NCBI GenBank assembly: GCA_038230535.1
Contig: JBBRNB010000015.1
Location: 3,992-67,991 of the forward strand
Length of the DNA stretch: 64,000 nucleotides
Direction of reading: 5' to 3'
DNA from: Thermoanaerobaculia bacterium
GTDB lineage: Bacteria > Acidobacteriota > Thermoanaerobaculia > Gp7-AA8
In this document: positions 1-64,000 of the stretch, one piece after another
How positions within the stretch are numbered: position 1 is the stretch's first letter
Layout of the letters: each line of letters begins with the position of its first letter
Position numbers and translations under genes: made by a program
Notes under the pieces: model-generated
Seen by the model: only the letters and a program-made list of their open reading frames with translations
Databases searched by the model: none
Told to the model about the DNA's origin: nothing

Positions 1-211
1 CGTAGAGACGCAGCGTCATCCCGTGGATCTCACCCCACGGGCTCTCCAGAGCCTCGTATTCGTCGATGTTGGCCAGTCCTCCCCAGACCGGCCGCGCGAA
101 GTATGCCGACTCGAACTCGAGCCACTCGTTGCTCCCCGCCAGCGGCTCTTTGAGACGCCGGTTGTGAATCTTCCATTTGCCGAAGATGAAGTCGAAGTCC
201 TGATTGCTCAT
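1..211 (-). CDS. DUF1579-like hypothetical protein, partial (runs off left edge)
   Basis: Hand translation from ATG at 211 gives MSNQDFDFIFGKWKIHNRRLKEPLAGSNEWLEFESAYFARPVWGGLANIDEYEALESPWEIHGMTLRLY with no stop before the edge. It is divergent from a MocR regulator and absent from the ORF track because it lacks a stop. Confidence 0.7.
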   Translation of the reverse strand, partial: MSNQDFDFIFGKWKIHNRRLKEPLAGSNEWLEFESAYFARPVWGGLANIDEYEALESPWGEIHGMTLRLY

Positions 212-270
212 GGCGCGCATCGTACGAATGTAGTGGTACGTTCACCATGACCATTGCGACGTTTTTCGAT

Positions 271-1674
271 ATGACCACTCTGGTGACCTTCGACATCCGT
301 TCGAGCGTGCCCTACTACCGGCAGATCTACGACGGCTACCGCGCCGCAATCCTCTCCGGCCGGCTCCGTCCCGGCGAGCGGCTGCCCTCCACTCGCGCGC
401 TCGCCGCGGAGCTGAACATCTCGCGCCTGCCGGTGGTGAATGCCTTCGAGCAACTGCTGCACGAGGGATACATCGAGGGCCGCGTGGGATCGGGGACGTT
501 TGTGAAGGATTCCATTCCCGACGAGCTTGCACATCCGGCCTCTCAGCCGCCACGCAAAAGACCAACACCGATCCGGCAGACGGCTGGTCCTCTCGGCCCC
601 TTCCGTGTCAGCCTTCCGGCGCTCGACCGATTCCCACTACGCCTCTGGTCGCGGCTCGTGGCCAGGCACGCGAAACAATTGACGATCGAGCAGATGGCAT
701 ACGGCGACGCCGCGGGACATGCGCCCCTTCGCCGCGCGGTCGCCGGCTACCTGCGAACGTCGCGCGCCGTGCAGTGTGAGGCGAGTGATGTGCTGATCGT
801 CTCCGGCTCGCAGATGGCGCTTCAGATCTGCGCGCTCGCAATCCTCGGCCGGGGAAACACGGTCTGCATCGAGGAACCAGGGTATCCCGGCGCGCGCGAC
901 GCATTGACCCGAGGCGGCGCACGCGTCGTTCCTGTGCCCGTCGACGAAGAAGGGATCCGCGTTGACGAAATCGGCCGGAACGTCCGTGCCGTCTACGTCA
1001 CTCCATCCCATCAATATCCGCTGGGCATGTCCATGACCGCATCGCGCCGTCTGGCCCTTCTCGAATGGGCCCGCCGCACCAAGGCCTGGATCATCGAGGA
1101 CGATTACGACAGCGAGTACCGCTATGCCAGCCGTCCTCTCGGCGCCTTGCAAGGGATGGACACCGCCTCGCGTGTGATCTACATCGGCACCTTCAGCCGC
1201 GTGCTCTTCCCCTCCCTCCGCCTCGGATACCTGGTCGTCCCGCGCGAGCTGATGGACGCCTTCATCCGTCACCGCGAGTCGATCGACCTCTTCTCCCCTG
1301 TGCTCGAACAGATGGTGGTCACCGAGTTTCTGACCGAAGGCCACTTCGCACGCCACGTGCGCCGCATGCGCACCCTCTACGAGAAGCGCCGCGATGCGCT
1401 CATCCGCGGCCTGCGCGAGCACGCCGGCAGCCTCGTCCCACACAACGCGGACGCCGGCCTCCACATCGCAGCATTCCTCGCCAAAGGCATGGACGATCGC
1501 GTCGTCGCTCGCGAAGCCGCCCTCCGAGGGATCGACGCGATCGCCTTGTCGACCTGTTACGCCGGTCCCCATCCACGCCCCGGTCTCGTCCTTGGCTTCG
1601 GCGGAGCAAGCGAACGAAGGATCGTCATTGCGTGCAAGACGCTTGGAGAGGTGATCCGTGAGTTGGGTGGATGA
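271..1674 (+). CDS. MocR/GabR-family regulator (GntR wHTH plus PLP-dependent aminotransferase domain)
   Basis: N-terminal PYYRQIY...LRPGERLPSTRALA wHTH; IIEDDYDSEY and GTFSRVLFPSLRLGY aminotransferase motifs. Start could be 247 or 271. Confidence 0.93.
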   Translation: MTTLVTFDIRSSVPYYRQIYDGYRAAILSGRLRPGERLPSTRALAAELNISRLPVVNAFEQLLHEGYIEGRVGSGTFVKDSIPDELAHPASQPPRKRPTPIRQTAGPLGPFRVSLPALDRFPLRLWSRLVARHAKQLTIEQMAYGDAAGHAPLRRAVAGYLRTSRAVQCEASDVLIVSGSQMALQICALAILGRGNTVCIEEPGYPGARDALTRGGARVVPVPVDEEGIRVDEIGRNVRAVYVTPSHQYPLGMSMTASRRLALLEWARRTKAWIIEDDYDSEYRYASRPLGALQGMDTASRVIYIGTFSRVLFPSLRLGYLVVPRELMDAFIRHRESIDLFSPVLEQMVVTEFLTEGHFARHVRRMRTLYEKRRDALIRGLREHAGSLVPHNADAGLHIAAFLAKGMDDRVVAREAALRGIDAIALSTCYAGPHPRPGLVLGFGGASERRIVIACKTLGEVIRELGG

Positions 1675-1746
1675 TGCCCTCGGGCACCGACGGCCCACGC
1701 GGAAAAATCGCCGCCACGGCACCTCTAACGAAGAGGGGGTGCTTCC

Positions 1747-2676
1747 ATGTGGGATACGGTCACACACGTCACGTCCGGAATCACGCTCGTCGCATTCCTC
1801 ATCGCGGCAGTGGTCACGATCCTTTGGGGACGACTCAAGCACCACGAGCGTGCTCTCGCGTTAGCCCTCCCGGAAGATCGCGCCAAGCTGATGGAATCGC
1901 TCAGCGACTCTTTCCTCGTCAGCGCGAGCCCATTAGACGCGACCGGGCTATCGCCCGAACACACCTACAACCTCCTGCGCGAACAGATCAGGGAACGGAC
2001 CGCGCGATTCAAAATCACGAACACCGTCTTTGTCATCCTTACCCTCATCGCCGCCGGCGTCACGATCCTGCTGGGACGAGCGACGATCGCGACCCCGATA
2101 CACCAAAACGGTGTGCTGACGGTTCCCACTCGTCCCACGAAGACGCACATTCTCGATCCCAGTGGTGTCGTCTTTGGTGCAAACCTCACCATTGCGGCCT
2201 TTCCCTGGCTGCGCGACAACGGTATCAACCTCTCGGACATCCATCCTGACAATGCAGAAGTAGTCATCGAGAACAACCGGGCGCTCTACAAGGGACTGGC
2301 CGTCCACCCAACGACGAGCGAGAACTTCCTCGCCGAACAAGGCAACACCGCGCTGGGAACATTCACGCTCTACCTCCCGCTCCGCGTACACCAGGTGAAC
2401 GTCACGCGCCCGGCACTGATCGCCCAGTCGGGCAGTGGCGTCACGCATCCGGCATGGAGTATTCACGCCCTCGACCCTGAAGGACGCGACATTGCCAGCG
2501 CCGAAGAGCCTCTCACCAGGAGCATGACGGACGTCCCTCAGCGAACGCTCACCATCAACGCGCCGCCAGGGATGCTCATCGCGGCCGTCCGAATCGATTC
2601 CGACCCTCGGCTAAACGGGAAGAACTTCGCCGCGTTCAACGGCGTCCTCATCGAGCAACTCACCTATGTCGAATAG
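1747..2676 (+). CDS. Hypothetical membrane protein (two N-terminal hydrophobic helices, soluble C-terminal domain)
   Basis: 309-aa ORF preceded by GAGGGGG; hydrophobic segments ITLVAFLIAAVVTILW and VFVILTLIAAGVTILL. Confidence 0.7.
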   Translation: MWDTVTHVTSGITLVAFLIAAVVTILWGRLKHHERALALALPEDRAKLMESLSDSFLVSASPLDATGLSPEHTYNLLREQIRERTARFKITNTVFVILTLIAAGVTILLGRATIATPIHQNGVLTVPTRPTKTHILDPSGVVFGANLTIAAFPWLRDNGINLSDIHPDNAEVVIENNRALYKGLAVHPTTSENFLAEQGNTALGTFTLYLPLRVHQVNVTRPALIAQSGSGVTHPAWSIHALDPEGRDIASAEEPLTRSMTDVPQRTLTINAPPGMLIAAVRIDSDPRLNGKNFAAFNGVLIEQLTYVE

Positions 2677-2703
2677 AGCAACCCAACAAGGAGGTCAATT
2701 TCC

Positions 2704-2877
2704 ATGGACACCACAGACGATACTGGCAACGACAACACCGACAGCAGCGATAGCACAGCCGGCAACGACACCATCGACCTCGGCGACATCCACGACAGCA
2801 GCGGCGTCAAGAACGACTTCCAGGTCTCCGTCTCCGGTGAGCCTGTAACAAATACGCCACCCGACGACGACAAATAA
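2704..2877 (+). CDS. Small acidic protein, 57 aa
   Basis: AAGGAGGT Shine-Dalgarno just upstream of ATG 2704; translates to MDTTDDTGNDNTDSSDSTAGNDTIDLGDIHDSSGVKNDFQVSVSGEPVTNTPPDDDK, stop TAA 2875-2877. Below the ORF-track cutoff. Confidence 0.6.
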   Translation: MDTTDDTGNDNTDSSDSTAGNDTIDLGDIHDSSGVKNDFQVSVSGEPVTNTPPDDDK

Positions 2878-2893
2878 GCGCCCAACGGGTCCT

Positions 2894-3110
2894 GATCTCA
2901 TCCCGCGAGATCCCGATCTCGCTTCGCGAGATGTCTATCTCGTCCCGTGAGATCCAGATCTCATCTCGTGAGATACCGATCTCGTCTCGTGAGATCGCGA
3001 TCTCGGCAAAAGGTATCGCGTTCTCCTGTTTTGAGATCGCTATCCCCCGAAACTCTAAACGGACCCCTCCTCTTCTTAAAACGACCCCCTATCCGCTTAA
3101 AACGATGTCC
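2894..3110. repeat. 21-nt-period tandem repeat tract
   Basis: Five good units such as GATCTCATCCCGCGAGATCCC and GATCTCGTCTCGTGAGATCGC at 2894-2998, a degenerate sixth, then TTAAAACGA recurring 21 nt apart near 3076 and 3097. Confidence 0.85.
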
Positions 3111-3131
3111 TCGGGTGGTCGGGCGCGAACG

Positions 3132-3800
3132 TCAGCTTTGCAACGCTGCGCGAATCGCGTCGGTGCGAGCGAGGCCGAGGGGGCTTATTCCACGTCCGTC
3201 CGGCCTGTTCGGGCTGGCGCCATGCGCGAGAAGGGTGGCGATGATCTCGAGCTGCTCGCTGACGGTACCCGATGTCCCGCCGGCGCCGGTCTGTGAGACC
3301 GCGAGGTGCAACGGCGTCGATCCTCCCTTTTTGAGCCTCAGACCAACATTCGCGCCAGCGGCGCAGAGGCGCAGCACAGCACGCGGACTCCTGGCTCGGA
3401 CCGCGCGATGGAGCGGTGTCACGCCGCCGGCGCCGGCCAGATCGACCGGTGCTCCCGCGGCGACCAGAAGATCGATGATCCGTTCCTGTTCGGGCGGATT
3501 CCATACACCACCTGCGGGGCGGGGATCGCATGCGTAGTGGAGAGGCGATGCACCGCGCCGGTTGACGGCATCGACCTTCGCGCCGGCCTTCAGCAATGCC
3601 TCGACGATCCCGGCATGCAGCGCCGCGGCAGCGAGATGGAGCGGCGTATCACCTACGTAGAGCCAATGGATGGACTCGATCAAACGATCCTCTCGCATCC
3701 GGGCGAGCGCCAGGGCCGGGTCACGCGCCAAGTCGCTCACGACGCTCTCGGCATCGTCAGCGATGATCGCGTTCAGGAGCGCGTCGAGTAAAGCATCCAC
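3132..3800 (-). CDS. Ankyrin repeat protein
   Basis: GDTPLHLAA, GASPLHYAC, GVTPLHRAV, GSTPLHLAV repeats. Confidence 0.92.
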   Translation of the reverse strand: MDALLDALLNAIIADDAESVVSDLARDPALALARMREDRLIESIHWLYVGDTPLHLAAAALHAGIVEALLKAGAKVDAVNRRGASPLHYACDPRPAGGVWNPPEQERIIDLLVAAGAPVDLAGAGGVTPLHRAVRARSPRAVLRLCAAGANVGLRLKKGGSTPLHLAVSQTGAGGTSGTVSEQLEIIATLLAHGASPNRPDGRGISPLGLARTDAIRAALQS

Positions 3801-3982
3801 CGATCACGAAATTCTAACGGGGTCTACCATCAATAATTTACACCATTAAGCCGCAGAGCTTGCTATTCTCATTTCAGAGAGCTTCAGCAATCAGTCAGGT
3901 CCTACCAATCCAAACGTAACGAAAGCCGCCGATACCGGTTTGCCCAGGACTGGCACATCGAGGGCCGTGAGGGATTCTACGC

Positions 3983-6900
3983 ATGCGAAAGTTGTGGTCG
4001 CTGGGTTTCTGTCTCATCCTTACCGGTTCCGCGTTTGCTCAGCCGCTGCTCAAGTCGGCCATTCAACTCGACCCTGGGAACACAAAAGCCACCGGCGCGC
4101 AGTTCGCCTACCGCCTCACCTACAACTGCAGCAGCACGTCGGGACCCTGCCTCGGCTCGCAGGTCGTCGATCTGCTGCCCGCGGAGCTGTCGGAGATCTC
4201 CACCGTACCGGCATCGCCGACAGGTGATGTGGCGGCGATCAACGTCACCCCCAACTTCGGAGGGAGCGGGCGCACGCGCGTGCAGTTCGTCATGATCTCT
4301 CCCCTGCCGGCCGGCAACAGCGGCGATCTGCTGATCAATGTCAAGTTCCCGAACGGCACTACTCCCAACGGAACCGTGGCCACCAATACCGCCGACGGGA
4401 TCAACCTCGGCGCGACTCCCGGCACCTTCACCACGCCGCCGGTAAGCGTCACCGCGACGGCCACCGAGCAGGTCACCGTGTCGAAGACGCTGACTTCCGC
4501 GCCGGCCAACCTCGACATGCCGGAGAGCTACCGCCTTCGCATCTCCAACTCCGGCAGCAACGGAACGCTGAACCTGACCGCAGTCGGTCCGATCACCGAC
4601 ACGCTGCCCACCGGCACCGTCTTCAACGGCTCGACGCCCGCGGCCGACTGCCAGCCAGGATGTGTCGGTACGACACCGGCTTCCGTCACCTGGACCAGCC
4701 CCTGCTCACTCCCCCTCACCCCTGGCAGCAACTGCGACGTCAGTGTCAATGTGACCTTCCCGTCGGCCACATTCACCTCGGGCACCAACGTCACCAACAG
4801 CTTCACCGGAACAGCAACCGCGCTCGGGCAGCCTCCTGCCGCGTTGGGTGTCGGCACGATCACGCATCAGGTCACGACGTTCGTTCCGGCGCCGAGCGCA
4901 GGGTTATCGAAGAACGTCGACGGCAACTCGCCGAGCCCGCCGACCCTCAATCAAACCTTCAGCTACAACTTCAACCCTTCCAACAACGGCAACGTGCCGC
5001 TCGACACCATGACCGTGATCGACACGCTGCCGGTGCAGATGCACGTCACGTCAGTAACGACGGGCTCCTACAACAACCTGAGCGACTTCGCCCCTGGCGT
5101 CGGTGTTCGAGTGAGCTACGAAAAGAACACGGCGCCCGGTGTTTTCACGCTGTGGGGCAGCTCGCCGAACGCGACAACGAACACGACCCTCACCGCTCCT
5201 CCGCCAGGCCTCGGCGCGGGGGAGTATCTGACCCGGATCAAATGGGAGTACGGTCAGGCCGCGGTAGGGATGGGCACGTCGACTCGCCCGCTGGTCACAG
5301 GCCAGATCATCAACCCCAGCAACAGCGGGGCACCGGTGGCCTTCGGGAACACCATCCAGAACTGCGTCGACCTCGCTGCTGTCTACACCGCCGGCCCGAC
5401 CCCCGTCTCGCAGCACGTCTGCGACAGCTTCGTCTTGAGCGGCCCCTTCGTGGAGCTCAATCCCGCCAAAGACAACCTCTCCGGAGGCGGCCCGTTCAAC
5501 CCGGGACAATCGGTCTCCTTCCGGCTCCGAGTCCGCAGCGACGGGCGCTCCAGCGACCCGGCACCTCTGCAGTTCCTATCGGCCTCCGACCTCCTGCCGG
5601 TCGATATGGTCTTCAACTCCTGGACCTTCGACGACCGGGGCACCGGGCTTCCCTCGCCGCAGAACTTCACACAGATTCCAAACTACGCCGGCAGCGGACG
5701 GACATTGCTGCGCTGGTCATGGAACGCCGGAAGCGGCAGCCTGGCGGTCGGCCAGGAGGTCTGGATCAACATCACGACGACGATTCGTACCGGCGCGAAC
5801 TTCGGCTCGTTGACGAACACGTTCAACCTCACATCCAACAACCCCGGCCTCGCACAACGCTGCAACGGCGGGTCGGCAACCGACGCGCTCGACTTCGACA
5901 ACGACGGTCTCACCAACGACACGCTTTGCACCGCCAACGGCACTGCCACCATCGCGCCGATCGCGCAACTCGCATCGCAGAAGACGATCAAAGGAACGTG
6001 CGACGGCGGCGCGGTCTCAACATCTGCCGGAACGCTCGCCGGCGGCGCCGTGGAGTACCACCTCAGCGTCACCAATCCCGGCACCGTCGCGATGCAGAAC
6101 TTCGTCCTCATCGACATCCTGCCGTTCGCCGGCGACACGGGTGTACGCGACACCAGTCCGCGCGGATCACAGTGGACGCCACTCCTGGCCGCGCCGATCA
6201 CGCCGCCTGCCGGCACCACGATCTACTACACGACGGCCGGCAATCCTTGCCGAGGAGAAGTCGGCGGACCGGTCACCGGCTGTACGCCGCCAAATTGGAC
6301 GACCGTAGCCCCCGACCCGATCACCAGCGTCCGGGCATTCAAGATCGAATTCGGCAGCAGAGTCCTCGGTCCGGCCGACGTCCTCAACTTTGCCTATTCA
6401 ATGATCGCCCCCGGCAACACACCGCCTGGACAGAACGCCTACAACTCATTCGCCTATCAGGCCGACCGCTCCGACGGTCTCGGCTCGTTGGCCGCCGAAC
6501 CGCAGAAGGCCGGCATCGCGCTCGGCTCCTGCCCTGCCGCCGCCCTCGGCGACTACGTCTGGGTCGACACGAACCACAACGGCATCCAGGACGACGGTCC
6601 CACCGGTCTCAACGGCGTCTACGTGCAGCTCTTCTCCCCCGGACCCGACGGCATCGAAGGCACCGCAGACGACGTGCCGCTGGCTTCCACCATCACCAGC
6701 AACAATCCCTCTGGAGGCGCGCCCGGCTGGTACTTCTTCCCCGGACTGGCGCCCGGCAACTACTACGTCAAAGTCACACCGCCGCCAACCTTCAACTTCA
6801 CCCTGCAGCACATCGGCACCGGCGCACTCGATTCCGATGGAAATCCCGCCACCGGCATGTCGCAGGTCGTCACGCTTGCGGTGAATCAGATCAACCCCGA

Positions 6901-9900
6901 CATCGACTTCGGTCTCTTCACCACACACACCGCCGCGCTCGGCAACTACGTCTGGTTCGACCACAACAACGACGGCATTCAGAACGAACCGGTCACCTCG
7001 GGCGTCAACGGCGTCACGGTGAAGCTCTTCGTCGACAACGGCGACAACACGCCGGGCCCTGGCGACGTGCAGGTGGCGACCACCGTCACGGCTGACGACG
7101 TCTACGGCCGTCCCGGCTACTACCTCTTCCAGGGACTCACTCCCGGTCTCGCCTACTACGTACAGTTCGTGCTGCCATCGGTGGCCACCGGATTCACATC
7201 ACTTCATACCGGCGCCGACGGAACCGTCGACTCGGATGCCAACACCAGCACCGGCAATTCGCAACTGGTGACTCTCGCGCCCGACGAAGTGAACCTGACG
7301 ATCGACGCCGGCATCGTCACCGCTTCAGGCATCCTGGCCCTCGGCGATCAGGTCTGGCTTGATACGAACAACAACGGCATCTTCGAGCCGCAGAACGGCG
7401 AGACCGGAATCGACGGTGTTCGTCTCGATCTCTATCGCGACGTGAACAACGATGGGCTGCCGTCGCTGGACGAGTATCTCGATACGGCCACCACCGGCAC
7501 GGTGTCCGGATTCTCCGGCCGTTATCGATTCGACAATCTCGCGCCCGGCAACTACATAGTCGTCGTTCATCCCTCGAGCTTCGATGGAGGTGGGGCGCTC
7601 TTCGGCCTCTCGACCAGTACCGGCAACGACCCGGCGCCCGATCCTGACGATGACGTCAACGGCGACGACAACGGCACGAACCTCGGCGCACTGATCGGCA
7701 GCAAACCCGTCACCCTCAGCAACGGCGGCGAGCCAACCTCCGAGGATGGCGACGCCAACACCAACCTCACCGTCGACTTCGGCTTCATCACCTCATCACC
7801 GTCGCCGCTCTACTACGACTACGGCGATGCCCCCGATACCGGCAGTGGGACCGGCCGCGGCAACTACAACACCACCGCGCTCGACAACGGCCCCTTCCAT
7901 CTTCTCGGCGTTCCGAACGCTCCATACCTCGGCAACTGCGTCGACTCCGACGGCGGCTTCCTGCAGAACGCCACCGCCACCGCGGACGACAACGGTCCGC
8001 ACGGAATCGTCATCGGCACCTGCAGCGGAACCTCGGACGAGGACGGCGTCACCTTCACCGGACCCTTCACTCCCGGCAACGTGGCCACATTCAGCGTCAC
8101 CGCAGGCGGCCCCACCCAGTGTCACCTCGACGCGTGGGTCGACTGGAACCAGGACGGCATCTTCGGCAACTCCCCCGGCGAGCAGATCGCCACAAATCTC
8201 ATCGTTCCCAACGGTCCGCCGACAGTTCTGTCGCCAACCGTTCCCGCGAGCGCCATCCCCGGCACGACCTACGCTCGCTTCCGCTGCTCAACAGCCGGCA
8301 ATCTGCCGCCGGCCGGTCCGGCCGCTGATGGCGAAGTCGAAGACTATGCCGTCGGAATCATCGGCTACGACTACGGCGATGCCCCCGCCAGCTACGGCAC
8401 GCAGGGCGCTGGTGCGGCCCGCCACGTCATCATCCCGGGAACAACCTTGACGCTCGGCCAGTGCGTCGACACGGAGCTCGACGGCCAGCCGAATGCCGCG
8501 GCCAACGGCGACGACGGCAGCGCAGGCACCAGCCGCATCGGCACCTGCGCCGATGACGAGGATGGCGTCGTCTTCACCTCCCCAATCGCAACATGCAGCA
8601 CCGCCAGCGTGACAGTGACCGCCGGAGCGGCCGGAAAACTCGACGCCTGGATCGACTTCAACCGGAACGGTACATTCGCCGGCGCCGGCGAGCAGATCTT
8701 CGTGAGCCAGACGGTCAACGCCGGCTCCAACAACCTGACCTTCGCCGTCCCCTGCAACGCCTCGGGCGGCCTCTCCTACATGCGCTTCCGCCTCTCCTCC
8801 GCCGGCGGACTCGGGCCGGCAGGCGATGCCCCAGACGGTGAAGTCGAGGACTACGCTGTGACCATCCAGACAGTCGACTTCGGCGACGCACCGAACAGCT
8901 ACGGAACGACCTTCGCGTCGAACGGACCCCGTCACACCATCGTCAGCGGCTTCTCGCTCGGCGCGACCGTCGACGCCGAGGTTGATGGACAACCGAATGC
9001 GGCAGCCACCGGCGACGGTGCCGACGAGGACGGAGTCACCTTACCCGCCGGCAACCTGTTCAAGGCCTGCACCACGCAAGGACTCACGGTCAACCTGACC
9101 AACACCGCAGGCATCGCCACTCCGAAGCTCGACGCATGGATCGACTTCGATGGCGACGGAACGTTCGACAATCCACGCGACCACGTCGTCGTCTCGGCGG
9201 CGCTCGTGTCAGGAGCGAACACGATCAACGTCAATGTTCCGTGCAACGCAAAGACACGCGCGACGACCTACGCACGCTTCCGCCTCTCGTCGACCGGCAC
9301 CGCATTGCCGACCGGGTTCGCGAACGACGGCGAAGTCGAAGACTACGCGGTCGCGACTGCCGGCCTCGACTTCGGAGACGCCCCTGATCCTGCCTATCCG
9401 ACGTTGCTGGCGTCGAACGGTGCGCGGCACTACGTTCTGCCGTCAAACAACCCAACCCTCGGCCCGACGGTTGACACCGAGGGTGATGGACAACCGAATG
9501 CGACAGCCACCGGCGATGGCGCGGACGAAGATGGCGTCGCCTTCCCGGTCCCGTTGATCCCCGGCACGACGGGATCGATCACAGTCACGACCGGACCTAC
9601 AGGCGGCATCGTCACCTGCTGGATGGACTTCAGCCACAACGGTTCATGGGCCGACGCGGGCGAGCACATCGTTCCCGACTTTGCGCTCTCCGCCAATACG
9701 TCGCACACCTTCACCTTCCCGATCCCTGTCCCCGCTGTCTCCGGACCAACGATGACGCGCTGCCGCATCTCATCGATCGGCGGTCTCGGACCGACAGGCC
9801 TGGCGAACGACGGCGAGGTCGAAGACTGGGCCGCGAACATGCTGGTGGCGCACCCGCAGATCGGCGTCGGCGAATGTCTCGTCAAGACAGCGGTCAACGA

Positions 9901-10399
9901 CCCCATCGCCACTGACATCTCGCTCGACGTCAATGTTCTGAACACCGGCAACGTTCCGCTGACCTCGGCCGCTCTGCACACACCATTGACGACCGCGATC
10001 ACATCTCCGGCAACATATACGGTGCTCTCCGTGACCAGCAGCAATCTGGTCGTGAATCCAGGATACGACGGCAACGGCAACGACAATCTCCTCGCCGCCG
10101 GCAACACCCTGACCCCGGCACAGAGCGGCGTCGTCCATCTGATCATCCGCGTCGATCCGCACGGAGTGAACAACACCTATCAGTCGTCATCCACCGGAAC
10201 CGGCGTCGCACCCGACACATCGGTCGTATCCGACATCTCCCAGGACGGCTGCAACGTCGATCCCGACAACGACAGCAACCCCGGCAACAACAGCACCCCA
10301 ACACCCTTCCTGGTCATCGTCCTCGTCCCAACGCTGAGCCTGTGGGTTCTGATGTTCCTCGGCCTCGCGCTGGCCGTGATCGCACTTCGTAGGGTGTAA
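3983..10399 (+). CDS. Large secreted surface protein: Ig-like/DUF11-type repeats, 3 SdrD-B-like domains, 4 GEVED domains, C-terminal IPTL-CTERM-like sorting signal
   Basis: Signal peptide MRKLWSLGFCLILTGSAFA; LGDYVWVD / LGNYVWFD / LGDQVWLD SdrD-B starts; four D(Y/F)GDAP...DGEVED(Y/W) units; ends VPTLSLWVLMFLGLALAVIALRRV. Confidence 0.9.
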   Translation: MRKLWSLGFCLILTGSAFAQPLLKSAIQLDPGNTKATGAQFAYRLTYNCSSTSGPCLGSQVVDLLPAELSEISTVPASPTGDVAAINVTPNFGGSGRTRVQFVMISPLPAGNSGDLLINVKFPNGTTPNGTVATNTADGINLGATPGTFTTPPVSVTATATEQVTVSKTLTSAPANLDMPESYRLRISNSGSNGTLNLTAVGPITDTLPTGTVFNGSTPAADCQPGCVGTTPASVTWTSPCSLPLTPGSNCDVSVNVTFPSATFTSGTNVTNSFTGTATALGQPPAALGVGTITHQVTTFVPAPSAGLSKNVDGNSPSPPTLNQTFSYNFNPSNNGNVPLDTMTVIDTLPVQMHVTSVTTGSYNNLSDFAPGVGVRVSYEKNTAPGVFTLWGSSPNATTNTTLTAPPPGLGAGEYLTRIKWEYGQAAVGMGTSTRPLVTGQIINPSNSGAPVAFGNTIQNCVDLAAVYTAGPTPVSQHVCDSFVLSGPFVELNPAKDNLSGGGPFNPGQSVSFRLRVRSDGRSSDPAPLQFLSASDLLPVDMVFNSWTFDDRGTGLPSPQNFTQIPNYAGSGRTLLRWSWNAGSGSLAVGQEVWINITTTIRTGANFGSLTNTFNLTSNNPGLAQRCNGGSATDALDFDNDGLTNDTLCTANGTATIAPIAQLASQKTIKGTCDGGAVSTSAGTLAGGAVEYHLSVTNPGTVAMQNFVLIDILPFAGDTGVRDTSPRGSQWTPLLAAPITPPAGTTIYYTTAGNPCRGEVGGPVTGCTPPNWTTVAPDPITSVRAFKIEFGSRVLGPADVLNFAYSMIAPGNTPPGQNAYNSFAYQADRSDGLGSLAAEPQKAGIALGSCPAAALGDYVWVDTNHNGIQDDGPTGLNGVYVQLFSPGPDGIEGTADDVPLASTITSNNPSGGAPGWYFFPGLAPGNYYVKVTPPPTFNFTLQHIGTGALDSDGNPATGMSQVVTLAVNQINPDIDFGLFTTHTAALGNYVWFDHNNDGIQNEPVTSGVNGVTVKLFVDNGDNTPGPGDVQVATTVTADDVYGRPGYYLFQGLTPGLAYYVQFVLPSVATGFTSLHTGADGTVDSDANTSTGNSQLVTLAPDEVNLTIDAGIVTASGILALGDQVWLDTNNNGIFEPQNGETGIDGVRLDLYRDVNNDGLPSLDEYLDTATTGTVSGFSGRYRFDNLAPGNYIVVVHPSSFDGGGALFGLSTSTGNDPAPDPDDDVNGDDNGTNLGALIGSKPVTLSNGGEPTSEDGDANTNLTVDFGFITSSPSPLYYDYGDAPDTGSGTGRGNYNTTALDNGPFHLLGVPNAPYLGNCVDSDGGFLQNATATADDNGPHGIVIGTCSGTSDEDGVTFTGPFTPGNVATFSVTAGGPTQCHLDAWVDWNQDGIFGNSPGEQIATNLIVPNGPPTVLSPTVPASAIPGTTYARFRCSTAGNLPPAGPAADGEVEDYAVGIIGYDYGDAPASYGTQGAGAARHVIIPGTTLTLGQCVDTELDGQPNAAANGDDGSAGTSRIGTCADDEDGVVFTSPIATCSTASVTVTAGAAGKLDAWIDFNRNGTFAGAGEQIFVSQTVNAGSNNLTFAVPCNASGGLSYMRFRLSSAGGLGPAGDAPDGEVEDYAVTIQTVDFGDAPNSYGTTFASNGPRHTIVSGFSLGATVDAEVDGQPNAAATGDGADEDGVTLPAGNLFKACTTQGLTVNLTNTAGIATPKLDAWIDFDGDGTFDNPRDHVVVSAALVSGANTINVNVPCNAKTRATTYARFRLSSTGTALPTGFANDGEVEDYAVATAGLDFGDAPDPAYPTLLASNGARHYVLPSNNPTLGPTVDTEGDGQPNATATGDGADEDGVAFPVPLIPGTTGSITVTTGPTGGIVTCWMDFSHNGSWADAGEHIVPDFALSANTSHTFTFPIPVPAVSGPTMTRCRISSIGGLGPTGLANDGEVEDWAANMLVAHPQIGVGECLVKTAVNDPIATDISLDVNVLNTGNVPLTSAALHTPLTTAITSPATYTVLSVTSSNLVVNPGYDGNGNDNLLAAGNTLTPAQSGVVHLIIRVDPHGVNNTYQSSSTGTGVAPDTSVVSDISQDGCNVDPDNDSNPGNNSTPTPFLVIVLVPTLSLWVLMFLGLALAVIALRRV

Positions 10400-10410
10400 T
10401 GCTACGAAAT

Positions 10411-10436
10411 GGGGACGGATCTCAAGGTCCGTCCCC
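10411..10436. repeat. Short palindrome, REP-like or terminator
   Basis: GGGGACGGA (10411-10419) and TCCGTCCCC (10428-10436) are perfect inverted repeats just after the surface-protein stop. Confidence 0.7.
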
Positions 10437-10438
10437 AA

Positions 10439-10528
10439 AGGCTTATCCGCAGATTACGCAGATGGACGCAGAAAGAGAATGACGAGTCCTCCATCTGCGT
10501 CCATCTGTGTAATCTGCGGATGAAGCCT
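10439..10528. repeat. REP-like long hairpin element, copy 1
   Basis: AGGCTTATCCGCAGATTACGCAGATGGACGCAGA ... TCTGCGTCCATCTGTGTAATCTGCGGATGAAGCCT; lies between convergent genes; a second copy is at 30335-30421. Confidence 0.85.
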
Positions 10529-10531
10529 CTC

Positions 10532-11434
10532 CTACTCGGACACTGGTGTCACATCCCATCGCGGCCGTTCGCGATAGCGGTCGTGCATCCATACCCACTG
10601 TTCGGGGACTCGGCGGATCTGGGCTTCGATGCCGGCGGTGAGACGGGCGGTGAGGGCGACCGGATCGTCGTCCTTGCTGACGTTGATCGGCTCGAGAATG
10701 CGGATGTGCAAGATGCTGCCCCGGCGCTCGCCGAACATACATGTGATCGGAACGCCCATCCGTACGGCCAGCCGGGCGGGACCGATCGGCGTCAGCGCGG
10801 GGCGTCCGAAGAACGGCACCTTGACACTCTCGGCGCGGATGTTCTGATCGATCAGGAACGCCAGGATGCTGCCGCTGCGCAGAGCACGAATCATCTCTCG
10901 CCCGGCAGCGGTGGAGCCGCGATCGATCGTCGTGATGCCCGCATTCGCGCGCAGGCCGGTGATGAAGAGGTTCATCTCCGGCTCATCCCGTTCGCGATGC
11001 AGAACGGTGACCGGCGTACGCAGGGCGATGGCGTGGGCGATCCACTCCCAGTTGCCGCAATGACCCGTGATGCCGACCATCCCTTCTCCGGGCCGGAGGT
11101 TCTCGAGTCCCTCGAATGTCGTCGTTCGCTCACAGGTTGCGGCGTCCAGGTTTGGAAGCCAGAGCATCTCGACCAGCGTCATGCCGAGGTGATGGAACAT
11201 CGATCGGATGGTTGCTCGGCATCGGCGAGGAGCCCAATCGGGAAAGGCTGCTGCGATGTTCGTCAACGCACGGCGGCGGTCGCGTAAGAGCACGTGCCAC
11301 CCGATATGGCCGAGAGAAATGCCGACGGCACGGGCAAACCGGAGGGGCAGGCGGCGCACCACGGCACTCACACCTTGCAGCGCGCGGTAGAGGATGCGGC
11401 CGCGCAGGGCGCGGCGCGAACGGGTAGTCACCAC
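10532..11434 (-). CDS. Lipid A biosynthesis acyltransferase family (LpxL/HtrB-like)
   Basis: TGHCGNWE (HxxxxE), LIDQN and VPFFGRPA motifs; divergent from kdsC. Confidence 0.88.
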   Translation of the reverse strand: MVTTRSRRALRGRILYRALQGVSAVVRRLPLRFARAVGISLGHIGWHVLLRDRRRALTNIAAAFPDWAPRRCRATIRSMFHHLGMTLVEMLWLPNLDAATCERTTTFEGLENLRPGEGMVGITGHCGNWEWIAHAIALRTPVTVLHRERDEPEMNLFITGLRANAGITTIDRGSTAAGREMIRALRSGSILAFLIDQNIRAESVKVPFFGRPALTPIGPARLAVRMGVPITCMFGERRGSILHIRILEPINVSKDDDPVALTARLTAGIEAQIRRVPEQWVWMHDRYRERPRWDVTPVSE

Positions 11435-11470
11435 GCGGATTCTATGGGAGAGGCTGCTATCCTTCTCCGA

Positions 11471-11980
11471 ATGGCAAGCGCACGCGATATTCGAATCATC
11501 GTCTCGGACGTGGACGGCGTCTGGACGGACGGTAAGATCAGCTACGTAGGCGATCGTTCCGAAATCAAAGAATTTAACGTCCGCGACGGACTCGGCGCCA
11601 AGGTGGCGCAGCGCTCAGGCATCACCATCGTGCTGCTGACATCGCGCAGTTCACCGGCGTTAACGCGCCGGGCGAAGGAGCTCGGCATCAACGAAGTGCA
11701 CCAGGGCGCCGTAAAGAAGCTGACCACCTTCGAAGCGATTCTGGTGAGGCTGAAGGCCCGTTTCGACGAGGCGCTCTATGTCGGTGACGATCTCCCCGAC
11801 CTCGCTCCGATGCTCCGCGCCGGCATCTCCGCCGCGCCAGCCGATGCCGCTGCCGAGGTACTTCGCGCCGCGACATGGAAACTGGAGTCGCGCGGTGGCC
11901 GGGGGGCGTTCCGTGAACTGGTAGAGCGATTGTTGCGTGAACGGGGGGAGTGGGATCGGATCGTCCGCGAGTTCGAGTAA
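11471..11980 (+). CDS. kdsC: KDO 8-phosphate phosphatase (HAD family)
   Basis: SDVDGVWTDG HAD motif I, FNVRDGLG, YVGDDLPD. The long ORF-track start overlaps the acyltransferase, so ATG 11471 is preferred. Confidence 0.88.
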   Translation: MASARDIRIIVSDVDGVWTDGKISYVGDRSEIKEFNVRDGLGAKVAQRSGITIVLLTSRSSPALTRRAKELGINEVHQGAVKKLTTFEAILVRLKARFDEALYVGDDLPDLAPMLRAGISAAPADAAAEVLRAATWKLESRGGRGAFRELVERLLRERGEWDRIVREFE

Positions 11981-12035
11981 CTTGGATGACCTCCCTCCCT
12001 CGCGGCCGCACACGTAGTCGATACACTCACCTCCA

Positions 12036-12857
12036 ATGTCCGGGAAGCTTCTCATCGTCGGCACCCCGCTCGGAAACCTCGGCGATTTTCCGCCGCGGGC
12101 GATCGAAGCCCTGAAGACGGCGGACCTCATCCTCTGCGAGGACACGCGTCATACGCGCAAGCTGTTGACGCACTTCGGCATCGTCCGGCCAACGGAGCGA
12201 TTCGATGATCACACTGAGGAGGCGAAGTCACGCGCGTTCGCCGAACGCATTGCGGCGGGTGAGACGATCGCCATCGTCTCTGATGCAGGCATGCCCGTCA
12301 TCAGCGATCCCGGCTTCCGGCTCGTTCGCATCGCGCGGGAGCTCGGCCTCGTCATCGAGCCGATTCCCGGCCCGTTCGCCGGCGTCCTCGCTCTCGTCGC
12401 CAGCGGCATCGCGCCTCTCCCCTTCACATTCCTCGGATTCACTCCGCATCGCCGCGGCGAGCGAACTGATTTCTACCGCACCGCAGCGGAGCTGGGCCAC
12501 ACCGTGGTCGTCTACGAGTCGCCGGAGCGGGTGATCGACTCCCTCGAAGACGCGCTCGCCGTCCTCGGCGACGTCGAGATCACCGCCGGCCGCGAGATGA
12601 CCAAACTGCACGAGGAGTTCCTCAGTGGCACGATCAGCGAAGTCCTCGCCGAGCTGCGAACGCGGCAATCGATCTACGGCGAGATCACCCTCGTCTTCGC
12701 CGCTGCCCGATCAACAGTCAGCGCCGCATCACCCGAGGAGATCGCAGCCGAGTTCGAGCGCCTCCGCGCAGGCGGCATGCGCCGCAACGATGCGGTGAAG
12801 GCGGTGGCGGAAAAGTTCGGGATGCGGAAGAACGACGTGTATCGGATGCTGCTTTAG
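12036..12857 (+). CDS. rsmI: 16S rRNA (cytidine1402-2'-O)-methyltransferase
   Basis: LIVGTPLGNLGD, CEDTRHT, SDAGMPVISDPG, YESPER, REMTKLHEE. Confidence 0.95.
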   Translation: MSGKLLIVGTPLGNLGDFPPRAIEALKTADLILCEDTRHTRKLLTHFGIVRPTERFDDHTEEAKSRAFAERIAAGETIAIVSDAGMPVISDPGFRLVRIARELGLVIEPIPGPFAGVLALVASGIAPLPFTFLGFTPHRRGERTDFYRTAAELGHTVVVYESPERVIDSLEDALAVLGDVEITAGREMTKLHEEFLSGTISEVLAELRTRQSIYGEITLVFAAARSTVSAASPEEIAAEFERLRAGGMRRNDAVKAVAEKFGMRKNDVYRMLL

Positions 12858-13342
12858 CGTTTCTTGCGAAGTCTCTGCACGGCGCGGAGCATCTCGATCA
12901 CCATCCGATCCCTCGGTCGATCGCTCCCCTCTTTCATGCGAATCAAATCAGGAAGGCACGCGACGTAGGTCTTCACATCGTCAATTTCCATGCATTCGGC
13001 GTGAGTCTGTAAATCGTCATAGCCGTCTGTTCCAGTCGGAGTGCCGACGCATCGCAAAACACCGAAGTCGGTATTGAAGACCTGAACCTCGCCGAGGTGC
13101 AGTATGTGCTCATCTACCTGGTCGTCCATAGACCCACGCAGTGTGGCGTGCATATCGTTGAGCGCATCAGCGAGTCTTCGCGCGTTCTCGAGGTCGAGCG
13201 CGAAGCATATGTCCAGATTAGCGCTAGGGAGATTCGAACCCAACAGGTAACCAGCGATACCGCCGATCAGAACGAAGCGGACATCTCGGCGATGGAGCGC
13301 ACCGAGAATCGCAAGCCTGTCGAGAGCCACCGTTGCAGTCAT
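12854..13342 (-). CDS. Nucleotidyltransferase-fold protein (AbiEii/DUF6036-like)
   Basis: RFVLIGGIAGYLLG ... NLDIC ... LIRMKEGSDRPRD; ATGA overlap with the upstream small gene. Confidence 0.7.
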   Translation of the reverse strand: MTATVALDRLAILGALHRRDVRFVLIGGIAGYLLGSNLPSANLDICFALDLENARRLADALNDMHATLRGSMDDQVDEHILHLGEVQVFNTDFGVLRCVGTPTGTDGYDDLQTHAECMEIDDVKTYVACLPDLIRMKEGSDRPRDRMVIEMLRAVQRLRKKR

Positions 13343-13536
13343 TTCGTCCCGGTCACGCGTCGCGTAGCGGTGCGAAGCCGCGTCAGATTGTGTGCGTTCG
13401 CCATCGCATTTCGTAGCCGTTCGGTAGGCGTAAGTTCGAGAAGATCGAGGAGCGCGTAAACATCAACGCCCGTTTCGGCCTGCATGCGGCGCAGGTCACT
13501 ATCGGTGAAATTCTCTCGGTGGTTCCGCACTGACAT
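13339..13536 (-). CDS. Small hypothetical protein, putative partner of the adjacent nucleotidyltransferase
   Basis: MSVRNHRENF...GVDVYALLDLLELTPTERLRNA; its stop overlaps the next start (13339-13342). Confidence 0.6.
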   Translation of the reverse strand: MSVRNHRENFTDSDLRRMQAETGVDVYALLDLLELTPTERLRNAMANAHNLTRLRTATRRVTGTK

Positions 13537-13689
13537 AATTGTATCGAACGACTGTACCCGTGTCACCATTTCCCACCTCCACCCTGCTATCATCCTCCTC
13601 CGGCCTGACGAGGCGCGGACGCGAAGGCGAACCGGCCGGCGCGGCCCCCAATCAGATCACCGCAGAAGCCCGAATCCCGAGGAGCGTGA

Positions 13690-14841
13690 ATGGATTTCCG
13701 TCTCACTGAAGAGCAGACTCAAATACAACAGATGGTGCGCGACTTCGCGCTCAGCGAAATCAAGCCGCACCTCATGGAATGGGATGAGAAGCAGCACTTT
13801 CCGACGGACGTCTTCAAACGCGCCGGCGGACTGGGGATGCTCGGCGTAACCATCCCGGAAGAGTACGGCGGCGCCGGCCTCTCCTACATCGACTACATCC
13901 ACGTCATCGAAGAGCTGGGTGCCGTCGACAGCGGCTTCGGGCTCAGCGTGGCAGCGCACAATTCCCTCGGCTCCGGGCACATCTACCTCGCCGGCAACGA
14001 TGAGCAGAAGAAGAAATGGCTTCCGAAGCTCACCTCGGGTGAATGGATCGGCGCATGGGGCCTCACCGAGCCCGGCTCCGGCAGTGATGCATCCGGCCTG
14101 CGCACCACAGCGGTCAAAGATGGCGACGACTGGGTGTTGAACGGGACGAAGAACTTCATCACCAACGCTACCTATGCGGACATCTCCGTCGTCCTGACTG
14201 TGACCGACAAGTCGGACCAGAAGCATGGCATCACCGCGTTCGCCATCGAGATGGATCGTCCCGGCATCCGGCCCGGGAAGAAGGAAAACAAGCTCGGTAT
14301 GCGCGTCTCCGACACAGCGGAACTGGTGATGGAAGACTGCCGCGTCCCGTCGTCGAACATCCTCGGCAAGGTCGGCTACGGCTTCATCGACGCGATGAAA
14401 GTCCTCGACGGAGGGCGCATCTCCATCGGCGCGCTCGCGGTCGGCATCGCCCGAGGCGCGTATGAAGCGGCGCGCGACTACGCCAGGCAACGCCAGGCAT
14501 TCGGCAAGGCCATCTCAGAATTCCAGGCCATCCAGTTCATGCTCGCCGATATGGCCACCGAGATCGAGGCCGCGCGGCTGCTCTGTTATCGCGCCGCGAC
14601 GATCAAGGACGCAGGCGAGAAGGTGACGCAGGCGTCGGCGATGGCCAAGCTTTACGCCTCCGAGGTCGCCGTGCGCGCGACCGAGAAAGGCGTGCAGATC
14701 TTCGGCGGCTACGGCTTCGTCAAGGACTTCCCCGCCGAGAAGTACTACCGCGATGTGAAGCTGTGTACGATCGGCGAAGGGACGAGCGAGATCCAACGCA
14801 TGGTGATTGCGAGGAGCCTGCTCGCGGGATTGGACCAATGA
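13690..14841 (+). CDS. Acyl-CoA dehydrogenase (butyryl-CoA DH-like)
   Basis: GAWGLTEPGSGSDA, LNGTKNFITNA, GGRISIGA, QIFGGYG, IGEGTSEIQR. Confidence 0.96.
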   Translation: MDFRLTEEQTQIQQMVRDFALSEIKPHLMEWDEKQHFPTDVFKRAGGLGMLGVTIPEEYGGAGLSYIDYIHVIEELGAVDSGFGLSVAAHNSLGSGHIYLAGNDEQKKKWLPKLTSGEWIGAWGLTEPGSGSDASGLRTTAVKDGDDWVLNGTKNFITNATYADISVVLTVTDKSDQKHGITAFAIEMDRPGIRPGKKENKLGMRVSDTAELVMEDCRVPSSNILGKVGYGFIDAMKVLDGGRISIGALAVGIARGAYEAARDYARQRQAFGKAISEFQAIQFMLADMATEIEAARLLCYRAATIKDAGEKVTQASAMAKLYASEVAVRATEKGVQIFGGYGFVKDFPAEKYYRDVKLCTIGEGTSEIQRMVIARSLLAGLDQ

Positions 14842-15866
14842 CGTGTAGGGTGCCGGGAGTCGAGAACCAGCAAATGCAGCCAGACTCCGACACCCGACAC
14901 CCGACACCCGACACCCTCGTAACAAACCTCGCCGACTCTCTCCGCAGCGGCAAATACCGAGCGCTCGCACAAGCGGTTTCGCTCGTCGAGCGTGACGACG
15001 GGCGTGCGGAACGGCTGCTGGCCAGCATCTATCCGGCGACAGGACGCGCGCGGATCATCGGCATCACCGGCTCGCCCGGCGCCGGCAAATCGACGCTGGT
15101 GGCCGCTCTGGCAAAGTACTACCGCGGGCAGGATAAGAAAGTCGGCATCATCGCGGTCGATCCCACTTCGCCATTCACCGGCGGCGCGATCCTGGGCGAC
15201 CGTATCCGCATGGCTGATCTCTACACCGACCGCGGCGTCTTCATCCGCTCGATGGCGACGCGCGGCTTTCTGGGCGGACTGGCCAGGGCGACCAATGATG
15301 TCGTCGACCTCCTCGATGCCGCGGGGTTCGACGTCGTTCTCGTCGAGACCGTCGGCGTCGGTCAGGACGAGGTCGAGATCATTCGAACCGTCCAGACGAA
15401 TGTCGTCGTCCTCGTCCCCGGCATGGGTGACGACATTCAGGCGATCAAGGCCGGCATCATGGAGATCGGCGACGTCTTCGTCGTCAACAAAGCCGACCGC
15501 CCGGGGGCGGACCGCACCGTCACCGAGATCACGATGATGATGTCGCTCGTCGAGGAGCACGGCGATTGGATCCCGCCGATCGTGAAGACGGTGGCCTCGA
15601 CCAATCAGGGAACCGAGGATCTCGACGCGGCCATCGTCAAACACTTCGAGCACCTGCAATCGTCGGGCGAGCTCGATCGCCGCAACCGCGAACGTGTGCG
15701 AATCCGCATCGCCACGATGCTCAAGGAAAAGTTCATGGACCGTCTGATCGGCAGCACCATCACACGCTCCGGCTACGAGCAGCTCCTCGATGATGTTCTC
15801 CGGAAGAAGAACAACCCTCACGACGCCGCGGAAGGGCTACTTGCCCGCGTATCCTTCGGTTCATGA
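14838..15866 (+). CDS. meaB: Methylmalonyl-CoA mutase-associated GTPase (MeaB/ArgK)
   Basis: GITGSPGAGKST P-loop, AVDPTSPFTGGAILGDRIRM, ETVGVGQDE, VNKAD. ATGA overlap with the upstream gene at 14838-14841. Confidence 0.93.
   Translation: MTCRVPGVENQQMQPDSDTRHPTPDTLVTNLADSLRSGKYRALAQAVSLVERDDGRAERLLASIYPATGRARIIGITGSPGAGKSTLVAALAKYYRGQDKKVGIIAVDPTSPFTGGAILGDRIRMADLYTDRGVFIRSMATRGFLGGLARATNDVVDLLDAAGFDVVLVETVGVGQDEVEIIRTVQTNVVVLVPGMGDDIQAIKAGIMEIGDVFVVNKADRPGADRTVTEITMMMSLVEEHGDWIPPIVKTVASTNQGTEDLDAAIVKHFEHLQSSGELDRRNRERVRIRIATMLKEKFMDRLIGSTITRSGYEQLLDDVLRKKNNPHDAAEGLLARVSFGS
14843..14916. repeat. Heptamer (CCGACAC)x4 with a complementary left arm, at the meaB 5' end
   Basis: CCGACAC at 14887, 14894, 14901 and 14908; GTGTAGGGTGCCGGGAGTC at 14843-14861 is a partial complement. 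Confidence 0.8.
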
Positions 15867-15900
15867 AGCTCCCTGACGATCAGCTACAATCCCCGCCCCG

Positions 15901-18039
15901 ATGAAGTTCTCCCGCGAGTGGCTCAACGATTACGTCGATCTTTCCGATATCAGCGATGACCAGCTCGGCGTTCGCCTGACAGAAATCGGCCATGCCGTCG
16001 AGTCTGTCGAGCGCCATGGCAGCGATACGGTCTTCGATCTCGAGATCACGACGAACCGCGTCGATGCGATGTCGCACATCGGCATGGCCCGGGAGCTGTC
16101 TGCCGCATTGGGAAGACCGCAGATCGGAATCGCGGCGCCTGCCCTGAGCGGAGCCGAAGGGCCTGCCCTGAGCGGAGCCGAAGGGTCCTCGCCGCCAATC
16201 ATCCGCATCGAAGCCCCTGAAATGTGCATCCGTTATTCGGGGGTCGTCATCCGCAACGTCACAGTCAAACCCTCCTCGCCGCTCGTCGCCAGGCGCCTAG
16301 AGGAAGCCGGCCTGCGCCCGATCAACAACATCGTCGACACCACGAACTACGTGATGGCCGCGCTCGGTCACCCGCTGCATGCGTACGACCTCGACCGCGT
16401 AGGCGGACAGACCATCATCGTTCGCCGCGGCAAGCAGGGCGAGACGGTGAAGACCCTCGACGGCGAGATCCGGAAGATCGATCCCGAAACGGTCGTCATC
16501 GCCGATGCTCACCGCCCCACCGGCCTCGGCGGGATCATGGGCGGCATCGAGTCGGAGATCACAGCATCGACGCGCAATCTGTTACTCGAATGCGCATGGT
16601 TCGATCCGCCAACCATCCGCCGCACGGCGCGGCGGCTCGGTCTGAAGACCGATGCGTCGTACCGTTTTGAGCGGCGCGTCGATCCCAACGACACGCTCGC
16701 GGTCATCGCCGAAGCGACGAGGATGATCGTCGAAAGCGGCGGCGGCATCGTGGAAGCGCCGATCGACGTCGTCGCCGCCGAAGTAAGACCGAAAACGATC
16801 CGCCTTCGCTCGACGAGGTTGCACGAGGCTTCGGCTGGAGCCGTCGGAGCCGGATACGCGCTCGAGCTCTTCCGCCGCCTCGGTTTCACCGCCGAGCAGG
16901 TTCACGACGGGCTGCGGGTCACCGTTCCAACGTATCGCGGCGACATCTTCGAAGAGGCGGACCTGATCGAGGAAGTCCTTCGCTTCTTCGGTCTCGACAA
17001 CGTCCCGGCCATGCTGCCGCGCGTCACAACCGGCGACGTTCGACGCGAGGCGGCAGACATCGCCGAAGACGCCATCCGCGATGTCCTGACCGGCTGCGGC
17101 CTGTCCGAAGCCATCAACTACTCGTTCATCCGTCCGGAGTGGAACGCCCTCGTCTCGGATGAAGAGCCGATCGCGATCACCAACGCACTCTCAGAAGCAA
17201 TCGAAGCGATGCGCCTATCGCTCGTTCCCGGCCTGCTCGAGACGGCCGTCTACAACCGCTCGTACGGGACACGCGATGGTGCCTTCTTCGAAGTAGGGAG
17301 AACGTATCACCGTGCGGGAGTGGGGAGTGGGGAGTGGGGAGTGGGAGAGGAGCACGCTCGGGTGGCGTCTTCTTGCTCCAACTCCCACTCCCCATCCCCC
17401 ACTCCCCACTCCCCCGTAAACGAGCACCACCGTATCGCCATCGTGCTCTACGGCTCCATCGGAACGTTCTGGGGTGATGCGAAGCGGCCGGTCGATTTCT
17501 TCGACATCAAAGGCCTCATCGAACAGATCGCGGCGAAAATGCACGTCGACGTGACCTTCGCGGCGTCTGATCAGCGATGGCTACGCAGCGGAAAACGCGC
17601 TGTTGCCTGGCACGGCGACCGGGAGATCGCCAGCCTCGGGTTCCTTGCGTCGGAGGTGCTGCAGATGTTCGGTATCAAAGGCGACGTGGGCGTCGCGGAG
17701 ATCGACGTCGAGGCCATCATCGCGTCGTCGAATACGGATTGGAAGATGGCGCCTGTAGCGCGCTTCCCCGGCGTACCGATGATCCTCGCTCTCACGCATG
17801 GGCGTGACCTCGAGTATCAACGCATCATCGATGCGATCCGATCGTTCGATGTGCCCCATCTTCACCAAGTCGGTCTACGCGACCGTTTTGTCCCCGACGG
17901 AACAGACGACATCATCAAAACCACGCTCGGCATGTGGTATCAGGCATTCGACCGCTCGCTGACCCAGGACGAGATTGCCGGGCATCACCATCAGCTCGCT
18001 TCGAGACTCGCTGCCATGCTGCCGGTGAAACTACTCTGA
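15901..18039 (+). CDS. pheT: Phenylalanyl-tRNA synthetase beta subunit (short form without B2 OB-fold)
   Basis: MKFSREWLNDYV, LEITTNRVDAMSHIGMARE, RPINNIVDTTNYV, TDASYRFER, DLIEEV, FFEVG, DRSLTQDEI. Confidence 0.95.
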   Translation: MKFSREWLNDYVDLSDISDDQLGVRLTEIGHAVESVERHGSDTVFDLEITTNRVDAMSHIGMARELSAALGRPQIGIAAPALSGAEGPALSGAEGSSPPIIRIEAPEMCIRYSGVVIRNVTVKPSSPLVARRLEEAGLRPINNIVDTTNYVMAALGHPLHAYDLDRVGGQTIIVRRGKQGETVKTLDGEIRKIDPETVVIADAHRPTGLGGIMGGIESEITASTRNLLLECAWFDPPTIRRTARRLGLKTDASYRFERRVDPNDTLAVIAEATRMIVESGGGIVEAPIDVVAAEVRPKTIRLRSTRLHEASAGAVGAGYALELFRRLGFTAEQVHDGLRVTVPTYRGDIFEEADLIEEVLRFFGLDNVPAMLPRVTTGDVRREAADIAEDAIRDVLTGCGLSEAINYSFIRPEWNALVSDEEPIAITNALSEAIEAMRLSLVPGLLETAVYNRSYGTRDGAFFEVGRTYHRAGVGSGEWGVGEEHARVASSCSNSHSPSPTPHSPVNEHHRIAIVLYGSIGTFWGDAKRPVDFFDIKGLIEQIAAKMHVDVTFAASDQRWLRSGKRAVAWHGDREIASLGFLASEVLQMFGIKGDVGVAEIDVEAIIASSNTDWKMAPVARFPGVPMILALTHGRDLEYQRIIDAIRSFDVPHLHQVGLRDRFVPDGTDDIIKTTLGMWYQAFDRSLTQDEIAGHHHQLASRLAAMLPVKLL
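16137..16184 (+). repeat. 24-nt direct duplication in frame within pheT
   Basis: GCCTGCCCTGAGCGGAGCCGAAGG occurs twice in tandem and encodes PALSGAEGPALSGAEG. Confidence 0.9.
17316..17414. repeat. Inverted heptamer arrays (GGGAGTG)n ... (CACTCCC)n in frame within pheT
   Basis: GGGAGTG x4 at 17316-17343 with complementary ACTCCCC-type units at about 17381-17414; encodes GVGSGEWGVGEEHARVASSCSNSHSPSPTPHSP. Confidence 0.9.
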
Positions 18040-18052
18040 GAGAGAAAACAAC

Positions 18053-18364
18053 GTGAAGAAGAACCGTGACAACGACCAGATGAGCCTCGCCGGAACCGAA
18101 GAGGGAGAAATCCTCGGACGCCTCAACGACCGCGTGGAAAAAGCGATCGCCACCATTCAGGAGTTGCGCCGCGAGCGCGACGCCCTGAGGCGTCAACTGG
18201 ACGACGCGAACGTCCGTCTGCAGCAACAGGGCGAAGCGACCGAGCGCGCGTCATCGCTGGAAGAAGACAACGAACGGTTCAAGCGCGAACGTGGAGAGAT
18301 CCGCAACCGCATCGAATCGATCCTCGGCAACCTCGAAGCGCTCGAAGAGACTCCGCCGGAGTAG
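18053..18364 (+). CDS. ZapB-like coiled-coil cell division protein
   Basis: 103-aa heptad-rich protein (LNDRVEKAIATIQELRRERDAL...IRNRIESILGNL) immediately after pheT. Confidence 0.7.
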   Translation: MKKNRDNDQMSLAGTEEGEILGRLNDRVEKAIATIQELRRERDALRRQLDDANVRLQQQGEATERASSLEEDNERFKRERGEIRNRIESILGNLEALEETPPE

Positions 18365-18371
18365 GCGCCCC

Positions 18372-18986
18372 TCACGTACGCAGCACGGCGCGCGAAAACT
18401 TGATGAAGTAATCGACACCGGAGACCAGTGCGAAAACCATCACCACCCAGAGCGCCAGCTCGCCGATGAATCGGAACTCGCCGAGCTCGTAGCCGGCGAT
18501 CAGCAGCGCGATGGCCACCACCTGCGCCACCATCTTCGTCTTGCCGAGCGGCGAGGCGGCGATGGTGACGCCGTGCTGCGCGGCGATGGACCGCAGGCCG
18601 GAGACGGCGAACTCGCGTCCGATGATGATGACGATCATCCAGGCACGGGCGAGACCGAGCTCGATCAGCGAGATGAAGGCCGCCGACATCAGAAGCTTGT
18701 CCGCGATCGGGTCGAGCAACGCGCCGAGACGCGTCATCTTGTTGTATTTGCGCGCGAAATAGCCGTCGAAGTAGTCGGTGATCGCAGCTACGAAGAAGAT
18801 GGCCAGGCCGAGGTAGTTCGAGTACTTCGTCAGAAGGACCACCACCATGAACGGCACCAGGAAGATGCGGAAGAGCGTCAGCGAGTTCGGGAGGTTCCAG
18901 ATCTCGAACGCGGCATTTTCCGGCGGAGGGACGACTGTAGGTTTCGCGCGCTCCAACACCGCGGAGGCGGCTTCGGTAGGCTGCAT
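18372..18986 (-). CDS. pgsA: CDP-diacylglycerol--glycerol-3-phosphate 3-phosphatidyltransferase
   Basis: WNLPNSLTLFRI, TDYFDGYFARK...LGALLDPIADK CDP-alcohol phosphotransferase motif, GREFAVSGLR, GKTKM. Start uncertain. Confidence 0.93.
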   Translation of the reverse strand: MQPTEAASAVLERAKPTVVPPPENAAFEIWNLPNSLTLFRIFLVPFMVVVLLTKYSNYLGLAIFFVAAITDYFDGYFARKYNKMTRLGALLDPIADKLLMSAAFISLIELGLARAWMIVIIIGREFAVSGLRSIAAQHGVTIAASPLGKTKMVAQVVAIALLIAGYELGEFRFIGELALWVVMVFALVSGVDYFIKFSRAVLRT

Positions 18987-19121
18987 GGGAGGTTCTCGGT
19001 ACGTGTTCGCCACGATCAGAATAGTCACTTTACGCCGTCGTTGGAAGCGCGTTGAAAGGAATACCAATCCATTGATTGACATTCCTTTGCCTGCAACCGA
19101 GAATCTCGGTCCCGCTCGTAC

Positions 19122-19208
19122 GCGAAAGTGGCGGAATTGGTAGACGCGCAGGTCTCAGAAGCCTGTGGTCATTAGACCATGGGGGTTCGATTCCCCCCTT
19201 TCGCACCA
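19122..19208 (+). tRNA. tRNA-Leu, anticodon CAG
   Basis: GCGAAAG/CTTTCGC acceptor stem, GGCGGAATTGGTAGACGC D arm, CAGGT-CTCAGAA-GCCTG anticodon arm (CAG at 19156-19158), long variable arm, GGTTCGATTCC T arm, encoded CCA. Confidence 0.97.
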
Positions 19209-19289
19209 ACCTTCCTTCCCTCGGCACTGACGGCCCCCGTGTTAAAGTGGATCGACAGTCCAATTTCCGTTTCGACTACAGGGGGATCC

Positions 19290-21638
19290 ATGCGACTTCG
19301 CGCGTCGCTTCTGACGGCTTTCGTCTTTGCAGCTCTGACCCTGCCCGTCTTCGCCGCCGGCCCGGCACACGCGCGCGAGGACTACGACCAACTGCAGAAG
19401 TGGCAGTTCGCCAGCACGCCAATCACCCTGACGCAGCCGGTAACGATCGCGCGCGACACCGCCATCATCACGCTCACGTCAGGCACTGTCCGCCTCATGC
19501 AGCCGGTTTCCTCCGGCCGCGTGACAGGCCTCGTTTTCGAAGGCGTCGGGCACTTCGCGATGACGGTCCCCGACCATTTCGAAGTGGCACAGCTCAAACG
19601 CTTCTCCCGGAAGGAAATCAGCTCGGTCGATGAAGCATTCACGCAACTGGTCCTGCGCTCGTCCGACGACACGATCGACAAGCTGTTTCCCGGCGCCGCG
19701 AAAGAGCCGTTCGCCAAGAACAGCCTCGCCGAGAATCGTCACAACCACTGGCTGATCGACCTGCGCCATGACGTCGATGCCGCCGTCGTCGCCGCGATGT
19801 TGAACCCCGGCGCCCTGCAACTGACGGCGGCCATGAAGACCGCCGATTTCGACTGGGTCACGTACGACTACGATTCGCTTCGCCGGGAAGAGAGCCAACT
19901 GATTCACTGGGACCGCGGGACCGCCGAGACCTGGATCAGCCTCGATCGCGCCGAGGACCGAAATGCCAAAGGAGGACCAGGCGATCACGATGTTCGCCCA
20001 GCCACCGTGAGTCATCTCGATGTGAAGGCTGACCTCTCGAAAGGCAAGTGGAACGCGGAACGGATCGGCCAGACCGAGCAGATGATGCTCAACGGACACT
20101 ACACGATCCAGGAAGAGCTCTCGGCCAACATCGACGGCCTCGTCGCGCTACCGCTCGAGCTCTACCCGACGGCGAAGGATCTGACGGCTACCGATGAGAA
20201 AGGCCAGCCGCTCACCATCCTTCGGGACCATGTCGGCGCACGCGGGTTCAGCATCGGCAAGGAGTATTACAACAATATCCTCACCGTGATCTTTCCGGCG
20301 CCGCTGAAAGCCGGCGAGCCGCATGCGGTCACGTTTCACTACGATCTGGAAACGGCGAACTACGCGTTCGGCAACCTCTGGTATCCAACGGTTCCTGAAG
20401 CGTTCGACACGACAACCGCCCGGCTCGAGCTGAGAGTCGCCAAGCGCAACGAGGTGCGTGCCATGGGACGACGCACGGAAGAAACCGAAGCGCCTGACGG
20501 CAGCAAGGTGTCGATCTGGCTCGTCGAGAAGCCCGCCAAGATGGTGACCTTCTCAACCGCGGAGAAATTCACCGAGGTCCCTCTGGAGCTCGCCGGTGCA
20601 CCGAAAGTCATCTCCTTTGGTACTGTCACTGGGCTCGATCCGGGTGCCCGTATCCGCAACGCCGGCGCCGACGTCATCAACTCGCTCCGTTTCTATCAAT
20701 ACCTGTTCGATGACAAGCTGGACACGCCGCAAATCTACGCGACCGCCATCGCCGCGGGCCACGGGCAGGCCTTTGACGGCTTTCTCCATCTCTCCGAGTT
20801 TTCCTATGAGGAGCATCCCGGCGCCACGGAGCTTTTCCGTGCGCACGAGGTGGCCCACGAGTGGTGGGGCCACAAGATCGGATGGAAGACCTATCGCGAT
20901 CAATGGCTGAGCGAGTCCTTTGCCGAATACTCCTCGATGTTGTTCGTACAGGCGACGGTGAAGGGAGGCGACAAGTACTACGACGAGATCATCAGCGTCT
21001 ACGACGGCATCGTGCAGGGCAACCTCTCCGGCGGCTTCAGCAAGTTCAATCGTCCATGGTTGATCGAATTCAATGCCGCTGCCCGCGCCCGGATCGGTCC
21101 GATCGGCGCCGGCTACCGCGCCGGAACGGGAGACGTCCCCGCCGGCTATGAGATTCAGGCCTACTACAAAGGGCCGCTCGTCCTGCACATGCTCCGGACC
21201 ATGCTTCGCGCCAAGACGAACAACGACGAGCTCTTCGTCAAGATCCTGCGCGACTTCGTCAAGGAGTACAGCGGGAAGGACGCAAGCACCGCCGATTTCC
21301 AGAAGATCGTGGAGCGGGACGCTCCCGGCGACTGGAGCTACTTCTTCGATGACTGGGTCTACGATTCAGCGATCCCTACCCTGCGCTGGAGCTACAAGGT
21401 CGAGCCGAATTCGACCGGCGGGGCCAAGCTGACGCTGACCGTGAGGCGGAGCGGCGTACGCGACGATTTCATGATGGTCGCCCCAGTACACCTGGAGTTC
21501 GACGGCAACCGCTCCGGCAACATTTTCATGCGGATACGTAAGAACGAGGAGACGATGTCACAGGATCTGCCGGCCGTACCGCGAAAAGTCGTCTTCGCAC
21601 CGGATCATTCGTTGCTCGCGAACATCCGGCGGGAGTAG
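19290..21638 (+). CDS. Secreted M1-family (gluzincin) metallopeptidase
   Basis: Signal peptide MRLRASLLTAFVFAALTLPVFA; AHEVAHEWWG (HExxH), WLSESFAEY, YYKGPLVLHMLR. Confidence 0.88.
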   Translation: MRLRASLLTAFVFAALTLPVFAAGPAHAREDYDQLQKWQFASTPITLTQPVTIARDTAIITLTSGTVRLMQPVSSGRVTGLVFEGVGHFAMTVPDHFEVAQLKRFSRKEISSVDEAFTQLVLRSSDDTIDKLFPGAAKEPFAKNSLAENRHNHWLIDLRHDVDAAVVAAMLNPGALQLTAAMKTADFDWVTYDYDSLRREESQLIHWDRGTAETWISLDRAEDRNAKGGPGDHDVRPATVSHLDVKADLSKGKWNAERIGQTEQMMLNGHYTIQEELSANIDGLVALPLELYPTAKDLTATDEKGQPLTILRDHVGARGFSIGKEYYNNILTVIFPAPLKAGEPHAVTFHYDLETANYAFGNLWYPTVPEAFDTTTARLELRVAKRNEVRAMGRRTEETEAPDGSKVSIWLVEKPAKMVTFSTAEKFTEVPLELAGAPKVISFGTVTGLDPGARIRNAGADVINSLRFYQYLFDDKLDTPQIYATAIAAGHGQAFDGFLHLSEFSYEEHPGATELFRAHEVAHEWWGHKIGWKTYRDQWLSESFAEYSSMLFVQATVKGGDKYYDEIISVYDGIVQGNLSGGFSKFNRPWLIEFNAAARARIGPIGAGYRAGTGDVPAGYEIQAYYKGPLVLHMLRTMLRAKTNNDELFVKILRDFVKEYSGKDASTADFQKIVERDAPGDWSYFFDDWVYDSAIPTLRWSYKVEPNSTGGAKLTLTVRRSGVRDDFMMVAPVHLEFDGNRSGNIFMRIRKNEETMSQDLPAVPRKVVFAPDHSLLANIRRE

Positions 21639-21666
21639 TAACCTGTTGCGTCCTCGGGAATCCGGA

Positions 21667-22233
21667 ATGCGTCTCCTTTCTGTCGCTGCGATTGTGTTCG
21701 CCGCCACCACGCCGCTCACCGCCGTGGTGCACCAAACCGCCGCGCGCGAGAACCGGGCTGCCGCACTTCCGGTGCTACCAAGAAGCGGGGTGCGGGCCGA
21801 ACTGCTCCACGACCTCGACGACATGCAGAAGAAGATCCTCTCGCTCGCGACAGCCATGCCGTCCGAGAAGTACTCCTGGCGGCCCGTGCGCGGCGTCCGA
21901 TCCGTCAGTGAGGTCTACATGCACATCGCAGGCGGCAACTACACGCTGGTGAGTTTTGTCGGCGACAAGCCGATGCTCGACACCCGCTCCTACGAGCGTG
22001 TCACCGGGAAGGCCCGCGTCGTCGACGAGTTGCGGCGGTCGTTCGACTACCTGCGAAATACCATCATCAACACCAGCGATGCGGATCTCGACAAACCGAT
22101 CCGCATGTTCGGCAACGACAGCACCGAGCGAGCGGCGTTCATGATGGCTCTGAACCACCTGCACGAGCACCTCGGCCAGTCGGTCGCCTACGCGCGCATG
22201 AACGGCGTGGTCCCCCCATGGAGTACCGAGTAG
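21667..22233 (+). CDS. DinB-family protein with signal peptide
   Basis: RSVSEVYMHIAG and LNHLHEHLGQSVAYARMNGVVPPW metal-binding histidines. Confidence 0.88.
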   Translation: MRLLSVAAIVFAATTPLTAVVHQTAARENRAAALPVLPRSGVRAELLHDLDDMQKKILSLATAMPSEKYSWRPVRGVRSVSEVYMHIAGGNYTLVSFVGDKPMLDTRSYERVTGKARVVDELRRSFDYLRNTIINTSDADLDKPIRMFGNDSTERAAFMMALNHLHEHLGQSVAYARMNGVVPPWSTE

Positions 22234-22905
22234 TCATCGCTCATAGCGCGTGGCGTACTCCGGAGCGGCTAATCCGTGGATGAGCCGCTCGTCGCCGACA
22301 GGCGACGACGGCGTGAGCGCGAGCGGGATGACGCCGGCCCAGATCGGCAGGGAGTAGTCCGCTTCATCATCGACCGGAGGACCGGTGCGAATCTTCGCCG
22401 ACGCCTCCGCCAACGGCATGGCGATGACCAGCGTCTGCTTGAGCTCCGATTCGTTGGGGGGACGGACATCCGCAACGCGCCCGGCGCAAACATGCTCGAC
22501 CAGCGCATCGAGCACGCGCAGCTTCTCCTCCCCATCGACGACCTCGCGGCCTTTGCCCATCACCACGACGGAGCGGTAGTTCATCGAGTGATGAAATGCC
22601 GAGCGGGCCATCACCAGGCCGTCGAGGATGGTCAGGGTCACGCAGGCGTCGATGCCATCGCGCAACGAGCGGAGCATCCGGCTGGCCGCCGAGCCGTGGA
22701 AGTAAAGCGTATCCCCGACGCGCGTGTGGATGGTCGGGATGACCACCGGCGAGCCGTCGATGACGAAGCCAACGTGGCAGATCAAGGCCTCATCGATGAT
22801 GGCGTTGATGGTCTCACGGCCGTACGTCCCCCGCCTGGCCAGACGCTTGACTGTTGTGCGTGGCGATTGCAATGTTTCCGTTTGTTCTAGTACAATGTCG
22901 CTCAT
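22234..22905 (-). CDS. Pyridoxamine 5'-phosphate oxidase-like FMN-binding protein
   Basis: ICHVGFV, PVVIPT, LYFHGS, ARSAFHHSMNYRSVVV, PIWAGVIPL. Confidence 0.9.
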   Translation of the reverse strand: MSDIVLEQTETLQSPRTTVKRLARRGTYGRETINAIIDEALICHVGFVIDGSPVVIPTIHTRVGDTLYFHGSAASRMLRSLRDGIDACVTLTILDGLVMARSAFHHSMNYRSVVVMGKGREVVDGEEKLRVLDALVEHVCAGRVADVRPPNESELKQTLVIAMPLAEASAKIRTGPPVDDEADYSLPIWAGVIPLALTPSSPVGDERLIHGLAAPEYATRYER

Positions 22906-22917
22906 ATGTTAGTACAA
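22882..22917. promoter_or_regulatory. Candidate operator for the divergent MocR regulator
   Basis: Near-palindrome TTGTTCTAGTACAA (22882-22895) and direct repeat TAGTACAA (22888 and 22910) straddle the back-to-back start codons. Confidence 0.5.
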
Positions 22918-24225
22918 CGCTACCTCAACGGAACCACCGCCGTCAAGATCGCCGCCAGCGTGGAGTCGGCGGTTGCGAATGGAAAGGCCGCCGGCGGTGA
23001 ACAGCTTCCGGCAGTCAGGGCGCTCGCCGGACAGCTCGGCGTAAGCCCGGCCACCGTCGCCGCCGCCTATCGCATCCTTCAGGAACGCGGCATCGCCTTC
23101 GCCGAGGGCCGCCGCGGCACGATCGTGAGGCATGCATCGCCATCTGCGCCGCCCGCACCCGCAATGCTGCCGCCCGGCGTGCGTGATCTCGCCACCGGCA
23201 ATCCCGCCTCGGAACTGCTACCCGACCTGCAGCCGTTTCTCCGCAAGCTGGACGGCGGGTCGCGCCTCTATCGCGATGACCTCAACGACCCGGAGCTCGT
23301 GGCACTGGCCACCAAACAGTTCATCGCCGGCAACGTACCCGCCGATTCCGTCGCTGTGGTCAGTGGAGCGCTCGACGGCATCGAACGTGTTCTCCGCGAA
23401 CAACTCCGTCCCGGTGACCGCGTCCTCGTGGAAGACCCCTGCTTCACCGGCATCGCCGATCTCCTGCACGCACTCTCACTCGTTCCGGTCCCGGTAGCCG
23501 TCGACGATGAAGGCCTTCTGCCCGCCGCAATTCAGAGCGCCGGCGCCGCTGATGCCATCATCGTCACGCCGCGAGCGCAGAACCCGACCGGCGCCGCCTT
23601 CACCGAGCGGCGTGGCCGGCAACTGCGCGTACTCCTCCGGCAACGGCCGGAGCTCCTGGTCATCGAAGACGATCACGCCGGCCCCATCGCCGGTGCGCCG
23701 TACGTCACCCTCGTCGAAGCATCGCGCGCACGATGGGCCGTCGTCCGTTCGGTCTCGAAGTCGCTCGGCCCCGATCTGCGTCTGGCCATCCTCGCCGGCG
23801 ACGCCCGGACGATCGCCCGCGTCGAAGGACGCCAGACGCTCGGCATCCGCTGGGTCAGCCACATCCTGCAGAAGCTCGTCGTCACGTTGTGGCGCGACAA
23901 GGGCGTCCAGAAGCTGCTCACCCGTGCCGAACGCACCTATACGCAGCGCCGCGACGCCCTCATCAACGCGCTTCGTACCAGAGGAATCGAAGCACATGGG
24001 ATGTCAGGCCTGAACGTCTGGATCCCTCTACCCGAGGAGAGCGCCGTCGTGCAGGCACTCTTCCAACGCGGCTGGGCCGTCGCCGCCGGCGAGCGCTATC
24101 GATTCCGGACGCCACCGGCAATCCGCGTCACCATCGCTTCACTCGACACAGGCGATGCGGCCTCCTTCGCCGATGACCTCGCCGAGGTGCTGCGTCCCGT
24201 CCAGAGACGGGCTGCGGGAGCGTGA
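22906..24225 (+). CDS. MocR/GntR-family regulator with aminotransferase domain
   Basis: QLPAVRALAGQLGVSPATVAAAY wHTH; VIEDDHAG and RSVSKSLGPDLRL. Confidence 0.92.
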   Translation: MLVQRYLNGTTAVKIAASVESAVANGKAAGGEQLPAVRALAGQLGVSPATVAAAYRILQERGIAFAEGRRGTIVRHASPSAPPAPAMLPPGVRDLATGNPASELLPDLQPFLRKLDGGSRLYRDDLNDPELVALATKQFIAGNVPADSVAVVSGALDGIERVLREQLRPGDRVLVEDPCFTGIADLLHALSLVPVPVAVDDEGLLPAAIQSAGAADAIIVTPRAQNPTGAAFTERRGRQLRVLLRQRPELLVIEDDHAGPIAGAPYVTLVEASRARWAVVRSVSKSLGPDLRLAILAGDARTIARVEGRQTLGIRWVSHILQKLVVTLWRDKGVQKLLTRAERTYTQRRDALINALRTRGIEAHGMSGLNVWIPLPEESAVVQALFQRGWAVAAGERYRFRTPPAIRVTIASLDTGDAASFADDLAEVLRPVQRRAAGA

Positions 24226-24259
24226 GGCAACGCGCTTAGATTAGGAGTCCTTCGTCGCC

Positions 24260-24398
24260 CCTCACCCACCACCTGAGCGAGGGATTTCAGGAACTGGCGG
24301 CGATCATGATCATCCCGATAGATGTCGCGGCGCTCATTGCCGCGGCTCGTGACATGCCAGACGGCACCCGGAAATTCGAGACGAAGTTGGCGTGACAC
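24260..24398 (-). pseudogene. Truncated REP-associated tyrosine transposase (RAYT/IS200-like) N-terminus
   Basis: From GTG 24398: (M)SRQLRLEFPGAVWHVTSRGNERRDIYRDDHDRRQFLKSLAQVV, after which the frame runs into antisense MocR sequence. No HUH motif or catalytic Tyr. Confidence 0.75.
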
Positions 24399-24490
24399 GG
24401 AAAGCGCAAAGGAGAGAGCTGGCGCAGAAGCGGATGACGATCCGCGGTCCGTGTGGGCCATCGGGGTTACTACGCCTCTCGTAGGATAAC

Positions 24491-27058
24491 TTGGGTAACG
24501 CCGGAGGTCCGTCCTCACTTCAGGACACAACGCGGTATGCTCCTGCTGGTCCAAAGGAGTCCCGACTGGAGAGAGTTGTGGAACGAGTACGGGCAGATGG
24601 CGCGGCAGAGACGGCGTTGCCTGAAGTAGATCCCGATCTCGACGTGATCGTGGCGGAGGCGTCGCGGCTGGCGTCCGCGCCGGCGTTCATCGGCTTTGTC
24701 GAGGACGGGATCGAGCGCATTGCGGCGTCGAACGGCTGGAACGTGAAGATGCTGCCTCGAGGCTACTCGCTCGCGGCCGTTGTTGCCGGCCAGTCGGACC
24801 CGATGGTGGTGGCGGACGCCAGGAACGACCCGCGTCTGGCGCAACATCCACTCGTGGCCGCTGCTCCGTTTGTCCGGTTCTTCGCCTCAGCCCCGATCGT
24901 CGATGGCGGCGGTACGTTCCTCGGTGCCCTGACGGCCGTCGACCGCAGCCCGCGCCAACCAGCCACGAACCTCCACGAGCTGCTGCGCCTGTTGGCCCTG
25001 CGGGTGACCGACCGCCTGGCGTTGCGCGACAGCGAGACCACGCTGCGCCGGCGCGTGCGCAGTCTCCTGGCGTCACTGGACGAGAGCAACGGCCGTTTCC
25101 GCGATTTCTTCGAACGGACCACCGACCTCATCGCCAGCGTCGACGCCGACGGCCGGCTGTTACACGCGAACGAGGCGTTCATCAGCACGCTGGCGCTGAC
25201 GCGCGAGGAGGTGGCCGGCCAGCCGATCACGCGGGTGATCGAAGCCGTGGCGCAAGATGCCTTCCGTCTTGCGTTCCGCGAGGTGATCGCCACGGCCCGG
25301 CCGCAATCGATCGAAACTGTCCTGGTGACCGCCGGAGGGCGGCTGGTCAACGTCGAGGGAACATTTCACCCGAAGGTGATCGACGGCCGGGCTGTACTGG
25401 CCCGGGTAATGCTCCACGACATCAGCGAACGGAAGGCTTTCGAGGCGGAGCTGGGCTACGCACGCGACGCCGCGCTCGAGGCGGCACGCCTCAAGACCCA
25501 GTTCCTCACCAACGTCAGTCACGAGATCCGGACGCCGATGAACGGCATCGTCGGTATGATCGACCTTCTGCTGGCGTCGGCGCTCAACGAGGAGCAGAGC
25601 GACTTCGCGCATCAGGCTCGTGCCAGCGCTGGCCAACTGCTCTCCATCGTCAACAACGTCCTTTACGTCTCGAACGTGCAGTCCGGCGGTCTGGCCGCGG
25701 CAAACGTGGACTTCGATCTCTACCGTCTCTCGCACCGAATCGTCGAGGTGATGAAGGTCGCCGCGCTTGGCAAGGAGGTGGAGGTCAGCCTCGACTGGGA
25801 TCACCGCCTTCCCGTGCTCTTCCGCGGCAATCAGTCCAAGCTGAGACAGGTCATTTCGAACCTGATGGAGAACGCCATCAAGTTCACGGAGCAGGGGAAG
25901 ATCGTGCTGCGCGTCAAGCGGCAGATGGAGACGGACTCGCACATCGTGGTCCGCATCGAAGTGAGCGACACGGGCATCGGCATCTCCGCCGAGGACCGGC
26001 TGCTGCTGTTCGAGAAATTCTCGCAGCTCGAGGCGACGCAGACCCGCCGCTTCCAGGGAGTGGGGCTTGGACTGGCCACGGCGCGCCATCTCGTCGAGAC
26101 CATGGGTGGGCTGATCGACGTCGAGAGCTCGCCCGGTGTGGGCTCGACCTTTTGGTTGACGATCACCTTTCCCAGGCCCAGTGACGGGCAGGCGCCGATC
26201 GCGTCGGCGGAGCTGTCGTTCAGCGGTCAGCGCGTGCTGCTCATCGACCGAAACTCCACCAGCCGGCGCATGGTGCGGCACTACCTGGAGACGACGTCGG
26301 AGATGCGCGTCGACAGTTGCGACAGCGGGACCGAGGCGCTGACGATGATGCGCGCCGCAGCCTCCGCAGGCGACCCGTATCGCGTCGCGCTCTTCGACCG
26401 GATGTCCGACTTCGACGAGCACGCCTTCGCCCGCGCTGTGCGTGCCGATGCGGCCATCGCCCGGACCGGTCTGGTTTTCCTCGCCGTCGCCGGCAAGGCG
26501 CTCAACGAAGAGACGATGCGAGAGGCGGGCATTCAGTCGTACGCGCTGAAACCGGTGGGGCAGGCGGAGCTTTTCGACGCCATCACTATTGCTCTGGCCG
26601 GTGACGCCCTGGGCCACGAACGCTCGGTTCTCGCGCGGACAGTCAGGCGCCACATCCTCCCGCCGCTCCCCGTTCCCGCTGAAAAGCGCGAATCGGTCCG
26701 GCTGCTGCTCGTCGAAGACAACTTCCTCAATCGGAAACTGACGATGTCGCAGCTTCAGAAACTCGGCTATCGCGCCGATTCTGCAAGCAACGGCCGCGAG
26801 GCTCTGGAGGCTCTGGGCGCGGCGGATTACGCGATTGTGGTGATGGACTGCCAGATGCCGGTCATGGACGGCTACGAGGCCACGACGCAGATTCGCCTCC
26901 GCGACGGAGACTCGCGCCACCGCTATGTCATCGCCATGACCGCCAACGCCCTCGATGGCGACCGGGAGAAATGCCTCGGCGCCGGTATGGATGACTACCT
27001 TGCCAAGCCGACCCGCCAGGAGGATCTCGAAATCGCGCTGGCGCGGTATTTTGCGTGA
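24491..27058 (+). CDS. Hybrid sensor histidine kinase (GAF-PAS-HisKA-HATPase-REC-REC)
   Basis: FLTNVSHEIRTPMNGIVG H box, DTGIGI, GVGLGLAT, VVMDCQMPVMDG, DDYLAKP. Start uncertain. Confidence 0.93.
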   Translation: MGNAGGPSSLQDTTRYAPAGPKESRLERVVERVRADGAAETALPEVDPDLDVIVAEASRLASAPAFIGFVEDGIERIAASNGWNVKMLPRGYSLAAVVAGQSDPMVVADARNDPRLAQHPLVAAAPFVRFFASAPIVDGGGTFLGALTAVDRSPRQPATNLHELLRLLALRVTDRLALRDSETTLRRRVRSLLASLDESNGRFRDFFERTTDLIASVDADGRLLHANEAFISTLALTREEVAGQPITRVIEAVAQDAFRLAFREVIATARPQSIETVLVTAGGRLVNVEGTFHPKVIDGRAVLARVMLHDISERKAFEAELGYARDAALEAARLKTQFLTNVSHEIRTPMNGIVGMIDLLLASALNEEQSDFAHQARASAGQLLSIVNNVLYVSNVQSGGLAAANVDFDLYRLSHRIVEVMKVAALGKEVEVSLDWDHRLPVLFRGNQSKLRQVISNLMENAIKFTEQGKIVLRVKRQMETDSHIVVRIEVSDTGIGISAEDRLLLFEKFSQLEATQTRRFQGVGLGLATARHLVETMGGLIDVESSPGVGSTFWLTITFPRPSDGQAPIASAELSFSGQRVLLIDRNSTSRRMVRHYLETTSEMRVDSCDSGTEALTMMRAAASAGDPYRVALFDRMSDFDEHAFARAVRADAAIARTGLVFLAVAGKALNEETMREAGIQSYALKPVGQAELFDAITIALAGDALGHERSVLARTVRRHILPPLPVPAEKRESVRLLLVEDNFLNRKLTMSQLQKLGYRADSASNGREALEALGAADYAIVVMDCQMPVMDGYEATTQIRLRDGDSRHRYVIAMTANALDGDREKCLGAGMDDYLAKPTRQEDLEIALARYFA

Positions 27059-27090
27059 GTGCGCGCTGGGTGCGAACGACAGCCGGGTGA

Positions 27091-27210
27091 CAAGTTGGGG
27101 TTGGGGGTCTCTGGAAAATCAACTCAATTGATTTTCCGGGGTCGTCGAGCCGGTAACTGGACCAAGTGCGTCAAGTTGATTTTCCAGATCCGATGGCAGA
27201 CCCCAACTTG
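27091..27210. repeat. 120-bp element with terminal and internal inverted repeats
   Basis: CAAGTTGGGG (27091) / CCCCAACTTG (27201-27210), plus CTGGAAAATCAACT / AGTTGATTTTTCCAG inside. Confidence 0.65.
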
Positions 27211-27293
27211 CGCCCTCCTTGACAAGCGTCCGCTGCAGGTTGGGGGTAGGGAAATCCTCCAGAAAGCCACTCCTTCAACAAGGAGGATCTTCC

Positions 27294-27749
27294 ATGCGAA
27301 TCAGTGTAAGTGCGGTGGCGGTCACGGTTCTCGCGCTTCTTGCGGTGGTGGTGACGGCGCAGACCGTCCGCCCCGCCGACCCGTATGCGTCGTTTCCGAG
27401 CGGCACATCCTATTGGGCCAACGAGCGCGGCTCCACGATCCGCGTTGACAACGGCGGCGGCGGAAAGCTCTCGGGCAAGTTCACCACCGCAGTGGGATGC
27501 GGGAAGGGGATTGCCAAGCCGCTGGTAGGCTTCTACAACGGCAACAGCGTCGGCTTCGTCGTGGAATTCGGCAAGGACTGTCCCTCGACGACGTCATGGA
27601 ACGGCGCGCTCTGGGCCGGGACGCCGAACCACCTCAAGACGTTGTGGTATCTCACCCTCGGAGGCGTGCCGGCGTGGAATTCGACGAACGCCGGGAGCGA
27701 CAACTTCACGCAGATCGCACCCGCGCAGGCGCCGGCTGAGCTGAAGTAA
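27294..27749 (+). CDS. Secreted avidin/streptavidin-family protein
   Basis: AAGGAGG SD before ATG 27294; signal peptide; WANERGS, GKFTTAVG, STTSWNG, LKTLWYLT and AWNSTNAGSDNFT follow streptavidin WYNQLGS, GTYESAVG, SATTWSG, INTQWLLT and AWKSTLVGHDTFT. Confidence 0.88.
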   Translation: MRISVSAVAVTVLALLAVVVTAQTVRPADPYASFPSGTSYWANERGSTIRVDNGGGGKLSGKFTTAVGCGKGIAKPLVGFYNGNSVGFVVEFGKDCPSTTSWNGALWAGTPNHLKTLWYLTLGGVPAWNSTNAGSDNFTQIAPAQAPAELK

Positions 27750-27789
27750 TTGTGTCTCTGAGTTGCCCCTCGGGGTTTGGCCATCTCCA

Positions 27790-27819
27790 CCCCGCGCGCA
27801 GCAACAGGGGCGCGCGGGG
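27790..27819. terminator. GC-rich hairpin between convergent avidin and glycosyltransferase genes
   Basis: CCCCGCGCGC (27790-27799) / GCGCGCGGGG (27810-27819); no clear poly-T tail. Confidence 0.45.
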
Positions 27820-27870
27820 TTGAATCAGCGGAACGAAGAGAAAGACCGGCCGTCGCCCTCAGACACCACA

Positions 27871-29139
27871 TCAATGCGGCGCCAGCCGCTCCTCGATCAG
27901 CGCGACTGCACGCTTCACGCCGTCTTCCTTCTTCATCGACTCGGCGACTCGGCGGGCTTGCGCTTTCATCGCCGGGGACGTCAGCACGTTGCGGATCTCC
28001 GCGCCGAGGATCTTCGATGTGACCGAGCGCGCGTGGAGAACTTTGGTCGTCAAGCCGGCGCGCTTTAATTGCGCTCCCCAGAAGATCTGGTCGCCGAAAT
28101 GTTCGACGACTATGGACGGACATCCTGCAAGCGATGCCGAATGGCTCGTTCCGGCTCCGCCGTGATGGACGACTAGAGAACAGTACGGGAAGATCTCGTG
28201 ATGGGGAGCCGCGCCGATGCGATGGATGTTTGGGTCTTCCCCGGAATGCGGAATCGCGTCCCATCGTGCCTGAATGATCGCCCGGCAACCGGCGGCTCGG
28301 GCGGCATCGATGAACAACTCCGTTGCCGGCCGCGATTGGGGCATGCTTCCGAACGTCATGAAAACGGGAGGGTCGCCGGCATCGAGGAACCTCCGCAGCT
28401 CTTCAGGCATGACCCACTCCCCTGCCTCTTCCGGAACGGCCAGGAAACCACACACCTGGAGGTGATCGCCCCAGTCCGCCGGCCGATCGAATAGAGTCGG
28501 ACTGGCCGCAATCAGCGTCAGTGCTTTCGATTGCCAGGCATCGGAAAAGACATCGTTCGCGGCCGGATACCCCTCACGAGCTCGGAGCCGGTTGACGTAC
28601 TTCAGGATCATCCTGTTCGTGATTGCTCCGGCCAGTCGCCACCACCCTGGATTCATCCACTTCCCCAGATCGGGGAGCGTGCTGGGAGCCCTGTGACGCG
28701 AAGGAAAAAAGTCCGGGCTCCACACCAGCGTCGCATACGGACGATCTCTGTTCAACGCGGCGAGCTGCAACGGATGGACGATGAAGTACCCGAGAACCGC
28801 GTCGTTCTCGTCACAGAGCCGCCTGGAGACCTCATACATCTCTTCGACTGCGGGCTCGAGCAGGTCGTCGTAAAGACGCGTCACCTGATCGATCTGCTTC
28901 GTCTTGATGATGTCTTGTTTGAGCCGGGACAATCGATCGGCGCCCCACGCTGCGTACGTGTCGTGCGCATGAATGATCTCGAACTTCAGCGACTTCGCAT
29001 ACGGCGTGTAGTCCTTGATATCGACGCTCGTGAGGGCGAGTGTCACCTCGTGACCTCGGGCACTCAAGCCACCGGCCAGTGCGATGAAAGGGCGGATGTC
29101 GCCCTCACTCCCCCATGTTTGCAGACCGATTTTCATCAT
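27871..29139 (-). CDS. GT1-family (GT-B fold) glycosyltransferase
   Basis: MMKIGLQTWGSEGDIRPFIALAGGL, PVFMTFGSM, HHGGAGT, EHFGDQIFWG. The 604-aa ORF-track version has a spurious N-terminal extension antisense to the next gene. Confidence 0.92.
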   Translation of the reverse strand: MMKIGLQTWGSEGDIRPFIALAGGLSARGHEVTLALTSVDIKDYTPYAKSLKFEIIHAHDTYAAWGADRLSRLKQDIIKTKQIDQVTRLYDDLLEPAVEEMYEVSRRLCDENDAVLGYFIVHPLQLAALNRDRPYATLVWSPDFFPSRHRAPSTLPDLGKWMNPGWWRLAGAITNRMILKYVNRLRAREGYPAANDVFSDAWQSKALTLIAASPTLFDRPADWGDHLQVCGFLAVPEEAGEWVMPEELRRFLDAGDPPVFMTFGSMPQSRPATELFIDAARAAGCRAIIQARWDAIPHSGEDPNIHRIGAAPHHEIFPYCSLVVHHGGAGTSHSASLAGCPSIVVEHFGDQIFWGAQLKRAGLTTKVLHARSVTSKILGAEIRNVLTSPAMKAQARRVAESMKKEDGVKRAVALIEERLAPH

Positions 29140-29310
29140 CCCGATCCTATCGGTGGAGAGCCTGCCGCAGACCTGCGGTTGCGTTCGGAGCGTCGTTCCG
29201 ATTCCGGGGGCTGAGCGGTGAATCATAGCGGCAATCCTTCCCGCCGTACGTGCGGATCGTCGGATCTCTGCTACATTCGATGCGATGAAAGTGGCAAGGC
29301 TCGTCTCCGG

Positions 29311-30330
29311 ATGAAGGTCAGGGAAGTCGTCACTCTCGCCAGGAGATGGGTCGACGAGACCGGTTCCGCTCTCCCCGGATTCCGCGGTGCCTACCTCGCC
29401 GGCTCGATCAACGAGATGGGGAAGGACGACTCGTTCCCGTCGTTCAAGGACGTCGACATCTATGTCGTCGTCGAGGACCCGAACCGCATCGCCGTCCCTC
29501 AGGAAAAGTTCCTCTACGAAGGGTTCTTGCTGGAGATCGTGTGCAAGAGCCTGGAGGAACATCGCTCCTCTGAGGCCATCCTCTCCGCCTCCTTTGCCGG
29601 CAGCGTGGCAAGCTGCGAGATTCTCTCCGATCCGACGGGACTCCTGCATGAGCTGCGAACGGCCGTTGTTGAGCAGCTCGCTCACCCGAGGTGGATCGCG
29701 GCACGCTGTGAGGTACAGAAGAAGCTCCTCTCCGATCTGATGGGCCAGATCGAGCTCGCTCCTGAGCCCGTGTTCTTTCTCGGCTTCGCCGTTCTGTTTC
29801 TCGGAGGACTCGTCGCTCTGGCGTCCGGGCGGACGCCCACCGCCCGCAGATGTCTCGCTCTCTCACGGGAACTGTTGGAGGGTCACGAGAGACCAGAGCT
29901 TCATGAGGAGATTCTCGGGTTGCAGGGATGCGCGCACATGGAGCGCGAGCAAGTCGTCAGTCACTTGGAGGACTGCGTGCAAGCCTTCGACAGATCGGTG
30001 GAGGTGCTGCACACCCCCTTTTACACATCCTGGAACCTCGATGCCGGCACACGCCCGTATCTCATTGAAGGCGCCTACGAGATGATCGACGCCGGAGAGC
30101 ATCGTGAGGCGATGTTCTGGATCTCCATGATGCACACCATCGCCAACATGGCCATCCAGAACGATGCGCCGGAAGCCGGGAGAAGCCATTACCAGGCAGG
30201 GATGGACCGGCTCAAAGCGGCGCTCGGCATCGCGTCCGCCGCCGAATGGCGGTCACGCATCGATCTCGCCCGAAAGGTCTCCGGCCGGGTGACTCGCTTC
30301 GCCGATGAAGTGGTGGCGAGGTCTACATAA
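29311..30330 (+). CDS. Pol-beta-superfamily nucleotidyltransferase-like protein with helical C-terminal domain
   Basis: GAYLAGS...KDVDIYVV fits the hG[GS]x9-13DhD motif; third acidic strand LLEIV. Confidence 0.7.
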   Translation: MKVREVVTLARRWVDETGSALPGFRGAYLAGSINEMGKDDSFPSFKDVDIYVVVEDPNRIAVPQEKFLYEGFLLEIVCKSLEEHRSSEAILSASFAGSVASCEILSDPTGLLHELRTAVVEQLAHPRWIAARCEVQKKLLSDLMGQIELAPEPVFFLGFAVLFLGGLVALASGRTPTARRCLALSRELLEGHERPELHEEILGLQGCAHMEREQVVSHLEDCVQAFDRSVEVLHTPFYTSWNLDAGTRPYLIEGAYEMIDAGEHREAMFWISMMHTIANMAIQNDAPEAGRSHYQAGMDRLKAALGIASAAEWRSRIDLARKVSGRVTRFADEVVARST

Positions 30331-30334
30331 AGCA

Positions 30335-30421
30335 AAGGCTTGTCCGCAGATTACGCAGATGAAACAGATTAGAACCAGAATCTAATCTGCTTAATCTGCG
30401 TAATCTGCGGACAAAGCCTTT
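30335..30421. repeat. REP-like long hairpin element, copy 2 (likely bidirectional terminator)
   Basis: AAAGGCTTGTCCGCAGATTACGCAGAT ... ATCTGCGTAATCTGCGGACAAAGCCTTT between the convergent NTase and PKS stops. Confidence 0.85.
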
Positions 30422-30432
30422 CTCAACAGAAA

Positions 30433-33400
30433 TCACATGGACAATGCCTGCCAGTCGATCTTCGTTCCCTTCACCCACAGCTCGGCCAGTTTCGCGCATT
30501 CATTGCTGTTCAGCAGTTGCCGGAGATAGTCCCGGCCTGCCTGCGTGTCGCCGATCTCCAGGTTGCTGGCGCCGGTGACGCTACCGCGATAGACGTTTCG
30601 ATGACTGACCCTCCCTTCGCTTTGGAGGAAGGCGTCCAGATGCCCGGCCCATTCGTCGACCGACCTGGCGATGAAGGCCACCCGCTCCTGCATCTCGGCA
30701 CGGCCTGTCTGCAGCGTATAGGCGAGTCGTTTCAGCGTCGCCGGCGTCCGAGGAAGGGTTCTGAGGAAATCCGGGTACTGTGCGGCGTACTTCAGGAGCG
30801 TCTCTTCATTACGCGCTGAGAGGATCAGCAAATGGGACGTCATCTCCGCGCCGGCGTCGACATCTTCGTCCTCGACCGGGAGCTCCGGGGCTTCCTCCAG
30901 AATGACATGCGCGTTGACGCCGCCGAAACCGAAGCTGCTGACACCCGCCACGCGCTTCTGGCCCGGCGCCACGTCCCAATCACTCGCCGTCTGCGCGATC
31001 ACGAACGGCGTGCCGGACAGGTCGATATAGCGATTGGTCGTGGCACAGTGAAGGCTCCTGGCGATCTTCCTATGCTGCATCTGCAGAACCACCTTGATAA
31101 GGCCGACGATGCCTGCCGCCATCTCCAGATGACCGATGTTGGATTTGATGCTGCCGAGCCAGCAGCGTTGTGCGTCGTCTCTTTCTTCAGGCCGCTCGGC
31201 GGCGACCATCTTCAATCCCTCGATCTCCACCGGATCGCCCAATGCAGTGCCGGTCCCGTGGCACTCGACGTAGCTGATGCGGCTGAATTGCAGACCGGCG
31301 TCCGTGACCGCCTTTCTGATGACCGCCGCCTGTGCCCTCGGATTTGGCGCCGTCAGCGAGTTGGTGCGCCCGCCATGGTTCTCGGCGGTGCCTTTGATCA
31401 CGGCGTGAATGATGTTGCCGTCTTCCAGTGCCGCCCGCAGCGGCTTGAGCAAGATCATGCCGATGCCTTCCCCCCGCGCGTAGCCGTTGGAATCGTCGGA
31501 GAAGGTCTTGCACCTGCCATCGTCACACAACATACCGGCTTTCGTGAAACTGACATACGCGTCCGGGGTGAGGAGGAGGTTCACTCCACCGGCGATCGCC
31601 TGGCCGCAATGCCCGCCGCGGATGGCTTCGACCGCGCGGTGTACGGCCACCAGTGAGCTGCTGCAGGCGGTCTCGATCGGTTCGCTCGGTCCGTGCCAGT
31701 CCATGAGATAGCTGATGCGATTCGGGCCGATCGAAGGGACCGCCCCGGTCGACGAGTACGACTCCACCGGCATGTTGCTGAGCATCGACGTGTAACCACT
31801 GGGGCCGCAACCGACGAAGATCCCGGTGTTCGTTCCCTTGATGGCATCACCGCACCCGGCGTTTTCCAGACACTCCCACACGTGCTGCATCATGAGACGC
31901 TGCTCGGGGGCCATGTACCTAGCTTCAGCCGGCGAAATCCCGAAGAAAAGGGAGTCGAACTCATCGACGCCGTCGATGAAGGAGCCCCACTTCACAGCGT
32001 CCGGCCAGGCCTTCCAATCCCATCGATCCCCCGGGATCTCGGTGATCATGTCCCGTTCATCGACCAACATGCGCCAGAGCTCTTCCGTGTTCCGTGCGCC
32101 GGCCGTTCTGCAGCTCATGCCAATGATCGCGACGTCCTCTTCCCGGTAGACCACGCGTGCCTCATAGTCTCGTCGAAAGTTCAGGGCAAAGCTGCTGATC
32201 TTCTCCGGCTCCCGCTCCGCCTCGACGATCGGCGTTTTCGGCTCTTCGTCTCCGCCCAGGGTGAGCCCTACGGCCATCTGGCGCGGGTAGTTCTTCGCGA
32301 GATAGTGGCTGAAACGCAGCATGTTCGTGGCCTCGAAGAGGGCCGTAGGCAGCAGATCCAGGTTGAACCGTGCATTGAGCTTGTTGACGAAGTCCGAGAG
32401 GATGATCGAGTCGAAGCCGAACTCCGCCCAGTCGGCTTCTTCATCCAGTTGAGCGGGGGGAAGGCGCAGGCTGAGATGCTCCGCCGTCTGAATCTTGATT
32501 TCCTGCAGGGTTTCTCTGACCAGTCTGTCCGTGGCGATGCTGAACGTCTTCTCAGCCTGTGGCCCTCGCGTATTCCCGCTCGCCTTTTCGAGCATCTCAT
32601 TGACGGCTTTTCTGTCGCCCAGAAAGACCATGATCTGCTGCTCGTCGCTGGCGAGGATCCGTTTCAACGCCGTCAGCGCCGATGCGTCGGGGAGCGCTCT
32701 GCTCTTGAAGATTCTCTGCAAGTTCAGCTTCGTCGCCTGATCGATCCGCATACCGCCGCGCTCCCACAGGGGCCAGTCGATACTGATACTCTTCCCGTGG
32801 CGTCGTCCGATCCCGACCTGCAGCGCACGACTGCGGATGTAGGCATCCATGTAGCCATTGGCGGCTGCATAGTCTGCCTGGCCGGCGTTGCCGAGGACGC
32901 CGACGATCGACGACACCGTGAGGAAGTAGTCCAGCTTCAATGCTGCCGTCGCTTCATCAAGACATTCCAGACCTCGGACTTTCGGTGCGAGTACCTGATC
33001 GATCGCATCCGCGGTCTTATCCAGGATCAAACCGTCTTTGATGACGCCGGCGCAGTGAATCACACCGGAGATCTCCGGGTATCGGGCGATGAGAGCGGTC
33101 ACGTCCGCCCGGCTGGTGATGTCGCATTGTGCGTGGACTACGTTCGCGCCGACGCGTTCAATACGCTCGATGACACCCTGTTTTTCGGCATCGAGCTCAC
33201 TTCTGCCAGCGAGAATGAGCGTGCAGCCCCTGCTCGAGCGGACAATATCCTCGGCGATGACCGTCCCTACACCACCCAGACCGCCGGTGATCAGGACGGT
33301 CTTGCCGTCCGGCCAGGCGTACACGGGCACGCCGTTCAGCTCTCTCTCACTGTAGCGGAGCTTGACGTACCTGTCTCCCGCTCTCAGCCTGTAGCCGATC

Positions 33401-34479
33401 TTCGAATATTCGCGGTTGACGGTCTCGAGAAGCCCGATGATGCCCAGCCACGCCGGCTCCTCCGCCGGCAGCCGGACTTCGATGACGTGCCGGCCGGCTC
33501 TCGCGTCGATCAATCCTCGAGCCACCTCAATGACGGCCTTTACCAGGCCGGCATAATCGCCTTGCCCCTCAATGACCGTGAGATCTCCGCCGTTCTGACT
33601 GCCATCGCCTGCTGCGTCTTCCTCGCGCCATTCCACCCCGTAGTAGATCAGCGATTCCTCAGTGGGATTGAGATCGAGCTCCCGGGCCACAAAGCCGGTG
33701 ATGACGACCTTGACCTCGCCTTTGTCGTCGGTGATTGTGCAATCGATCCCTTTCTCTGTTGCAGTCAGCCAGGCATAGGCCTTGTCGGTCAGCGAACCAT
33801 AGATGCCGGTGCTCCTGGCGATGAACGGTACGCGAATCCCACCCTCGTGGCCGGTGAGCAGTGCGCCGCTTTGAATCACACTGTCGAGCATGCCGGGGCT
33901 CAGATCCATCCCCTGCCCTCCTGAGCCTTGCAGTACGAGCGTGGCCAGGGCGCAGCCCTTGCCAAGCTTCACTGTCTCGAGGCCTTGATGACTCTGACCG
34001 TAGCTGAAACCGGCCTTTCGATAGTCCGAATAGATCTGCTGTCTGGACAACGTCGCGCCGGTACACCGCTCCTCGAGGGCCGTGATGTCGAGGTGCCTGG
34101 AGGATGGCGCTTCGGCTCCCTGCTCCCGCCTGTCGATGACCCGGGCGTTGCTCTGGAAATGCACGCCCTGGCTGGTCACGACCTCGACGCCAAACTCCCC
34201 CGGAGCGCCTGGATAGACTTTTGTTTCCACAGAGCATTCGCTCTGTACGATCATCGGTTGGATGAACACGCTGTCGCTCAGAACGATCATCTGCTCGTCG
34301 GTGACGGCGGCGGACAGGGCCACGGCCGCTCTGGCCATTTCCAGGTAGGCCATACCGGGCATGATCTTCCTGCCTTGAATGACATGGTCCGCCAGAAAGG
34401 CCTCGCTGCCGGTGAAGACGGTAGTGAAAATGCCAGTCGGATAGTCTTTGACCGCTGCCTGCAATCCCGCGTTGCTCAT
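30433..34479 (-). CDS. trans-AT PKS subunit: DH-KR-ACP-KS(+flanking subdomain)
   Basis: DH LADHVIQGRKIMPG / MLDSVIQ; KR TGGLGGVG, CAGVIKD, GQADYAAAN; ACP GFDS; KS ETACSS, HGTGT, KSNIGH. No AT domain. Confidence 0.95.
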   Translation of the reverse strand: MSNAGLQAAVKDYPTGIFTTVFTGSEAFLADHVIQGRKIMPGMAYLEMARAAVALSAAVTDEQMIVLSDSVFIQPMIVQSECSVETKVYPGAPGEFGVEVVTSQGVHFQSNARVIDRREQGAEAPSSRHLDITALEERCTGATLSRQQIYSDYRKAGFSYGQSHQGLETVKLGKGCALATLVLQGSGGQGMDLSPGMLDSVIQSGALLTGHEGGIRVPFIARSTGIYGSLTDKAYAWLTATEKGIDCTITDDKGEVKVVITGFVARELDLNPTEESLIYYGVEWREEDAAGDGSQNGGDLTVIEGQGDYAGLVKAVIEVARGLIDARAGRHVIEVRLPAEEPAWLGIIGLLETVNREYSKIGYRLRAGDRYVKLRYSERELNGVPVYAWPDGKTVLITGGLGGVGTVIAEDIVRSSRGCTLILAGRSELDAEKQGVIERIERVGANVVHAQCDITSRADVTALIARYPEISGVIHCAGVIKDGLILDKTADAIDQVLAPKVRGLECLDEATAALKLDYFLTVSSIVGVLGNAGQADYAAANGYMDAYIRSRALQVGIGRRHGKSISIDWPLWERGGMRIDQATKLNLQRIFKSRALPDASALTALKRILASDEQQIMVFLGDRKAVNEMLEKASGNTRGPQAEKTFSIATDRLVRETLQEIKIQTAEHLSLRLPPAQLDEEADWAEFGFDSIILSDFVNKLNARFNLDLLPTALFEATNMLRFSHYLAKNYPRQMAVGLTLGGDEEPKTPIVEAEREPEKISSFALNFRRDYEARVVYREEDVAIIGMSCRTAGARNTEELWRMLVDERDMITEIPGDRWDWKAWPDAVKWGSFIDGVDEFDSLFFGISPAEARYMAPEQRLMMQHVWECLENAGCGDAIKGTNTGIFVGCGPSGYTSMLSNMPVESYSSTGAVPSIGPNRISYLMDWHGPSEPIETACSSSLVAVHRAVEAIRGGHCGQAIAGGVNLLLTPDAYVSFTKAGMLCDDGRCKTFSDDSNGYARGEGIGMILLKPLRAALEDGNIIHAVIKGTAENHGGRTNSLTAPNPRAQAAVIRKAVTDAGLQFSRISYVECHGTGTALGDPVEIEGLKMVAAERPEERDDAQRCWLGSIKSNIGHLEMAAGIVGLIKVVLQMQHRKIARSLHCATTNRYIDLSGTPFVIAQTASDWDVAPGQKRVAGVSSFGFGGVNAHVILEEAPELPVEDEDVDAGAEMTSHLLILSARNEETLLKYAAQYPDFLRTLPRTPATLKRLAYTLQTGRAEMQERVAFIARSVDEWAGHLDAFLQSEGRVSHRNVYRGSVTGASNLEIGDTQAGRDYLRQLLNSNECAKLAELWVKGTKIDWQALSM

Positions 34480-35918
34480 TATTCGGACTCCGGTGTTCCC
34501 ATCAGTTCATGGATCCGGCGGTCGAGTAGCTCCGCCGTCTCCTGCATCAGTTTTTCGGCGATCTGAGCGACGTGTCTCTTGCGCCACGATTCCAGTTCCG
34601 AGCCTTTGACCCATTGATTGAAGGCCCCCAGGGCGGGGCCCGTATGTACCTGAAAATCGACCTGGTTCGTTTCGTCTCCCGTAATGGCGATCCGCGAGCT
34701 GTAGGCGAAATACCATCGAAAGACCAGCGCCATCTTCTGCTTCCGGTCGGTGGCCGCGTTGTCCAGAAGTGCTTGCCGCCCTTTTCGCCGATGGTGTTCC
34801 TGCACCTCCCGCCACACCTCGGCGAACGGCTTCTGGAAGTAAGTCCTCTCGATCTGACTCCTCACCTTTTCGGGAATGTCTTCCCACCCGTCGTAGCGCG
34901 TGTAGAGCATGTGCAGCTTGTTGGCGCGCCCGGGGAACAGCACGCCCTTGCGCAGCACCTGTACCCGCGCCCCTGACTCGAACATGTCTCCGGCCGGCGC
35001 ATAGTCGGTGTCCTGCACGTTGATCACCTGCAGAAGGTCTTTGACGACGTCGCTGGTTCCCGCTTCGACCGTGCACTGGTTGATGGATCCGGTGAGAATG
35101 AAATCGGCGCCCATCATGAACGCGGCAGCCGCCGCTTGAGGGGTCCCGATGCCGCCCGCCAGACCGATGTGAATCCGGCCGCGGTAGCGATGCCTGCTCT
35201 CGATCTGACTCCTCAGGCTCTGCATGGCCGGCAGGAGCACGGTGGCATTGCCTCGGTCCGTATGTCCGGCCGAATCCGCCTCGACGCAAAGGTCGGAGCT
35301 CATCGCAACCTGTGCCGCCAGGCCTGCCTGCTCCTGACTGATCCTTCCTTCGCCCAGCAGCTTTCTGACGATATCCGCCGGCGGTGGGCTGAGAAATGCC
35401 TCCGCGACTTCGGGACGCGAAACCTTTGCGATGACCTTGTGACGGCACTCAACGCAGCCATCGCCGCTCCTCCGCACACCACTGAGGCGGTAGTGGACCA
35501 GGGCTGGCGTCATGGTCGTGAACGCGGCCGCTTCGACGCAGGCGATCCCATGCTTCCGATAGAGATCGACGGTGGCCTCTTCCATCTGAGGATCCTGCGG
35601 GTGGCAGATCAGGTTCACACCAAAGACATCATCCGGCTCGAGGTTCCGCCGGATGAAGCCAATGTCGCGCTCGATGTCATCCAGGCTCCGGCCGCCGGTA
35701 CCGAGAAATCCGAGCAGGCCCGCCTTGCCGATGGCGACGACGAGCTCTTTCGAAGCGATGCCGCCATACATAGCACCCGTGAGATACGCGTAGCGGATGC
35801 GATAACGCCGGCGGAAGCTTGCCGCACCCAGTTGACCGGGACTGATTGTCACGCGGCTGCGCCCATCGTCGATGTCGAGGACCGTTTCCATGGCTGTCAT
35901 GACCGGCTCATCAGGCAT
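34479..35918 (-). CDS. Stand-alone PfaD/FabK-type trans-acting enoyl reductase
   Basis: AYLTGAMYGGIASKELV, EADSAGHTD, LAGGIGTP, DTDYAPAGDMFE, DFQVHTGPALGAFNQW. TAATG overlap with the downstream PKS. Confidence 0.92.
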   Translation of the reverse strand: MPDEPVMTAMETVLDIDDGRSRVTISPGQLGAASFRRRYRIRYAYLTGAMYGGIASKELVVAIGKAGLLGFLGTGGRSLDDIERDIGFIRRNLEPDDVFGVNLICHPQDPQMEEATVDLYRKHGIACVEAAAFTTMTPALVHYRLSGVRRSGDGCVECRHKVIAKVSRPEVAEAFLSPPPADIVRKLLGEGRISQEQAGLAAQVAMSSDLCVEADSAGHTDRGNATVLLPAMQSLRSQIESRHRYRGRIHIGLAGGIGTPQAAAAAFMMGADFILTGSINQCTVEAGTSDVVKDLLQVINVQDTDYAPAGDMFESGARVQVLRKGVLFPGRANKLHMLYTRYDGWEDIPEKVRSQIERTYFQKPFAEVWREVQEHHRRKGRQALLDNAATDRKQKMALVFRWYFAYSSRIAITGDETNQVDFQVHTGPALGAFNQWVKGSELESWRKRHVAQIAEKLMQETAELLDRRIHELMGTPESE

Positions 35919-38900
35919 TGGCTCCTGCAACGGCGCTGTGCAATACAGCCCACGAATCAGAGAACACATTCGCGATCTCGCGCATCCGCTCGCCGCTCAG
36001 TTTGTCCGCCCTGTAGATGAAATAGACATGCAGGTCGTCGTCGTCTTCGATACGGGCGATGCAGGACAGCCAGTATGGATAGCGCTCGACATCCGCGATC
36101 CTGTCGACAGTGCTCGACGCATTGAACACTTCGAAGAACGCGGTGCTTCGCGCTTTCTGAGACTCCGTAGCATCCCCTCTGCCCTGATAGTTGAAATAGA
36201 TTCCCGGAAGCGAGCGGCCGTCGAAACGCTTCCGGGTCTCGTCGTTGTAGTGACTTGCCAGCGTGAAGCTCAACCGCCTCTCCTCGATCACCTCTTTCTG
36301 CCGGCAGATGTCTCTGACGAGCTCCAGGAGGTCCGTGGAGCGCGGGGTCTTCAAAGACAAAGGATAGTTTTCCGAGAACCACCCCAGCGCCTGGCTGCTC
36401 TCGACGGCGAGCAGCGGGTTCTGGCGCGTATTGTAGATCTGCGTCAGATAGACGACGTCTTCCTGGAACGTCAACGTACAGCTCCTGACGAACAGCGCCA
36501 TGATGACGTTCTCGAGGGAGTGCAGCTTCGCTTCCCTTACGAGCGCATCCGCCGCTTCGATGGCGTCCGCCGGAATGCGCACCTTCTCCTGCAGGGTCTC
36601 GGGGATTCCGTCCGATACGCCGATCATGCGGCGCTCGCTGGCCTGGGCCGCCTCCAGTATGCGCAGCCAGTGGTCCTGCCATTGCAGCACGTCATCGTCG
36701 CCGGCCCGCCGTTCCAGAGCCTCCACCCACTCCTGCAGGCTCAATGATGGTCTTCGGACAAACGCCCTGATGAGATCCTCTTCGTCTCTGCAACACAATT
36801 CCAGGAGGTCCAGCAACAGAATCACGGTCACAGGATCGCTGATGAAGTGGTCGATCAGCAGGAAGACGTATCTCGCGGCTCCCCTTTCGACCAGAAAGCA
36901 CTTCACGATCGGCCCGGTTTTCAGATTGATCGCCGCCGTGTGCGTGTCATACAAAGACATGAGCATCTCGGTTGCCACAGCGCCGCCGTCGACGTGTACA
37001 GAGTCCACGGTGATCTTCTCTGTGTCCGGATCGTAGTACTGGAGCCAATCGTCACCGTTCTGACGAACGCGCAGCTTGAACATCGGGTGTTCCAGGAGCG
37101 TTTCCACGTTGCGTTTCACAACGCTCGAGGCGACGTCGCCGATGACCAGATGGGTTACCGGGATGATCATCGTCCGCGGTCCGCCCTCTCGCAGGTTCTC
37201 GCGCTGGACCTTCAGCAACCGGAACGGCTCATTCCAGCGGATGTGGTGCGGCGCTGCCGCAAGTCCGCTTTCGATGGCTCGCGCCAGTGCCGAGATGTTT
37301 CCACACTCGAACAAGGCCTTCAACGGCACATCCACTGACAGTTGCGTGCGAATCCTGAACATCAACTGCGTCGCCAGCAGCGAATGTCCACCCAGAGCGA
37401 AGAAGTCGTCGTCCACGCCGATCCGGTCCGCTTCCAGGTTCAATACCTCCGACCAGATGCGTGCCAGTTTCCGTTCTGTTTCATTGCACGGCGCGCGATA
37501 GGCCAGTCCCGATGCCGGACGTACGTCGAAGCCCGCTAGAACGCGGCGGTCCACCTTGCCGGTCGGAGTCAGCGGAATTGCGCCGAGGCGGACGAATGCC
37601 GCAGGCAGCATGTATTCCGGTAACGTTCGCCGCAGATGGGCTCTCAGTTCCTCCGGCGCGAGCTCGATCGGCGAGTTCTCATCGCTCCCGCGGAAGCGAT
37701 AGAAGGCAATGAGCCGCTTGTCCATCCCCTGCCCCTGTACGACCACGACGCTCTCTTCGACCTCCGGGTGCTGGTTGAGCCTGACTTCGATCTCACCCGT
37801 CTCGACACGAAAGCCTCGGATTTTGACTTGTGTGTCCGCCCTTCCCAGATATTCGAGATTGCCGTCAGGCAGCCAGCGGGCCAGGTCACCAGTCCTGTAC
37901 ATGCGGCTCCCCGTTTGGAACGGATCCGAAGCGAATCTCTCCTGATCGAGCTCCGGCCGGTTCAGATAGCCCCTGGCCAGTCCGGCGCCTGCGATGTACA
38001 GCTCCCCGGGTACACCTATGGGCTGCGGTGAGTTGTGCCGATCGAGGATGTAGATCCGCGTGTTGCTGATGGGCGCACCGATGCTCGGGAAACGACTCCA
38101 CTTCTCTGCGTCCTCGGGCAGGGTATAGGCGGTCACCAGATGCGTCTCGGACGGCCCGTAGTGATTGTGCAGGCGGACGCTGGGGTGTTTCCTGAAGAAC
38201 CTCCGGATCTTGTCATTGATGACAAGCTGTTCCCCTGCGGTAATGATTCTCCGGAGCGGCACGTGGTCATGATCCGCGGTCAGCGCTTCCAGGAGATTCG
38301 TCAGCGCGACATAGGGCAGAAAGATCGTGTGTACATCGTACTGAACGATGAATTTTCCCAGCAACACGGGATCGTTCCTCGTTGCCACATCGGGAATGAC
38401 GAACGTGCAACCGGCTGCCAGGCAAGTGAACAATTCCTGCATGAAGACGTCGAAGGTCGGTTCCGTGAAATTGAGAACGTTCTCGCCTTCCGGGAAACCG
38501 ATCGCTTTCGACTGCCAGAAAATCAGGTTCGTGAGCGTGGTATGCGTGAGTAACACGCCCTTCGGCCTGCCGGTGGAGCCTGAGGTGTAAATCACATACG
38601 CCAGATGGTGCGGCCGAACCTCGCGGAGCAGTTCGCGTTTCCCGCTCTCGCTCCGTGACCACGATCCGTCCAGGGCAATCAGGCGGCTTCCATTCGAGGC
38701 CAGGACATTCGATCTGGCCTCGTCGAGCAGTCCATGGACGAGGACGATGGCCGCCTGACTGTCCCTCACTACATCGGCAAGCCTTTCGTCGGGGAAACGC
38801 GGGTCCAGCGGAACACAGGCACCGCCCGCCTCCAGGATGCCGAGGATCCCGACGACCAGATCGAGGGACCGCTCCGCATACAACGCGACCAGGCTGTCTG

Positions 38901-40641
38901 GCCCGACTCCCAGTGTTTGTAGATGAAGAGCCAGGCTGTGACTACGATTGTGGAGCTGTCTGTAACTCAGCTTTTGCCCGGCGAACAGGATGGCTGTCCT
39001 GTCCGGAGCGATCGCAGCGCGCGCGGTGAACAGCTCATGGATACACTTCTCTCGCGGATACTCAGCGTCCGTGCGGTTGAAGTCCACCAGGAGTTGCCTG
39101 GTCTCAGCGTCATCCAGGTAGTGCAGGCGATCGATGTTCATCGCCGGCGCGGCCACGATGGCCCGGCACAAGGCGCGGAAATGCCCGGTCATGCGCTCGA
39201 TGGTTTCGTGCCTGTAGAGCGAGGTCCTGTATTCGATCGAGCCAGCCAACCCCTCCGGTGCTTCCGTAAAGAAGAGCGTCAGGTCGAATTTGCTGATGCC
39301 ACTCTCCAGAGGATATGGATAGATGTCGTTTCCGAGCGCGCCCATCGGCGCGTTCTGCAGAATCACCATGATCTGGAACAGCGGATTGACGGCCGTGCTG
39401 CGCGCCGGCTGAACGCGTTCGACGACTTTCTCGAACGGCGCATCCTGATGTTCATACGCTTCCAGGCAGGATTCTTTTACGTTTCTCAAGACCGTCAGGA
39501 AATCATCGTCACCCGTCAGCCGGCTTCTAAGGACCTGCGTATTGACGAACATCCCGATGAGGTCTTCCGTTTCGCGATACTGCCGGTTCGCGATCGGACT
39601 GCCGACGCAGATGTCCTCCTGTCCAGTGTAGCGGTAGAGCAACACGTTGACGGCCGTCAGCAGCACCATGAACAGGCTGCTGTCGTGCTGCCTCGCAAGA
39701 GCATTCAGTTGCCCGGTAAGCTCGGGATCAAGACCGAACGTGTACGTGGCCCCGGCAAAACTCTGCGCGGCCGCTCTCGGATAGTCCGTCGCCAGATCCA
39801 GACTCTCCGGCGCACCTGCCAGTTTCTTTTGCCAGTATGCGAGCTGCCGATCGAGCAGCGCGCTCTCCTCCAGCCACTTTCTCTGCCAGACGCTGTAATC
39901 GACATACTGGATCGGCAGGCGAGGCAGCTCCAGGCTCTTCCCCTGGGCAAGGGCATCCATCGCCAGGCCGACTTCCTTGATCAGCAGGCCCATCGACCAG
40001 GCATCACTGACGATGTGATGCATGTTGAGCAGGAGAATGTGCTCCTGTCCGGCGAGCTCGATGACCGTACCCCTGATGAGCGGTCCATTGGCAAGATCGA
40101 AGGGCAACGCCGCTTCCGTCCGGCACACCTGCCTCGCTGCTTCCCGGCGAGCCTGACGGGTCTTGTGATGGCTGCAATCGACGCGCTCGAGGCGAAAGTC
40201 CAGGCGGTCCAGTATCCGCTGGCGAGGCACGCCGTCTTCGCTCGGGAAGACGGTACGCAGATTCTCATGGCGGGCGATGACGAGGTTGTACGCCTGCTCG
40301 AGCAGGCTGATATCCAGTTCACTCCGGATGCTGACGGCCGCGGGAATGTTGTAGGCCGCGCTCTCGGGCTCGAGCTGGTTGATGAACCAGAGCCGCTCCT
40401 GAGCGAAGCTGAGCGGCAACCGGTCGAGCGCGGACCGGTCAATCGGCAAAATCTGCGGGACTCTCTCCGTCGCGTTTCGCTGTTGCAACAGCGAAACGAT
40501 CGCGGCTTTGTTGGCAACGAGCTGTGCCCGAGTGTCGTCGCTCAAAGCTCCCTTCGGAGCCTTGAGCTTGAGCTGGCCGCTCTCTTCCCACAGCTCGATT
40601 CCCCTGGCCTGTACGTTCTCGATGAGTGCGAGGATGGTCAT
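35911..40641 (-). CDS. NRPS: beta-hairpin docking domain-C-A(proline code)-PCP-terminal E/C-like domain
   Basis: TubC-like N-terminus; HHIVSD; YTSGSTG, GPSETH, YRTGD; GGHSLL; terminal domain with DHFISD, GWFSENYP and FNYQGR. Confidence 0.95.
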   Translation of the reverse strand: MTILALIENVQARGIELWEESGQLKLKAPKGALSDDTRAQLVANKAAIVSLLQQRNATERVPQILPIDRSALDRLPLSFAQERLWFINQLEPESAAYNIPAAVSIRSELDISLLEQAYNLVIARHENLRTVFPSEDGVPRQRILDRLDFRLERVDCSHHKTRQARREAARQVCRTEAALPFDLANGPLIRGTVIELAGQEHILLLNMHHIVSDAWSMGLLIKEVGLAMDALAQGKSLELPRLPIQYVDYSVWQRKWLEESALLDRQLAYWQKKLAGAPESLDLATDYPRAAAQSFAGATYTFGLDPELTGQLNALARQHDSSLFMVLLTAVNVLLYRYTGQEDICVGSPIANRQYRETEDLIGMFVNTQVLRSRLTGDDDFLTVLRNVKESCLEAYEHQDAPFEKVVERVQPARSTAVNPLFQIMVILQNAPMGALGNDIYPYPLESGISKFDLTLFFTEAPEGLAGSIEYRTSLYRHETIERMTGHFRALCRAIVAAPAMNIDRLHYLDDAETRQLLVDFNRTDAEYPREKCIHELFTARAAIAPDRTAILFAGQKLSYRQLHNRSHSLALHLQTLGVGPDSLVALYAERSLDLVVGILGILEAGGACVPLDPRFPDERLADVVRDSQAAIVLVHGLLDEARSNVLASNGSRLIALDGSWSRSESGKRELLREVRPHHLAYVIYTSGSTGRPKGVLLTHTTLTNLIFWQSKAIGFPEGENVLNFTEPTFDVFMQELFTCLAAGCTFVIPDVATRNDPVLLGKFIVQYDVHTIFLPYVALTNLLEALTADHDHVPLRRIITAGEQLVINDKIRRFFRKHPSVRLHNHYGPSETHLVTAYTLPEDAEKWSRFPSIGAPISNTRIYILDRHNSPQPIGVPGELYIAGAGLARGYLNRPELDQERFASDPFQTGSRMYRTGDLARWLPDGNLEYLGRADTQVKIRGFRVETGEIEVRLNQHPEVEESVVVVQGQGMDKRLIAFYRFRGSDENSPIELAPEELRAHLRRTLPEYMLPAAFVRLGAIPLTPTGKVDRRVLAGFDVRPASGLAYRAPCNETERKLARIWSEVLNLEADRIGVDDDFFALGGHSLLATQLMFRIRTQLSVDVPLKALFECGNISALARAIESGLAAAPHHIRWNEPFRLLKVQRENLREGGPRTMIIPVTHLVIGDVASSVVKRNVETLLEHPMFKLRVRQNGDDWLQYYDPDTEKITVDSVHVDGGAVATEMLMSLYDTHTAAINLKTGPIVKCFLVERGAARYVFLLIDHFISDPVTVILLLDLLELCCRDEEDLIRAFVRRPSLSLQEWVEALERRAGDDDVLQWQDHWLRILEAAQASERRMIGVSDGIPETLQEKVRIPADAIEAADALVREAKLHSLENVIMALFVRSCTLTFQEDVVYLTQIYNTRQNPLLAVESSQALGWFSENYPLSLKTPRSTDLLELVRDICRQKEVIEERRLSFTLASHYNDETRKRFDGRSLPGIYFNYQGRGDATESQKARSTAFFEVFNASSTVDRIADVERYPYWLSCIARIEDDDDLHVYFIYRADKLSGERMREIANVFSDSWAVLHSAVAGANA

Positions 40642-43600
40642 AGAGTGATTTCCTCGAGCTCGACGCCGGCACCGTTATCCATTGCCGGACGGCGACGGCT
40701 GTCGACCGCGTTCATGACCGCAGCGATGCCTGCGATGGTATGGAAGTCGAACAGGTCCTTTACCTGCAGCTCGACCTCGAACTGGCCGCGAATTCTGGAG
40801 ACCAACTGCGTGGCCAGTAGCGAGTTCCCGCCCAGCTCGAAGAAGCTGTCGTCGACTCCGATTCTCTCCGGGTCGAGGCTCAACAACTGCGCCCAGATGG
40901 CTGCCAGCCGGTTTTCCCGCTCATCGCGTGGGGCCACGCGGAGGTGAATCGATTCCGGACCGCCCGCCATCCGCTCCAGCACGAGGCGATCCAACAGACC
41001 ACTACGGGTGAGAGGCATCTCCTCCACGACGACGAACCGGCCCGGCTGCAGGTGAAGGGGAAGGTTTTCCCTCACATACGCCTGTACGGTGCCGGCAGTG
41101 AGCGCCGTCTCGTGATCTTCGGCTACGAGGAAGGCAAGCAGTTGTTCGCTGTCGTTCTCGTCCCATCTGTGGATGACGTGGCAATCGCGTACGGCAGGGT
41201 GACGCCGGATGACCGCTGCAATCTCCCGTGTCACGAGTTGATAGCCGCTGTACTGTTCGTTCCCACTCTCCAGATCGATAGACCAGCCGCCGTCGTATTT
41301 TCCGGCGAGCGAAGTTTGCAAAGGCTCGCCGCTTCGATTCGTCCGAATGCTCAATCTCCCTCTCCGATGCTGATCGACGACGTCTCCCTGCTCGTCATTG
41401 AGCGTGAGCTCCCTCCCGCCGGCGAGATCCTCCGCCGTCAATGGACCCGGCAGTTCACTCGTCCCCTGGAGGTAGAGCGCCAGTCGTTGCTCCAGTCCCG
41501 GTATGCCGCCGTCCGAGGTGATCAACCGGCGGCGGCTGCTCATGGTCAGGTAGCTCTGCATGTCTTTGTGGCGGCCATCGATGCCGGCGTAGTAGACGCC
41601 AGGCTTCCCGTGGTTGATGATCATGGCCAGCGACTGCATCCCCTGGACTTTGCCGATGCTCATGTAGCCTCTGCGCAAGCCCAGATTCTTCTTCCCTGCG
41701 CTCATTCCCGTACCGGTCCACATCGTCTGCTGGACATTGGTGTAGGCGATCCCGAGCCGCGCAAAGCGTTCATAGCGTCCCAGTTCATACCCTTTGCGAT
41801 ACGCATATGCGGACACTTGCGAACCGCCGAAGGAACCGTTGACCGACCCGATCTCGACGACCTGAATACCCGGCCTGCCGGTGGCGAGCATTTCCAGCAC
41901 TCGGGTGATCCGGTCGTTCTCCCGGATCGATCGTGTGTAATCCCGCGGCTCATTGGCCTGAATTGGACTTTCCCGGACGTCCGATCCGGTGGCTTGCACG
42001 ATCGTCGAGAGAATCAGGCCGCTATCCCTTTCGACGTCGCGGATCTGCCGGCACAACTCGTCCTCATCGTCGTTGATCAGATCGTGCTCGATGTAGATCA
42101 CGCGGCCGGCCGCCATTTCGGCCACGGCCACCAACTCCCGCCACGCCATCTGCCTGGCTTCGGGCTCGCTTCTTCCTGTTACGAGCACGTACTGGTTCTC
42201 GCGCCGCAACAGGAGCTCAGTGGCGACACGCCCGATTCCTCCCAAACCTCCGAGGACGAGACTCAGACCCGCAACGTTGTTACCGGCCGCGCGACGCTGC
42301 CCGGCAGCATCGAAAAGGACATGCTGCAATCGGTACACATGGCGTTGACCATCGCGATAGCGAACGTTACGGCTCTGAACAAAGCCGGCCCGGAGCTCCC
42401 CGGCCAGGGCCTCCTGGGCGGACACTCCCTCACCGATCTCGCAGACTATGGTGTGGCTGTGAGGACGCTCCTGCACGAAACTCTCGAGGAACGCCCTGTC
42501 TCCATTGATGACACAACTGCCGGTCCCTTCATAGAGCCCGATCCACGTCACAGCGAGATCGCTGTACTCGGCCTGCAAGAGCAGTTGCATGACCGCCAAT
42601 TTGGAGGCGGGATCGCCGGTACCGGCAGTCACATGGTCCACGAGAACGAGCTGTTCACGCGGAAGCAGATCCCACTGCTTCAGGAGCCGCGGCAATTCCA
42701 GAGTGATTGCGTCTCGCCGGATCGCTTCGTGACGAGCGTGCGGAGCAGCCGGCCCGGGAACGGTCCAATCGTGTTCGCTGACTACGATGAGGTTGAGCGG
42801 CGGGAGAGCATCCTCGGTGGCGTTGACGGCTGCCTTCGACCAAGTACCCTCATAGAACCAGTCGGGAAGGGTATTCTCGTTCGCTTCTTCGATGTCCACC
42901 TGCTTCAGCCTGCGGTTGTAGTCGCCGCGGACTAGCTGACGAGCCAGTTGTGACCGCTGGATCTTGCCGCTGGTAGTCCTCGGGAACTCATGCTCTTCCA
43001 GCGGGATGATCACATCGGGATTGATGCCCAGCCTATGGCTGACCCGCCCCCTGATCTCCCTGATTGTCTCCGCTCTCGGATCACCGACATACGCGATGCC
43101 GATTCCTTCCGCCCCGCTCTCCCCCTTTTGCACGGGAAAGACCCCGACGCGGCTGGACGCCACGGTCGCAATGTCGCCGACCAGGGTCTCCACTTCATGG
43201 CAGTAGACGTTGACTCCCCTGACGATGATCATCTCCTTCTCTCTGCCCGTGATGTAGAGCCGTCCCTGAGAGATGAAGCCGAGGTCGCCGGTGTTGAACC
43301 AGCCGTCTCCGACGAATGCGGCGGCGTTTGCATCCAAATCCCCGTAATAGCCCGGAGTGATGACGGCGGAGCCTCGGATGTGAAAACGCCCGATCTGCTT
43401 TTCCCGCAGCAGCGTGTTGTCGCGATCCGCGATGCGGATCTCGAGCCCCGGAACCACGGGGCCGAGGGAGATGAACTCCGTGCCGCCCATCTCCATGTAA
43501 CCGGTGTCGATGTCGAAGTCCTTGTTGTAAGTGATCCCCGTGCACGCCTCCGCCATCCCGAACGCGGGTTGCATCGCACGGGGGTCGAAGCCGAGCGGGG

Positions 43601-46600
43601 CGGTCATCTCCAGAAACTCCTGCAGCACACTCCGGTTGACCTGTTCCCCACCGTTGACGAAGTGACGGACGGAGCTCAGGTCGTTGCGGGCTCGCGCATG
43701 AGCCGCCTTCAATGACTCGGAGATCAGCTTGTAGCCGAAGTTCGGCGAGAATATGTAAGTGACCCGGAACCTCTCGATCAGGCGTAGCAGATTCAGAGGA
43801 TCGGTCGTGATGTAGTCCGTCTTGACCTGGATGTCGTGACACTGCAGACAGACGCTCTTCAGATGGACGGTCAGGATCGCCGCGACGTGGTCCACCGGCA
43901 TCCAGTTCAGGCAGACGTCGCTTTCGGAATAACCGTGGAACTGCCGGACGCTCTCGCAGTGAGAGATCAAGCCCCTGTGTGTGATTTGAATGCACTTGGG
44001 CACGCCGGTGCTGCCCGAGGTGAGCTGGTAGTAGGCGATGTCGCCTCCGGACGGCTCATGGAGACGCCCGCTCGGCTCGTTTTCCTTCAGCGCTTCCACC
44101 TCGAGCACCTGCACGCCGGGCAGAACGTCCGACCCGAGAGCCGTCAGAGCCGCACGGTTGCTTCGATTGCAGATCATGCGCGGCTCGCCCAGGTGCTTCC
44201 AGACACCGGCCAGTTTCTGCGCGACCGCGTTTTCCCTCGCATAGACCGGCGGCACGGCGACCGTGACCGGAATGTACCCGCCCAGCACGCAACCCCAGAA
44301 GGCGGTGAAGTGGTCGGCCAGGCTTACACACTGGAGGATCACCGGCGTTCCCACGGCAAGCCGCTTCTCCTGGAGTCCTCGGGTGACGCGGGTGGCCAGA
44401 TCCAGCAACCGACGATAGCTGAGGTGGCCCTCGACGCCGTTCTCGTCGACGACCGTCAGCCCTTTGTCTTCCGCTTCCGCCGCCCGCCGCAGGGCCTCGG
44501 TGATCGTGGCCGGAGCGTTTTCCGGAATGATCAGCGGTCCCCCATCGGCGTATGCGGGCGGCGCGTCCTGATTCCCCGCCGTGCTTTGCTGCGCGGGCAG
44601 ACCGGCCATGCTCGTGCGGTAGCTGGCTTCCTGAACGGCCCCGAGGTCTTGAAGATGGTAAAGCCGCTCCCTCCTGCTGTTCAGACGGCTCTCCAATACG
44701 GCGTCGAGCCGGAATGCCTTGCCTTGCAGGAGATGCCACCACATGCTCTGGCAGACTTCACCTTGCTGGCTGATCCGCGCATCGTCGATCGATGACCACG
44801 ACAACAGGTCGGCTTGTGTGTAGATGAATTCGGTGAGCCCGCCGGCAACGTCCCACAGCGTCTCCACCAGAACCTCATCACTGATGATGCCCTTGTACGA
44901 CGGCCACTGCGGCGGCGTCTCTTCTGCCAGCAGGTCGATGGCGGAGATGAGGCCAACATCGAGCCTCGGATCGGCCTGCAGGCCGATCATGTGTCGTATG
45001 CCGGCGTGATGGATCAACCGGGCAACGTGCGCCGGCTCCTCGGCGACGGGAACGGGCACGATGCTCCTTCCCGACATCAATAGCCCGAGGTAGATGAGGA
45101 TCTTCTCTATGCCATCCGGCAGGTGAACGCCGACACGGCCGCCCGCGGGCAGACCGAGTCGTTCGAGATTGGCCGCGATCCGCCGGCATTGCTCCGCTGC
45201 TTCGGCATAAGTGACCTGTCTGCCTCCTGCGATCAGCGCAATCTCGTCTTCATGCCGGCTGAAGATTCGCTTCAGGCGCGTCTGCACAGTGTCCTTGAAC
45301 TGCGCGGGCCGCCTGGTCCATCGCTGCCTGATCTGCCGCTGCTGGGCGGCGGTCAGCACGGATAGACGCCCGATGGGTCGATGAGGCTCCCGCGCGACCG
45401 TCGTAAGAATGCGCTCGTAGGCAGCGATGAATGCCTCGATTCGGCTCCGCCGGTAGAGGTGGCTCGAGTAGGTCCAGGTTCCCGCAATGGTCTCGCCCCG
45501 ATCGAATACTTCCACGACCTGATCGAAAACGGATACCTGACGATCGAAATCGAACCGCTCGACCGCGCGGCCATTGAAGGTGCCGAAGTCCGGATTCTGT
45601 TGCTGGACGAACGCGTGCTGAATCAGGGGATTTCGATTCGCTTCCCGTTTGACGCCGAGCCGGTCCACGACTTTCTCGAATGGGGCATCCTGATTGGCCT
45701 GGACTTCCCTCGTGCTCCTGTTCAGCTCCACCAGGTAGTCGGTGAACGGCATGCCGGGATCGATCCGGCTGCGGAGCACGACGGTATTGGCAAACATCCC
45801 AATGAGGCCTGCCGTGCCGCCATACTGTCGATTGGCGATTGGACTGCCGATGCAGATGTCTTCCTGCCCGCTGTAGCGGTAAAGCATTCCATTGAAGGCC
45901 GCCAGGAGGATCACATAGAGGCTGCAGTTCTGACTCCGCGCAAGACTCTTCACTTCCCGGGTCAGCCGCGCGTCCAGGTGGAAGGTCTCGATCGCTCCTT
46001 CAAAGCGCTGCACGGCCGGTCTCGGGTAGTCCGTATCCAGGTCCAGACTCTCCGGCATGCCCGCCAGTTTTCCCTGCCAATACGCGAGCTGCCGATCCAG
46101 AACGCCGCTCTCTTCCAGCCACTTTCGTTGCCAGACCGTGTAGTCGACGTATTGAATCGGCAGCGAAGGCAGGTCGTTGCTCCTGCCTTGCATGATCTGG
46201 CTCAACTCTGCCGTAAGAACCCCCATGGACCATGCGTCACTGATGATGTGATGCATGTTGAGCATCAGGACATGCTCTTCCGGAGTGAGTCTGATGATCT
46301 TTCCTCTGATGAGCGGCCCCACGGCCAGATCAAATGGCGTCGCTGCTTCCGCCTGACATATCTCCCGGGCCGTCGTCAGGTGGTGGCGATGTTCCCCATG
46401 GCCGCCGAGATCGATGCGCTCCAGTCTGAAGTCCAGATGGTCCAGGATCCATTGCCGGGCTTCGCCGGCGTCGCTGGGAAATACGGTCCGCAGAGTGTCA
46501 TGGCGGGCGATGACCAGGTTCAGTGCCCGCTCCAGTTGGCCGATGTCCAGCAGCCCTTTGATGCTGACTGCACCGGCGATGTTGTAAATCGCGCTGTCCG

Positions 46601-49600
46601 GCTCCAGTTGATTGATGAACCAGAGCCTCTCCTGCGCGAAGCTCAGCGGCAGTCGATCGAATTCTTCCCTGTTGACAGGGAGGATCGGGGGGATCCGGCT
46701 AGGCGCTGGCAGCGGTTGCGCCGCTTCCGCCGAAGGCTGCTCCTGCACGGACGAAACGGCCAGCTCCGGCACCTGCGTTTGCGACTGGGCGTGTCGAGTC
46801 ACCGTCAAAGCATCGATCTCGGCCCGGTATGCCGCCGCCAGATACGCCGCGAATTGCCGGATGTCGGTATGTTCGAACGCCGCGGCCGGCGACACGTTCT
46901 CCTGCAAGAGGCGACTCGTTTTCTCGATGAGGTCCGTGACGTCGAGAGAAGTGAGGCCTGATTCGAAAAAACCCTGATCGGGAGCGATCTCCGCGATGGG
47001 TCTCTGAAGTTTCAGAGCGAGCTCCTGCTTCAGGAACAGCTCCATCTTCTCTTCCGCGGTCAGGGTGCGCGAGCTCCCTTCGCCAGCCGTCGCGGAAAAT
47101 CGCCATTGTGACGATGTTGCGGGTGAAGATTCTGCGATTGGCGCCGGCATTGTGGAATGACCGGCTTCCGGTGCGGCAGCGACCTCCGCTCGGGCCGGCA
47201 TGTCGATCCAATACCGCTCCCTGGCAAAGGGATAGAGCGGGAGGCTGATGCGCCGCGGTCTTGCGTCTCCATAGAGCGCACGCCAGTCCACCTCGTGTCC
47301 CCGAGCCCACAGGTCCAGCAGCTTTGTGAGCTTCCTATCCTCAATCCAACGATCGACGATCTGCTTCAGATCGTCCCGATCGAAGAGGGCCGGAACGTTT
47401 CCGTTCCCCGCTCTGGCCTCGTAAACGCCGTCGATCTCGCCGCCGACGAGCCATGCCTCCAGTTTTTCGGCCAGCTCATCGACGGTGTTGGCCAGGATGC
47501 CGAGGCGCTCCTCCATCGCTTCCCTGCCCGTTTGCAGCGTGTAGGCGATCGAGCCGAGATCGTCCTTGTTTTCATCGTGGAGGAAGGCCGCGAGGTCGCG
47601 CGCTTTCTGCTTCAGTTGCTCCGGCGTGCGCGCCGATAGCGGAATGGCCACGCCTGGGGGCCGGCCGGCGGCCGCAGTGGGATGGTCGATCCCTGTCGGG
47701 CCGTCGTATTCCTCCACAACGAGGTGTGCATTCGATCCGCCTGCGCCGAACGAAGAGATGCCGGCGATTCTCGGTTGCGCCCGACCGTCGATCATCGGCC
47801 GGTCCCATGCTCGCAACGTCTGATTCACCACGAACGGCGTTTTGTCGAATTCGATATACGGGCTCGGCGGCGACGCATGCAGCGAGGGAGCGATCTGGTG
47901 ATACTGCATCTGCAGCAGGACCTTCGTCAGTCCCGCAATCCCCGCGGCTGACTCGCAATGCCCGATGTTGGACTTTGCGGAGCCGATGAGACAGAACCCG
48001 GTATCGGCAGTGTCGCGCTGGAAGGCCTTGCTCAGCGCCGCGATCTCGATCGGGTCACCCAGCCTGGTGCCGGTGCCGTGCGCTTCGATGTAGCTGACGT
48101 CGCGCGCGTTGACGTTGGCTTCCGCCAGGGCAATGCTGATCGCTCCTGCCTGGGCGATCAGATTGGGAACGGTATAGCGATTCGTCCTCCCGCCGTGATT
48201 GAGCGCGCTTCCTCGTATCACTCCGTAGATGTGGTCGCCGTCTCTCTCGGCTTCGGGCAATCGTTTCAGGACGACTGCCCCCACTCCCTCGCCGGGGATA
48301 TAGCCGTCGCCCCCCTCGCCGAAGCTCCGGCACTCGTTCCCGGCGGAAATCGACTGACCGGCGCTAAGCATCAGGTATTTGTTGGGATGGATGGTGACGT
48401 TTACCCCGCCGGCGATGGCCAGATCGGTGCGCCCCAGTTTCAGATCCTGACAGGCCAGATGAATGGCGGTCAGTGAAGAGGAGCACATGGTGTCCACCGC
48501 CATGCTAGGACCATGGACGTTCAGCACGTACGAGACGCGATTGGCGATGTTCGCCGGATTGCCGGCAAAGGCCATGCGCCTCCCTTGCAGGCTCGCTTCG
48601 GCGCCGAAGAGCTGGTATTCGGCGTACATCACGCCGGCGTAGACGCCGACCTGACCGGCCAGACCAAACGCGTGAGGAATCTGAAGACTGGCGCGCGTGT
48701 AGCCGGCGTCTTCGATGGCCGTCCAGGCGTGCTGCAGGAAGAGGCGCTCCTGGGGATCCAGGAATGGTGCGTCCGCCGGTGCGATGTTGAAGAAGCGGGG
48801 ATCAAATTCATCGACGCCCGGAATGAACCCGCCCCATTTACTGGAGTGGTCTCCGCTCTTCCCTCTATCGTCGCTGTGATACTCCCGCCAATTCCAGCGC
48901 TCTTCGGGAACCTCGACGATGCAGTTCTTCCCTTCGCGCAGGTTTTGCCAGTAAGCCGCGATGCCGGCGGCTTCCGGATACCGGCCGCTCAATCCGATGA
49001 TGGCGATCGGCTCGGCAGCCGTCGTTCGAGAGGGGGCATTGCGCAGCGCGTCGAAGCGTCCGATGGAAGGCCGCAGCGATTCCGGCGGAGTCTCCGCCGA
49101 TTCCATCCGGCCATCTCCTGGAGCGGCAAAGAGCGAAGCCACTGTGTCCGGATACGTCTCGAGGAAGTGCCTGCCTAGTTCATGAACGGTCTGAAACTCG
49201 AAGAAGAGAGTCTTCGGGAGTGAGCCGAAGGTCTTCTCCAGGCGATTGGTGAGATTCATCGCCAGGATCGAATCGATACCATACCTCTCGAACGGAGCCT
49301 GAGAATCGATCTGCGCAACGGGCAGCTTCAGCTCCAGGGAGAGCTGTTCCCTCAGGTAGTCTTCCAGGAGGTTCAGTGTGCTGGCATTCGCGGCGGCGGC
49401 GATCGGCTCGCGCGGTGGCGTGGGGCCCGGCTGCAACGGCCGGTCCGGCAAGGTGCGGCGCATCTTCGCGACGTCGCCTTCCACGACCAGAATCTGTTCG
49501 TGTTCCGAAGCCAGACACTGGCGAAAGGCACGCATGCCGGCCGCCGTCGGCAGCGGGCGGATACCGGTCGCCTCTCGCAGTCTGGCCAGACTCGTTTCGT

Positions 49601-52600
49601 CGACTCGCATTCCGCCTTCCTGCCATAAGGGCCAGTTGATGGCTAGGGTCTTCCCGGTTCTCTCGCCTGTGGCCACAAGATGATTGCGATAACGGGCGAA
49701 CCAGTCCATGAAACCGTTCGCGGCCGCATAGTCCGCCTGTCCCGGATTTCCCTGCGACGCGGCGATCGAAGAGAAGAGGACCACGAAATCGAGATCCATG
49801 TCGCGGCTGGCCTGATCCAGATTGAAGGTCCCAGCGACCTTCGGTGCCAGTACGCGGCTGAAGTCATCCGCCGTCTTCTTCAGGATGAAACTGTCGCTGA
49901 TGATCCCGGCGCAGTGCAGGATTCCGTCGAGCCGTCCGTGCTCCTTGCGAATGGCGGTCATGAGCCGGCTGACCTGAGCCGGGTCGCCGGCGTCGAGTTG
50001 GCGATACTCGGCTATGCCCGTGAGGGATCTCACGATTTCCTGACTGGCCGCCGTCAATGCGGAACGGCCCGCCAGAATGACTCTGCCGTCCGCGCACTGC
50101 CGGAGGATCTCCCTGGTGAAGAGGATGCCCAGGCCTCCCAGCCCGCCGGTAATCAGATAAACGCCGCGATCTTTGAATCCGGCGAGTGGCCGGTCTCCGT
50201 CAGATCGGATTTCCTGCCACTCCCGGACCTGGCGCGTACCGTCCTGATACCGGATCACCGTGTCCGGCACGGCTGTGCGGTTCTCGTCGAGTTGTTCTGC
50301 CAGACGGTCCGCGTCGATCTGCGGGTCGGTGAGAATGATCTGGCCCGCCAGTCGCGGGTTCTCCAGTGCGGCGGTCTCGAGCAGGCCGGACAGTCCCGCG
50401 ATCAGTGCCGGCTCCGGCTCATTTGCGGCGATGATCTGGACAAGGACGCGAGCCGTGGATTTATGCTCGAGCAGATCGCGGATCCGCTCGAAACAGGCCA
50501 GCGCATGATGACTGTACCTTTCCGCAAGATTGAGCTCCGGCGATGAGAGGACTACGCACCGGCTGTGCTCGACGAGGGATTCAAGCCGCCCGGTGTCTAT
50601 GTGCGGCAGATCGCACACGATGATGTGTCTTTCCGCCCCTTCGAAGCGAGTTGCTGCCGGCGACGCCACAGCGACACTGGACCGCCACACCGGAACGGCG
50701 AGTAAGGTGTCTTCCCGCTGCGCCGCTTTCAGTCTTGTGGAGAGCTCCTGCAACTGTACGCAGACATTCCCCTGCGCATCGCATACGTCGATGTCGAGTT
50801 TGACAACCTTCTCTTGCGGGTTACTGCCGGGCGCATGGCGCACCCACGCGAGCATCTCCTTCTGGCAGGGAGCCAGAATGCGCAGCGACGTCAGAGCAAA
50901 AGGCAGGAATGCTCCGGCAGGCCGATCGCGATCATCGATGAGACCGATGGCGGCCTGCAGGGCACTATCCAGCAGACTGGGGTGCAGCCCATAGTCACTC
51001 CAACTCGCGTCCACGGCCGGCGGTAATCGCAGCTCTGCGAGAACCTCTCTTTCGCCCGTCCGGATCGATGTGATTCCGCGGAACGCCGGGCCGTACTCGA
51101 GCCCCACCCGCATGAACGCCTCGTAGACGCGGTCCGGATCGACCGTCTGCTGCATCTTCGTCCTGAGGCGCTCGAGGTCCAGCCTGCCGGGACGTTCCTT
51201 ACGGCTGAACGAGGCCTGCCCCTGGCAATGAACGACCTCGTTCTCCCCATGACCGGTATGAATCTCGTAGTCGGCCTGTCCCTTTGCGTTGGGAACGAGG
51301 GCAATGCTGACTTGCGTTCTGCCGGACGCCACGATTGGCTGCGCCCAGACCGTATTGTGCAGTTCCAGCGTGGCCGCCTCCGGTCTTTCCGGAGCCGCGC
51401 ACTCCATCGCAGCGCGGATCATTTCGAGATACGCCACTGCCGGGAGGACCCTTTGTCCGCTCACCCGGTGATCCTTTAGGAAGAACTCGCCGCCGCTGAA
51501 CGTGGAGCCATAGCTCTGCCGCTCGAGAGTCGACGTATTGCTGTGTAGCAAGGGATGGAGGACGTCGCTCGTCACGCGGCTGGACATGGAGCCCCTTGGG
51601 CCCATGGGGCCTGCATTCGCCACCATGTCGATCCAGTAGCGATCCCTCGCAAACGGATAGCCCGGCAGGGCAATGCGTCCCGGCCTATCCTCGTCGTAGA
51701 GTTTGTCCCAGTCGAGGTCCAGTCCCTGAACCCACAGCTCGACGAGCTTCGAGAGTTTCCCCTGAGCGATCCACGTTTCTACGCCTTCCTGCCGTTCAGC
51801 CTCGGTCACCTCATTGCGATTGGCCGTGCCTCGCCAGGTGTCATCGAGCTCCTGCTCGCCGTTGAGAAACGCCTGCAGTCTCGCCGTGAGCTGCTCGATC
51901 GAGCCGGCCACGAAGCCGAGCCGCTCTTCCATCGCCTCCCGGCCAACCTGCAAGGTATACGCGATCTGCGAAAGCGTCACCGCCGGCTCCGAGCGCACAA
52001 ACTCCAGCAAGTCGCCTGCTTTCCGGAGCAACTGTTCCTCGGTTCGTGCAGACAGCGGAACGATCACGCTGGTAAGCAAAGGAGAGGGGGAATGAGCCGT
52101 GCGGGCTTCGCCGGGCGCCTCATACTCCTGCACGATGACGTGCGCGTTGGCGCCGCCCGCTCCGAACGAAGAGATGCCCGCGATTCGGGGACGCGCCTCG
52201 CCGGCGACGACCGGCCGCTCCCATTCCGTCAGCGAACGATTGAGCTCGAACGGAGTTTTCCGGAGATCAATATTCGGATTCGACTCCGTGGCATTGAGGG
52301 AAGGGACGATCTTGCGGTGCTTCATCTGCAGCAGCACCTTGGTCAATCCGGCGATCCCGGCTGCGGAATCGAGGTGTCCGATGTTCGACTTCGCCGAGCC
52401 GAGCTTGCAGAAGCCGGTGTCCATGGTGTCCGGCTGAAACGCCTGTAGCAGGCCGGTAATCTCGATGGGATCGCCGAGCGCCGTGCCGGTGCCGTGAGCC
52501 TCGATGTAACTGACGTCGCGGGCGTGAATGCCGGCTTTGTCCAACGCGTGGCGGATCAGTTCGGCTTGCGCCGTGGGATTGGGGACCGTGTAACCGTTCG

Positions 52601-55600
52601 TCTTACCGCCGTGGTTGACGTTCGTGGCTACGATCAATCCATGAATGACGTCGTCGTCCGCCAGCGCGGCGGCGAGAGGCTTCAGCAGCACGACGCCAAC
52701 CCCCTCTCCAGGTACGAAGCCATTACCGCCGGCACCGAAGCTCCTGCAGAGACCGTCGGTGGAGAGCATGTGCTGCGCGCTCAGGCCGATGTAGCTGGAA
52801 GGATGCAGGTTGAGATTGACGCCGCCCGCAAACGCGAGACTGCACTCGCCGCGATGAATGTGCTCGCAAGCCTCGTGAATCGCGGTCAGCGAGGAGGAGC
52901 ACATCGTGTCGACCGGCATGCTCGGGCCGGTGATATCGAGGAAGTACGACAGCCGGTTGGCCACTGAACTGAACGAGGTAGTGGGAAAGAACTTCGCGTC
53001 GCGGATCCCCGCCATCGTTCCGTAAAGGCTGTATCCCGGACGGGTGATCCCGGCGAAGACTCCTACCTTCTGCCTGTATTTCGTACGAAGCGCGCGGCGT
53101 GTATAGCCGGAGCTCTCCAAGGCCTGCCAGGCGGTTTGCAGAAAGAGTCTCTCCTGCGGATCCATGTTCAGCGCATCGCGCGGCGCGATGCCGAAGAAGA
53201 GAGCATCGAACTCGGCAAAGCGGTCGAGGAATCCGCCCCATTTGGAATAGCTCTTTCCCTGCTCGATGGCCTCCTGCTCATCCGGCTCATAGAAACCTTC
53301 CAGTGGCCAGCGATCCGGCGGGATTTCACCTATGCAATTCCTGCCGGATTGGAGGTTCTCCCAGTACTCTTCGAGGGTCGCCGCCCGCGGATACATCCCG
53401 CTGATTCCGATGATGGCGATGGGCTCCTGTCGCCCGACGGCACTGGAAACGGCGATTCGATGAGGCATCTGCCGTTCTTCCAGCGTCTTCGCCTCCGCCG
53501 GCCTGCTTGCAAGTCCGGTCCATGCGGAGCATTCCTTCGCGTGCTCGCGAATGAAGTATGTGGTGAGCTCCGACAGCGTCCGGTATTCGAAGAACAGCGT
53601 TCTGGAAATCTCTCCGAAGACGGTGACCAGCTCGGCATTCAGTTCGTTGATGGAGAGGGAATCGATGCCGTAGGCGGAGAGGGCTTCGTGCTCGTCGATC
53701 GCGGCGGGCGAAAGCTTTAAAGTCCGAGCGAGCATCTGTTTTAACTTCAGCAGCACTCCGGCATGCAGAGACCCAGCATCACGGGCTCCTGGCTCTTGCT
53801 CAATCTCGAATGAATCCGCCGCGGCTTCAATCCGCGATTCGGCCTGTGTATCGATCCAGAAGCGCTCCCTGGCGAAGGGATAACCGGGAAGGCTGACGCG
53901 ACGCGGTTTGTCTTCGCCATAGAGCCGGTTCCAGTCGATCTCCAGTCCCCGCACCCAGAGCTCCGCCACCCGGGACAACTGTCCTCGGGCGATCCACTTG
54001 CCAGAGATCTCCTGCAGATCCACGTCTTCGCCGAGCCACGGCAGCGACTCTCGATTGCGCTTCACCTGCCCCCGAGACATCTCCGCGATCTGTTCATCGC
54101 CGCGGACGAACGCCTCGAGCTTCTCCACCAGCTCTCCGATCGAACCCGCGATGAAGACGGCGCGCTCGGCCATTGCTTCCCGCCCCACCTGCAGCGTGTA
54201 GGCAATCTCCGCCAGCGTGCTGACCGGCTCCTCAGTGGTGCGGAGGAGCTCCAACAACTCGCGCCCTTTCTCGCGTAGTTGCTCCTCCGTTCTGGCGGAG
54301 AGGGGGACGATGACGCGCGTAGACGAAACCGTTCGTTCCGGTGCCAGAGATCGATATTCTTCGATGACCACGTGCGCGTTGGTGCCGCTGCGCCCGAAGG
54401 CGCTCACCGCTCCAAGAAACGGCTTGTTCTCTTCCCTCTCCCAGGCCCGCGTTGTCTTGTTCACGTAGAACGGAGTGTCCTGCCAGGTGATGTACTCGTT
54501 CTCTTCGTCACAATGCAGGCTGGCCGGGATGGCATGGTGCTCCATCCCTTTGAGCAGACTCACCACACTGACCAGACCGGAGGCCGCCATCGTGTGCCCC
54601 AGATTGCTCTTACAGCTCGTGATGGCGCATCGTCCCGGCCGCCCTTGCTGGCCCAGATTTCTGAAGGCCGTATTCAGCGCGTCGATCTCCACCGGATCCC
54701 CCAATGGAGTCCCCGTCCCGTGCGTGACGATGTGCCTGATCTCGCCGGCATCCACGCGTTCCTTGTTGTAAATGCTCTCGATCAGTTCCGCCTGACTCCT
54801 GCCGTTCGGCGCTGTTACACCATTCGTCCGGCCGTCGAAGTTCACTCCGCTCGCTTTCACCACCCCATGGATCCGGTCGCCCGCCGCAACCGCCGCCGCA
54901 AGCGGCTTGAGCATCAAGACGACTACCGCTTCTCCCACGCCGATCCCGTTGGCAATCCTGGCGAAGCTGCGGCACTGACCATCCGGAGACAGCATGCCTG
55001 CCTCGCTCATCACCATGTAGCTTGCTACCGAGAGACTCAGCGACACACCCGCCACCAGCGCCGAGGAGCAGGCCGTGTTGGTGGCCATGGCCAGACCGCG
55101 CAGATCCAGAAAGTACGACAGCCGCGACGAGATCATGGCGTTCCCGCTGGTCGTGATCCCCCGCCGCCCGGTCATCAGCTCGTATTGACTCTCCTCCATT
55201 CCGGCGAATACGCTGGTCCTCGACCCGCGCAGCGACGATGGCGAGATTCCGGCGTTTTCAATGGCCCGGTACGCCTCCATCAGCAGCAATCGCTCGCCCG
55301 GATCCATCTGCTCGGCTTCCCGCGGCGAGACTTCGAAGAACATCGGATCGAACTCGTCCACGCCCTCGATGAAACCGCCCAGATTCGTGCTGATCCTGTT
55401 CTTCTTGTCGCCGGACCCGCTGTAGTACTCGCGCCAGTTCCAACGGGAGTCCGGGATCTCCGTGATCGCGCTCCTCCCTTCAGCCAGCAGCGTCCACAAT
55501 TGATCGACCGTCCGCGCTCCAGGAAAGCGCCCGGACATGCCGATGATGGCGATGGCTTCCTTACCGGATTCGCGGTGGATGAGAACCGGCTCCACCCGCG

Positions 55601-58600
55601 GTTTCCTGTCAGTCGTGCCAAGCGCTGCACCCTCGCCCGCGTAAGGCTCATCCTGAGCTCGGTGATAGAAGCTCCGCATGTGCTCCGCATGCTTCTGGAG
55701 CAGGTAGTCGCCTAGTTGCAGAATCGTGGTCGCGCTGAAAAATACGACCGCGGTGATTTCCACTCCAAAATGAGCCGTGAGCTGCCTGGCAAACTCCGTC
55801 AGTTGAATGGATTCGAACCCGTAGTCGGCCAGGTTCGACGTGTCATCCAGCTCGTCCGGCACGATTCGCGAAGACCTCGACACCAGTTTCCTGATGTCCG
55901 TGAGAATGCGTTCTTTCTGAGATTGGACGCTGGAGCGCTGTGATCCGCCTCGATCCTCCGAAACCGGTGCGGGCCCATTCACGTCCTCTCGACCCGCCAG
56001 AACCGGTGCGGTCCGGTACATCCGTTCCAGGATGTGCTCGATACGGCCGGGGTTCCCCACCATGACCAGGGTCTGAGGCTGACCGCTCTGCAGGATGTGT
56101 TGCCAGATACGGATACCCGCCGCCGTAGGGAGAGCCTCCTGACCGCTGCTTCTCAGATACAGCTCTCGCTGCCCGGCATCGCCCGCTCCCATGCCGCCGT
56201 CTTGCCACAACGGCCAATTGATGACCACGGTCTTTCCCTTGTATCGCTCTGTCTGCCGTCGATACTGGCCATAGGCCATCTGGAAACGGTTGGCGATGGC
56301 ATAGTCGCACCCGCCGAAGTCTCCCAGCACCGCCGAGGAAGACGAGAAATAGCAGACAAAATCGAGTGGCTGCTGACCGAGCATCTCATCGAGCAGCAGC
56401 GTGCCGGTGGATTTAGGGCGAAGCACCCCGCGGATATCGCCCGCCGATCTTTCGAAGAACGCTGTCGTGGACTCCACGCCTGCCGCGTGAATCACTCCGC
56501 ACAGATCAAAGGGAAGATTCTGCGCCAGCGAGCGCATGGCTTCTCTGTCGCTCACATCGACCGCCTCGTAATGGACCTCCCGGGCACCCGCCTGCTTCAA
56601 TACCTCCAACTGTTGCCGCATGTCTTCCGACAGAGGCCTTCTGCCGATCAGCAGCAATCTGGCCTGGCACTGTTCCGCCAGATGCCGGGCAAACGTCAAT
56701 CCCAACGCCCCGCAACCGCCGGTAATCAAATACCCGCCGTTTTGCCTCGAGCGCACTGCCTCTGTCGCTTGACCAGGAGCCTGAGGTCTAAAGGACAGGA
56801 CCTGCCGCCGGCTGCCGTCATGCCAGATCACGCCGCTGTGGTGCGAGGCGTCCAACAACTGCCGCGCCGTGCATGCCTCGGTGTAGAGCAACGAGATCTC
56901 CGTTTCGGGCAGAAGCAGCTTTAACGATCGCTCGAAACCGATCCAGGCGTAATCCCAGCAACTGTCTACCGACAGCGGGTCGTACTGACCGACCAGCGTT
57001 ACATGGGCAACAGGATGCGACGTTTCGCGGATGGCCTTGAAGAGCTCGAATAGTGCATGGATTCCAGCCTCTCCCCGCCCTCGCGCCCAGGCATAGATGA
57101 TCGAGAGCGGCGTATTGGATCCTGCCGCCACTCGATGGAGAACGGTTTGAATGTCCGCCTGATGGTTGAATCGGGCTTGGAAGACCTGCGCCGCCGGCTC
57201 ATGGTAGTGACCGGCCTCATTCACTACGGCCGCCAGGTTAAGCAGGCCGGCGTCATCGCCCTGCCATTCCGGGTTGGCAAAGAGAATGGTGCGTCTGCTC
57301 TCTGGGGGTAGCGCCCCGGTAAGCGGTTCTTCCAGCCAGTATTCTTCGAACAGCAACTCCGAGGCTTCCGCCAGGGTCGTCGCCGGGCTCTCCGAGACGG
57401 CGGTGTCGATCCAGTAGCGCTGCTTCGCAAACGGATACGTGGGCAGGCTGATGCATCGCGGCTTGCTCTCGCCATACGACCTGGTCCAATCCAATTCCAG
57501 GCCCTTGACCCATAGATCCAGTAGCTTGGACAGTTTCTTATCGACGACCCAACTGTCGATCGCCTGTTGCAGGGCGGCGTCGGTGTTGAACAACGACAAG
57601 GTTTCGCTGTTTTGTCTCACCTGTCCCTGATATGCGTGCTCGATCCCCTCTTCGCCCGCCACATAGGCGCGAAGCTTGCCGGCCAGATCCTCGACCGAGC
57701 TCACTACGAAGCCCAGCCGTTCCTCCATCGCCTCCCGGCCGGTCTGAAGGGTATACGCCATGGCCGGCAAGTCGATGATGCTCAGCCGAGGCTGCACAAA
57801 CTCCAGGAGATCACGCGCTTTCTGCCGCAATTGCAACGCTGTTCGAGCGGAGAGGACGATGGCGCAATCCGAGGGAACCATCAGCCGAGGAGATGGAGAT
57901 TGATACTCCTCGACGATCATGTGGGCGTTCGACCCGCCCGCGCCGAAGGACGAGATACCGGCGACGCGGGGCAGCGTCCGGCCGTCGACCACCGGCGGCT
58001 CCCATGAGCGTAACGCCTGATTGACGACAAACGGGCTGCCGGGAAAATCAATGTGCGGATTCAACTGCGTCGAGTGCAGCGACGGCACGATCTGCTGATG
58101 CTTCATCTGCAGGAGGACTTTGGTCAATCCGGCGATACCCGCCGCGGCCTCGCAATGGCCGATATTCGATTTCGCGGATCCGATCAGGCAGAAACCGGTG
58201 TCGTGCGTGTCGTGCTGAAAGGCGGCACTGAGGGCTGCGATCTCGATCGGATCGCCCAGCGTAGTGCCCGTGCCATGCGCTTCCAGGTAGCTGATGTGGC
58301 GCGCGTCGATGTGGGACTCTGACAATGCCCGGCGGACCGCACTGGCTTGCGCTCGAGGATTCGGGACGGTGTATCCGTTGGTCTTGCCGCCGTGATTGAG
58401 CGCGCTGCCCAGGATGGTCCCGTAGATGTTGTCCCCGTCCCGCCTGGCCTCAGAGAGGCGTTTCAGTACGACCACGCCCACTCCTTCTCCGGGGATATAC
58501 CCGTCACCGCCATTGCCGAAGCTTTGGCAGTGGCCGTCGCTGGAGATGAACTGCCCGGCGCTGAGAAGGAGGTATTTATTGGGATGGATGCTGACATTGA

Positions 58601-61600
58601 CCCCACCGGCAATGGCCAGGCTGGTTCGCCCCAGTTTCAAATCCTGGCAGGCGAAGTGAATGGCGGTCAAGGAAGAAGAACACATGGTGTCCAGCGTCAC
58701 GCTGGGCCCATGCAGATCGAGGACATACGATACGCGGTTGGCGATGCTGGCCGTGCTACCCGAAACTGCCACGCGTTTGCCTCGCGCCTGGGCTTCGGCA
58801 CCAAACAACTGGTATTCGTTGAACATCACGCCGGCATAAACACCGACCTGTCCGGGCAGGTCGTCTGTATACGGCACCCGCAGGCTTTCGCGCGTGTATC
58901 CCGCGTCTTCCATCGCCATCCACGCATGCTGCAAAAACAGGCGCTCCTGAGGGTCGATGACCGCTGCATCAGACGGCGATATCTTGAAGAACAACGGATC
59001 GAATTCATCGACCCCGGCAATAAAGCCACCCCACTTGCTGTAGTGATGCCCGCTCTTGCCGCGATCGTCGCTGAAGTAGTCCCGCCAGTTCCAGCGCTCT
59101 TCGGGAACCTCTTTGATACAATCTTTACCTTCGCGCAGATTCTCCCAATAGGCATCGATATCGATCGATTCGGGGTACCGGCCACTCAGTCCGATGATTG
59201 CGATCGGATCGGCGTGCGTTGCTGCGCCGGGCGCAGCGTCCCGAGGACGGCTGAATCGCCGGCTGGATATCTGCCTGGCGGGCACCGGGACGAGAGCTTG
59301 CACGCTCGATGGCACTGCCTCGCGATCGCGATGCCCCGCCGGGTCCAGGAGCGCAGCCAATTGCGCCGAATGATGGGAGGTGAAGTATTCGGCCAGCGCG
59401 TGGATCGTTTGATATTCGAAGAACAACGTCTTCGGCAACGAGCCAAACGTCTTCTCCAACTGGTTGGTCAATTTGATTGCGAGGATCGAGTTGATGCCGT
59501 ATTCCTCCAATGCGGCTCGCGGGTCGATTCTCTGGGGTGGAAGCTTCAGCAAACCCGATAACTGCCTGAGCAAGTACTCTTGCGTCTTCCCGCCAAGGCT
59601 CCCGGCAGCGATCCCGGAGACGGCGGCCGGCCGTTCGGCTTGCCACTCGACAGGCAGCGCCGGACCGGCAAACAAGGCGCGGCGGATCCGCGCCAAGTCA
59701 CCTTCCGCGACCAGCGTCTGGTCGTACGGCAATTCCAGACTGCGATGGAAGGCCTTCATCCCCGTTGCTGTCTGCATGGGCACCAGGCCCGTGGTTTGTT
59801 CCGTCAGCTCCCAGCGGTCCGGGTCGACCTCCATGCCGCCGGTTTCCCACAAGGGCCAGTCGATGGACCGCGTGCGGCCATGCCGTTGTCCGGCGGCCAC
59901 CTGCCGATTGCGATGCGCCGCGAATTGGTCCATGAACCCATTCGCCACCGCGTAATCGGCTTGCCCCAGGTTCCCCGTGACACCGGCGAGGGAGGAGAAC
60001 AGAACGAAGAAATCCAGTTCCACGTCACGGCTGGCCTGATCCAGGTTGTATGTACCAGTGACTTTCGGCGCGAGGACCTCGCTGAATTGAGCGACGGGTT
60101 TCTTGAGGATGAAGTTGTCCGAAACCATCCCGGCACAGTGAAGGATGCCGTTGAGCTGCTCGTACTCGTCTTTGACGGCGGCAATCAATTGCGTGACCTG
60201 CTCCAGGTCGCCGAGATCCACTGCCCGATAGCTGACCCGTCCGGATTTACCGGACAATTGATCCACGACGGCTTGGGTTTCCGTGTTTGGTTCCGCGCGT
60301 CCGGTCAGGACAACCCTGGCCTGATGCGCGTGCTCGAAGATGTCTTTGGCGAATAGAGTCCCCAGGCCGCCGAGTCCACCCGTAATCAGATAGACACCTT
60401 GATCCTTGAACGCCATAGGCGGGTATTCCGAGTCTGCCGGTACCTCTTGCCAGCCCAGGACCTGCCGTGCGCCCAATTCGTATCGAACAATTGCGTCTGG
60501 GGCACACAGCCGCTCGGAGCGCAGCAATGAGGCCAGTTCTCCGGCCGTCGTATGTACCGGAACGAGGATGAGCTGGCCGATGAACCGCGGGTTTTCCTGC
60601 GCCGCTGTCTTCAATAGTCCGGAAAGGCCCACCAACACCGCATGGTCAGGATGGTCCGCGACGACAATCTGGGTGATGACGTTGCCTCCAGGCTTGCCCT
60701 GAAGGATTGCCCGGACCCGTTCAAAACAGGCGAGCGCGTAGTCGCTGTAACGTTGCGCAATCGTCTCTTGGGACCCTGACCACAGTGACAGGCAGCGGCT
60801 GGGTGGAACCACGGACTCCAGCGCGTCAATGCTGACCTGCGGCAACTCACACAGAATCACGTGGTGGTCCACGTACCCGAAATTGATGGCGCGCGCGGAA
60901 GTGCCCTCCCAAACCGGCCTGGCCAGCATACTGCCGATCGCGTGACGCTGGGTCGCGATGGCACTGATCCCATCGCCAAGAGTACGCGAAGAAAGACCGT
61001 GCATCTGCACGCAGACGTTTCCGCTCGCATCACACAGATCAATATCCAGCTTGACGACGTCATTCGCCGCCTCGCTACCCGGCGCGTAACGCACCCATGC
61101 AACCATCGCTGGAGTACACGGCGACAGGATGCGCAACGACTCGAGCGCAAAGGGCACCTGCGGACGGGTTGGCTCGGACTCCCCTTCGATCAAACCAACC
61201 GCCGCCTGCAGCGCACCGTCCATCAGACTCGGATGAAGGACGTAGTCTCCTGACCCGTCCGCGGCGGCGCCCGGCAACGTCAGCTCCGCCAGTAGCGCGC
61301 CGTTTCCTCGGTGGATGGCGGTGATGCTTTGAAACGACTTTCCATAGACAAGCCCCATCCGGGCGCACGCGGCGTAAATGTGGTCCGGCGTCCACTGGCC
61401 CAGCTTCATTTGCGCTTTGAGCTGTTCGAGATCGATTCGGGTGACCGCCGGCTCGCCACGCAACACCGCGCGGCCCTGGCAATGGACGACGATCTCCTGG
61501 TCCCTGTCCTGGCTGTAGATCTCGTAGTCGATGTCGTCATCGACCGCCGACAACGCGATGCTGACTTCCCTCGTCCCATCAACCTTCTCATCGACAATGA

Positions 61601-64000
61601 CCGGATGCGCCCAGACCGTGTTGTGCAGCTCCAACACGACCGGCTCCGTCGACGCCGGCAACGCCTGCTCGACCGCGGCGCGCGCCATTTCCAGATATGC
61701 CACTCCCGGCAGCATTCTTTGACTCGGGTGGCCGTTGGCCGCCACCCGATGATCGGTGAAGAAGAACTCGTCTCCGCTAAACGTCGAGCGATAGCATTGC
61801 CCGCTCAGATCGGACGTGTTTCTGTGAAGCAAGGGATGAAGGAGCGCTGTGGCGACTCTCGTGGCGATCGGTCCGCCAGTCGCGTCAATCCAGTGCCGCT
61901 CTCTGGCAAACGGATACGCCGGCAATGCCAGTAGCCATTGCCCTCCGGCTCGAGCGTCTGACACCGATCCCGCGGTATTGCTCTCTCTCGGAAGAGTCAA
62001 CGTGTTCGCGTGCAATAACGGGTGAAGCCTCGAAGACGCATCAACAGTCGATGCACGCCGCTCTACCCAGTGACGCTCTTTGGCAAAAGGGTAGGCCGGC
62101 AGGCACAGCAGTCTCTGTTTCCTGGCTTCGGAGCCAGAGAACCCGTGCCGTTCCAGACTCGTAGTGTTGGTGTGCAACAAGGGATGGATAGCGGCGGTGA
62201 CCGCAAACCGGGCCGTGGTCGGTGCGTCGATCCAATAACGCTCTCTGGCGAAGGGGTATGTTGGCAGACTGACGCGCCGGGGGGTATCCCGGACATGGAG
62301 CCGTTTCCAATCCAGCTCCAGTCCCTTCACCCACAGGTCCGCCAATCTGGAGAGCCTTCCTCGGGTGATCCACTTGCCGGCGAGCTCCTTCAGATCCGCG
62401 TCGTCGCCGAGCCACGACAGCGCCTCCCGATTGCGCATGACCTGCCCGCGATACACGTTTGCGATCTGCTCATCGCCTCGGACATACGCCTCGAGCGTCT
62501 CCGTGAGCTCGCCAATCGACCCGGCGATGAAGACGGCGCGCTCCGCCATCGCCTCCCGCCCCACCTGCAGCGTATAGGCGATGTCCGCCAGTCTGCCGCC
62601 GGGCGTCCGCACAAAATCGAGCAGCTCGCGGGCCTTCTCCTGTAATTGCTCCTGCGTTCTGGCCGAGAGAGGGACAATGACGCGTGTAAACGATACTGTT
62701 CGTTCCGCTGCCGGTAATCGATACTCCTCGATTACTACGTGCGCATTCGTGCCGCTGCGCCCGAAGGCGCTGACCGCTCCCAGATGCGGTTTGTCCTCTT
62801 CCCGTTCCCACGCGCGTATGGTCTTGTTCAGATAGAACGGCGTGTCCTGCCAGATGGTGAGCTCGTTTTTTTCTTCTTCACAATGCAGGCTGGCCGGGAT
62901 CGCGTGGTGCTGCATCCCTTTGAGCAGACTCACCACACTGACCAGACCTGAAGCCGCCAGCGTATGACCCACGTTGCTCTTGCAACTCGTGATGGCGCAC
63001 CGTCCGGCTCGGACCTGGCCACCCAGATTCCTGAACGCCGTATTGAGCGCATCGATCTCGACCGGGTCGCCTAAGGGCGTACCCGTGCCATGGGTGACGA
63101 TGTGAGTGATGTCGCCGGCATCGATGCGATCACGGCTGTAAATGCTCTCGATCAGCTCGGCCTGCATCAGGCCGTTCGGCGCCGTTACACCGTTCGTCCG
63201 GCCGTCGAAGTTCATTCCGCTCGCCTTGACCACCCCATGAATCCGGTCGCCCGCCGCGACCGCAGCGGCCAGCGGCTCGAGCATCAACACCACGACCGCT
63301 TCTCCCACGCCGATCCCGTTGGCGTTTCTGGCAAAGCTGCGGCACTGACCGTCCGGAGAGAGCATGCCCGCATCGCTCATCGCCATGTAGCTCGACGGCG
63401 TCAGGCTCAGCGACACTCCCGCCACCAGCGCCGCGTCGCATTCCCCCAGCCGCAGGCTCGTTACCGCCTGGTGCAGCGCCACCAGGCCCGACGAGCAGGC
63501 CGTGTTCGTAGCGATGGCCGGCCCGCGCAGATCGAGAAAATACGACAGCCGTGACGAGATCATGGCGTTGCCGCTGGTGGTGATCCCCTGCCCCCCAGTG
63601 AGCAGTCCGTAGTGGCTTTCTTCCATTCCCACGAACACGCCCGTTCTCGTTCCTCGCAGTGACGACGGCGACACTCCCGCGTCTTCGATGGCCCGATACG
63701 CCTCCATCAGCAGCAGCCGCTCGCCCGGATCCATCTGCGCCGCTTCCCGCGGCGAGATCTCGAAGAACATCGGATCGAACTCCTCAACCCCCTCGATGAA
63801 TCCGCCCCGATTCGTGCTGATCCTGTTCTTGCTCTCGGGCCCGCTGTAGTACTTGCGCCAGTTCCAGCGCGTCGCCGGGATCTCCCCGATCGCGCTCCTC
63901 CCCTCCGCCAGAAGCGTCCACAGTTGATCCACCGTCCGCGCTCCCGGAAAACGCCCGGACATACCGATGATGGCGATCGCGGACACCGTCACGTCCGGTT
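40638..64000 (-). CDS. Giant trans-AT PKS-NRPS hybrid, 5' end beyond the window (>7784 aa)
   Basis: Approximate domains: KS1 62720-63990, DH 61000-61840, KR 59700-60400, ACP (GINS, Ser 59487); KS2 57900-59210, KR 56050-56740, ACP (GFES); KS3 54350-55560, ACP (GIDS 53658); KS4 52120-53430, DH, KR, ACP (GIDS 49269); KS5 47705-49020, ACP (GLTS 46947); C 45340-46660, A fragment 44620-45300, second A 42900-44560, KR 41560-42290, A-subdomain remnant 40950-41400, PCP (GGNS 40821). The frame is open to the edge (P-D-V-T-V-S-A-I-A-I-I-G). No AT domain. Confidence 0.95.
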   Translation of the reverse strand, partial: PDVTVSAIAIIGMSGRFPGARTVDQLWTLLAEGRSAIGEIPATRWNWRKYYSGPESKNRISTNRGGFIEGVEEFDPMFFEISPREAAQMDPGERLLLMEAYRAIEDAGVSPSSLRGTRTGVFVGMEESHYGLLTGGQGITTSGNAMISSRLSYFLDLRGPAIATNTACSSGLVALHQAVTSLRLGECDAALVAGVSLSLTPSSYMAMSDAGMLSPDGQCRSFARNANGIGVGEAVVVLMLEPLAAAVAAGDRIHGVVKASGMNFDGRTNGVTAPNGLMQAELIESIYSRDRIDAGDITHIVTHGTGTPLGDPVEIDALNTAFRNLGGQVRAGRCAITSCKSNVGHTLAASGLVSVVSLLKGMQHHAIPASLHCEEEKNELTIWQDTPFYLNKTIRAWEREEDKPHLGAVSAFGRSGTNAHVVIEEYRLPAAERTVSFTRVIVPLSARTQEQLQEKARELLDFVRTPGGRLADIAYTLQVGREAMAERAVFIAGSIGELTETLEAYVRGDEQIANVYRGQVMRNREALSWLGDDADLKELAGKWITRGRLSRLADLWVKGLELDWKRLHVRDTPRRVSLPTYPFARERYWIDAPTTARFAVTAAIHPLLHTNTTSLERHGFSGSEARKQRLLCLPAYPFAKERHWVERRASTVDASSRLHPLLHANTLTLPRESNTAGSVSDARAGGQWLLALPAYPFARERHWIDATGGPIATRVATALLHPLLHRNTSDLSGQCYRSTFSGDEFFFTDHRVAANGHPSQRMLPGVAYLEMARAAVEQALPASTEPVVLELHNTVWAHPVIVDEKVDGTREVSIALSAVDDDIDYEIYSQDRDQEIVVHCQGRAVLRGEPAVTRIDLEQLKAQMKLGQWTPDHIYAACARMGLVYGKSFQSITAIHRGNGALLAELTLPGAAADGSGDYVLHPSLMDGALQAAVGLIEGESEPTRPQVPFALESLRILSPCTPAMVAWVRYAPGSEAANDVVKLDIDLCDASGNVCVQMHGLSSRTLGDGISAIATQRHAIGSMLARPVWEGTSARAINFGYVDHHVILCELPQVSIDALESVVPPSRCLSLWSGSQETIAQRYSDYALACFERVRAILQGKPGGNVITQIVVADHPDHAVLVGLSGLLKTAAQENPRFIGQLILVPVHTTAGELASLLRSERLCAPDAIVRYELGARQVLGWQEVPADSEYPPMAFKDQGVYLITGGLGGLGTLFAKDIFEHAHQARVVLTGRAEPNTETQAVVDQLSGKSGRVSYRAVDLGDLEQVTQLIAAVKDEYEQLNGILHCAGMVSDNFILKKPVAQFSEVLAPKVTGTYNLDQASRDVELDFFVLFSSLAGVTGNLGQADYAVANGFMDQFAAHRNRQVAAGQRHGRTRSIDWPLWETGGMEVDPDRWELTEQTTGLVPMQTATGMKAFHRSLELPYDQTLVAEGDLARIRRALFAGPALPVEWQAERPAAVSGIAAGSLGGKTQEYLLRQLSGLLKLPPQRIDPRAALEEYGINSILAIKLTNQLEKTFGSLPKTLFFEYQTIHALAEYFTSHHSAQLAALLDPAGHRDREAVPSSVQALVPVPARQISSRRFSRPRDAAPGAATHADPIAIIGLSGRYPESIDIDAYWENLREGKDCIKEVPEERWNWRDYFSDDRGKSGHHYSKWGGFIAGVDEFDPLFFKISPSDAAVIDPQERLFLQHAWMAMEDAGYTRESLRVPYTDDLPGQVGVYAGVMFNEYQLFGAEAQARGKRVAVSGSTASIANRVSYVLDLHGPSVTLDTMCSSSLTAIHFACQDLKLGRTSLAIAGGVNVSIHPNKYLLLSAGQFISSDGHCQSFGNGGDGYIPGEGVGVVVLKRLSEARRDGDNIYGTILGSALNHGGKTNGYTVPNPRAQASAVRRALSESHIDARHISYLEAHGTGTTLGDPIEIAALSAAFQHDTHDTGFCLIGSAKSNIGHCEAAAGIAGLTKVLLQMKHQQIVPSLHSTQLNPHIDFPGSPFVVNQALRSWEPPVVDGRTLPRVAGISSFGAGGSNAHMIVEEYQSPSPRLMVPSDCAIVLSARTALQLRQKARDLLEFVQPRLSIIDLPAMAYTLQTGREAMEERLGFVVSSVEDLAGKLRAYVAGEEGIEHAYQGQVRQNSETLSLFNTDAALQQAIDSWVVDKKLSKLLDLWVKGLELDWTRSYGESKPRCISLPTYPFAKQRYWIDTAVSESPATTLAEASELLFEEYWLEEPLTGALPPESRRTILFANPEWQGDDAGLLNLAAVVNEAGHYHEPAAQVFQARFNHQADIQTVLHRVAAGSNTPLSIIYAWARGRGEAGIHALFELFKAIRETSHPVAHVTLVGQYDPLSVDSCWDYAWIGFERSLKLLLPETEISLLYTEACTARQLLDASHHSGVIWHDGSRRQVLSFRPQAPGQATEAVRSRQNGGYLITGGCGALGLTFARHLAEQCQARLLLIGRRPLSEDMRQQLEVLKQAGAREVHYEAVDVSDREAMRSLAQNLPFDLCGVIHAAGVESTTAFFERSAGDIRGVLRPKSTGTLLLDEMLGQQPLDFVCYFSSSSAVLGDFGGCDYAIANRFQMAYGQYRRQTERYKGKTVVINWPLWQDGGMGAGDAGQRELYLRSSGQEALPTAAGIRIWQHILQSGQPQTLVMVGNPGRIEHILERMYRTAPVLAGREDVNGPAPVSEDRGGSQRSSVQSQKERILTDIRKLVSRSSRIVPDELDDTSNLADYGFESIQLTEFARQLTAHFGVEITAVVFFSATTILQLGDYLLQKHAEHMRSFYHRAQDEPYAGEGAALGTTDRKPRVEPVLIHRESGKEAIAIIGMSGRFPGARTVDQLWTLLAEGRSAITEIPDSRWNWREYYSGSGDKKNRISTNLGGFIEGVDEFDPMFFEVSPREAEQMDPGERLLLMEAYRAIENAGISPSSLRGSRTSVFAGMEESQYELMTGRRGITTSGNAMISSRLSYFLDLRGLAMATNTACSSALVAGVSLSLSVASYMVMSEAGMLSPDGQCRSFARIANGIGVGEAVVVLMLKPLAAAVAAGDRIHGVVKASGVNFDGRTNGVTAPNGRSQAELIESIYNKERVDAGEIRHIVTHGTGTPLGDPVEIDALNTAFRNLGQQGRPGRCAITSCKSNLGHTMAASGLVSVVSLLKGMEHHAIPASLHCDEENEYITWQDTPFYVNKTTRAWEREENKPFLGAVSAFGRSGTNAHVVIEEYRSLAPERTVSSTRVIVPLSARTEEQLREKGRELLELLRTTEEPVSTLAEIAYTLQVGREAMAERAVFIAGSIGELVEKLEAFVRGDEQIAEMSRGQVKRNRESLPWLGEDVDLQEISGKWIARGQLSRVAELWVRGLEIDWNRLYGEDKPRRVSLPGYPFARERFWIDTQAESRIEAAADSFEIEQEPGARDAGSLHAGVLLKLKQMLARTLKLSPAAIDEHEALSAYGIDSLSINELNAELVTVFGEISRTLFFEYRTLSELTTYFIREHAKECSAWTGLASRPAEAKTLEERQMPHRIAVSSAVGRQEPIAIIGISGMYPRAATLEEYWENLQSGRNCIGEIPPDRWPLEGFYEPDEQEAIEQGKSYSKWGGFLDRFAEFDALFFGIAPRDALNMDPQERLFLQTAWQALESSGYTRRALRTKYRQKVGVFAGITRPGYSLYGTMAGIRDAKFFPTTSFSSVANRLSYFLDITGPSMPVDTMCSSSLTAIHEACEHIHRGECSLAFAGGVNLNLHPSSYIGLSAQHMLSTDGLCRSFGAGGNGFVPGEGVGVVLLKPLAAALADDDVIHGLIVATNVNHGGKTNGYTVPNPTAQAELIRHALDKAGIHARDVSYIEAHGTGTALGDPIEITGLLQAFQPDTMDTGFCKLGSAKSNIGHLDSAAGIAGLTKVLLQMKHRKIVPSLNATESNPNIDLRKTPFELNRSLTEWERPVVAGEARPRIAGISSFGAGGANAHVIVQEYEAPGEARTAHSPSPLLTSVIVPLSARTEEQLLRKAGDLLEFVRSEPAVTLSQIAYTLQVGREAMEERLGFVAGSIEQLTARLQAFLNGEQELDDTWRGTANRNEVTEAERQEGVETWIAQGKLSKLVELWVQGLDLDWDKLYDEDRPGRIALPGYPFARDRYWIDMVANAGPMGPRGSMSSRVTSDVLHPLLHSNTSTLERQSYGSTFSGGEFFLKDHRVSGQRVLPAVAYLEMIRAAMECAAPERPEAATLELHNTVWAQPIVASGRTQVSIALVPNAKGQADYEIHTGHGENEVVHCQGQASFSRKERPGRLDLERLRTKMQQTVDPDRVYEAFMRVGLEYGPAFRGITSIRTGEREVLAELRLPPAVDASWSDYGLHPSLLDSALQAAIGLIDDRDRPAGAFLPFALTSLRILAPCQKEMLAWVRHAPGSNPQEKVVKLDIDVCDAQGNVCVQLQELSTRLKAAQREDTLLAVPVWRSSVAVASPAATRFEGAERHIIVCDLPHIDTGRLESLVEHSRCVVLSSPELNLAERYSHHALACFERIRDLLEHKSTARVLVQIIAANEPEPALIAGLSGLLETAALENPRLAGQIILTDPQIDADRLAEQLDENRTAVPDTVIRYQDGTRQVREWQEIRSDGDRPLAGFKDRGVYLITGGLGGLGILFTREILRQCADGRVILAGRSALTAASQEIVRSLTGIAEYRQLDAGDPAQVSRLMTAIRKEHGRLDGILHCAGIISDSFILKKTADDFSRVLAPKVAGTFNLDQASRDMDLDFVVLFSSIAASQGNPGQADYAAANGFMDWFARYRNHLVATGERTGKTLAINWPLWQEGGMRVDETSLARLREATGIRPLPTAAGMRAFRQCLASEHEQILVVEGDVAKMRRTLPDRPLQPGPTPPREPIAAAANASTLNLLEDYLREQLSLELKLPVAQIDSQAPFERYGIDSILAMNLTNRLEKTFGSLPKTLFFEFQTVHELGRHFLETYPDTVASLFAAPGDGRMESAETPPESLRPSIGRFDALRNAPSRTTAAEPIAIIGLSGRYPEAAGIAAYWQNLREGKNCIVEVPEERWNWREYHSDDRGKSGDHSSKWGGFIPGVDEFDPRFFNIAPADAPFLDPQERLFLQHAWTAIEDAGYTRASLQIPHAFGLAGQVGVYAGVMYAEYQLFGAEASLQGRRMAFAGNPANIANRVSYVLNVHGPSMAVDTMCSSSLTAIHLACQDLKLGRTDLAIAGGVNVTIHPNKYLMLSAGQSISAGNECRSFGEGGDGYIPGEGVGAVVLKRLPEAERDGDHIYGVIRGSALNHGGRTNRYTVPNLIAQAGAISIALAEANVNARDVSYIEAHGTGTRLGDPIEIAALSKAFQRDTADTGFCLIGSAKSNIGHCESAAGIAGLTKVLLQMQYHQIAPSLHASPPSPYIEFDKTPFVVNQTLRAWDRPMIDGRAQPRIAGISSFGAGGSNAHLVVEEYDGPTGIDHPTAAAGRPPGVAIPLSARTPEQLKQKARDLAAFLHDENKDDLGSIAYTLQTGREAMEERLGILANTVDELAEKLEAWLVGGEIDGVYEARAGNGNVPALFDRDDLKQIVDRWIEDRKLTKLLDLWARGHEVDWRALYGDARPRRISLPLYPFARERYWIDMPARAEVAAAPEAGHSTMPAPIAESSPATSSQWRFSATAGEGSSRTLTAEEKMELFLKQELALKLQRPIAEIAPDQGFFESGLTSLDVTDLIEKTSRLLQENVSPAAAFEHTDIRQFAAYLAAAYRAEIDALTVTRHAQSQTQVPELAVSSVQEQPSAEAAQPLPAPSRIPPILPVNREEFDRLPLSFAQERLWFINQLEPDSAIYNIAGAVSIKGLLDIGQLERALNLVIARHDTLRTVFPSDAGEARQWILDHLDFRLERIDLGGHGEHRHHLTTAREICQAEAATPFDLAVGPLIRGKIIRLTPEEHVLMLNMHHIISDAWSMGVLTAELSQIMQGRSNDLPSLPIQYVDYTVWQRKWLEESGVLDRQLAYWQGKLAGMPESLDLDTDYPRPAVQRFEGAIETFHLDARLTREVKSLARSQNCSLYVILLAAFNGMLYRYSGQEDICIGSPIANRQYGGTAGLIGMFANTVVLRSRIDPGMPFTDYLVELNRSTREVQANQDAPFEKVVDRLGVKREANRNPLIQHAFVQQQNPDFGTFNGRAVERFDFDRQVSVFDQVVEVFDRGETIAGTWTYSSHLYRRSRIEAFIAAYERILTTVAREPHRPIGRLSVLTAAQQRQIRQRWTRRPAQFKDTVQTRLKRIFSRHEDEIALIAGGRQVTYAEAAEQCRRIAANLERLGLPAGGRVGVHLPDGIEKILIYLGLLMSGRSIVPVPVAEEPAHVARLIHHAGIRHMIGLQADPRLDVGLISAIDLLAEETPPQWPSYKGIISDEVLVETLWDVAGGLTEFIYTQADLLSWSSIDDARISQQGEVCQSMWWHLLQGKAFRLDAVLESRLNSRRERLYHLQDLGAVQEASYRTSMAGLPAQQSTAGNQDAPPAYADGGPLIIPENAPATITEALRRAAEAEDKGLTVVDENGVEGHLSYRRLLDLATRVTRGLQEKRLAVGTPVILQCVSLADHFTAFWGCVLGGYIPVTVAVPPVYARENAVAQKLAGVWKHLGEPRMICNRSNRAALTALGSDVLPGVQVLEVEALKENEPSGRLHEPSGGDIAYYQLTSGSTGVPKCIQITHRGLISHCESVRQFHGYSESDVCLNWMPVDHVAAILTVHLKSVCLQCHDIQVKTDYITTDPLNLLRLIERFRVTYIFSPNFGYKLISESLKAAHARARNDLSSVRHFVNGGEQVNRSVLQEFLEMTAPLGFDPRAMQPAFGMAEACTGITYNKDFDIDTGYMEMGGTEFISLGPVVPGLEIRIADRDNTLLREKQIGRFHIRGSAVITPGYYGDLDANAAAFVGDGWFNTGDLGFISQGRLYITGREKEMIIVRGVNVYCHEVETLVGDIATVASSRVGVFPVQKGESGAEGIGIAYVGDPRAETIREIRGRVSHRLGINPDVIIPLEEHEFPRTTSGKIQRSQLARQLVRGDYNRRLKQVDIEEANENTLPDWFYEGTWSKAAVNATEDALPPLNLIVVSEHDWTVPGPAAPHARHEAIRRDAITLELPRLLKQWDLLPREQLVLVDHVTAGTGDPASKLAVMQLLLQAEYSDLAVTWIGLYEGTGSCVINGDRAFLESFVQERPHSHTIVCEIGEGVSAQEALAGELRAGFVQSRNVRYRDGQRHVYRLQHVLFDAAGQRRAAGNNVAGLSLVLGGLGGIGRVATELLLRRENQYVLVTGRSEPEARQMAWRELVAVAEMAAGRVIYIEHDLINDDEDELCRQIRDVERDSGLILSTIVQATGSDVRESPIQANEPRDYTRSIRENDRITRVLEMLATGRPGIQVVEIGSVNGSFGGSQVSAYAYRKGYELGRYERFARLGIAYTNVQQTMWTGTGMSAGKKNLGLRRGYMSIGKVQGMQSLAMIINHGKPGVYYAGIDGRHKDMQSYLTMSSRRRLITSDGGIPGLEQRLALYLQGTSELPGPLTAEDLAGGRELTLNDEQGDVVDQHRRGRLSIRTNRSGEPLQTSLAGKYDGGWSIDLESGNEQYSGYQLVTREIAAVIRRHPAVRDCHVIHRWDENDSEQLLAFLVAEDHETALTAGTVQAYVRENLPLHLQPGRFVVVEEMPLTRSGLLDRLVLERMAGGPESIHLRVAPRDERENRLAAIWAQLLSLDPERIGVDDSFFELGGNSLLATQLVSRIRGQFEVELQVKDLFDFHTIAGIAAVMNAVDSRRRPAMDNGAGVELEEITL

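Follow-up and report, generated by a model that had tools for sequence, protein, structure and literature searches.

A likely orphan trans-AT PKS-NRPS gene cluster with a keto-acid-activating module in an uncultured soil acidobacterium

The window, by which we mean the whole stretch of 64,000 nucleotides of Thermoanaerobaculia DNA that was analysed, contains the 3' two-thirds of a real orphan antibiotic-type cluster whose host is an uncultured soil acidobacterium. We consider it likely that the region from 27.9 to 64.0 kb is the downstream portion of a genuine orphan trans-AT PKS-NRPS cluster, with the assembly-line order and the off-window partners proposed below. This minus-strand region comprises a single translationally coupled operon and the neighbours that follow it: four minus-strand genes, whose stop and start codons overlap, occupy the stretch between 30.4 kb and the window end, and the parts of the cluster are of known kinds. 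The genes and adjoining features were as follows.

40638..>64000, minus strand: giant hybrid PKS/NRPS gene for at least 7786 aa, truncated where KS1 begins, at the window end
35911-40641, minus strand: NRPS gene, 1576 aa, with TubC_N, C2, A, PCP2 and an E-like domain
34479-35918, minus strand: free-standing enoyl reductase (ER) of the PfaD family (TIGR02814, E 1e-194)
30433-34479, minus strand: DH3-KR4-ACP6-KS6 gene, 1348 aa, the protein stopping directly after the KS flanking subdomain
30334..30421, no strand assigned: hairpin with a 43-bp stem between convergent genes (dG -65 kcal/mol, z -11), a probable bidirectional terminator
29311-30330, plus strand: ORF339, 339 aa, conserved, no family match (searches given below)
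27871-29136, minus strand: GT1 glycosyltransferase (GT; EryCIII-like_C, with weak Rgt/MGT family matches)
27219-27749, plus strand: avidin-family ORF (Pfam Avidin, E 6.7e-14; 52.7 bits, gathering score 24)

The order giant gene, NRPS, (ER), DH-KR-ACP-KS, ORF339 (on the opposite strand) and GT recurred at 67-80% identity in five orthologous assemblies, all of them metagenomes or MAGs of Thermoanaerobaculia or soil origin: L015 (JGI 3300036766; giant protein C-terminus 76%, NRPS 75%, ER 79%, DH-KR-ACP-KS 76%, ORF339 67% and GT 77% identical), L016 (Logan SRR11714510, syntenic), L018 (Thermoanaerobaculia MAG DASUSN010000036.1 at NCBI, with an extra vanadium-haloperoxidase-like gene) and two syntenic ENA assemblies, L021 (a HuB_farmland contig) and L022, the last with no ER gene at that position. 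The DH-KR-ACP-KS orthologs were 73-80% identical, and four of the five contigs broke inside the giant gene, the exception being L021. A scan of genome and metagenome contigs with the KS1 end returned relatives only (MAG149, 74%), and MAG149, also from Thermoanaerobaculia, carries a fragment that is 62-74% identical and one module shorter. The Logan assembly of SRR19962015, a separate assembly, was 100% identical to window positions 30382-48096 (17.7 kb); because of this match and the shared gene order in five assemblies, we regard that part of the locus as non-chimeric. Moreover, the 23.4-kb ORF is uninterrupted, and its HMM E-values of 0 are far beyond chance.

Among the neighbours, the GT occupies the same position in four orthologous loci; its 604-aa ORF is over-extended, and the GT1 domain runs from M184. 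ORF339 was 67-72% identical in two orthologous loci; two further loci have a 339-aa protein in the corresponding place. Since the GT and ORF339 are always kept and the avidin gene is not, the GT forms the conserved border of the cluster, although it may be unrelated to the product. The first-pass annotation had pointed to avidin and NTase neighbours. The avidin assignment stands as a true Avidin-family match, but the gene was absent from all four orthologous loci examined, which ruled it out as a cluster member; it is probably a chance neighbour. For the supposed NTase, ORF339, a short G-S...D-V-D motif, invariant in three orthologs, speaks in favour, but searches of Pfam, NCBIfam and PDB, including one with a 3-sequence profile, gave no match, and an AF2 single-sequence model reached a pLDDT of 41, too low for a fold search. 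The left 27 kb of the window are ordinary chromosome, with genes for MocR-type regulators, a 2138-aa GEVED/SdrD_B surface protein, an acyl-CoA dehydrogenase, MeaB, pheT, a tRNA, an M1 peptidase and a hybrid histidine kinase. Tandem Repeats Finder reported nothing in the cluster region, and the sole match of an Rfam scan was the tRNA, outside that region.

At the window end the giant ORF reads ...AIAIIGMSGRFPGA. A domain map built from Pfam matches and seed-based phmmer gave the order KS1-DH-KR-ACP, KS2-KR-ACP, KS3-ACP, KS4-DH-KR-ACP and KS5-ACP, followed by a C domain and a keto-acid part (partial Ax remnant, keto-acid ligase, KR, pseudo-Asub and PCP), and thereby confirmed the domain order proposed earlier. 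The polyketide part contains the following elements.

62883..63977, minus strand: KS1 with Cys/His/His retained, then a RhiE-like linker; no AT
61794..62321, minus strand: three tandem copies of 'LPxYPFAxERxW...HPLLHxNT', two of them DH N-terminus remnants preceding DH1
59385..61838, minus strand: DH1-KR1-ACP1, KR1 with a B-type motif
55704..59210, minus strand: KS2-KR2-ACP2, KR2 lacking the LDD Asp
53556..55556, minus strand: KS3-ACP3, KS3 86% identical to KS1 and with an in-frame deletion of about 20 aa
49173..53426, minus strand: KS4-DH2-KR3-ACP4, from the domain map
46824..49013, minus strand: KS5-ACP5, KS5 74% identical to KS2

Catalytic motifs were kept throughout: Cys/His/His in all six KSs (KS1-KS6), HxxxGxxxxP and DxxxQ in all three DHs, and the Ser in every carrier protein. 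The KS3 deletion of about 20 aa (about 55059-55073) comes directly past the active-site Cys; a short 'LVA' repeat flanks it on either side, and the MAG149 ortholog does not share it. Located in the catalytic core, the deletion may mean that the pathway of this host is impaired or that the module is skipped. At the nucleotide level, KS1 and KS3 shared 81-85% identity. A DH-KR-ACP unit precedes both KS2 and KS5, and the identities within the pairs KS2/KS5 and KS1/KS3 indicate that these KSs track upstream chemistry. In trans-AT systems, KS sequence correlates with the incoming substrate.

Two features by which trans-AT PKSs are recognised were found here. The first is the presence of KS modules with no integrated AT: each of the six KS domains is followed by a RhiE-like/CurL-like linker, none has an AT, and no Acyl_transf_1 match was obtained. 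The second is the combination of split modules and trans-acting enzymes, seen in the end of the DH-KR-ACP-KS protein and in the PfaD-type ER. Pfam gave neither an Acyl_transf_1 nor a Thioesterase match in the window, and tblastn of two trans-ATs, six NRPS TE domains and two 4HBT proteins against the six frames of the window yielded nothing at E<0.05, so that the original observation of no AT or TE in the window held; none was found within 10 kb downstream in four orthologs either. The AT, the TE and possibly more PKS genes must be encoded elsewhere than in the window.

The polyketide modules lead into a keto-acid module, which is composed of the following parts.

45330..46655, minus strand: C1, a Condensation domain (MHHIISDAWS), predicted to catalyse the ester-forming step
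44961..45290, minus strand: Ax, what remains of a canonical A domain, limited to the A1-A2 region
42909..44486, minus strand: KAL, keto-acid AMP ligase; A8-A10 of its own, Gly-Met motif FGMAE
41547..42368, minus strand: embedded KR of the KAL-KR module (Pfam and domain map)
40998..41225, minus strand: pseudo-Asub (AMP-binding_C; aa 7592-7667), A10 Lys replaced by Leu
40641..40910, minus strand: PCP1 and the C-terminal tail ...GVELEEITL, a tail kept in orthologs

The best solved relative of residues 6500-7786 was StsA (PDB 6ULW, E 1e-122), the keto-acid-selecting module of a cereulide-like synthetase; the aligned stretches were the ligase, the KR and the PCP, in agreement with the alpha-keto-acid-type A+KR module that had been proposed. 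Further ligase relatives were StsA 6ULX and McyG. Judged by this homology, the A+KR module belongs to the keto-acid-activating depsipeptide modules, a known kind, and would activate a 2-keto acid. The Gly-Met motif is present as FGMAE, and the pairwise alignment to GrsA was unreliable over A4-A5. The Ax remnant, about 110 residues between the C domain and the ligase, matched only A1-A2 of canonical A domains (E 6.5e-10); at only 23% identity to the Pro A domain, it was ruled out as a recent duplicate of that domain. A C-Ax-KAL-KR-T scheme with a pseudo-Asub, and a degenerate canonical A-domain remnant upstream in Dol15D-M2 and CrpD-M2, have been described (PMC13643306), and the Ax remnant, the pseudo-Asub and the KAL-KR-PCP order observed here fit that scheme (PMC13643306), except that only the N-terminal-side A1-A2 part of Ax is left. 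With CesA/CesB, StsA, CrpD-M2 and Dol15D-M2, the module shares the ligase homology (to StsA), a KR between ligase and carrier, a pseudo-Asub before the PCP, the FGM motif and the Ax remnant; it differs from them in being fused to the end of an AT-less PKS, its C domain taking a polyketide donor.

The NRPS gene that overlaps the end of the giant gene encodes one further module with the following domains.

40480-40629, minus strand: TubC_N dock (Pfam)
39088-40425, minus strand: C2 (HHIVSDAWS)
37555-39027, minus strand: A domain with the Pro-like code DVQFIAHLVK
37273-37470, minus strand: PCP2 (Pfam)
35914..37224, minus strand: E*, the terminal E-derived domain, with DHFISDP against HHxxxDG and NTRQ against HGRE of E domains

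The A-domain code was read via a GrsA ruler together with the FDxS, TAG and GPxE anchors. It is one position off the classical Pro codes and is conserved in the orthologs. The A domain thus appears proline-like and would activate Pro, with pipecolate or methylproline as further possible substrates; the Pro-like code supports the proline module suggested before. In four orthologs the C-terminal tail of the giant protein reads (D/A)VE(L/F)E(E/D)xTL, and the GVELEEITL tail fits a short docking peptide for the TubC_N of the NRPS.

E* makes up the last 440 residues of the NRPS and scored as a Pfam Condensation domain. Its best solved relatives were the E domains of TycA, GrsA and PvdL (E about 1e-10), with which it shares FNYxG and GWF(S/T)xxYP motifs, and it had a weak, sub-threshold match to TIGR01720 (NRPS-para261). 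In the HHxxxDG site the second His and the Asp are kept and the first His and the Gly are lost, and the position of the catalytic Glu of EGHGRE, found by a gapless count back from the GWF(S/T)xxYP anchor, is occupied by Q (by H in the relative P0004). Compared with NRPS E domains, E* therefore has D/E-H for HH, Pro for the motif Gly and Q/H for the Glu, and these altered motifs, D/E-H-F-x-x-D-P and NTR(Q/H), were kept in four metagenomic relatives and two orthologs. An exhaustive HMMER search of 1.84 billion representatives returned only two subfamily members at E<1e-190 and then matches at 1e-36; the latter lie inside much longer proteins and are presumed to be ordinary E domains of large NRPSs. 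By these searches, the E* subfamily is restricted to the present cluster family. In all orthologs E* is the last NRPS domain, with no fused TE, and a model predicted from a 5-sequence alignment had a pLDDT of 51, too low for a fold search. Taken by sequence, E* appears to be derived from E domains and not a member of the E-domain family, and it is probably not an epimerase; its motif loss suggests that it is most likely a non-canonical domain for off-loading or for hand-over, that is, an adaptor. The first-pass annotation had likened this terminus to the terminal C domains of RapP/FkbP. E* does resemble RapP/FkbP and the fungal CT in its place past the last carrier protein with no fused TE, but its nearest solved relatives are E and not C domains, so that the analogy is not an argument from homology.

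The remaining two genes of the operon encode the ER and the DH-KR-ACP-KS protein. For the ER, a 496-aa ORF proved too long, and the length is 479 aa as called in the Logan contig. In the DH-KR-ACP-KS protein the DH begins at about residue 10, and the C-terminal end reads ...LAELWVKGTKIDWQAL. The usual place for trans-AT modules to be split is behind the KS flanking subdomain; the protein ends at this canonical site, and a downstream partner is therefore expected, with none present in the window. KS6 was 41-49% identical to the other five KSs, which suggests that it may see a different intermediate, for example an ER-reduced one. The family is widespread as stand-alone proteins of about 1350 aa, with full-length matches down to 47% identity; named homologs came from Lysobacter, Kordia, Pseudoalteromonas and Aliikangiella (50-57%) and from a Vicinamibacterales MAG. 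The proteins of about 1350 aa from the trans-AT clusters of Lysobacter, Aliikangiella, Kordia and Pseudoalteromonas resemble ours in full-length identity (49-62%), length and N- and C-terminal ends, and theirs, too, is the last PKS gene of the operon. In Lysobacter brunescens and Aliikangiella, the homolog follows a KS-DH-ending protein and precedes an HCS beta-branching cassette and trans-ATs, whereas here it is preceded by the NRPS and the ER and followed by the GT.

In the L021 ortholog the giant protein is complete (7413 aa), and its Pfam list opens with Methyltransf_36, AprA_N and WHD_AprA. From the precomputed Pfam list of this one ortholog, the protein probably begins with an AprA-like loading region, and this start implies that the giant protein probably initiates the line. 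In the order that we propose, the giant protein would start the line with such an AprA-like methyltransferase/GNAT-type loading region, and its AT-less elongations would then install an olefin and a hydroxyl, pass a possibly defective KS3-ACP step, and add a second olefin and a KS5-ACP step. The keto-acid ligase would load a 2-keto acid onto PCP1, the embedded KR would reduce it, and C1 would esterify the polyketide acyl chain onto the 2-hydroxyl of the resulting hydroxy acid. The chain would be transferred to the NRPS through the EEITL tail and the TubC_N dock, C2 would add proline or a close analogue through an amide bond, and E* would off-load the chain or hand it over. The DH-KR-ACP-KS protein and the ER would constitute one further reducing module, its partners, the trans-AT and any TE lying off the window, and the conserved GT might glucosylate the product or protect the producer. 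Within this scheme, the order polyketide, O-hydroxyacyl, Pro is well supported, and the product is probably a polyketide with an ester link to a hydroxy acid, which in turn is joined to proline. Should the giant protein be the initiator, the DH-KR-ACP-KS protein cannot precede it, leaving three possibilities for its placement: more PKS genes upstream of the giant gene, along with the AT and perhaps a TE; an unusual self-docking mode; or a side branch.

How the chain ends can be read in other ways. The earlier view had been that the line ends at proline without a TE, a conclusion that cannot be drawn here, because the cluster runs off the window, the start is probably AprA-like and KS6 sits at a split site. 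An explicit version of it, in which E* releases a macrolactone onto the polyketide hydroxyl without a TE and the DH-KR-ACP-KS protein acts earlier or on a side branch, is a genuine but minor possibility. It agrees with the terminal position of E* in all orthologs with no fused TE, with the retained second His and Asp of HHxxxD and a C5-like 'YNT' in place of EGHGRE, with the lack of a TE in the window and within 10 kb downstream in four orthologs, and with KS2-KR2 as the source of the hydroxyl. Against this, E* descends from E and not from known releasing C domains, a TE could sit in the upstream half of the cluster, beyond the window, and a loading module at the start of the giant protein would leave the DH-KR-ACP-KS protein without a place unless there are more PKS genes.

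A reading in which E* retains some or all epimerase activity, or presents a D-residue, is unlikely; release would then fall in trans to a stand-alone cyclase (a PBP-type TE, as at surugamide-type T-E termini, or some other hydrolase), or the chain would go to an off-window NRPS or PKS protein. A C-terminal E domain is a normal point of hand-over between NRPS proteins, and E domains are the nearest solved relatives of E*. PBP-type TEs serve termini ending in an E domain, but no gene for such a beta-lactamase-fold cyclase was present among the window ORFs scanned or in the ortholog gene lists. Against epimerase activity, every relative has Q or H in place of the EGHGRE Glu and D or E in place of the first His, and the E* subfamily lies far from ordinary E domains.

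We regard as very doubtful a reading in which the DH-KR-ACP-KS protein is circularly permuted and self-docking, KS6 cooperating with the DH of its own protein and, together with the trans-ER, extending the prolyl chain, possibly iteratively, with E* as an adaptor. The conserved NRPS-(ER)-DH-KR-ACP-KS order with translationally coupled genes, the complete catalytic triad of KS6 and the absence from the window of any other protein ending in a KS able to feed DH3 are in its favour, and the 41-49% identity of KS6 to the other KSs is consistent with a different substrate. On the other hand, in Lysobacter and Aliikangiella the homologs, of about 1350 aa, come after a KS-DH-ending protein, the ordinary split-module context, and L022 has no ER gene at that position. 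We know of no precedent for a self-docking module. The wider combination, in which E* would be a new TE-independent off-loading or hand-over domain and a self-docking DH-KR-ACP-KS protein and the PfaD-type ER would finish the chain of a glycosylated depsipeptide-polyketide scaffold, appears improbable.

An origin of the region by chimeric assembly, or its decay into a non-functional cluster, is highly improbable: the core deletion in KS3 that MAG149 lacks, the 81-85% DNA identity of KS1 and KS3 and the contig breaks inside the giant gene in all five orthologous contigs except L021 would be in line with it, but the 23.4-kb ORF is free of stop codons, the remaining catalytic motifs are all preserved, a separate assembly is 100% identical over 17.7 kb, and synteny and purifying selection extend across five assemblies.

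Our preferred reading, the downstream portion of a trans-AT PKS-NRPS line with partners off the window, places the cluster beside trans-AT PKS-NRPS hybrids with GNAT/AprA-type loading, the pederin/onnamide/nosperin, rhizoxin and bacillaene families, with which it shares KSs with RhiE-like linkers and no AT, split modules, a PfaD/PksE-type trans-ER, KSs that track upstream chemistry and NRPS modules in line. Among these, we found no described member that unites a keto-acid module with both a Pro module whose terminus is E-derived and a terminal DH-KR-ACP-KS gene. Literature searches found no characterised pathway that matches (a trans-AT line with a keto-acid module, or a member of the Lysobacter/Kordia family), and the literature searched contained neither a paper linking Thermoanaerobaculia to trans-AT PKSs nor a described polyketide pathway from that class. 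The first-pass statement that no characterised trans-AT pathway was known to end this way agrees with these searches, the named relatives closest to the A-KR part being 44-54% identical.

The cluster opens no new system category, and orphan assembly-line clusters are very many; two of its elements are locally unusual, namely the E-derived terminal domain and the terminal DH-KR-ACP-KS protein with ORF339. The divergent E-like terminal domain and the conserved 339-aa protein represent testable functions, and the cluster as a whole is a defined target for heterologous expression. It also provides a natural case in which an AT-less PKS carries an attached keto-acid (ester-forming) module. If a hand-over by E* and a self-docking finish were true, this would be a chain ending not yet described for trans-AT lines and a new scaffold for Thermoanaerobaculia. 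The recurrence of the cluster family in several soil metagenomes indicates that it is under selection and probably ecologically active, in a phylum, the Acidobacteriota, that is emerging as a rich and almost untapped source of producers.

Immediately left of the trans-AT PKS-NRPS cluster, an avidin/streptavidin-family ORF adjoins the border; it was not found in any of the four orthologous loci examined, and its link to the cluster is therefore doubtful. Farther left lie chromosomal genes, among which the second MocR-type regulator and the divergent pyridoxamine-phosphate-oxidase-like gene form a PdxR-like arrangement, the GEVED/SdrD_B protein is probably a surface protein or adhesin, and the tRNA gene (Rfam, 59 bits) is flanked by an unknown 254-aa ORF and an M1 peptidase gene:

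247-1674 (+), MocR-type GntR-aminotransferase regulator, first of two
3983-10399 (+), repeat protein, 2138 aa, carrying four GEVED domains and three of the SdrD_B type
19122-19205 (+), tRNA gene
22234-22905 (-), pyridoxamine-phosphate-oxidase-like gene
22906-24225 (+), MocR-type GntR-aminotransferase regulator, second of two
27219-27749 (+), avidin/streptavidin-family ORF

Within the cluster, three local features stood out:

30334-30421, hairpin with a near-perfect 43-bp stem, between the convergent DH-KR-ACP-KS and ORF339 (conserved 339-aa protein) genes
54513-55556 (-), ketosynthase KS3, deletion site at about 55059-55073
61794-62321 (-), motif 'LPxYPFAxERxW...HPLLHxNT', present three times in tandem after the KS1 linker and ahead of the dehydratase DH1

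KS3 is 86% identical to KS1 and lacks ~20 residues directly past the active-site Cys (TACSS joined to ALVAGV versus TACSSGLVALHQAVTSLRLGECDAALVAGV). The Thermoanaerobaculia MAG149 ortholog of KS3 is intact at this site, and the deletion could reflect inactivation of the KS, strain variation or an assembly error. Ahead of DH1, the extra motif copies, which Tandem Repeats Finder did not report at 61794-62321, look like two truncated DH N-termini, remnants of a local duplication. The contigs of four orthologous loci from independent assemblies (L015, L016, L018 and L022) each end within the giant gene, that of L015 close to the KS1/KS3-like repeat, and assembly of these loci seems to be limited by the repeated KS modules. 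The loop of the hairpin (dG -65 kcal/mol, z -11) is the end point of the independent Logan contig.

Homologues of the DH-KR-ACP-KS gene also occur in other settings. In Lysobacter brunescens and Aliikangiella coralliicola, the gene order runs from a protein ending in KS-DH through DH-KR-ACP-KS to an HCS/ECH beta-branching cassette and trans-ATs, a recurrent trans-AT cluster type that is apparently uncharacterised; the Lysobacter cluster runs on into a megasynthase with LPG_synthase_C and Beta_elim_lyase domains at its start, and the Aliikangiella cluster carries an isonitrile synthase (DIT1_PvcA) with TauD. A 61% identical homologue in an IS-rich genome is solitary, with DDE transposase genes on either side and no other PKS genes within 10 kb. 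The orthologous clusters themselves also vary: in L022 (ENA GS_Go_Scaff0492927, 5325-13996), the NRPS and DH-KR-ACP-KS genes overlap directly, with no ER gene between them, and L018 has an additional gene between DH-KR-ACP-KS and ORF339:

L019 (ENA ctg17115, 946 kb), 10001-14050, solitary DH-KR-ACP-KS gene
L018 (NCBI DASUSN010000036.1), 15104-16831, vanadium-haloperoxidase-like gene (VCPO_N/VCPO_2nd)

The presence of this haloperoxidase-like gene in its cluster suggests that the L018 organism makes a halogenated congener.

What the first reader, a model, noticed from the sequence alone, without database searches (positions are those of the whole stretch)
40700..46660. Nested depsipeptide module: a dead A domain split around an alpha-keto-acid A and a KR, fused to a trans-AT PKS
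Seen: C, then a degenerate A-core start (EIALIAGGRQVTYAE, no TSGSTG). Next is a complete second adenylation domain (QLTSGSTG, WMPVDHVAA with Val where amino-acid A domains have Asp235, FGMAE, FNTGD, RTTSGK) and a KR (GGLGGIG, SAYAYRK). An A-subdomain remnant (REIAAVIRRHPAV...MPLTRSGLLDR, catalytic Lys lost) and a PCP follow. Established: the inner domain resembles the PksJ N-terminal and CrpD/HctE-F keto/hydroxy-acid A domains. Inference: an ester is made between the polyketide and an alpha-hydroxy acid as an extender step in a trans-AT line.
Basis: partly seen in the sequence, partly recalled or inferred. Interest (0 to 1): 0.75.

Follow-up and report, generated by a model that had tools for sequence, protein, structure and literature searches.

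The report
Keto-acid module inside dead adenylation domain
The last module of a giant trans-AT polyketide synthase is a keto-acid-activating, ester-making (depsipeptide) module of a known kind, but built in an undescribed layout in which the active adenylation-ketoreductase pair sits inside the gutted shell of a dead amino-acid adenylation domain.

Summary
On the minus strand, 40641-46655 encodes C, a dead adenylation (A) fragment (A1-A2, A3 without a P-loop), a complete inner A domain, a KR, a complete A C-terminal subdomain (Asub; A10 Lys is Leu) and a PCP. It ends a ≥7,784-aa PKS with five KS and no AT.

The inner A-KR unit is a keto-acid ligase (KAL)-KR pair. Its best solved relative, by sequence and by fold, is StsA A-KR-pseudoAsub (6ULW). 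FAALs score far lower, and the KR keeps its NADPH motif and Ser/Tyr/Lys. That chemistry is inferred, not shown.

The kind is known (Alonzo 2020; the 'C-Ax-KAL-KR-T' modules of PNAS 2026, PMC13643306). The topology is new:
- Published and database relatives keep the dead A's C-terminal part before the KAL, and only two-thirds of an Asub after the KR.
- Here, only A1-A3 precede the KAL, and a whole Asub follows the KR.
- I found six other proteins with this layout, five of them from a syntenic or fragmentary Thermoanaerobaculia/metagenome family. The five whose KAL domains could be placed form one clade.
- In the window and those five relatives, the KR's catalytic Lys has moved to the classical YxxxK position.

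Verdict: new variant of a known kind, moderate interest.

The parts
46815..47033 (-). Donor carrier domain (ACP/PCP-like, GLTSLD) of the last PKS module (KS-ACP). It precedes the C domain.
   Evidence: Pfam PP-binding, second stretch. The KS before it has Cys/His/His intact: DTMCSSS, EAHGTGT, KSNIGH.
45330..46655 (-). Condensation domain (HHIISDAWS), the presumed ester-forming step.
   Evidence: Pfam Condensation E 2.1e-99. It is 54% identical to the C domain of the next NRPS gene and 73-74% identical to the orthologues.
44802..45293 (-). Outer (dead) A domain, N-terminal fragment: A1 (VTYAE), A2 (LMSGRSIVPVPV) and a degenerate A3 (EVLVETLWDVAGGLTEFIYTQADLL, no P-loop). A4-A5 are absent.
   Evidence: Pfam AMP-binding positions 5-100/384, E 4.8e-17. 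The A1-A2 part is deleted in orthologue L001 and only 45% conserved in L002.
44643..44756 (-). PseudoAsub-N-like element (VCQSMWWHLLQGKAFRLDAVLESRLNSRRERLYHLQDL). It is homologous to the N-terminal ~40 residues of StsA and probably vestigial here.
   Evidence: Aligned to StsA residues 18-60 in the phmmer alignment. Its helix is deleted in L001. AlphaFold2 confidence is low.
42921..44561 (-). Inner, complete adenylation domain of the keto-acid ligase (KAL) type. It has Acore plus its own Asub: A3 QLTSGSTGVPKC, NWMPVDHVAA (Val1236 at the Asp235 position), PAFGMAE, WFNTGDLGF, and A10 RTTSGK (Lys1546).
   Evidence: Pfam AMP-binding E 7.5e-58. Sequence hits: 6ULW 438 bits, McyG 384 bits, FAAL 158 bits. 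AlphaFold2 pLDDT is mostly above 85, and Foldseek ranks 6ULW, 4R0M and 6ULX first. 68-72% identical to the orthologues.
41568..42905 (-). Ketoreductase, structural plus catalytic subdomains: GGLGGIG, GRS, Ser1919, Tyr1932, Lys1936 (YAYRK), and Asn1895 at the column where PKS-type KRs have the catalytic Lys.
   Evidence: Pfam KR aa 1779-1962. In a 94-KR alignment the window is the only one with N at the Lys column and K at Tyr+4. YA(Y/W)RK is conserved in L001, L002 and P0241-P0243. The catalytic half is 71-75% identical to the orthologues.
41265..41408 (-). Degenerate relics of the outer A core between KR and Asub: a hairpin LTLNDEQGDVVDQHRRGRLSIRT (like the strand pair before A6) and an A7-like LQTSLAGKYDGGWSIDLES (the TGD Asp is lost).
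   Evidence: Gapless motif alignment by eye, which is clearer in L001 and P0338. The canonical-A HMM match reaches A7 in L002. The pre-A6 part is only suggestive, iE 0.1-0.7. AlphaFold2 does not predict it as ordered.
40956..41252 (-). Outer A domain C-terminal subdomain, complete: A8 half (YSGYQLVTREIAAVIRRHPAV), A9 (LPLHLQP) and A10 (MPLTRSGLLDR, Lys replaced by Leu2202).
   Evidence: Pfam AMP-binding_C positions 1-75/76, E 5e-14. Canonical-A HMM 67.8 bits from A8 onward, against 12-20 bits and only the last two-thirds for ordinary modules. AlphaFold2 pLDDT 85-97. The Lys is lost in all six relatives.
40719..40910 (-). Acceptor PCP (FFELGGNSLLAT).
   Evidence: Pfam PP-binding aa 2231-2294. 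76-79% identical to the orthologues. Together with the Asub it matches canonical NRPS A-PCP at 40-45% identity.
40641..40664 (-). C-terminal tail VELEEITL, conserved in the orthologues. It is a likely docking peptide for the TubC_N-type docking domain of the next protein. The stop codon overlaps the next ATG (ATGA).
   Evidence: TubC_N is at the start of the next ORF. That it acts as a docking peptide is inference.
35911..40641 (-). Next assembly-line protein: TubC_N dock, C, A (hand-read code DVQ-IAH-VK, proline-like), PCP, and a terminal C-like domain (DHFISD).
   Evidence: Pfam, sequence. Syntenic in L001, L002 and L005.

Best explanation
This is an alpha-keto-acid (depsipeptide) extension module at the C-terminus of a trans-AT PKS. 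Proposed cycle:
1. The inner KAL domain adenylates an alpha-keto acid and loads it on the module's PCP.
2. The embedded NADPH-dependent KR reduces it to an alpha-hydroxyacyl thioester.
3. The C domain attacks the ACP-bound polyketide with that hydroxyl and makes an ester. The polyketide comes from a KS-ACP module and so is probably a beta-keto acyl chain.
4. The chain passes through a docking pair to a proline-like C-A-PCP module.

The outer A domain is catalytically dead. It has no P-loop and no A4-A5, and both the A7 Asp and the A10 Lys are lost. It survives as a scaffold. Its complete Asub-PCP takes the place of the split pseudoAsub of StsA-type modules, and its N-terminal stub is decaying.

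Shown here: the domain anatomy, the homology, the conservation and the folds. Inferred: the substrate class, the reduction, the ester bond and the scaffold role.
For: **Anatomy.** Pfam on the whole module and on the separate pieces.

**Identity of the inner A-KR unit.**
- Best PDB sequence hit is StsA A-KR-PCP, 6ULW, E 7.5e-130, covering the pseudoAsub-N element, the A domain and the KR.
- The AlphaFold2 model (pLDDT 78) has 6ULW as its top Foldseek hit, E 1.8e-77, TM 0.63-0.66 over about 1,190 residues.
- FAALs score far lower, 158 against 438 bits.

**Catalytic motifs.**
- The KAL A3, A5 (FGMAE), A7 and A10 Lys are intact, and a hydrophobic Val sits at the Asp235 position.
- The KR has GGLGGIG, GRS, Ser, Tyr and Lys.

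**Conservation, which argues for function.** Against the 60%-identical orthologues, C is 73-74% identical, KAL 68-72%, the KR catalytic half 71-75% and PCP 76-79%. The outer A1-A2 is 45% identical or deleted.

**Outer Asub is complete, unlike ordinary modules.**

**Family chemistry (literature).**
- KAL-KR modules make hydroxy acids for ester links, and Ax domains are inactive: PMC13643306.
- StsA pseudoAsub: PMC10510592.

**trans-AT context.**
Against: - No biochemical evidence exists, and the keto-acid side chain cannot be predicted. The pocket motifs differ from StsA and from the nearest relatives.
- As an A domain alone, McyG (a phenylpropanoid-activating loader) scores slightly higher than the StsA A domain (384 against 316 bits).
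- The KR active site is unusual (Asn/Ser at the PKS Lys column, Lys at Tyr+4) and has not been shown to be active.
- The C domain is 54% identical to the amide-forming C of the next module and carries no recognisable ester signature.
- The preceding PKS module lacks a KR, so the embedded KR could have another or an additional substrate.
Confidence: 0.7

Rival explanations
1. There is no true nesting. This is the ordinary published architecture (C-[Ax remnant]-KAL-KR-split pseudoAsub-T), and the piece after the KR is just the usual pseudoAsub C-part.
For: A pseudoAsub-N-like element precedes the KAL, as in StsA. The HMM of ordinary post-KR tails does align weakly (about 15 bits) to the end of the window's Asub.
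Against: - The KR-Tyr-to-PCP spacing is 321 aa, against about 190 aa (range 138-208, one outlier at 268) in the roughly 80 relatives where it could be measured.
- The ordinary-tail HMM leaves about 126 aa unaccounted for.
- The canonical-A HMM matches from A8 onward at 42-80 bits in the nested family. In ordinary tails it scores 12-20 bits and covers only the last two-thirds.
- Pfam AMP-binding_C is matched end to end, and AlphaFold2 folds a whole Asub.
- In the relatives inspected that keep an Ax remnant, it is the C-terminal part of Ax, placed before the KAL. Here the N-terminal part is kept.
Confidence: 0.07
2. The inner A domain loads something other than an alpha-keto acid (an alpha-hydroxy, aryl/phenylpropanoid or fatty acid). 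The KR then acts on the beta-keto group of the incoming polyketide, or is only structural.
For: - McyG is the best A-only hit in the PDB.
- The upstream module is KS-ACP with an active-looking KS and no KR.
- From my own knowledge: the PksJ KR is reported to reduce both alpha- and beta-ketones (Calderone et al. 2008).
- The KR active site is atypical.
Against: - The whole A-KR unit, including the linker and the pseudoAsub-N element, is homologous to StsA.
- The KAL groups with KAL-KR modules in the NJ tree.
- The residue at the Asp235 position is hydrophobic, and FGM(A/S)E is conserved as in KALs.
- FAALs are distant.
- The KR lies between the KAL and the PCP, as in every characterised keto-acid module (PMC13643306).
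Confidence: 0.15
3. The module is an evolutionary wreck that is skipped or inactive. The line passes the polyketide directly to the next C domain.
For: The module carries several decayed pieces: the outer A fragments and the vestigial pseudoAsub-N element. Its C domain is a paralogue of the next one.
Against: All catalytic motifs of C, KAL, KR and PCP are intact. These domains are the best conserved parts across orthologues of 49-72% identity, while the dead parts drift or are deleted. The layout persists in a 35%-identical NRPS (P0338).
Confidence: 0.05

Closest known systems
StsA / CesA / Vlm-type keto-acid modules (A-KR-pseudoAsub-PCP; structure 6ULW, Alonzo et al. 2020)
   Same: An intact keto-acid A domain is followed directly by a KR and then a PCP. 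An N-terminal helix-strand element precedes the A domain. It is the best match by both sequence and fold.
   Different: In StsA the pseudoAsub is split: about 30 aa before the A domain and about 70 aa after the KR (PMC10510592). In the window a complete, unsplit Asub with A8-A10 follows the KR, and the N-terminal element looks redundant. The KR Lys is at Tyr+4 rather than at the PKS-type position.
Five-domain C-Ax-KAL-KR-T modules (Dol15D-M2, PyrG, HctF-M1, HcaB, HapC; PNAS 2026, PMC13643306)
   Same: A dead canonical A domain with a degenerate A3 coexists with an active embedded KAL and a KR in an elongation module that makes a depsi bond. Ax decay forms a continuum.
   Different: In those modules Ax (A1-A10, or A6-A10 in reduced forms) lies entirely upstream of the KAL. 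In the window only A1-A3 lie upstream, and A7*-A10* lie downstream of the KR. The host is a trans-AT PKS from an acidobacterial lineage, not an actinobacterial or cyanobacterial NRPS.
Interrupted A domains (M, Ox domains inserted at a2-a3 or a8-a9; Garneau-Tsodikova classification, PMC8341866)
   Same: Another enzyme is embedded within the sequence of an A domain.
   Different: In those cases the host A domain stays active and only one auxiliary domain is inserted. Here the host has lost A4-A5 and its catalytic residues, and the insert is itself an A domain plus a KR. The review states that KR modules are 'not true interruptions'. In this lineage they are.
PksJ (bacillaene) and McyG loading A domains
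   Same: The A domains belong to the same broad clade. A database hit is named 'polyketide synthase PksJ' (P0077), and McyG scores 384 bits. PksJ also sits in a trans-AT PKS context.
   Different: Those are loading or N-terminal A-PCP units with no embedded KR or pseudoAsub. The window's unit is an in-line extender with its own KR.
Fatty acyl-AMP ligases (FAAL; 3PBK, FadD32)
   Same: ANL fold, with an acyl-adenylate passed to a carrier protein.
   Different: Much weaker similarity: 158 bits or less, against 438 bits for StsA. They rank below the keto-acid and McyG domains in the fold search.

Membership tests
KAL-KR keto-acid (depsipeptide) NRPS module | A domain of the KAL clade with intact adenylation motifs (A3 P-loop, A7 Asp, A10 Lys) | tested here: met
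   QLTSGSTGVPKC, WFNTGDLGF and RTTSGK are present. The best hits are StsA, McyG and KAL-KR proteins. It groups with KAL-KR modules in the NJ tree.
KAL-KR keto-acid (depsipeptide) NRPS module | Asp235 replaced by a hydrophobic residue | tested here: met
   NWMPVDHVAA has Val1236, aligned to Leu of StsA WMPLDH. The position was assigned by motif alignment, not by superposing structures.
KAL-KR keto-acid (depsipeptide) NRPS module | KR directly after the A domain, with an NADPH motif and catalytic Ser/Tyr/Lys | tested here: met
   GGLGGIG, GRS, Ser1919, Tyr1932 and Lys1936 are present. The Lys is at the classical YxxxK position, not the PKS-type one. The arrangement is conserved in five relatives.
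KAL-KR keto-acid (depsipeptide) NRPS module | Split pseudoAsub (N-part before the A domain, about 70 aa after the KR) | tested here: not met
   The N-part is present but dispensable, being half deleted in L001. What follows the KR is a complete Asub, not a 70-aa C-part.
KAL-KR keto-acid (depsipeptide) NRPS module | Adenylates alpha-keto acids and reduces them on the PCP | not testable with these tools
   Needs enzyme assays.
Five-domain C-Ax-KAL-KR-T (Dol15D-M2/PyrG type) | Ax with A1-A10 (or its C-terminal part) lying upstream of the KAL | tested here: not met
   Only A1-A3 lie upstream, and about 15 aa separate A3* from the pseudoAsub-N element. Compare P0028 and P0040, where Ax A1-A10 all lie upstream.
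Five-domain C-Ax-KAL-KR-T (Dol15D-M2/PyrG type) | Ax has a degenerate A3 and is catalytically dead | tested here: met
   A3 reads TLWDVAGGLTE in place of TSGSTGxPKG. A4-A5 are absent, the A7 Asp is lost and the A10 Lys is Leu.
Interrupted A domain (active host A with an inserted tailoring domain) | The host A domain keeps all core motifs and its activity | tested here: not met
   See the Ax rows above: the host is dead.
Fatty acyl-AMP ligase | Closest relatives are FAALs | tested here: not met
   3PBK scores 158 bits, against 438 for 6ULW and 384 for McyG. The FAAL-specific insertion was not examined.
trans-AT PKS | KS-containing modules without an integrated AT, KS-linker of RhiE type, trans-acting enzymes | tested here: met
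   There are five KS, and no Acyl_transf_1 hit in any PKS ORF. RhiE-like and CurL-like linkers and a PfaD-type ER gene are present. No discrete AT gene was identified in the window, and the region upstream of the PKS gene lies outside it, so that was not tested.

The most novel reading that the evidence does not exclude
A separate, monophyletic lineage of keto-acid modules may exist with the following properties.
- A [pseudoAsub-N]-KAL-KR cassette was grafted into the middle of a canonical A domain, replacing A4 to about A6.
- The resident, unsplit Asub-PCP took over the job of the split pseudoAsub.
- In the Thermoanaerobaculia branch, the KR then moved its catalytic Lys back to the classical SDR YxxxK position.

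If so, this would be a natural blueprint for converting an amino-acid module into a hydroxy-acid module. It would also be the first in-line depsi extender in a trans-AT PKS that I could find, and it would make an unknown glycosylated polyketide-depsipeptide in an acidobacterial class with almost no characterised natural products.
Probability: 0.5. Interest if true: 0.6.

Novelty: new variant of a known kind. Interest (0 to 1): 0.45.

Why it matters
Keto-acid modules are the way assembly lines write esters into peptide and polyketide backbones. A 2026 paper presented the 'dead A plus embedded KAL' layout as a noncanonical solution whose origin is unresolved.

This window adds a third layout, conserved from 35% to 72% identity. 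The dead A domain truly brackets the KAL-KR pair, and a whole Asub replaces the split pseudoAsub.
- It gives a second data point on how such modules arise, namely by cassette insertion into an A domain.
- It suggests concrete fusion points for engineering: after A3 and before A7/A8.
- It shows that the N-terminal stub and the pseudoAsub-N element are dispensable, because nature has already deleted them in L001.

It also flags an orphan trans-AT PKS-NRPS-glycosyltransferase cluster in Thermoanaerobaculia-like bacteria. The cluster has a KR with a reverted catalytic-Lys position, which is a testable oddity for SDR enzymology.

Tried and rejected
1. **A separate pseudoAsub C-part followed by an extra Asub.** I first read aa 2030-2100 this way. 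I rejected it after the HMM of ordinary post-KR tails aligned to the KR end and then jumped to the last two-thirds of the outer Asub. The region is better read as A-core relics, but the pre-A6 hairpin is only suggestive (iE 0.1-0.7), and AlphaFold2 leaves it disordered.
2. **Mixed alignment A2** (KR homologues plus NRPS fragments). It was visibly misaligned, so I did not use it for folding. A3 was used instead.
3. **Exact-sequence look-up of a window protein**. It found nothing: neither that look-up nor the first homologue search found any window protein in the collection.
4. **Second homologue search, post-KR to PCP**. It found only canonical A-PCP fragments covering half the query. The relatives were found by the genome scan and the representative search.
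5. **Substrate prediction.** A hand-read specificity code (V-D-A-N-V-G-A-T-G-K) matches no characterised KAL that I could compare, so no side chain is proposed.
6. **Origin of the outer A N-fragment.** It shows no special affinity to the Ax domains of five-domain modules over functional A domains, so its origin stays open.
7. **Literature searches for a KAL-KR module in a trans-AT PKS**. They found no example. That is absence in the held library only.
8. **A full-module model could not be made.** The module exceeds the 1,200-residue limit, so contacts between the outer fragments were not examined.

Full report
**Where it lies**

The finding sits at the 3' end of a minus-strand ORF, 40638-63992. 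The ORF is at least 7,784 aa, and its frame is still open at the window edge. Pfam finds five KS, two DH, three KR and several carrier domains with RhiE/CurL-type KS linkers. It finds no AT domain anywhere.

The genes that follow on the same strand are:
- an NRPS (TubC_N dock, C, A, PCP, C-like; 35911-40641), whose ATG overlaps the PKS stop codon;
- a PfaD-type trans-ER (34479-35969);
- a second PKS (DH-KR-ACP-KS; 30433-34479);
- a glycosyltransferase (27871-29685).

Below about 27.8 kb the genes are housekeeping ones. 'Fused to a trans-AT PKS' is therefore correct. I number residues by the translation of window:40638-47600(-).

| Element | Residues | Evidence |
|---|---|---|
| C domain | 316-757 | Pfam Condensation |
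| Outer A N-fragment | 770-948 | Alone matches AMP-binding positions 5-100/384, E 4.8e-17. A1 and A2 are recognisable. A3 is TLWDVAGGLTE, with no P-loop |
| StsA-like N-terminal element | 949-986 | Aligns to StsA residues 18-60 |
| Inner A | ~1014-1560 | Has every core motif, including its own Asub and the A10 Lys (RTTSGK) |
| KR | 1566-2011 | Pfam KR |
| Outer Asub | 2117-2215 | AMP-binding_C end to end, E 5e-14. A10 is PLTRSGLLDR (Lys to Leu) |
| PCP | 2231-2294 | Pfam PP-binding |

**What the inner unit is**

- Against the PDB by sequence, the best hit is StsA A-KR-PCP (6ULW, E 7.5e-130, 438 bits). The match covers the N-terminal element, the A domain and the KR.
- Next come the McyG A-PCP (384 bits) and the StsA A domain alone (316 bits). 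FAALs score 158 bits or less.
- An AlphaFold2 model of aa 940-2139 has mean pLDDT 78, with the KAL mostly above 85. Its top Foldseek hits are the four chains of 6ULW (E about 1e-77, TM 0.62-0.66 over about 1,190 residues), then McyG, then the StsA A domain, then FAALs.
- The residue aligned to Asp235 is Val (NWMPVDH; StsA has Leu there).

The inner domain is not a FAAL, and the KR looks competent.

**The KR has an unusual active site**

I aligned 94 KRs from KAL-KR proteins.

| Column | Relatives (93) | Window |
|---|---|---|
| PKS-type catalytic Lys | K (82), R (10), G (1) | Asn |
| Tyr+4 | N (76), S (11), C (6) | Lys (YAYRK) |

The window is the only sequence with this combination. It is the classical SDR YxxxK arrangement. 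From general knowledge, PKS-type KRs have the Lys and Asn positions swapped relative to classical SDRs. So this reads as a reversion that should keep a Ser/Tyr/Lys triad.

YA(Y/W)RK, with Asn or Ser at the other column, is conserved in five relatives of 49-72% identity. The KR catalytic half is 71-75% identical to the 60%-identical orthologues. That argues for an active enzyme.

**This kind of module is already described**

- Alonzo et al. 2020 showed that keto-acid modules have an intact A domain and KR flanked by a split pseudoAsub (summarised in PMC10510592, and PMC8341866).
- A September 2026 PNAS paper (PMC13643306) describes 'C-Ax-KAL-KR-T' modules: Dol15D-M2, PyrG, HctF-M1, HcaB and HapC. 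In these a dead A domain (Ax, with degenerate A3) accompanies an embedded keto-acid AMP ligase (KAL).
- That paper reports 125 such homologues and a continuum of Ax reduction. The reduced forms retain A6-A10.

The general idea of a dead A domain plus a keto-acid A domain plus a KR is therefore not new.

**The topology differs from the published one**

I compared the window with 120 database relatives (the best are 46-48% identical, none with a KS) and read several in full.

*Upstream of the KAL.* In the relatives read in full that keep an Ax remnant, it is the whole Ax (A1-A10) or its C-terminal part, and it lies before the pseudoAsub-N element. The window instead keeps only A1-A3 there.

*Downstream of the KR.* The KR-Tyr-to-PCP-Ser spacing is about 190 aa (138-208) in nearly all of the roughly 80 relatives where it could be measured (one probably mis-detected outlier at 268). 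It is 321 aa in the window. Three tests show what fills the extra length:
- An HMM of ordinary post-KR tails aligns to the KR end and then to the last two-thirds of the window's Asub. About 126 aa are left over.
- A canonical-A HMM matches the window and its relatives from A8 onward, and from A7 in L002, at 42-80 bits. Ordinary tails score only 12-20 bits, over the last two-thirds of the Asub.
- AlphaFold2 folds aa 2114-2302 as a complete Asub plus PCP at pLDDT 85-97.

*Relics.* Between the KR and A8 there are relics that align without gaps to A7-A8. For example, L001 KTSLIGRYDFDGCIDLET..SGYQIELGKIE matches RTGDLARYLPDGNIEFLGR..RGFRIELGEIE. A hairpin resembles the strands before A6. It is clearest in P0338 (VLNRRGDRLPQGIPGFLSL), but it is statistically only suggestive.

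The layout is therefore C - A(A1, A2, A3*) - pseudoAsubN-like - KAL - KR - A(relics, A7*, A8*, A9, A10*) - PCP.

**The layout is a lineage, not a one-off**

- A genome scan found two Thermoanaerobaculia MAG loci (L001, L002) with 60-67% identity across KS-linker to PCP. The downstream NRPS, ER, PKS and GT genes are the same.
- A search of 1.84 billion representative proteins, using KR tail to Asub as the query, found only four proteins that match in one stretch:

| Protein | Identity | Source |
|---|---|---|
| P0241 | 72.5% over the whole module | JGI metagenome, syntenic as L005 |
| P0242 | 76% over the query stretch | Thermoanaerobaculia fragment |
| P0243 | 49% over the query stretch | Thermoanaerobaculia fragment |
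| P0338 | 35% | 5,681-aa pure NRPS from an ENA metagenome |

- All have the same layout, and all have lost the A10 Lys.
- In a neighbour-joining tree of 108 KAL domains, the five nested members that could be included form a clade in 100 of 100 bootstraps. In an earlier midpoint-rooted tree without P0241 and P0338, the window, L001 and L002 sat beside a 39-member clade of ordinary modules, with further KAL-KR groups branching deeper. These are rough distance trees, not a rooted likelihood analysis.
Its closest relatives suggest a Thermoanaerobaculia-like acidobacterium (inference).

**Which parts matter**

Identity to L001 / L002:

| Part | L001 | L002 |
|---|---|---|
| C | 74% | 73% |
| KAL core | 68% | 68% |
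| KAL Asub | 72% | 69% |
| KR catalytic half | 71% | 75% |
| PCP | 76% | 79% |
| Outer Asub | 60% | 55% |
| Relic region | 48% | 43% |
| Degenerate A3 | 33% | 40% |
| Outer A1-A2 | deleted | 45% |

L001 has also lost the helix of the pseudoAsub-N-like element. So the catalytic domains and the Asub-PCP are under constraint. The N-terminal stub and the pseudoAsub-N element are decaying.

My reading, which is inference: the complete Asub does the job that the split pseudoAsub does in StsA, positioning the KR and PCP. That makes the N-terminal complement redundant. A pseudoAsub-N element only makes sense in a split arrangement. Together with the tree position, its presence favours one origin: a [pseudoAsubN-KAL-KR] cassette from an ordinary module was grafted into a canonical A domain. 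The alternative is that this is the ancestral state. The evidence is weak.

The module's C domain is 54% identical to the C domain of the next gene. The outer Asub-PCP is 38.5% identical to that gene's Asub-PCP, and the outer N-stub only 23%. This fits a duplicated C-A-PCP module whose A domain was gutted.

**Mechanism (inferred)**

1. The last PKS module is KS-ACP. Its KS has Cys/His/His intact and the module has no reductive domains, so it probably delivers a beta-ketoacyl-S-ACP.
2. The KAL loads an alpha-keto acid on the PCP.
3. The KR reduces it.
4. The C domain makes the ester.
5. The conserved tail VELEEITL presumably docks to the TubC_N domain of the next protein. The A domain of that protein has a proline-like code (DVQ-IAH-VK, read by hand). 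In P0242 the two proteins are fused.

The keto acid's side chain cannot be called. The pocket motifs (NWMPVDHVAAIL, VNGGE, FGMAEACTGI) are conserved within the Thermoanaerobaculia family but differ from StsA and from the nearest ordinary relatives.

Because the preceding module lacks a KR, a second role for the embedded KR on the beta-keto group cannot be excluded.

**Verdict**

The chemistry rests on family precedent. It is a member of the functional class of KAL-KR depsipeptide modules, but it fails two structural criteria of the described architectures: it has no split pseudoAsub, and its Ax is not wholly upstream. I file it as a new variant of a known kind.

I found no report of such a module inside a trans-AT PKS in the held literature. 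That is not proof that none exists. Interest is moderate. It is a useful natural experiment for module evolution and engineering, and it points to an orphan cluster in a little-studied phylum. It is not a new principle.

Noticed in passing
window 41793-41930 (-), KR active site: The KR has Asn at the PKS-type catalytic Lys column and Lys four residues after the Tyr (YAYRK). This is the classical SDR arrangement and is unique among 94 KAL-module KRs. It is conserved in the Thermoanaerobaculia relatives, but not in P0338, which has K at the Lys column and Q at Tyr+4.
   Followed up: yes
window 35911-40641 (-): The downstream NRPS ends in an extra C-like domain of about 430 aa with DHFISD instead of HHxxxDG. 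It may be a release or cyclisation domain, since no TE was seen in the window. Its A domain has a proline-like code (read by hand). Its N-terminal C domain is a 54%-identical paralogue of the C domain in the nested module.
   Followed up: partly
window 47034-48600 (-) approx., last PKS module: The module feeding the C domain is KS-ACP only. Its KS has an intact Cys/His/His triad, so the donor would be a beta-keto thioester unless a trans-acting or the embedded KR reduces it.
   Followed up: partly
window 40638-40664 (-) and P0242: The conserved C-terminal tail (V/A)E(L/F)E(E/D)xTL faces a TubC_N docking domain on the next protein, and the stop codon overlaps the next start (ATGA). In the relative P0242 the two proteins are fused into one polypeptide.
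   Followed up: partly
L001:5100-5300 and L002:10300-10570: The orthologues form a natural deletion/insertion series in the dead A stub. L001 lacks A1-A2 and the helix of the pseudoAsub-N-like element. L002 carries about 60 extra residues between A2 and the degenerate A3.
   Followed up: yes
P0338 (ENA metagenome protein, residues ~640-2720): The same nested layout occurs at 35% identity in a 5,681-aa multimodular NRPS with no KS. The layout is therefore older than, and independent of, the trans-AT PKS context.
   Followed up: partly
window 30433-34479 (-) and 63992 edge: PKS2 starts with a DH and ends with a KS plus linker. In the window the big PKS reading frame begins at a KS and is open to the window edge. 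These are split modules, and the gene order is probably not colinear with the assembly order. No trans-AT gene was identified in the window.
   Followed up: no
window 3983-10399 (+): A 2,138-aa protein with four GEVED domains, three SdrD B-like domains and DUF11/SpaA-like folds. It is probably a large secreted or surface repeat protein unrelated to the cluster.
   Followed up: no
window 247-1674 (+), 22906-24225 (+), 22234-22905 (-): Two GntR-aminotransferase fusion (MocR-type) regulators. One is divergently paired with a pyridoxamine-phosphate-oxidase-family gene.
   Followed up: no
window 24491-27058 (+): A hybrid GAF-PAS histidine kinase with two receiver domains lies next to the glycosyltransferase end of the cluster. 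It is a possible regulator.
   Followed up: no
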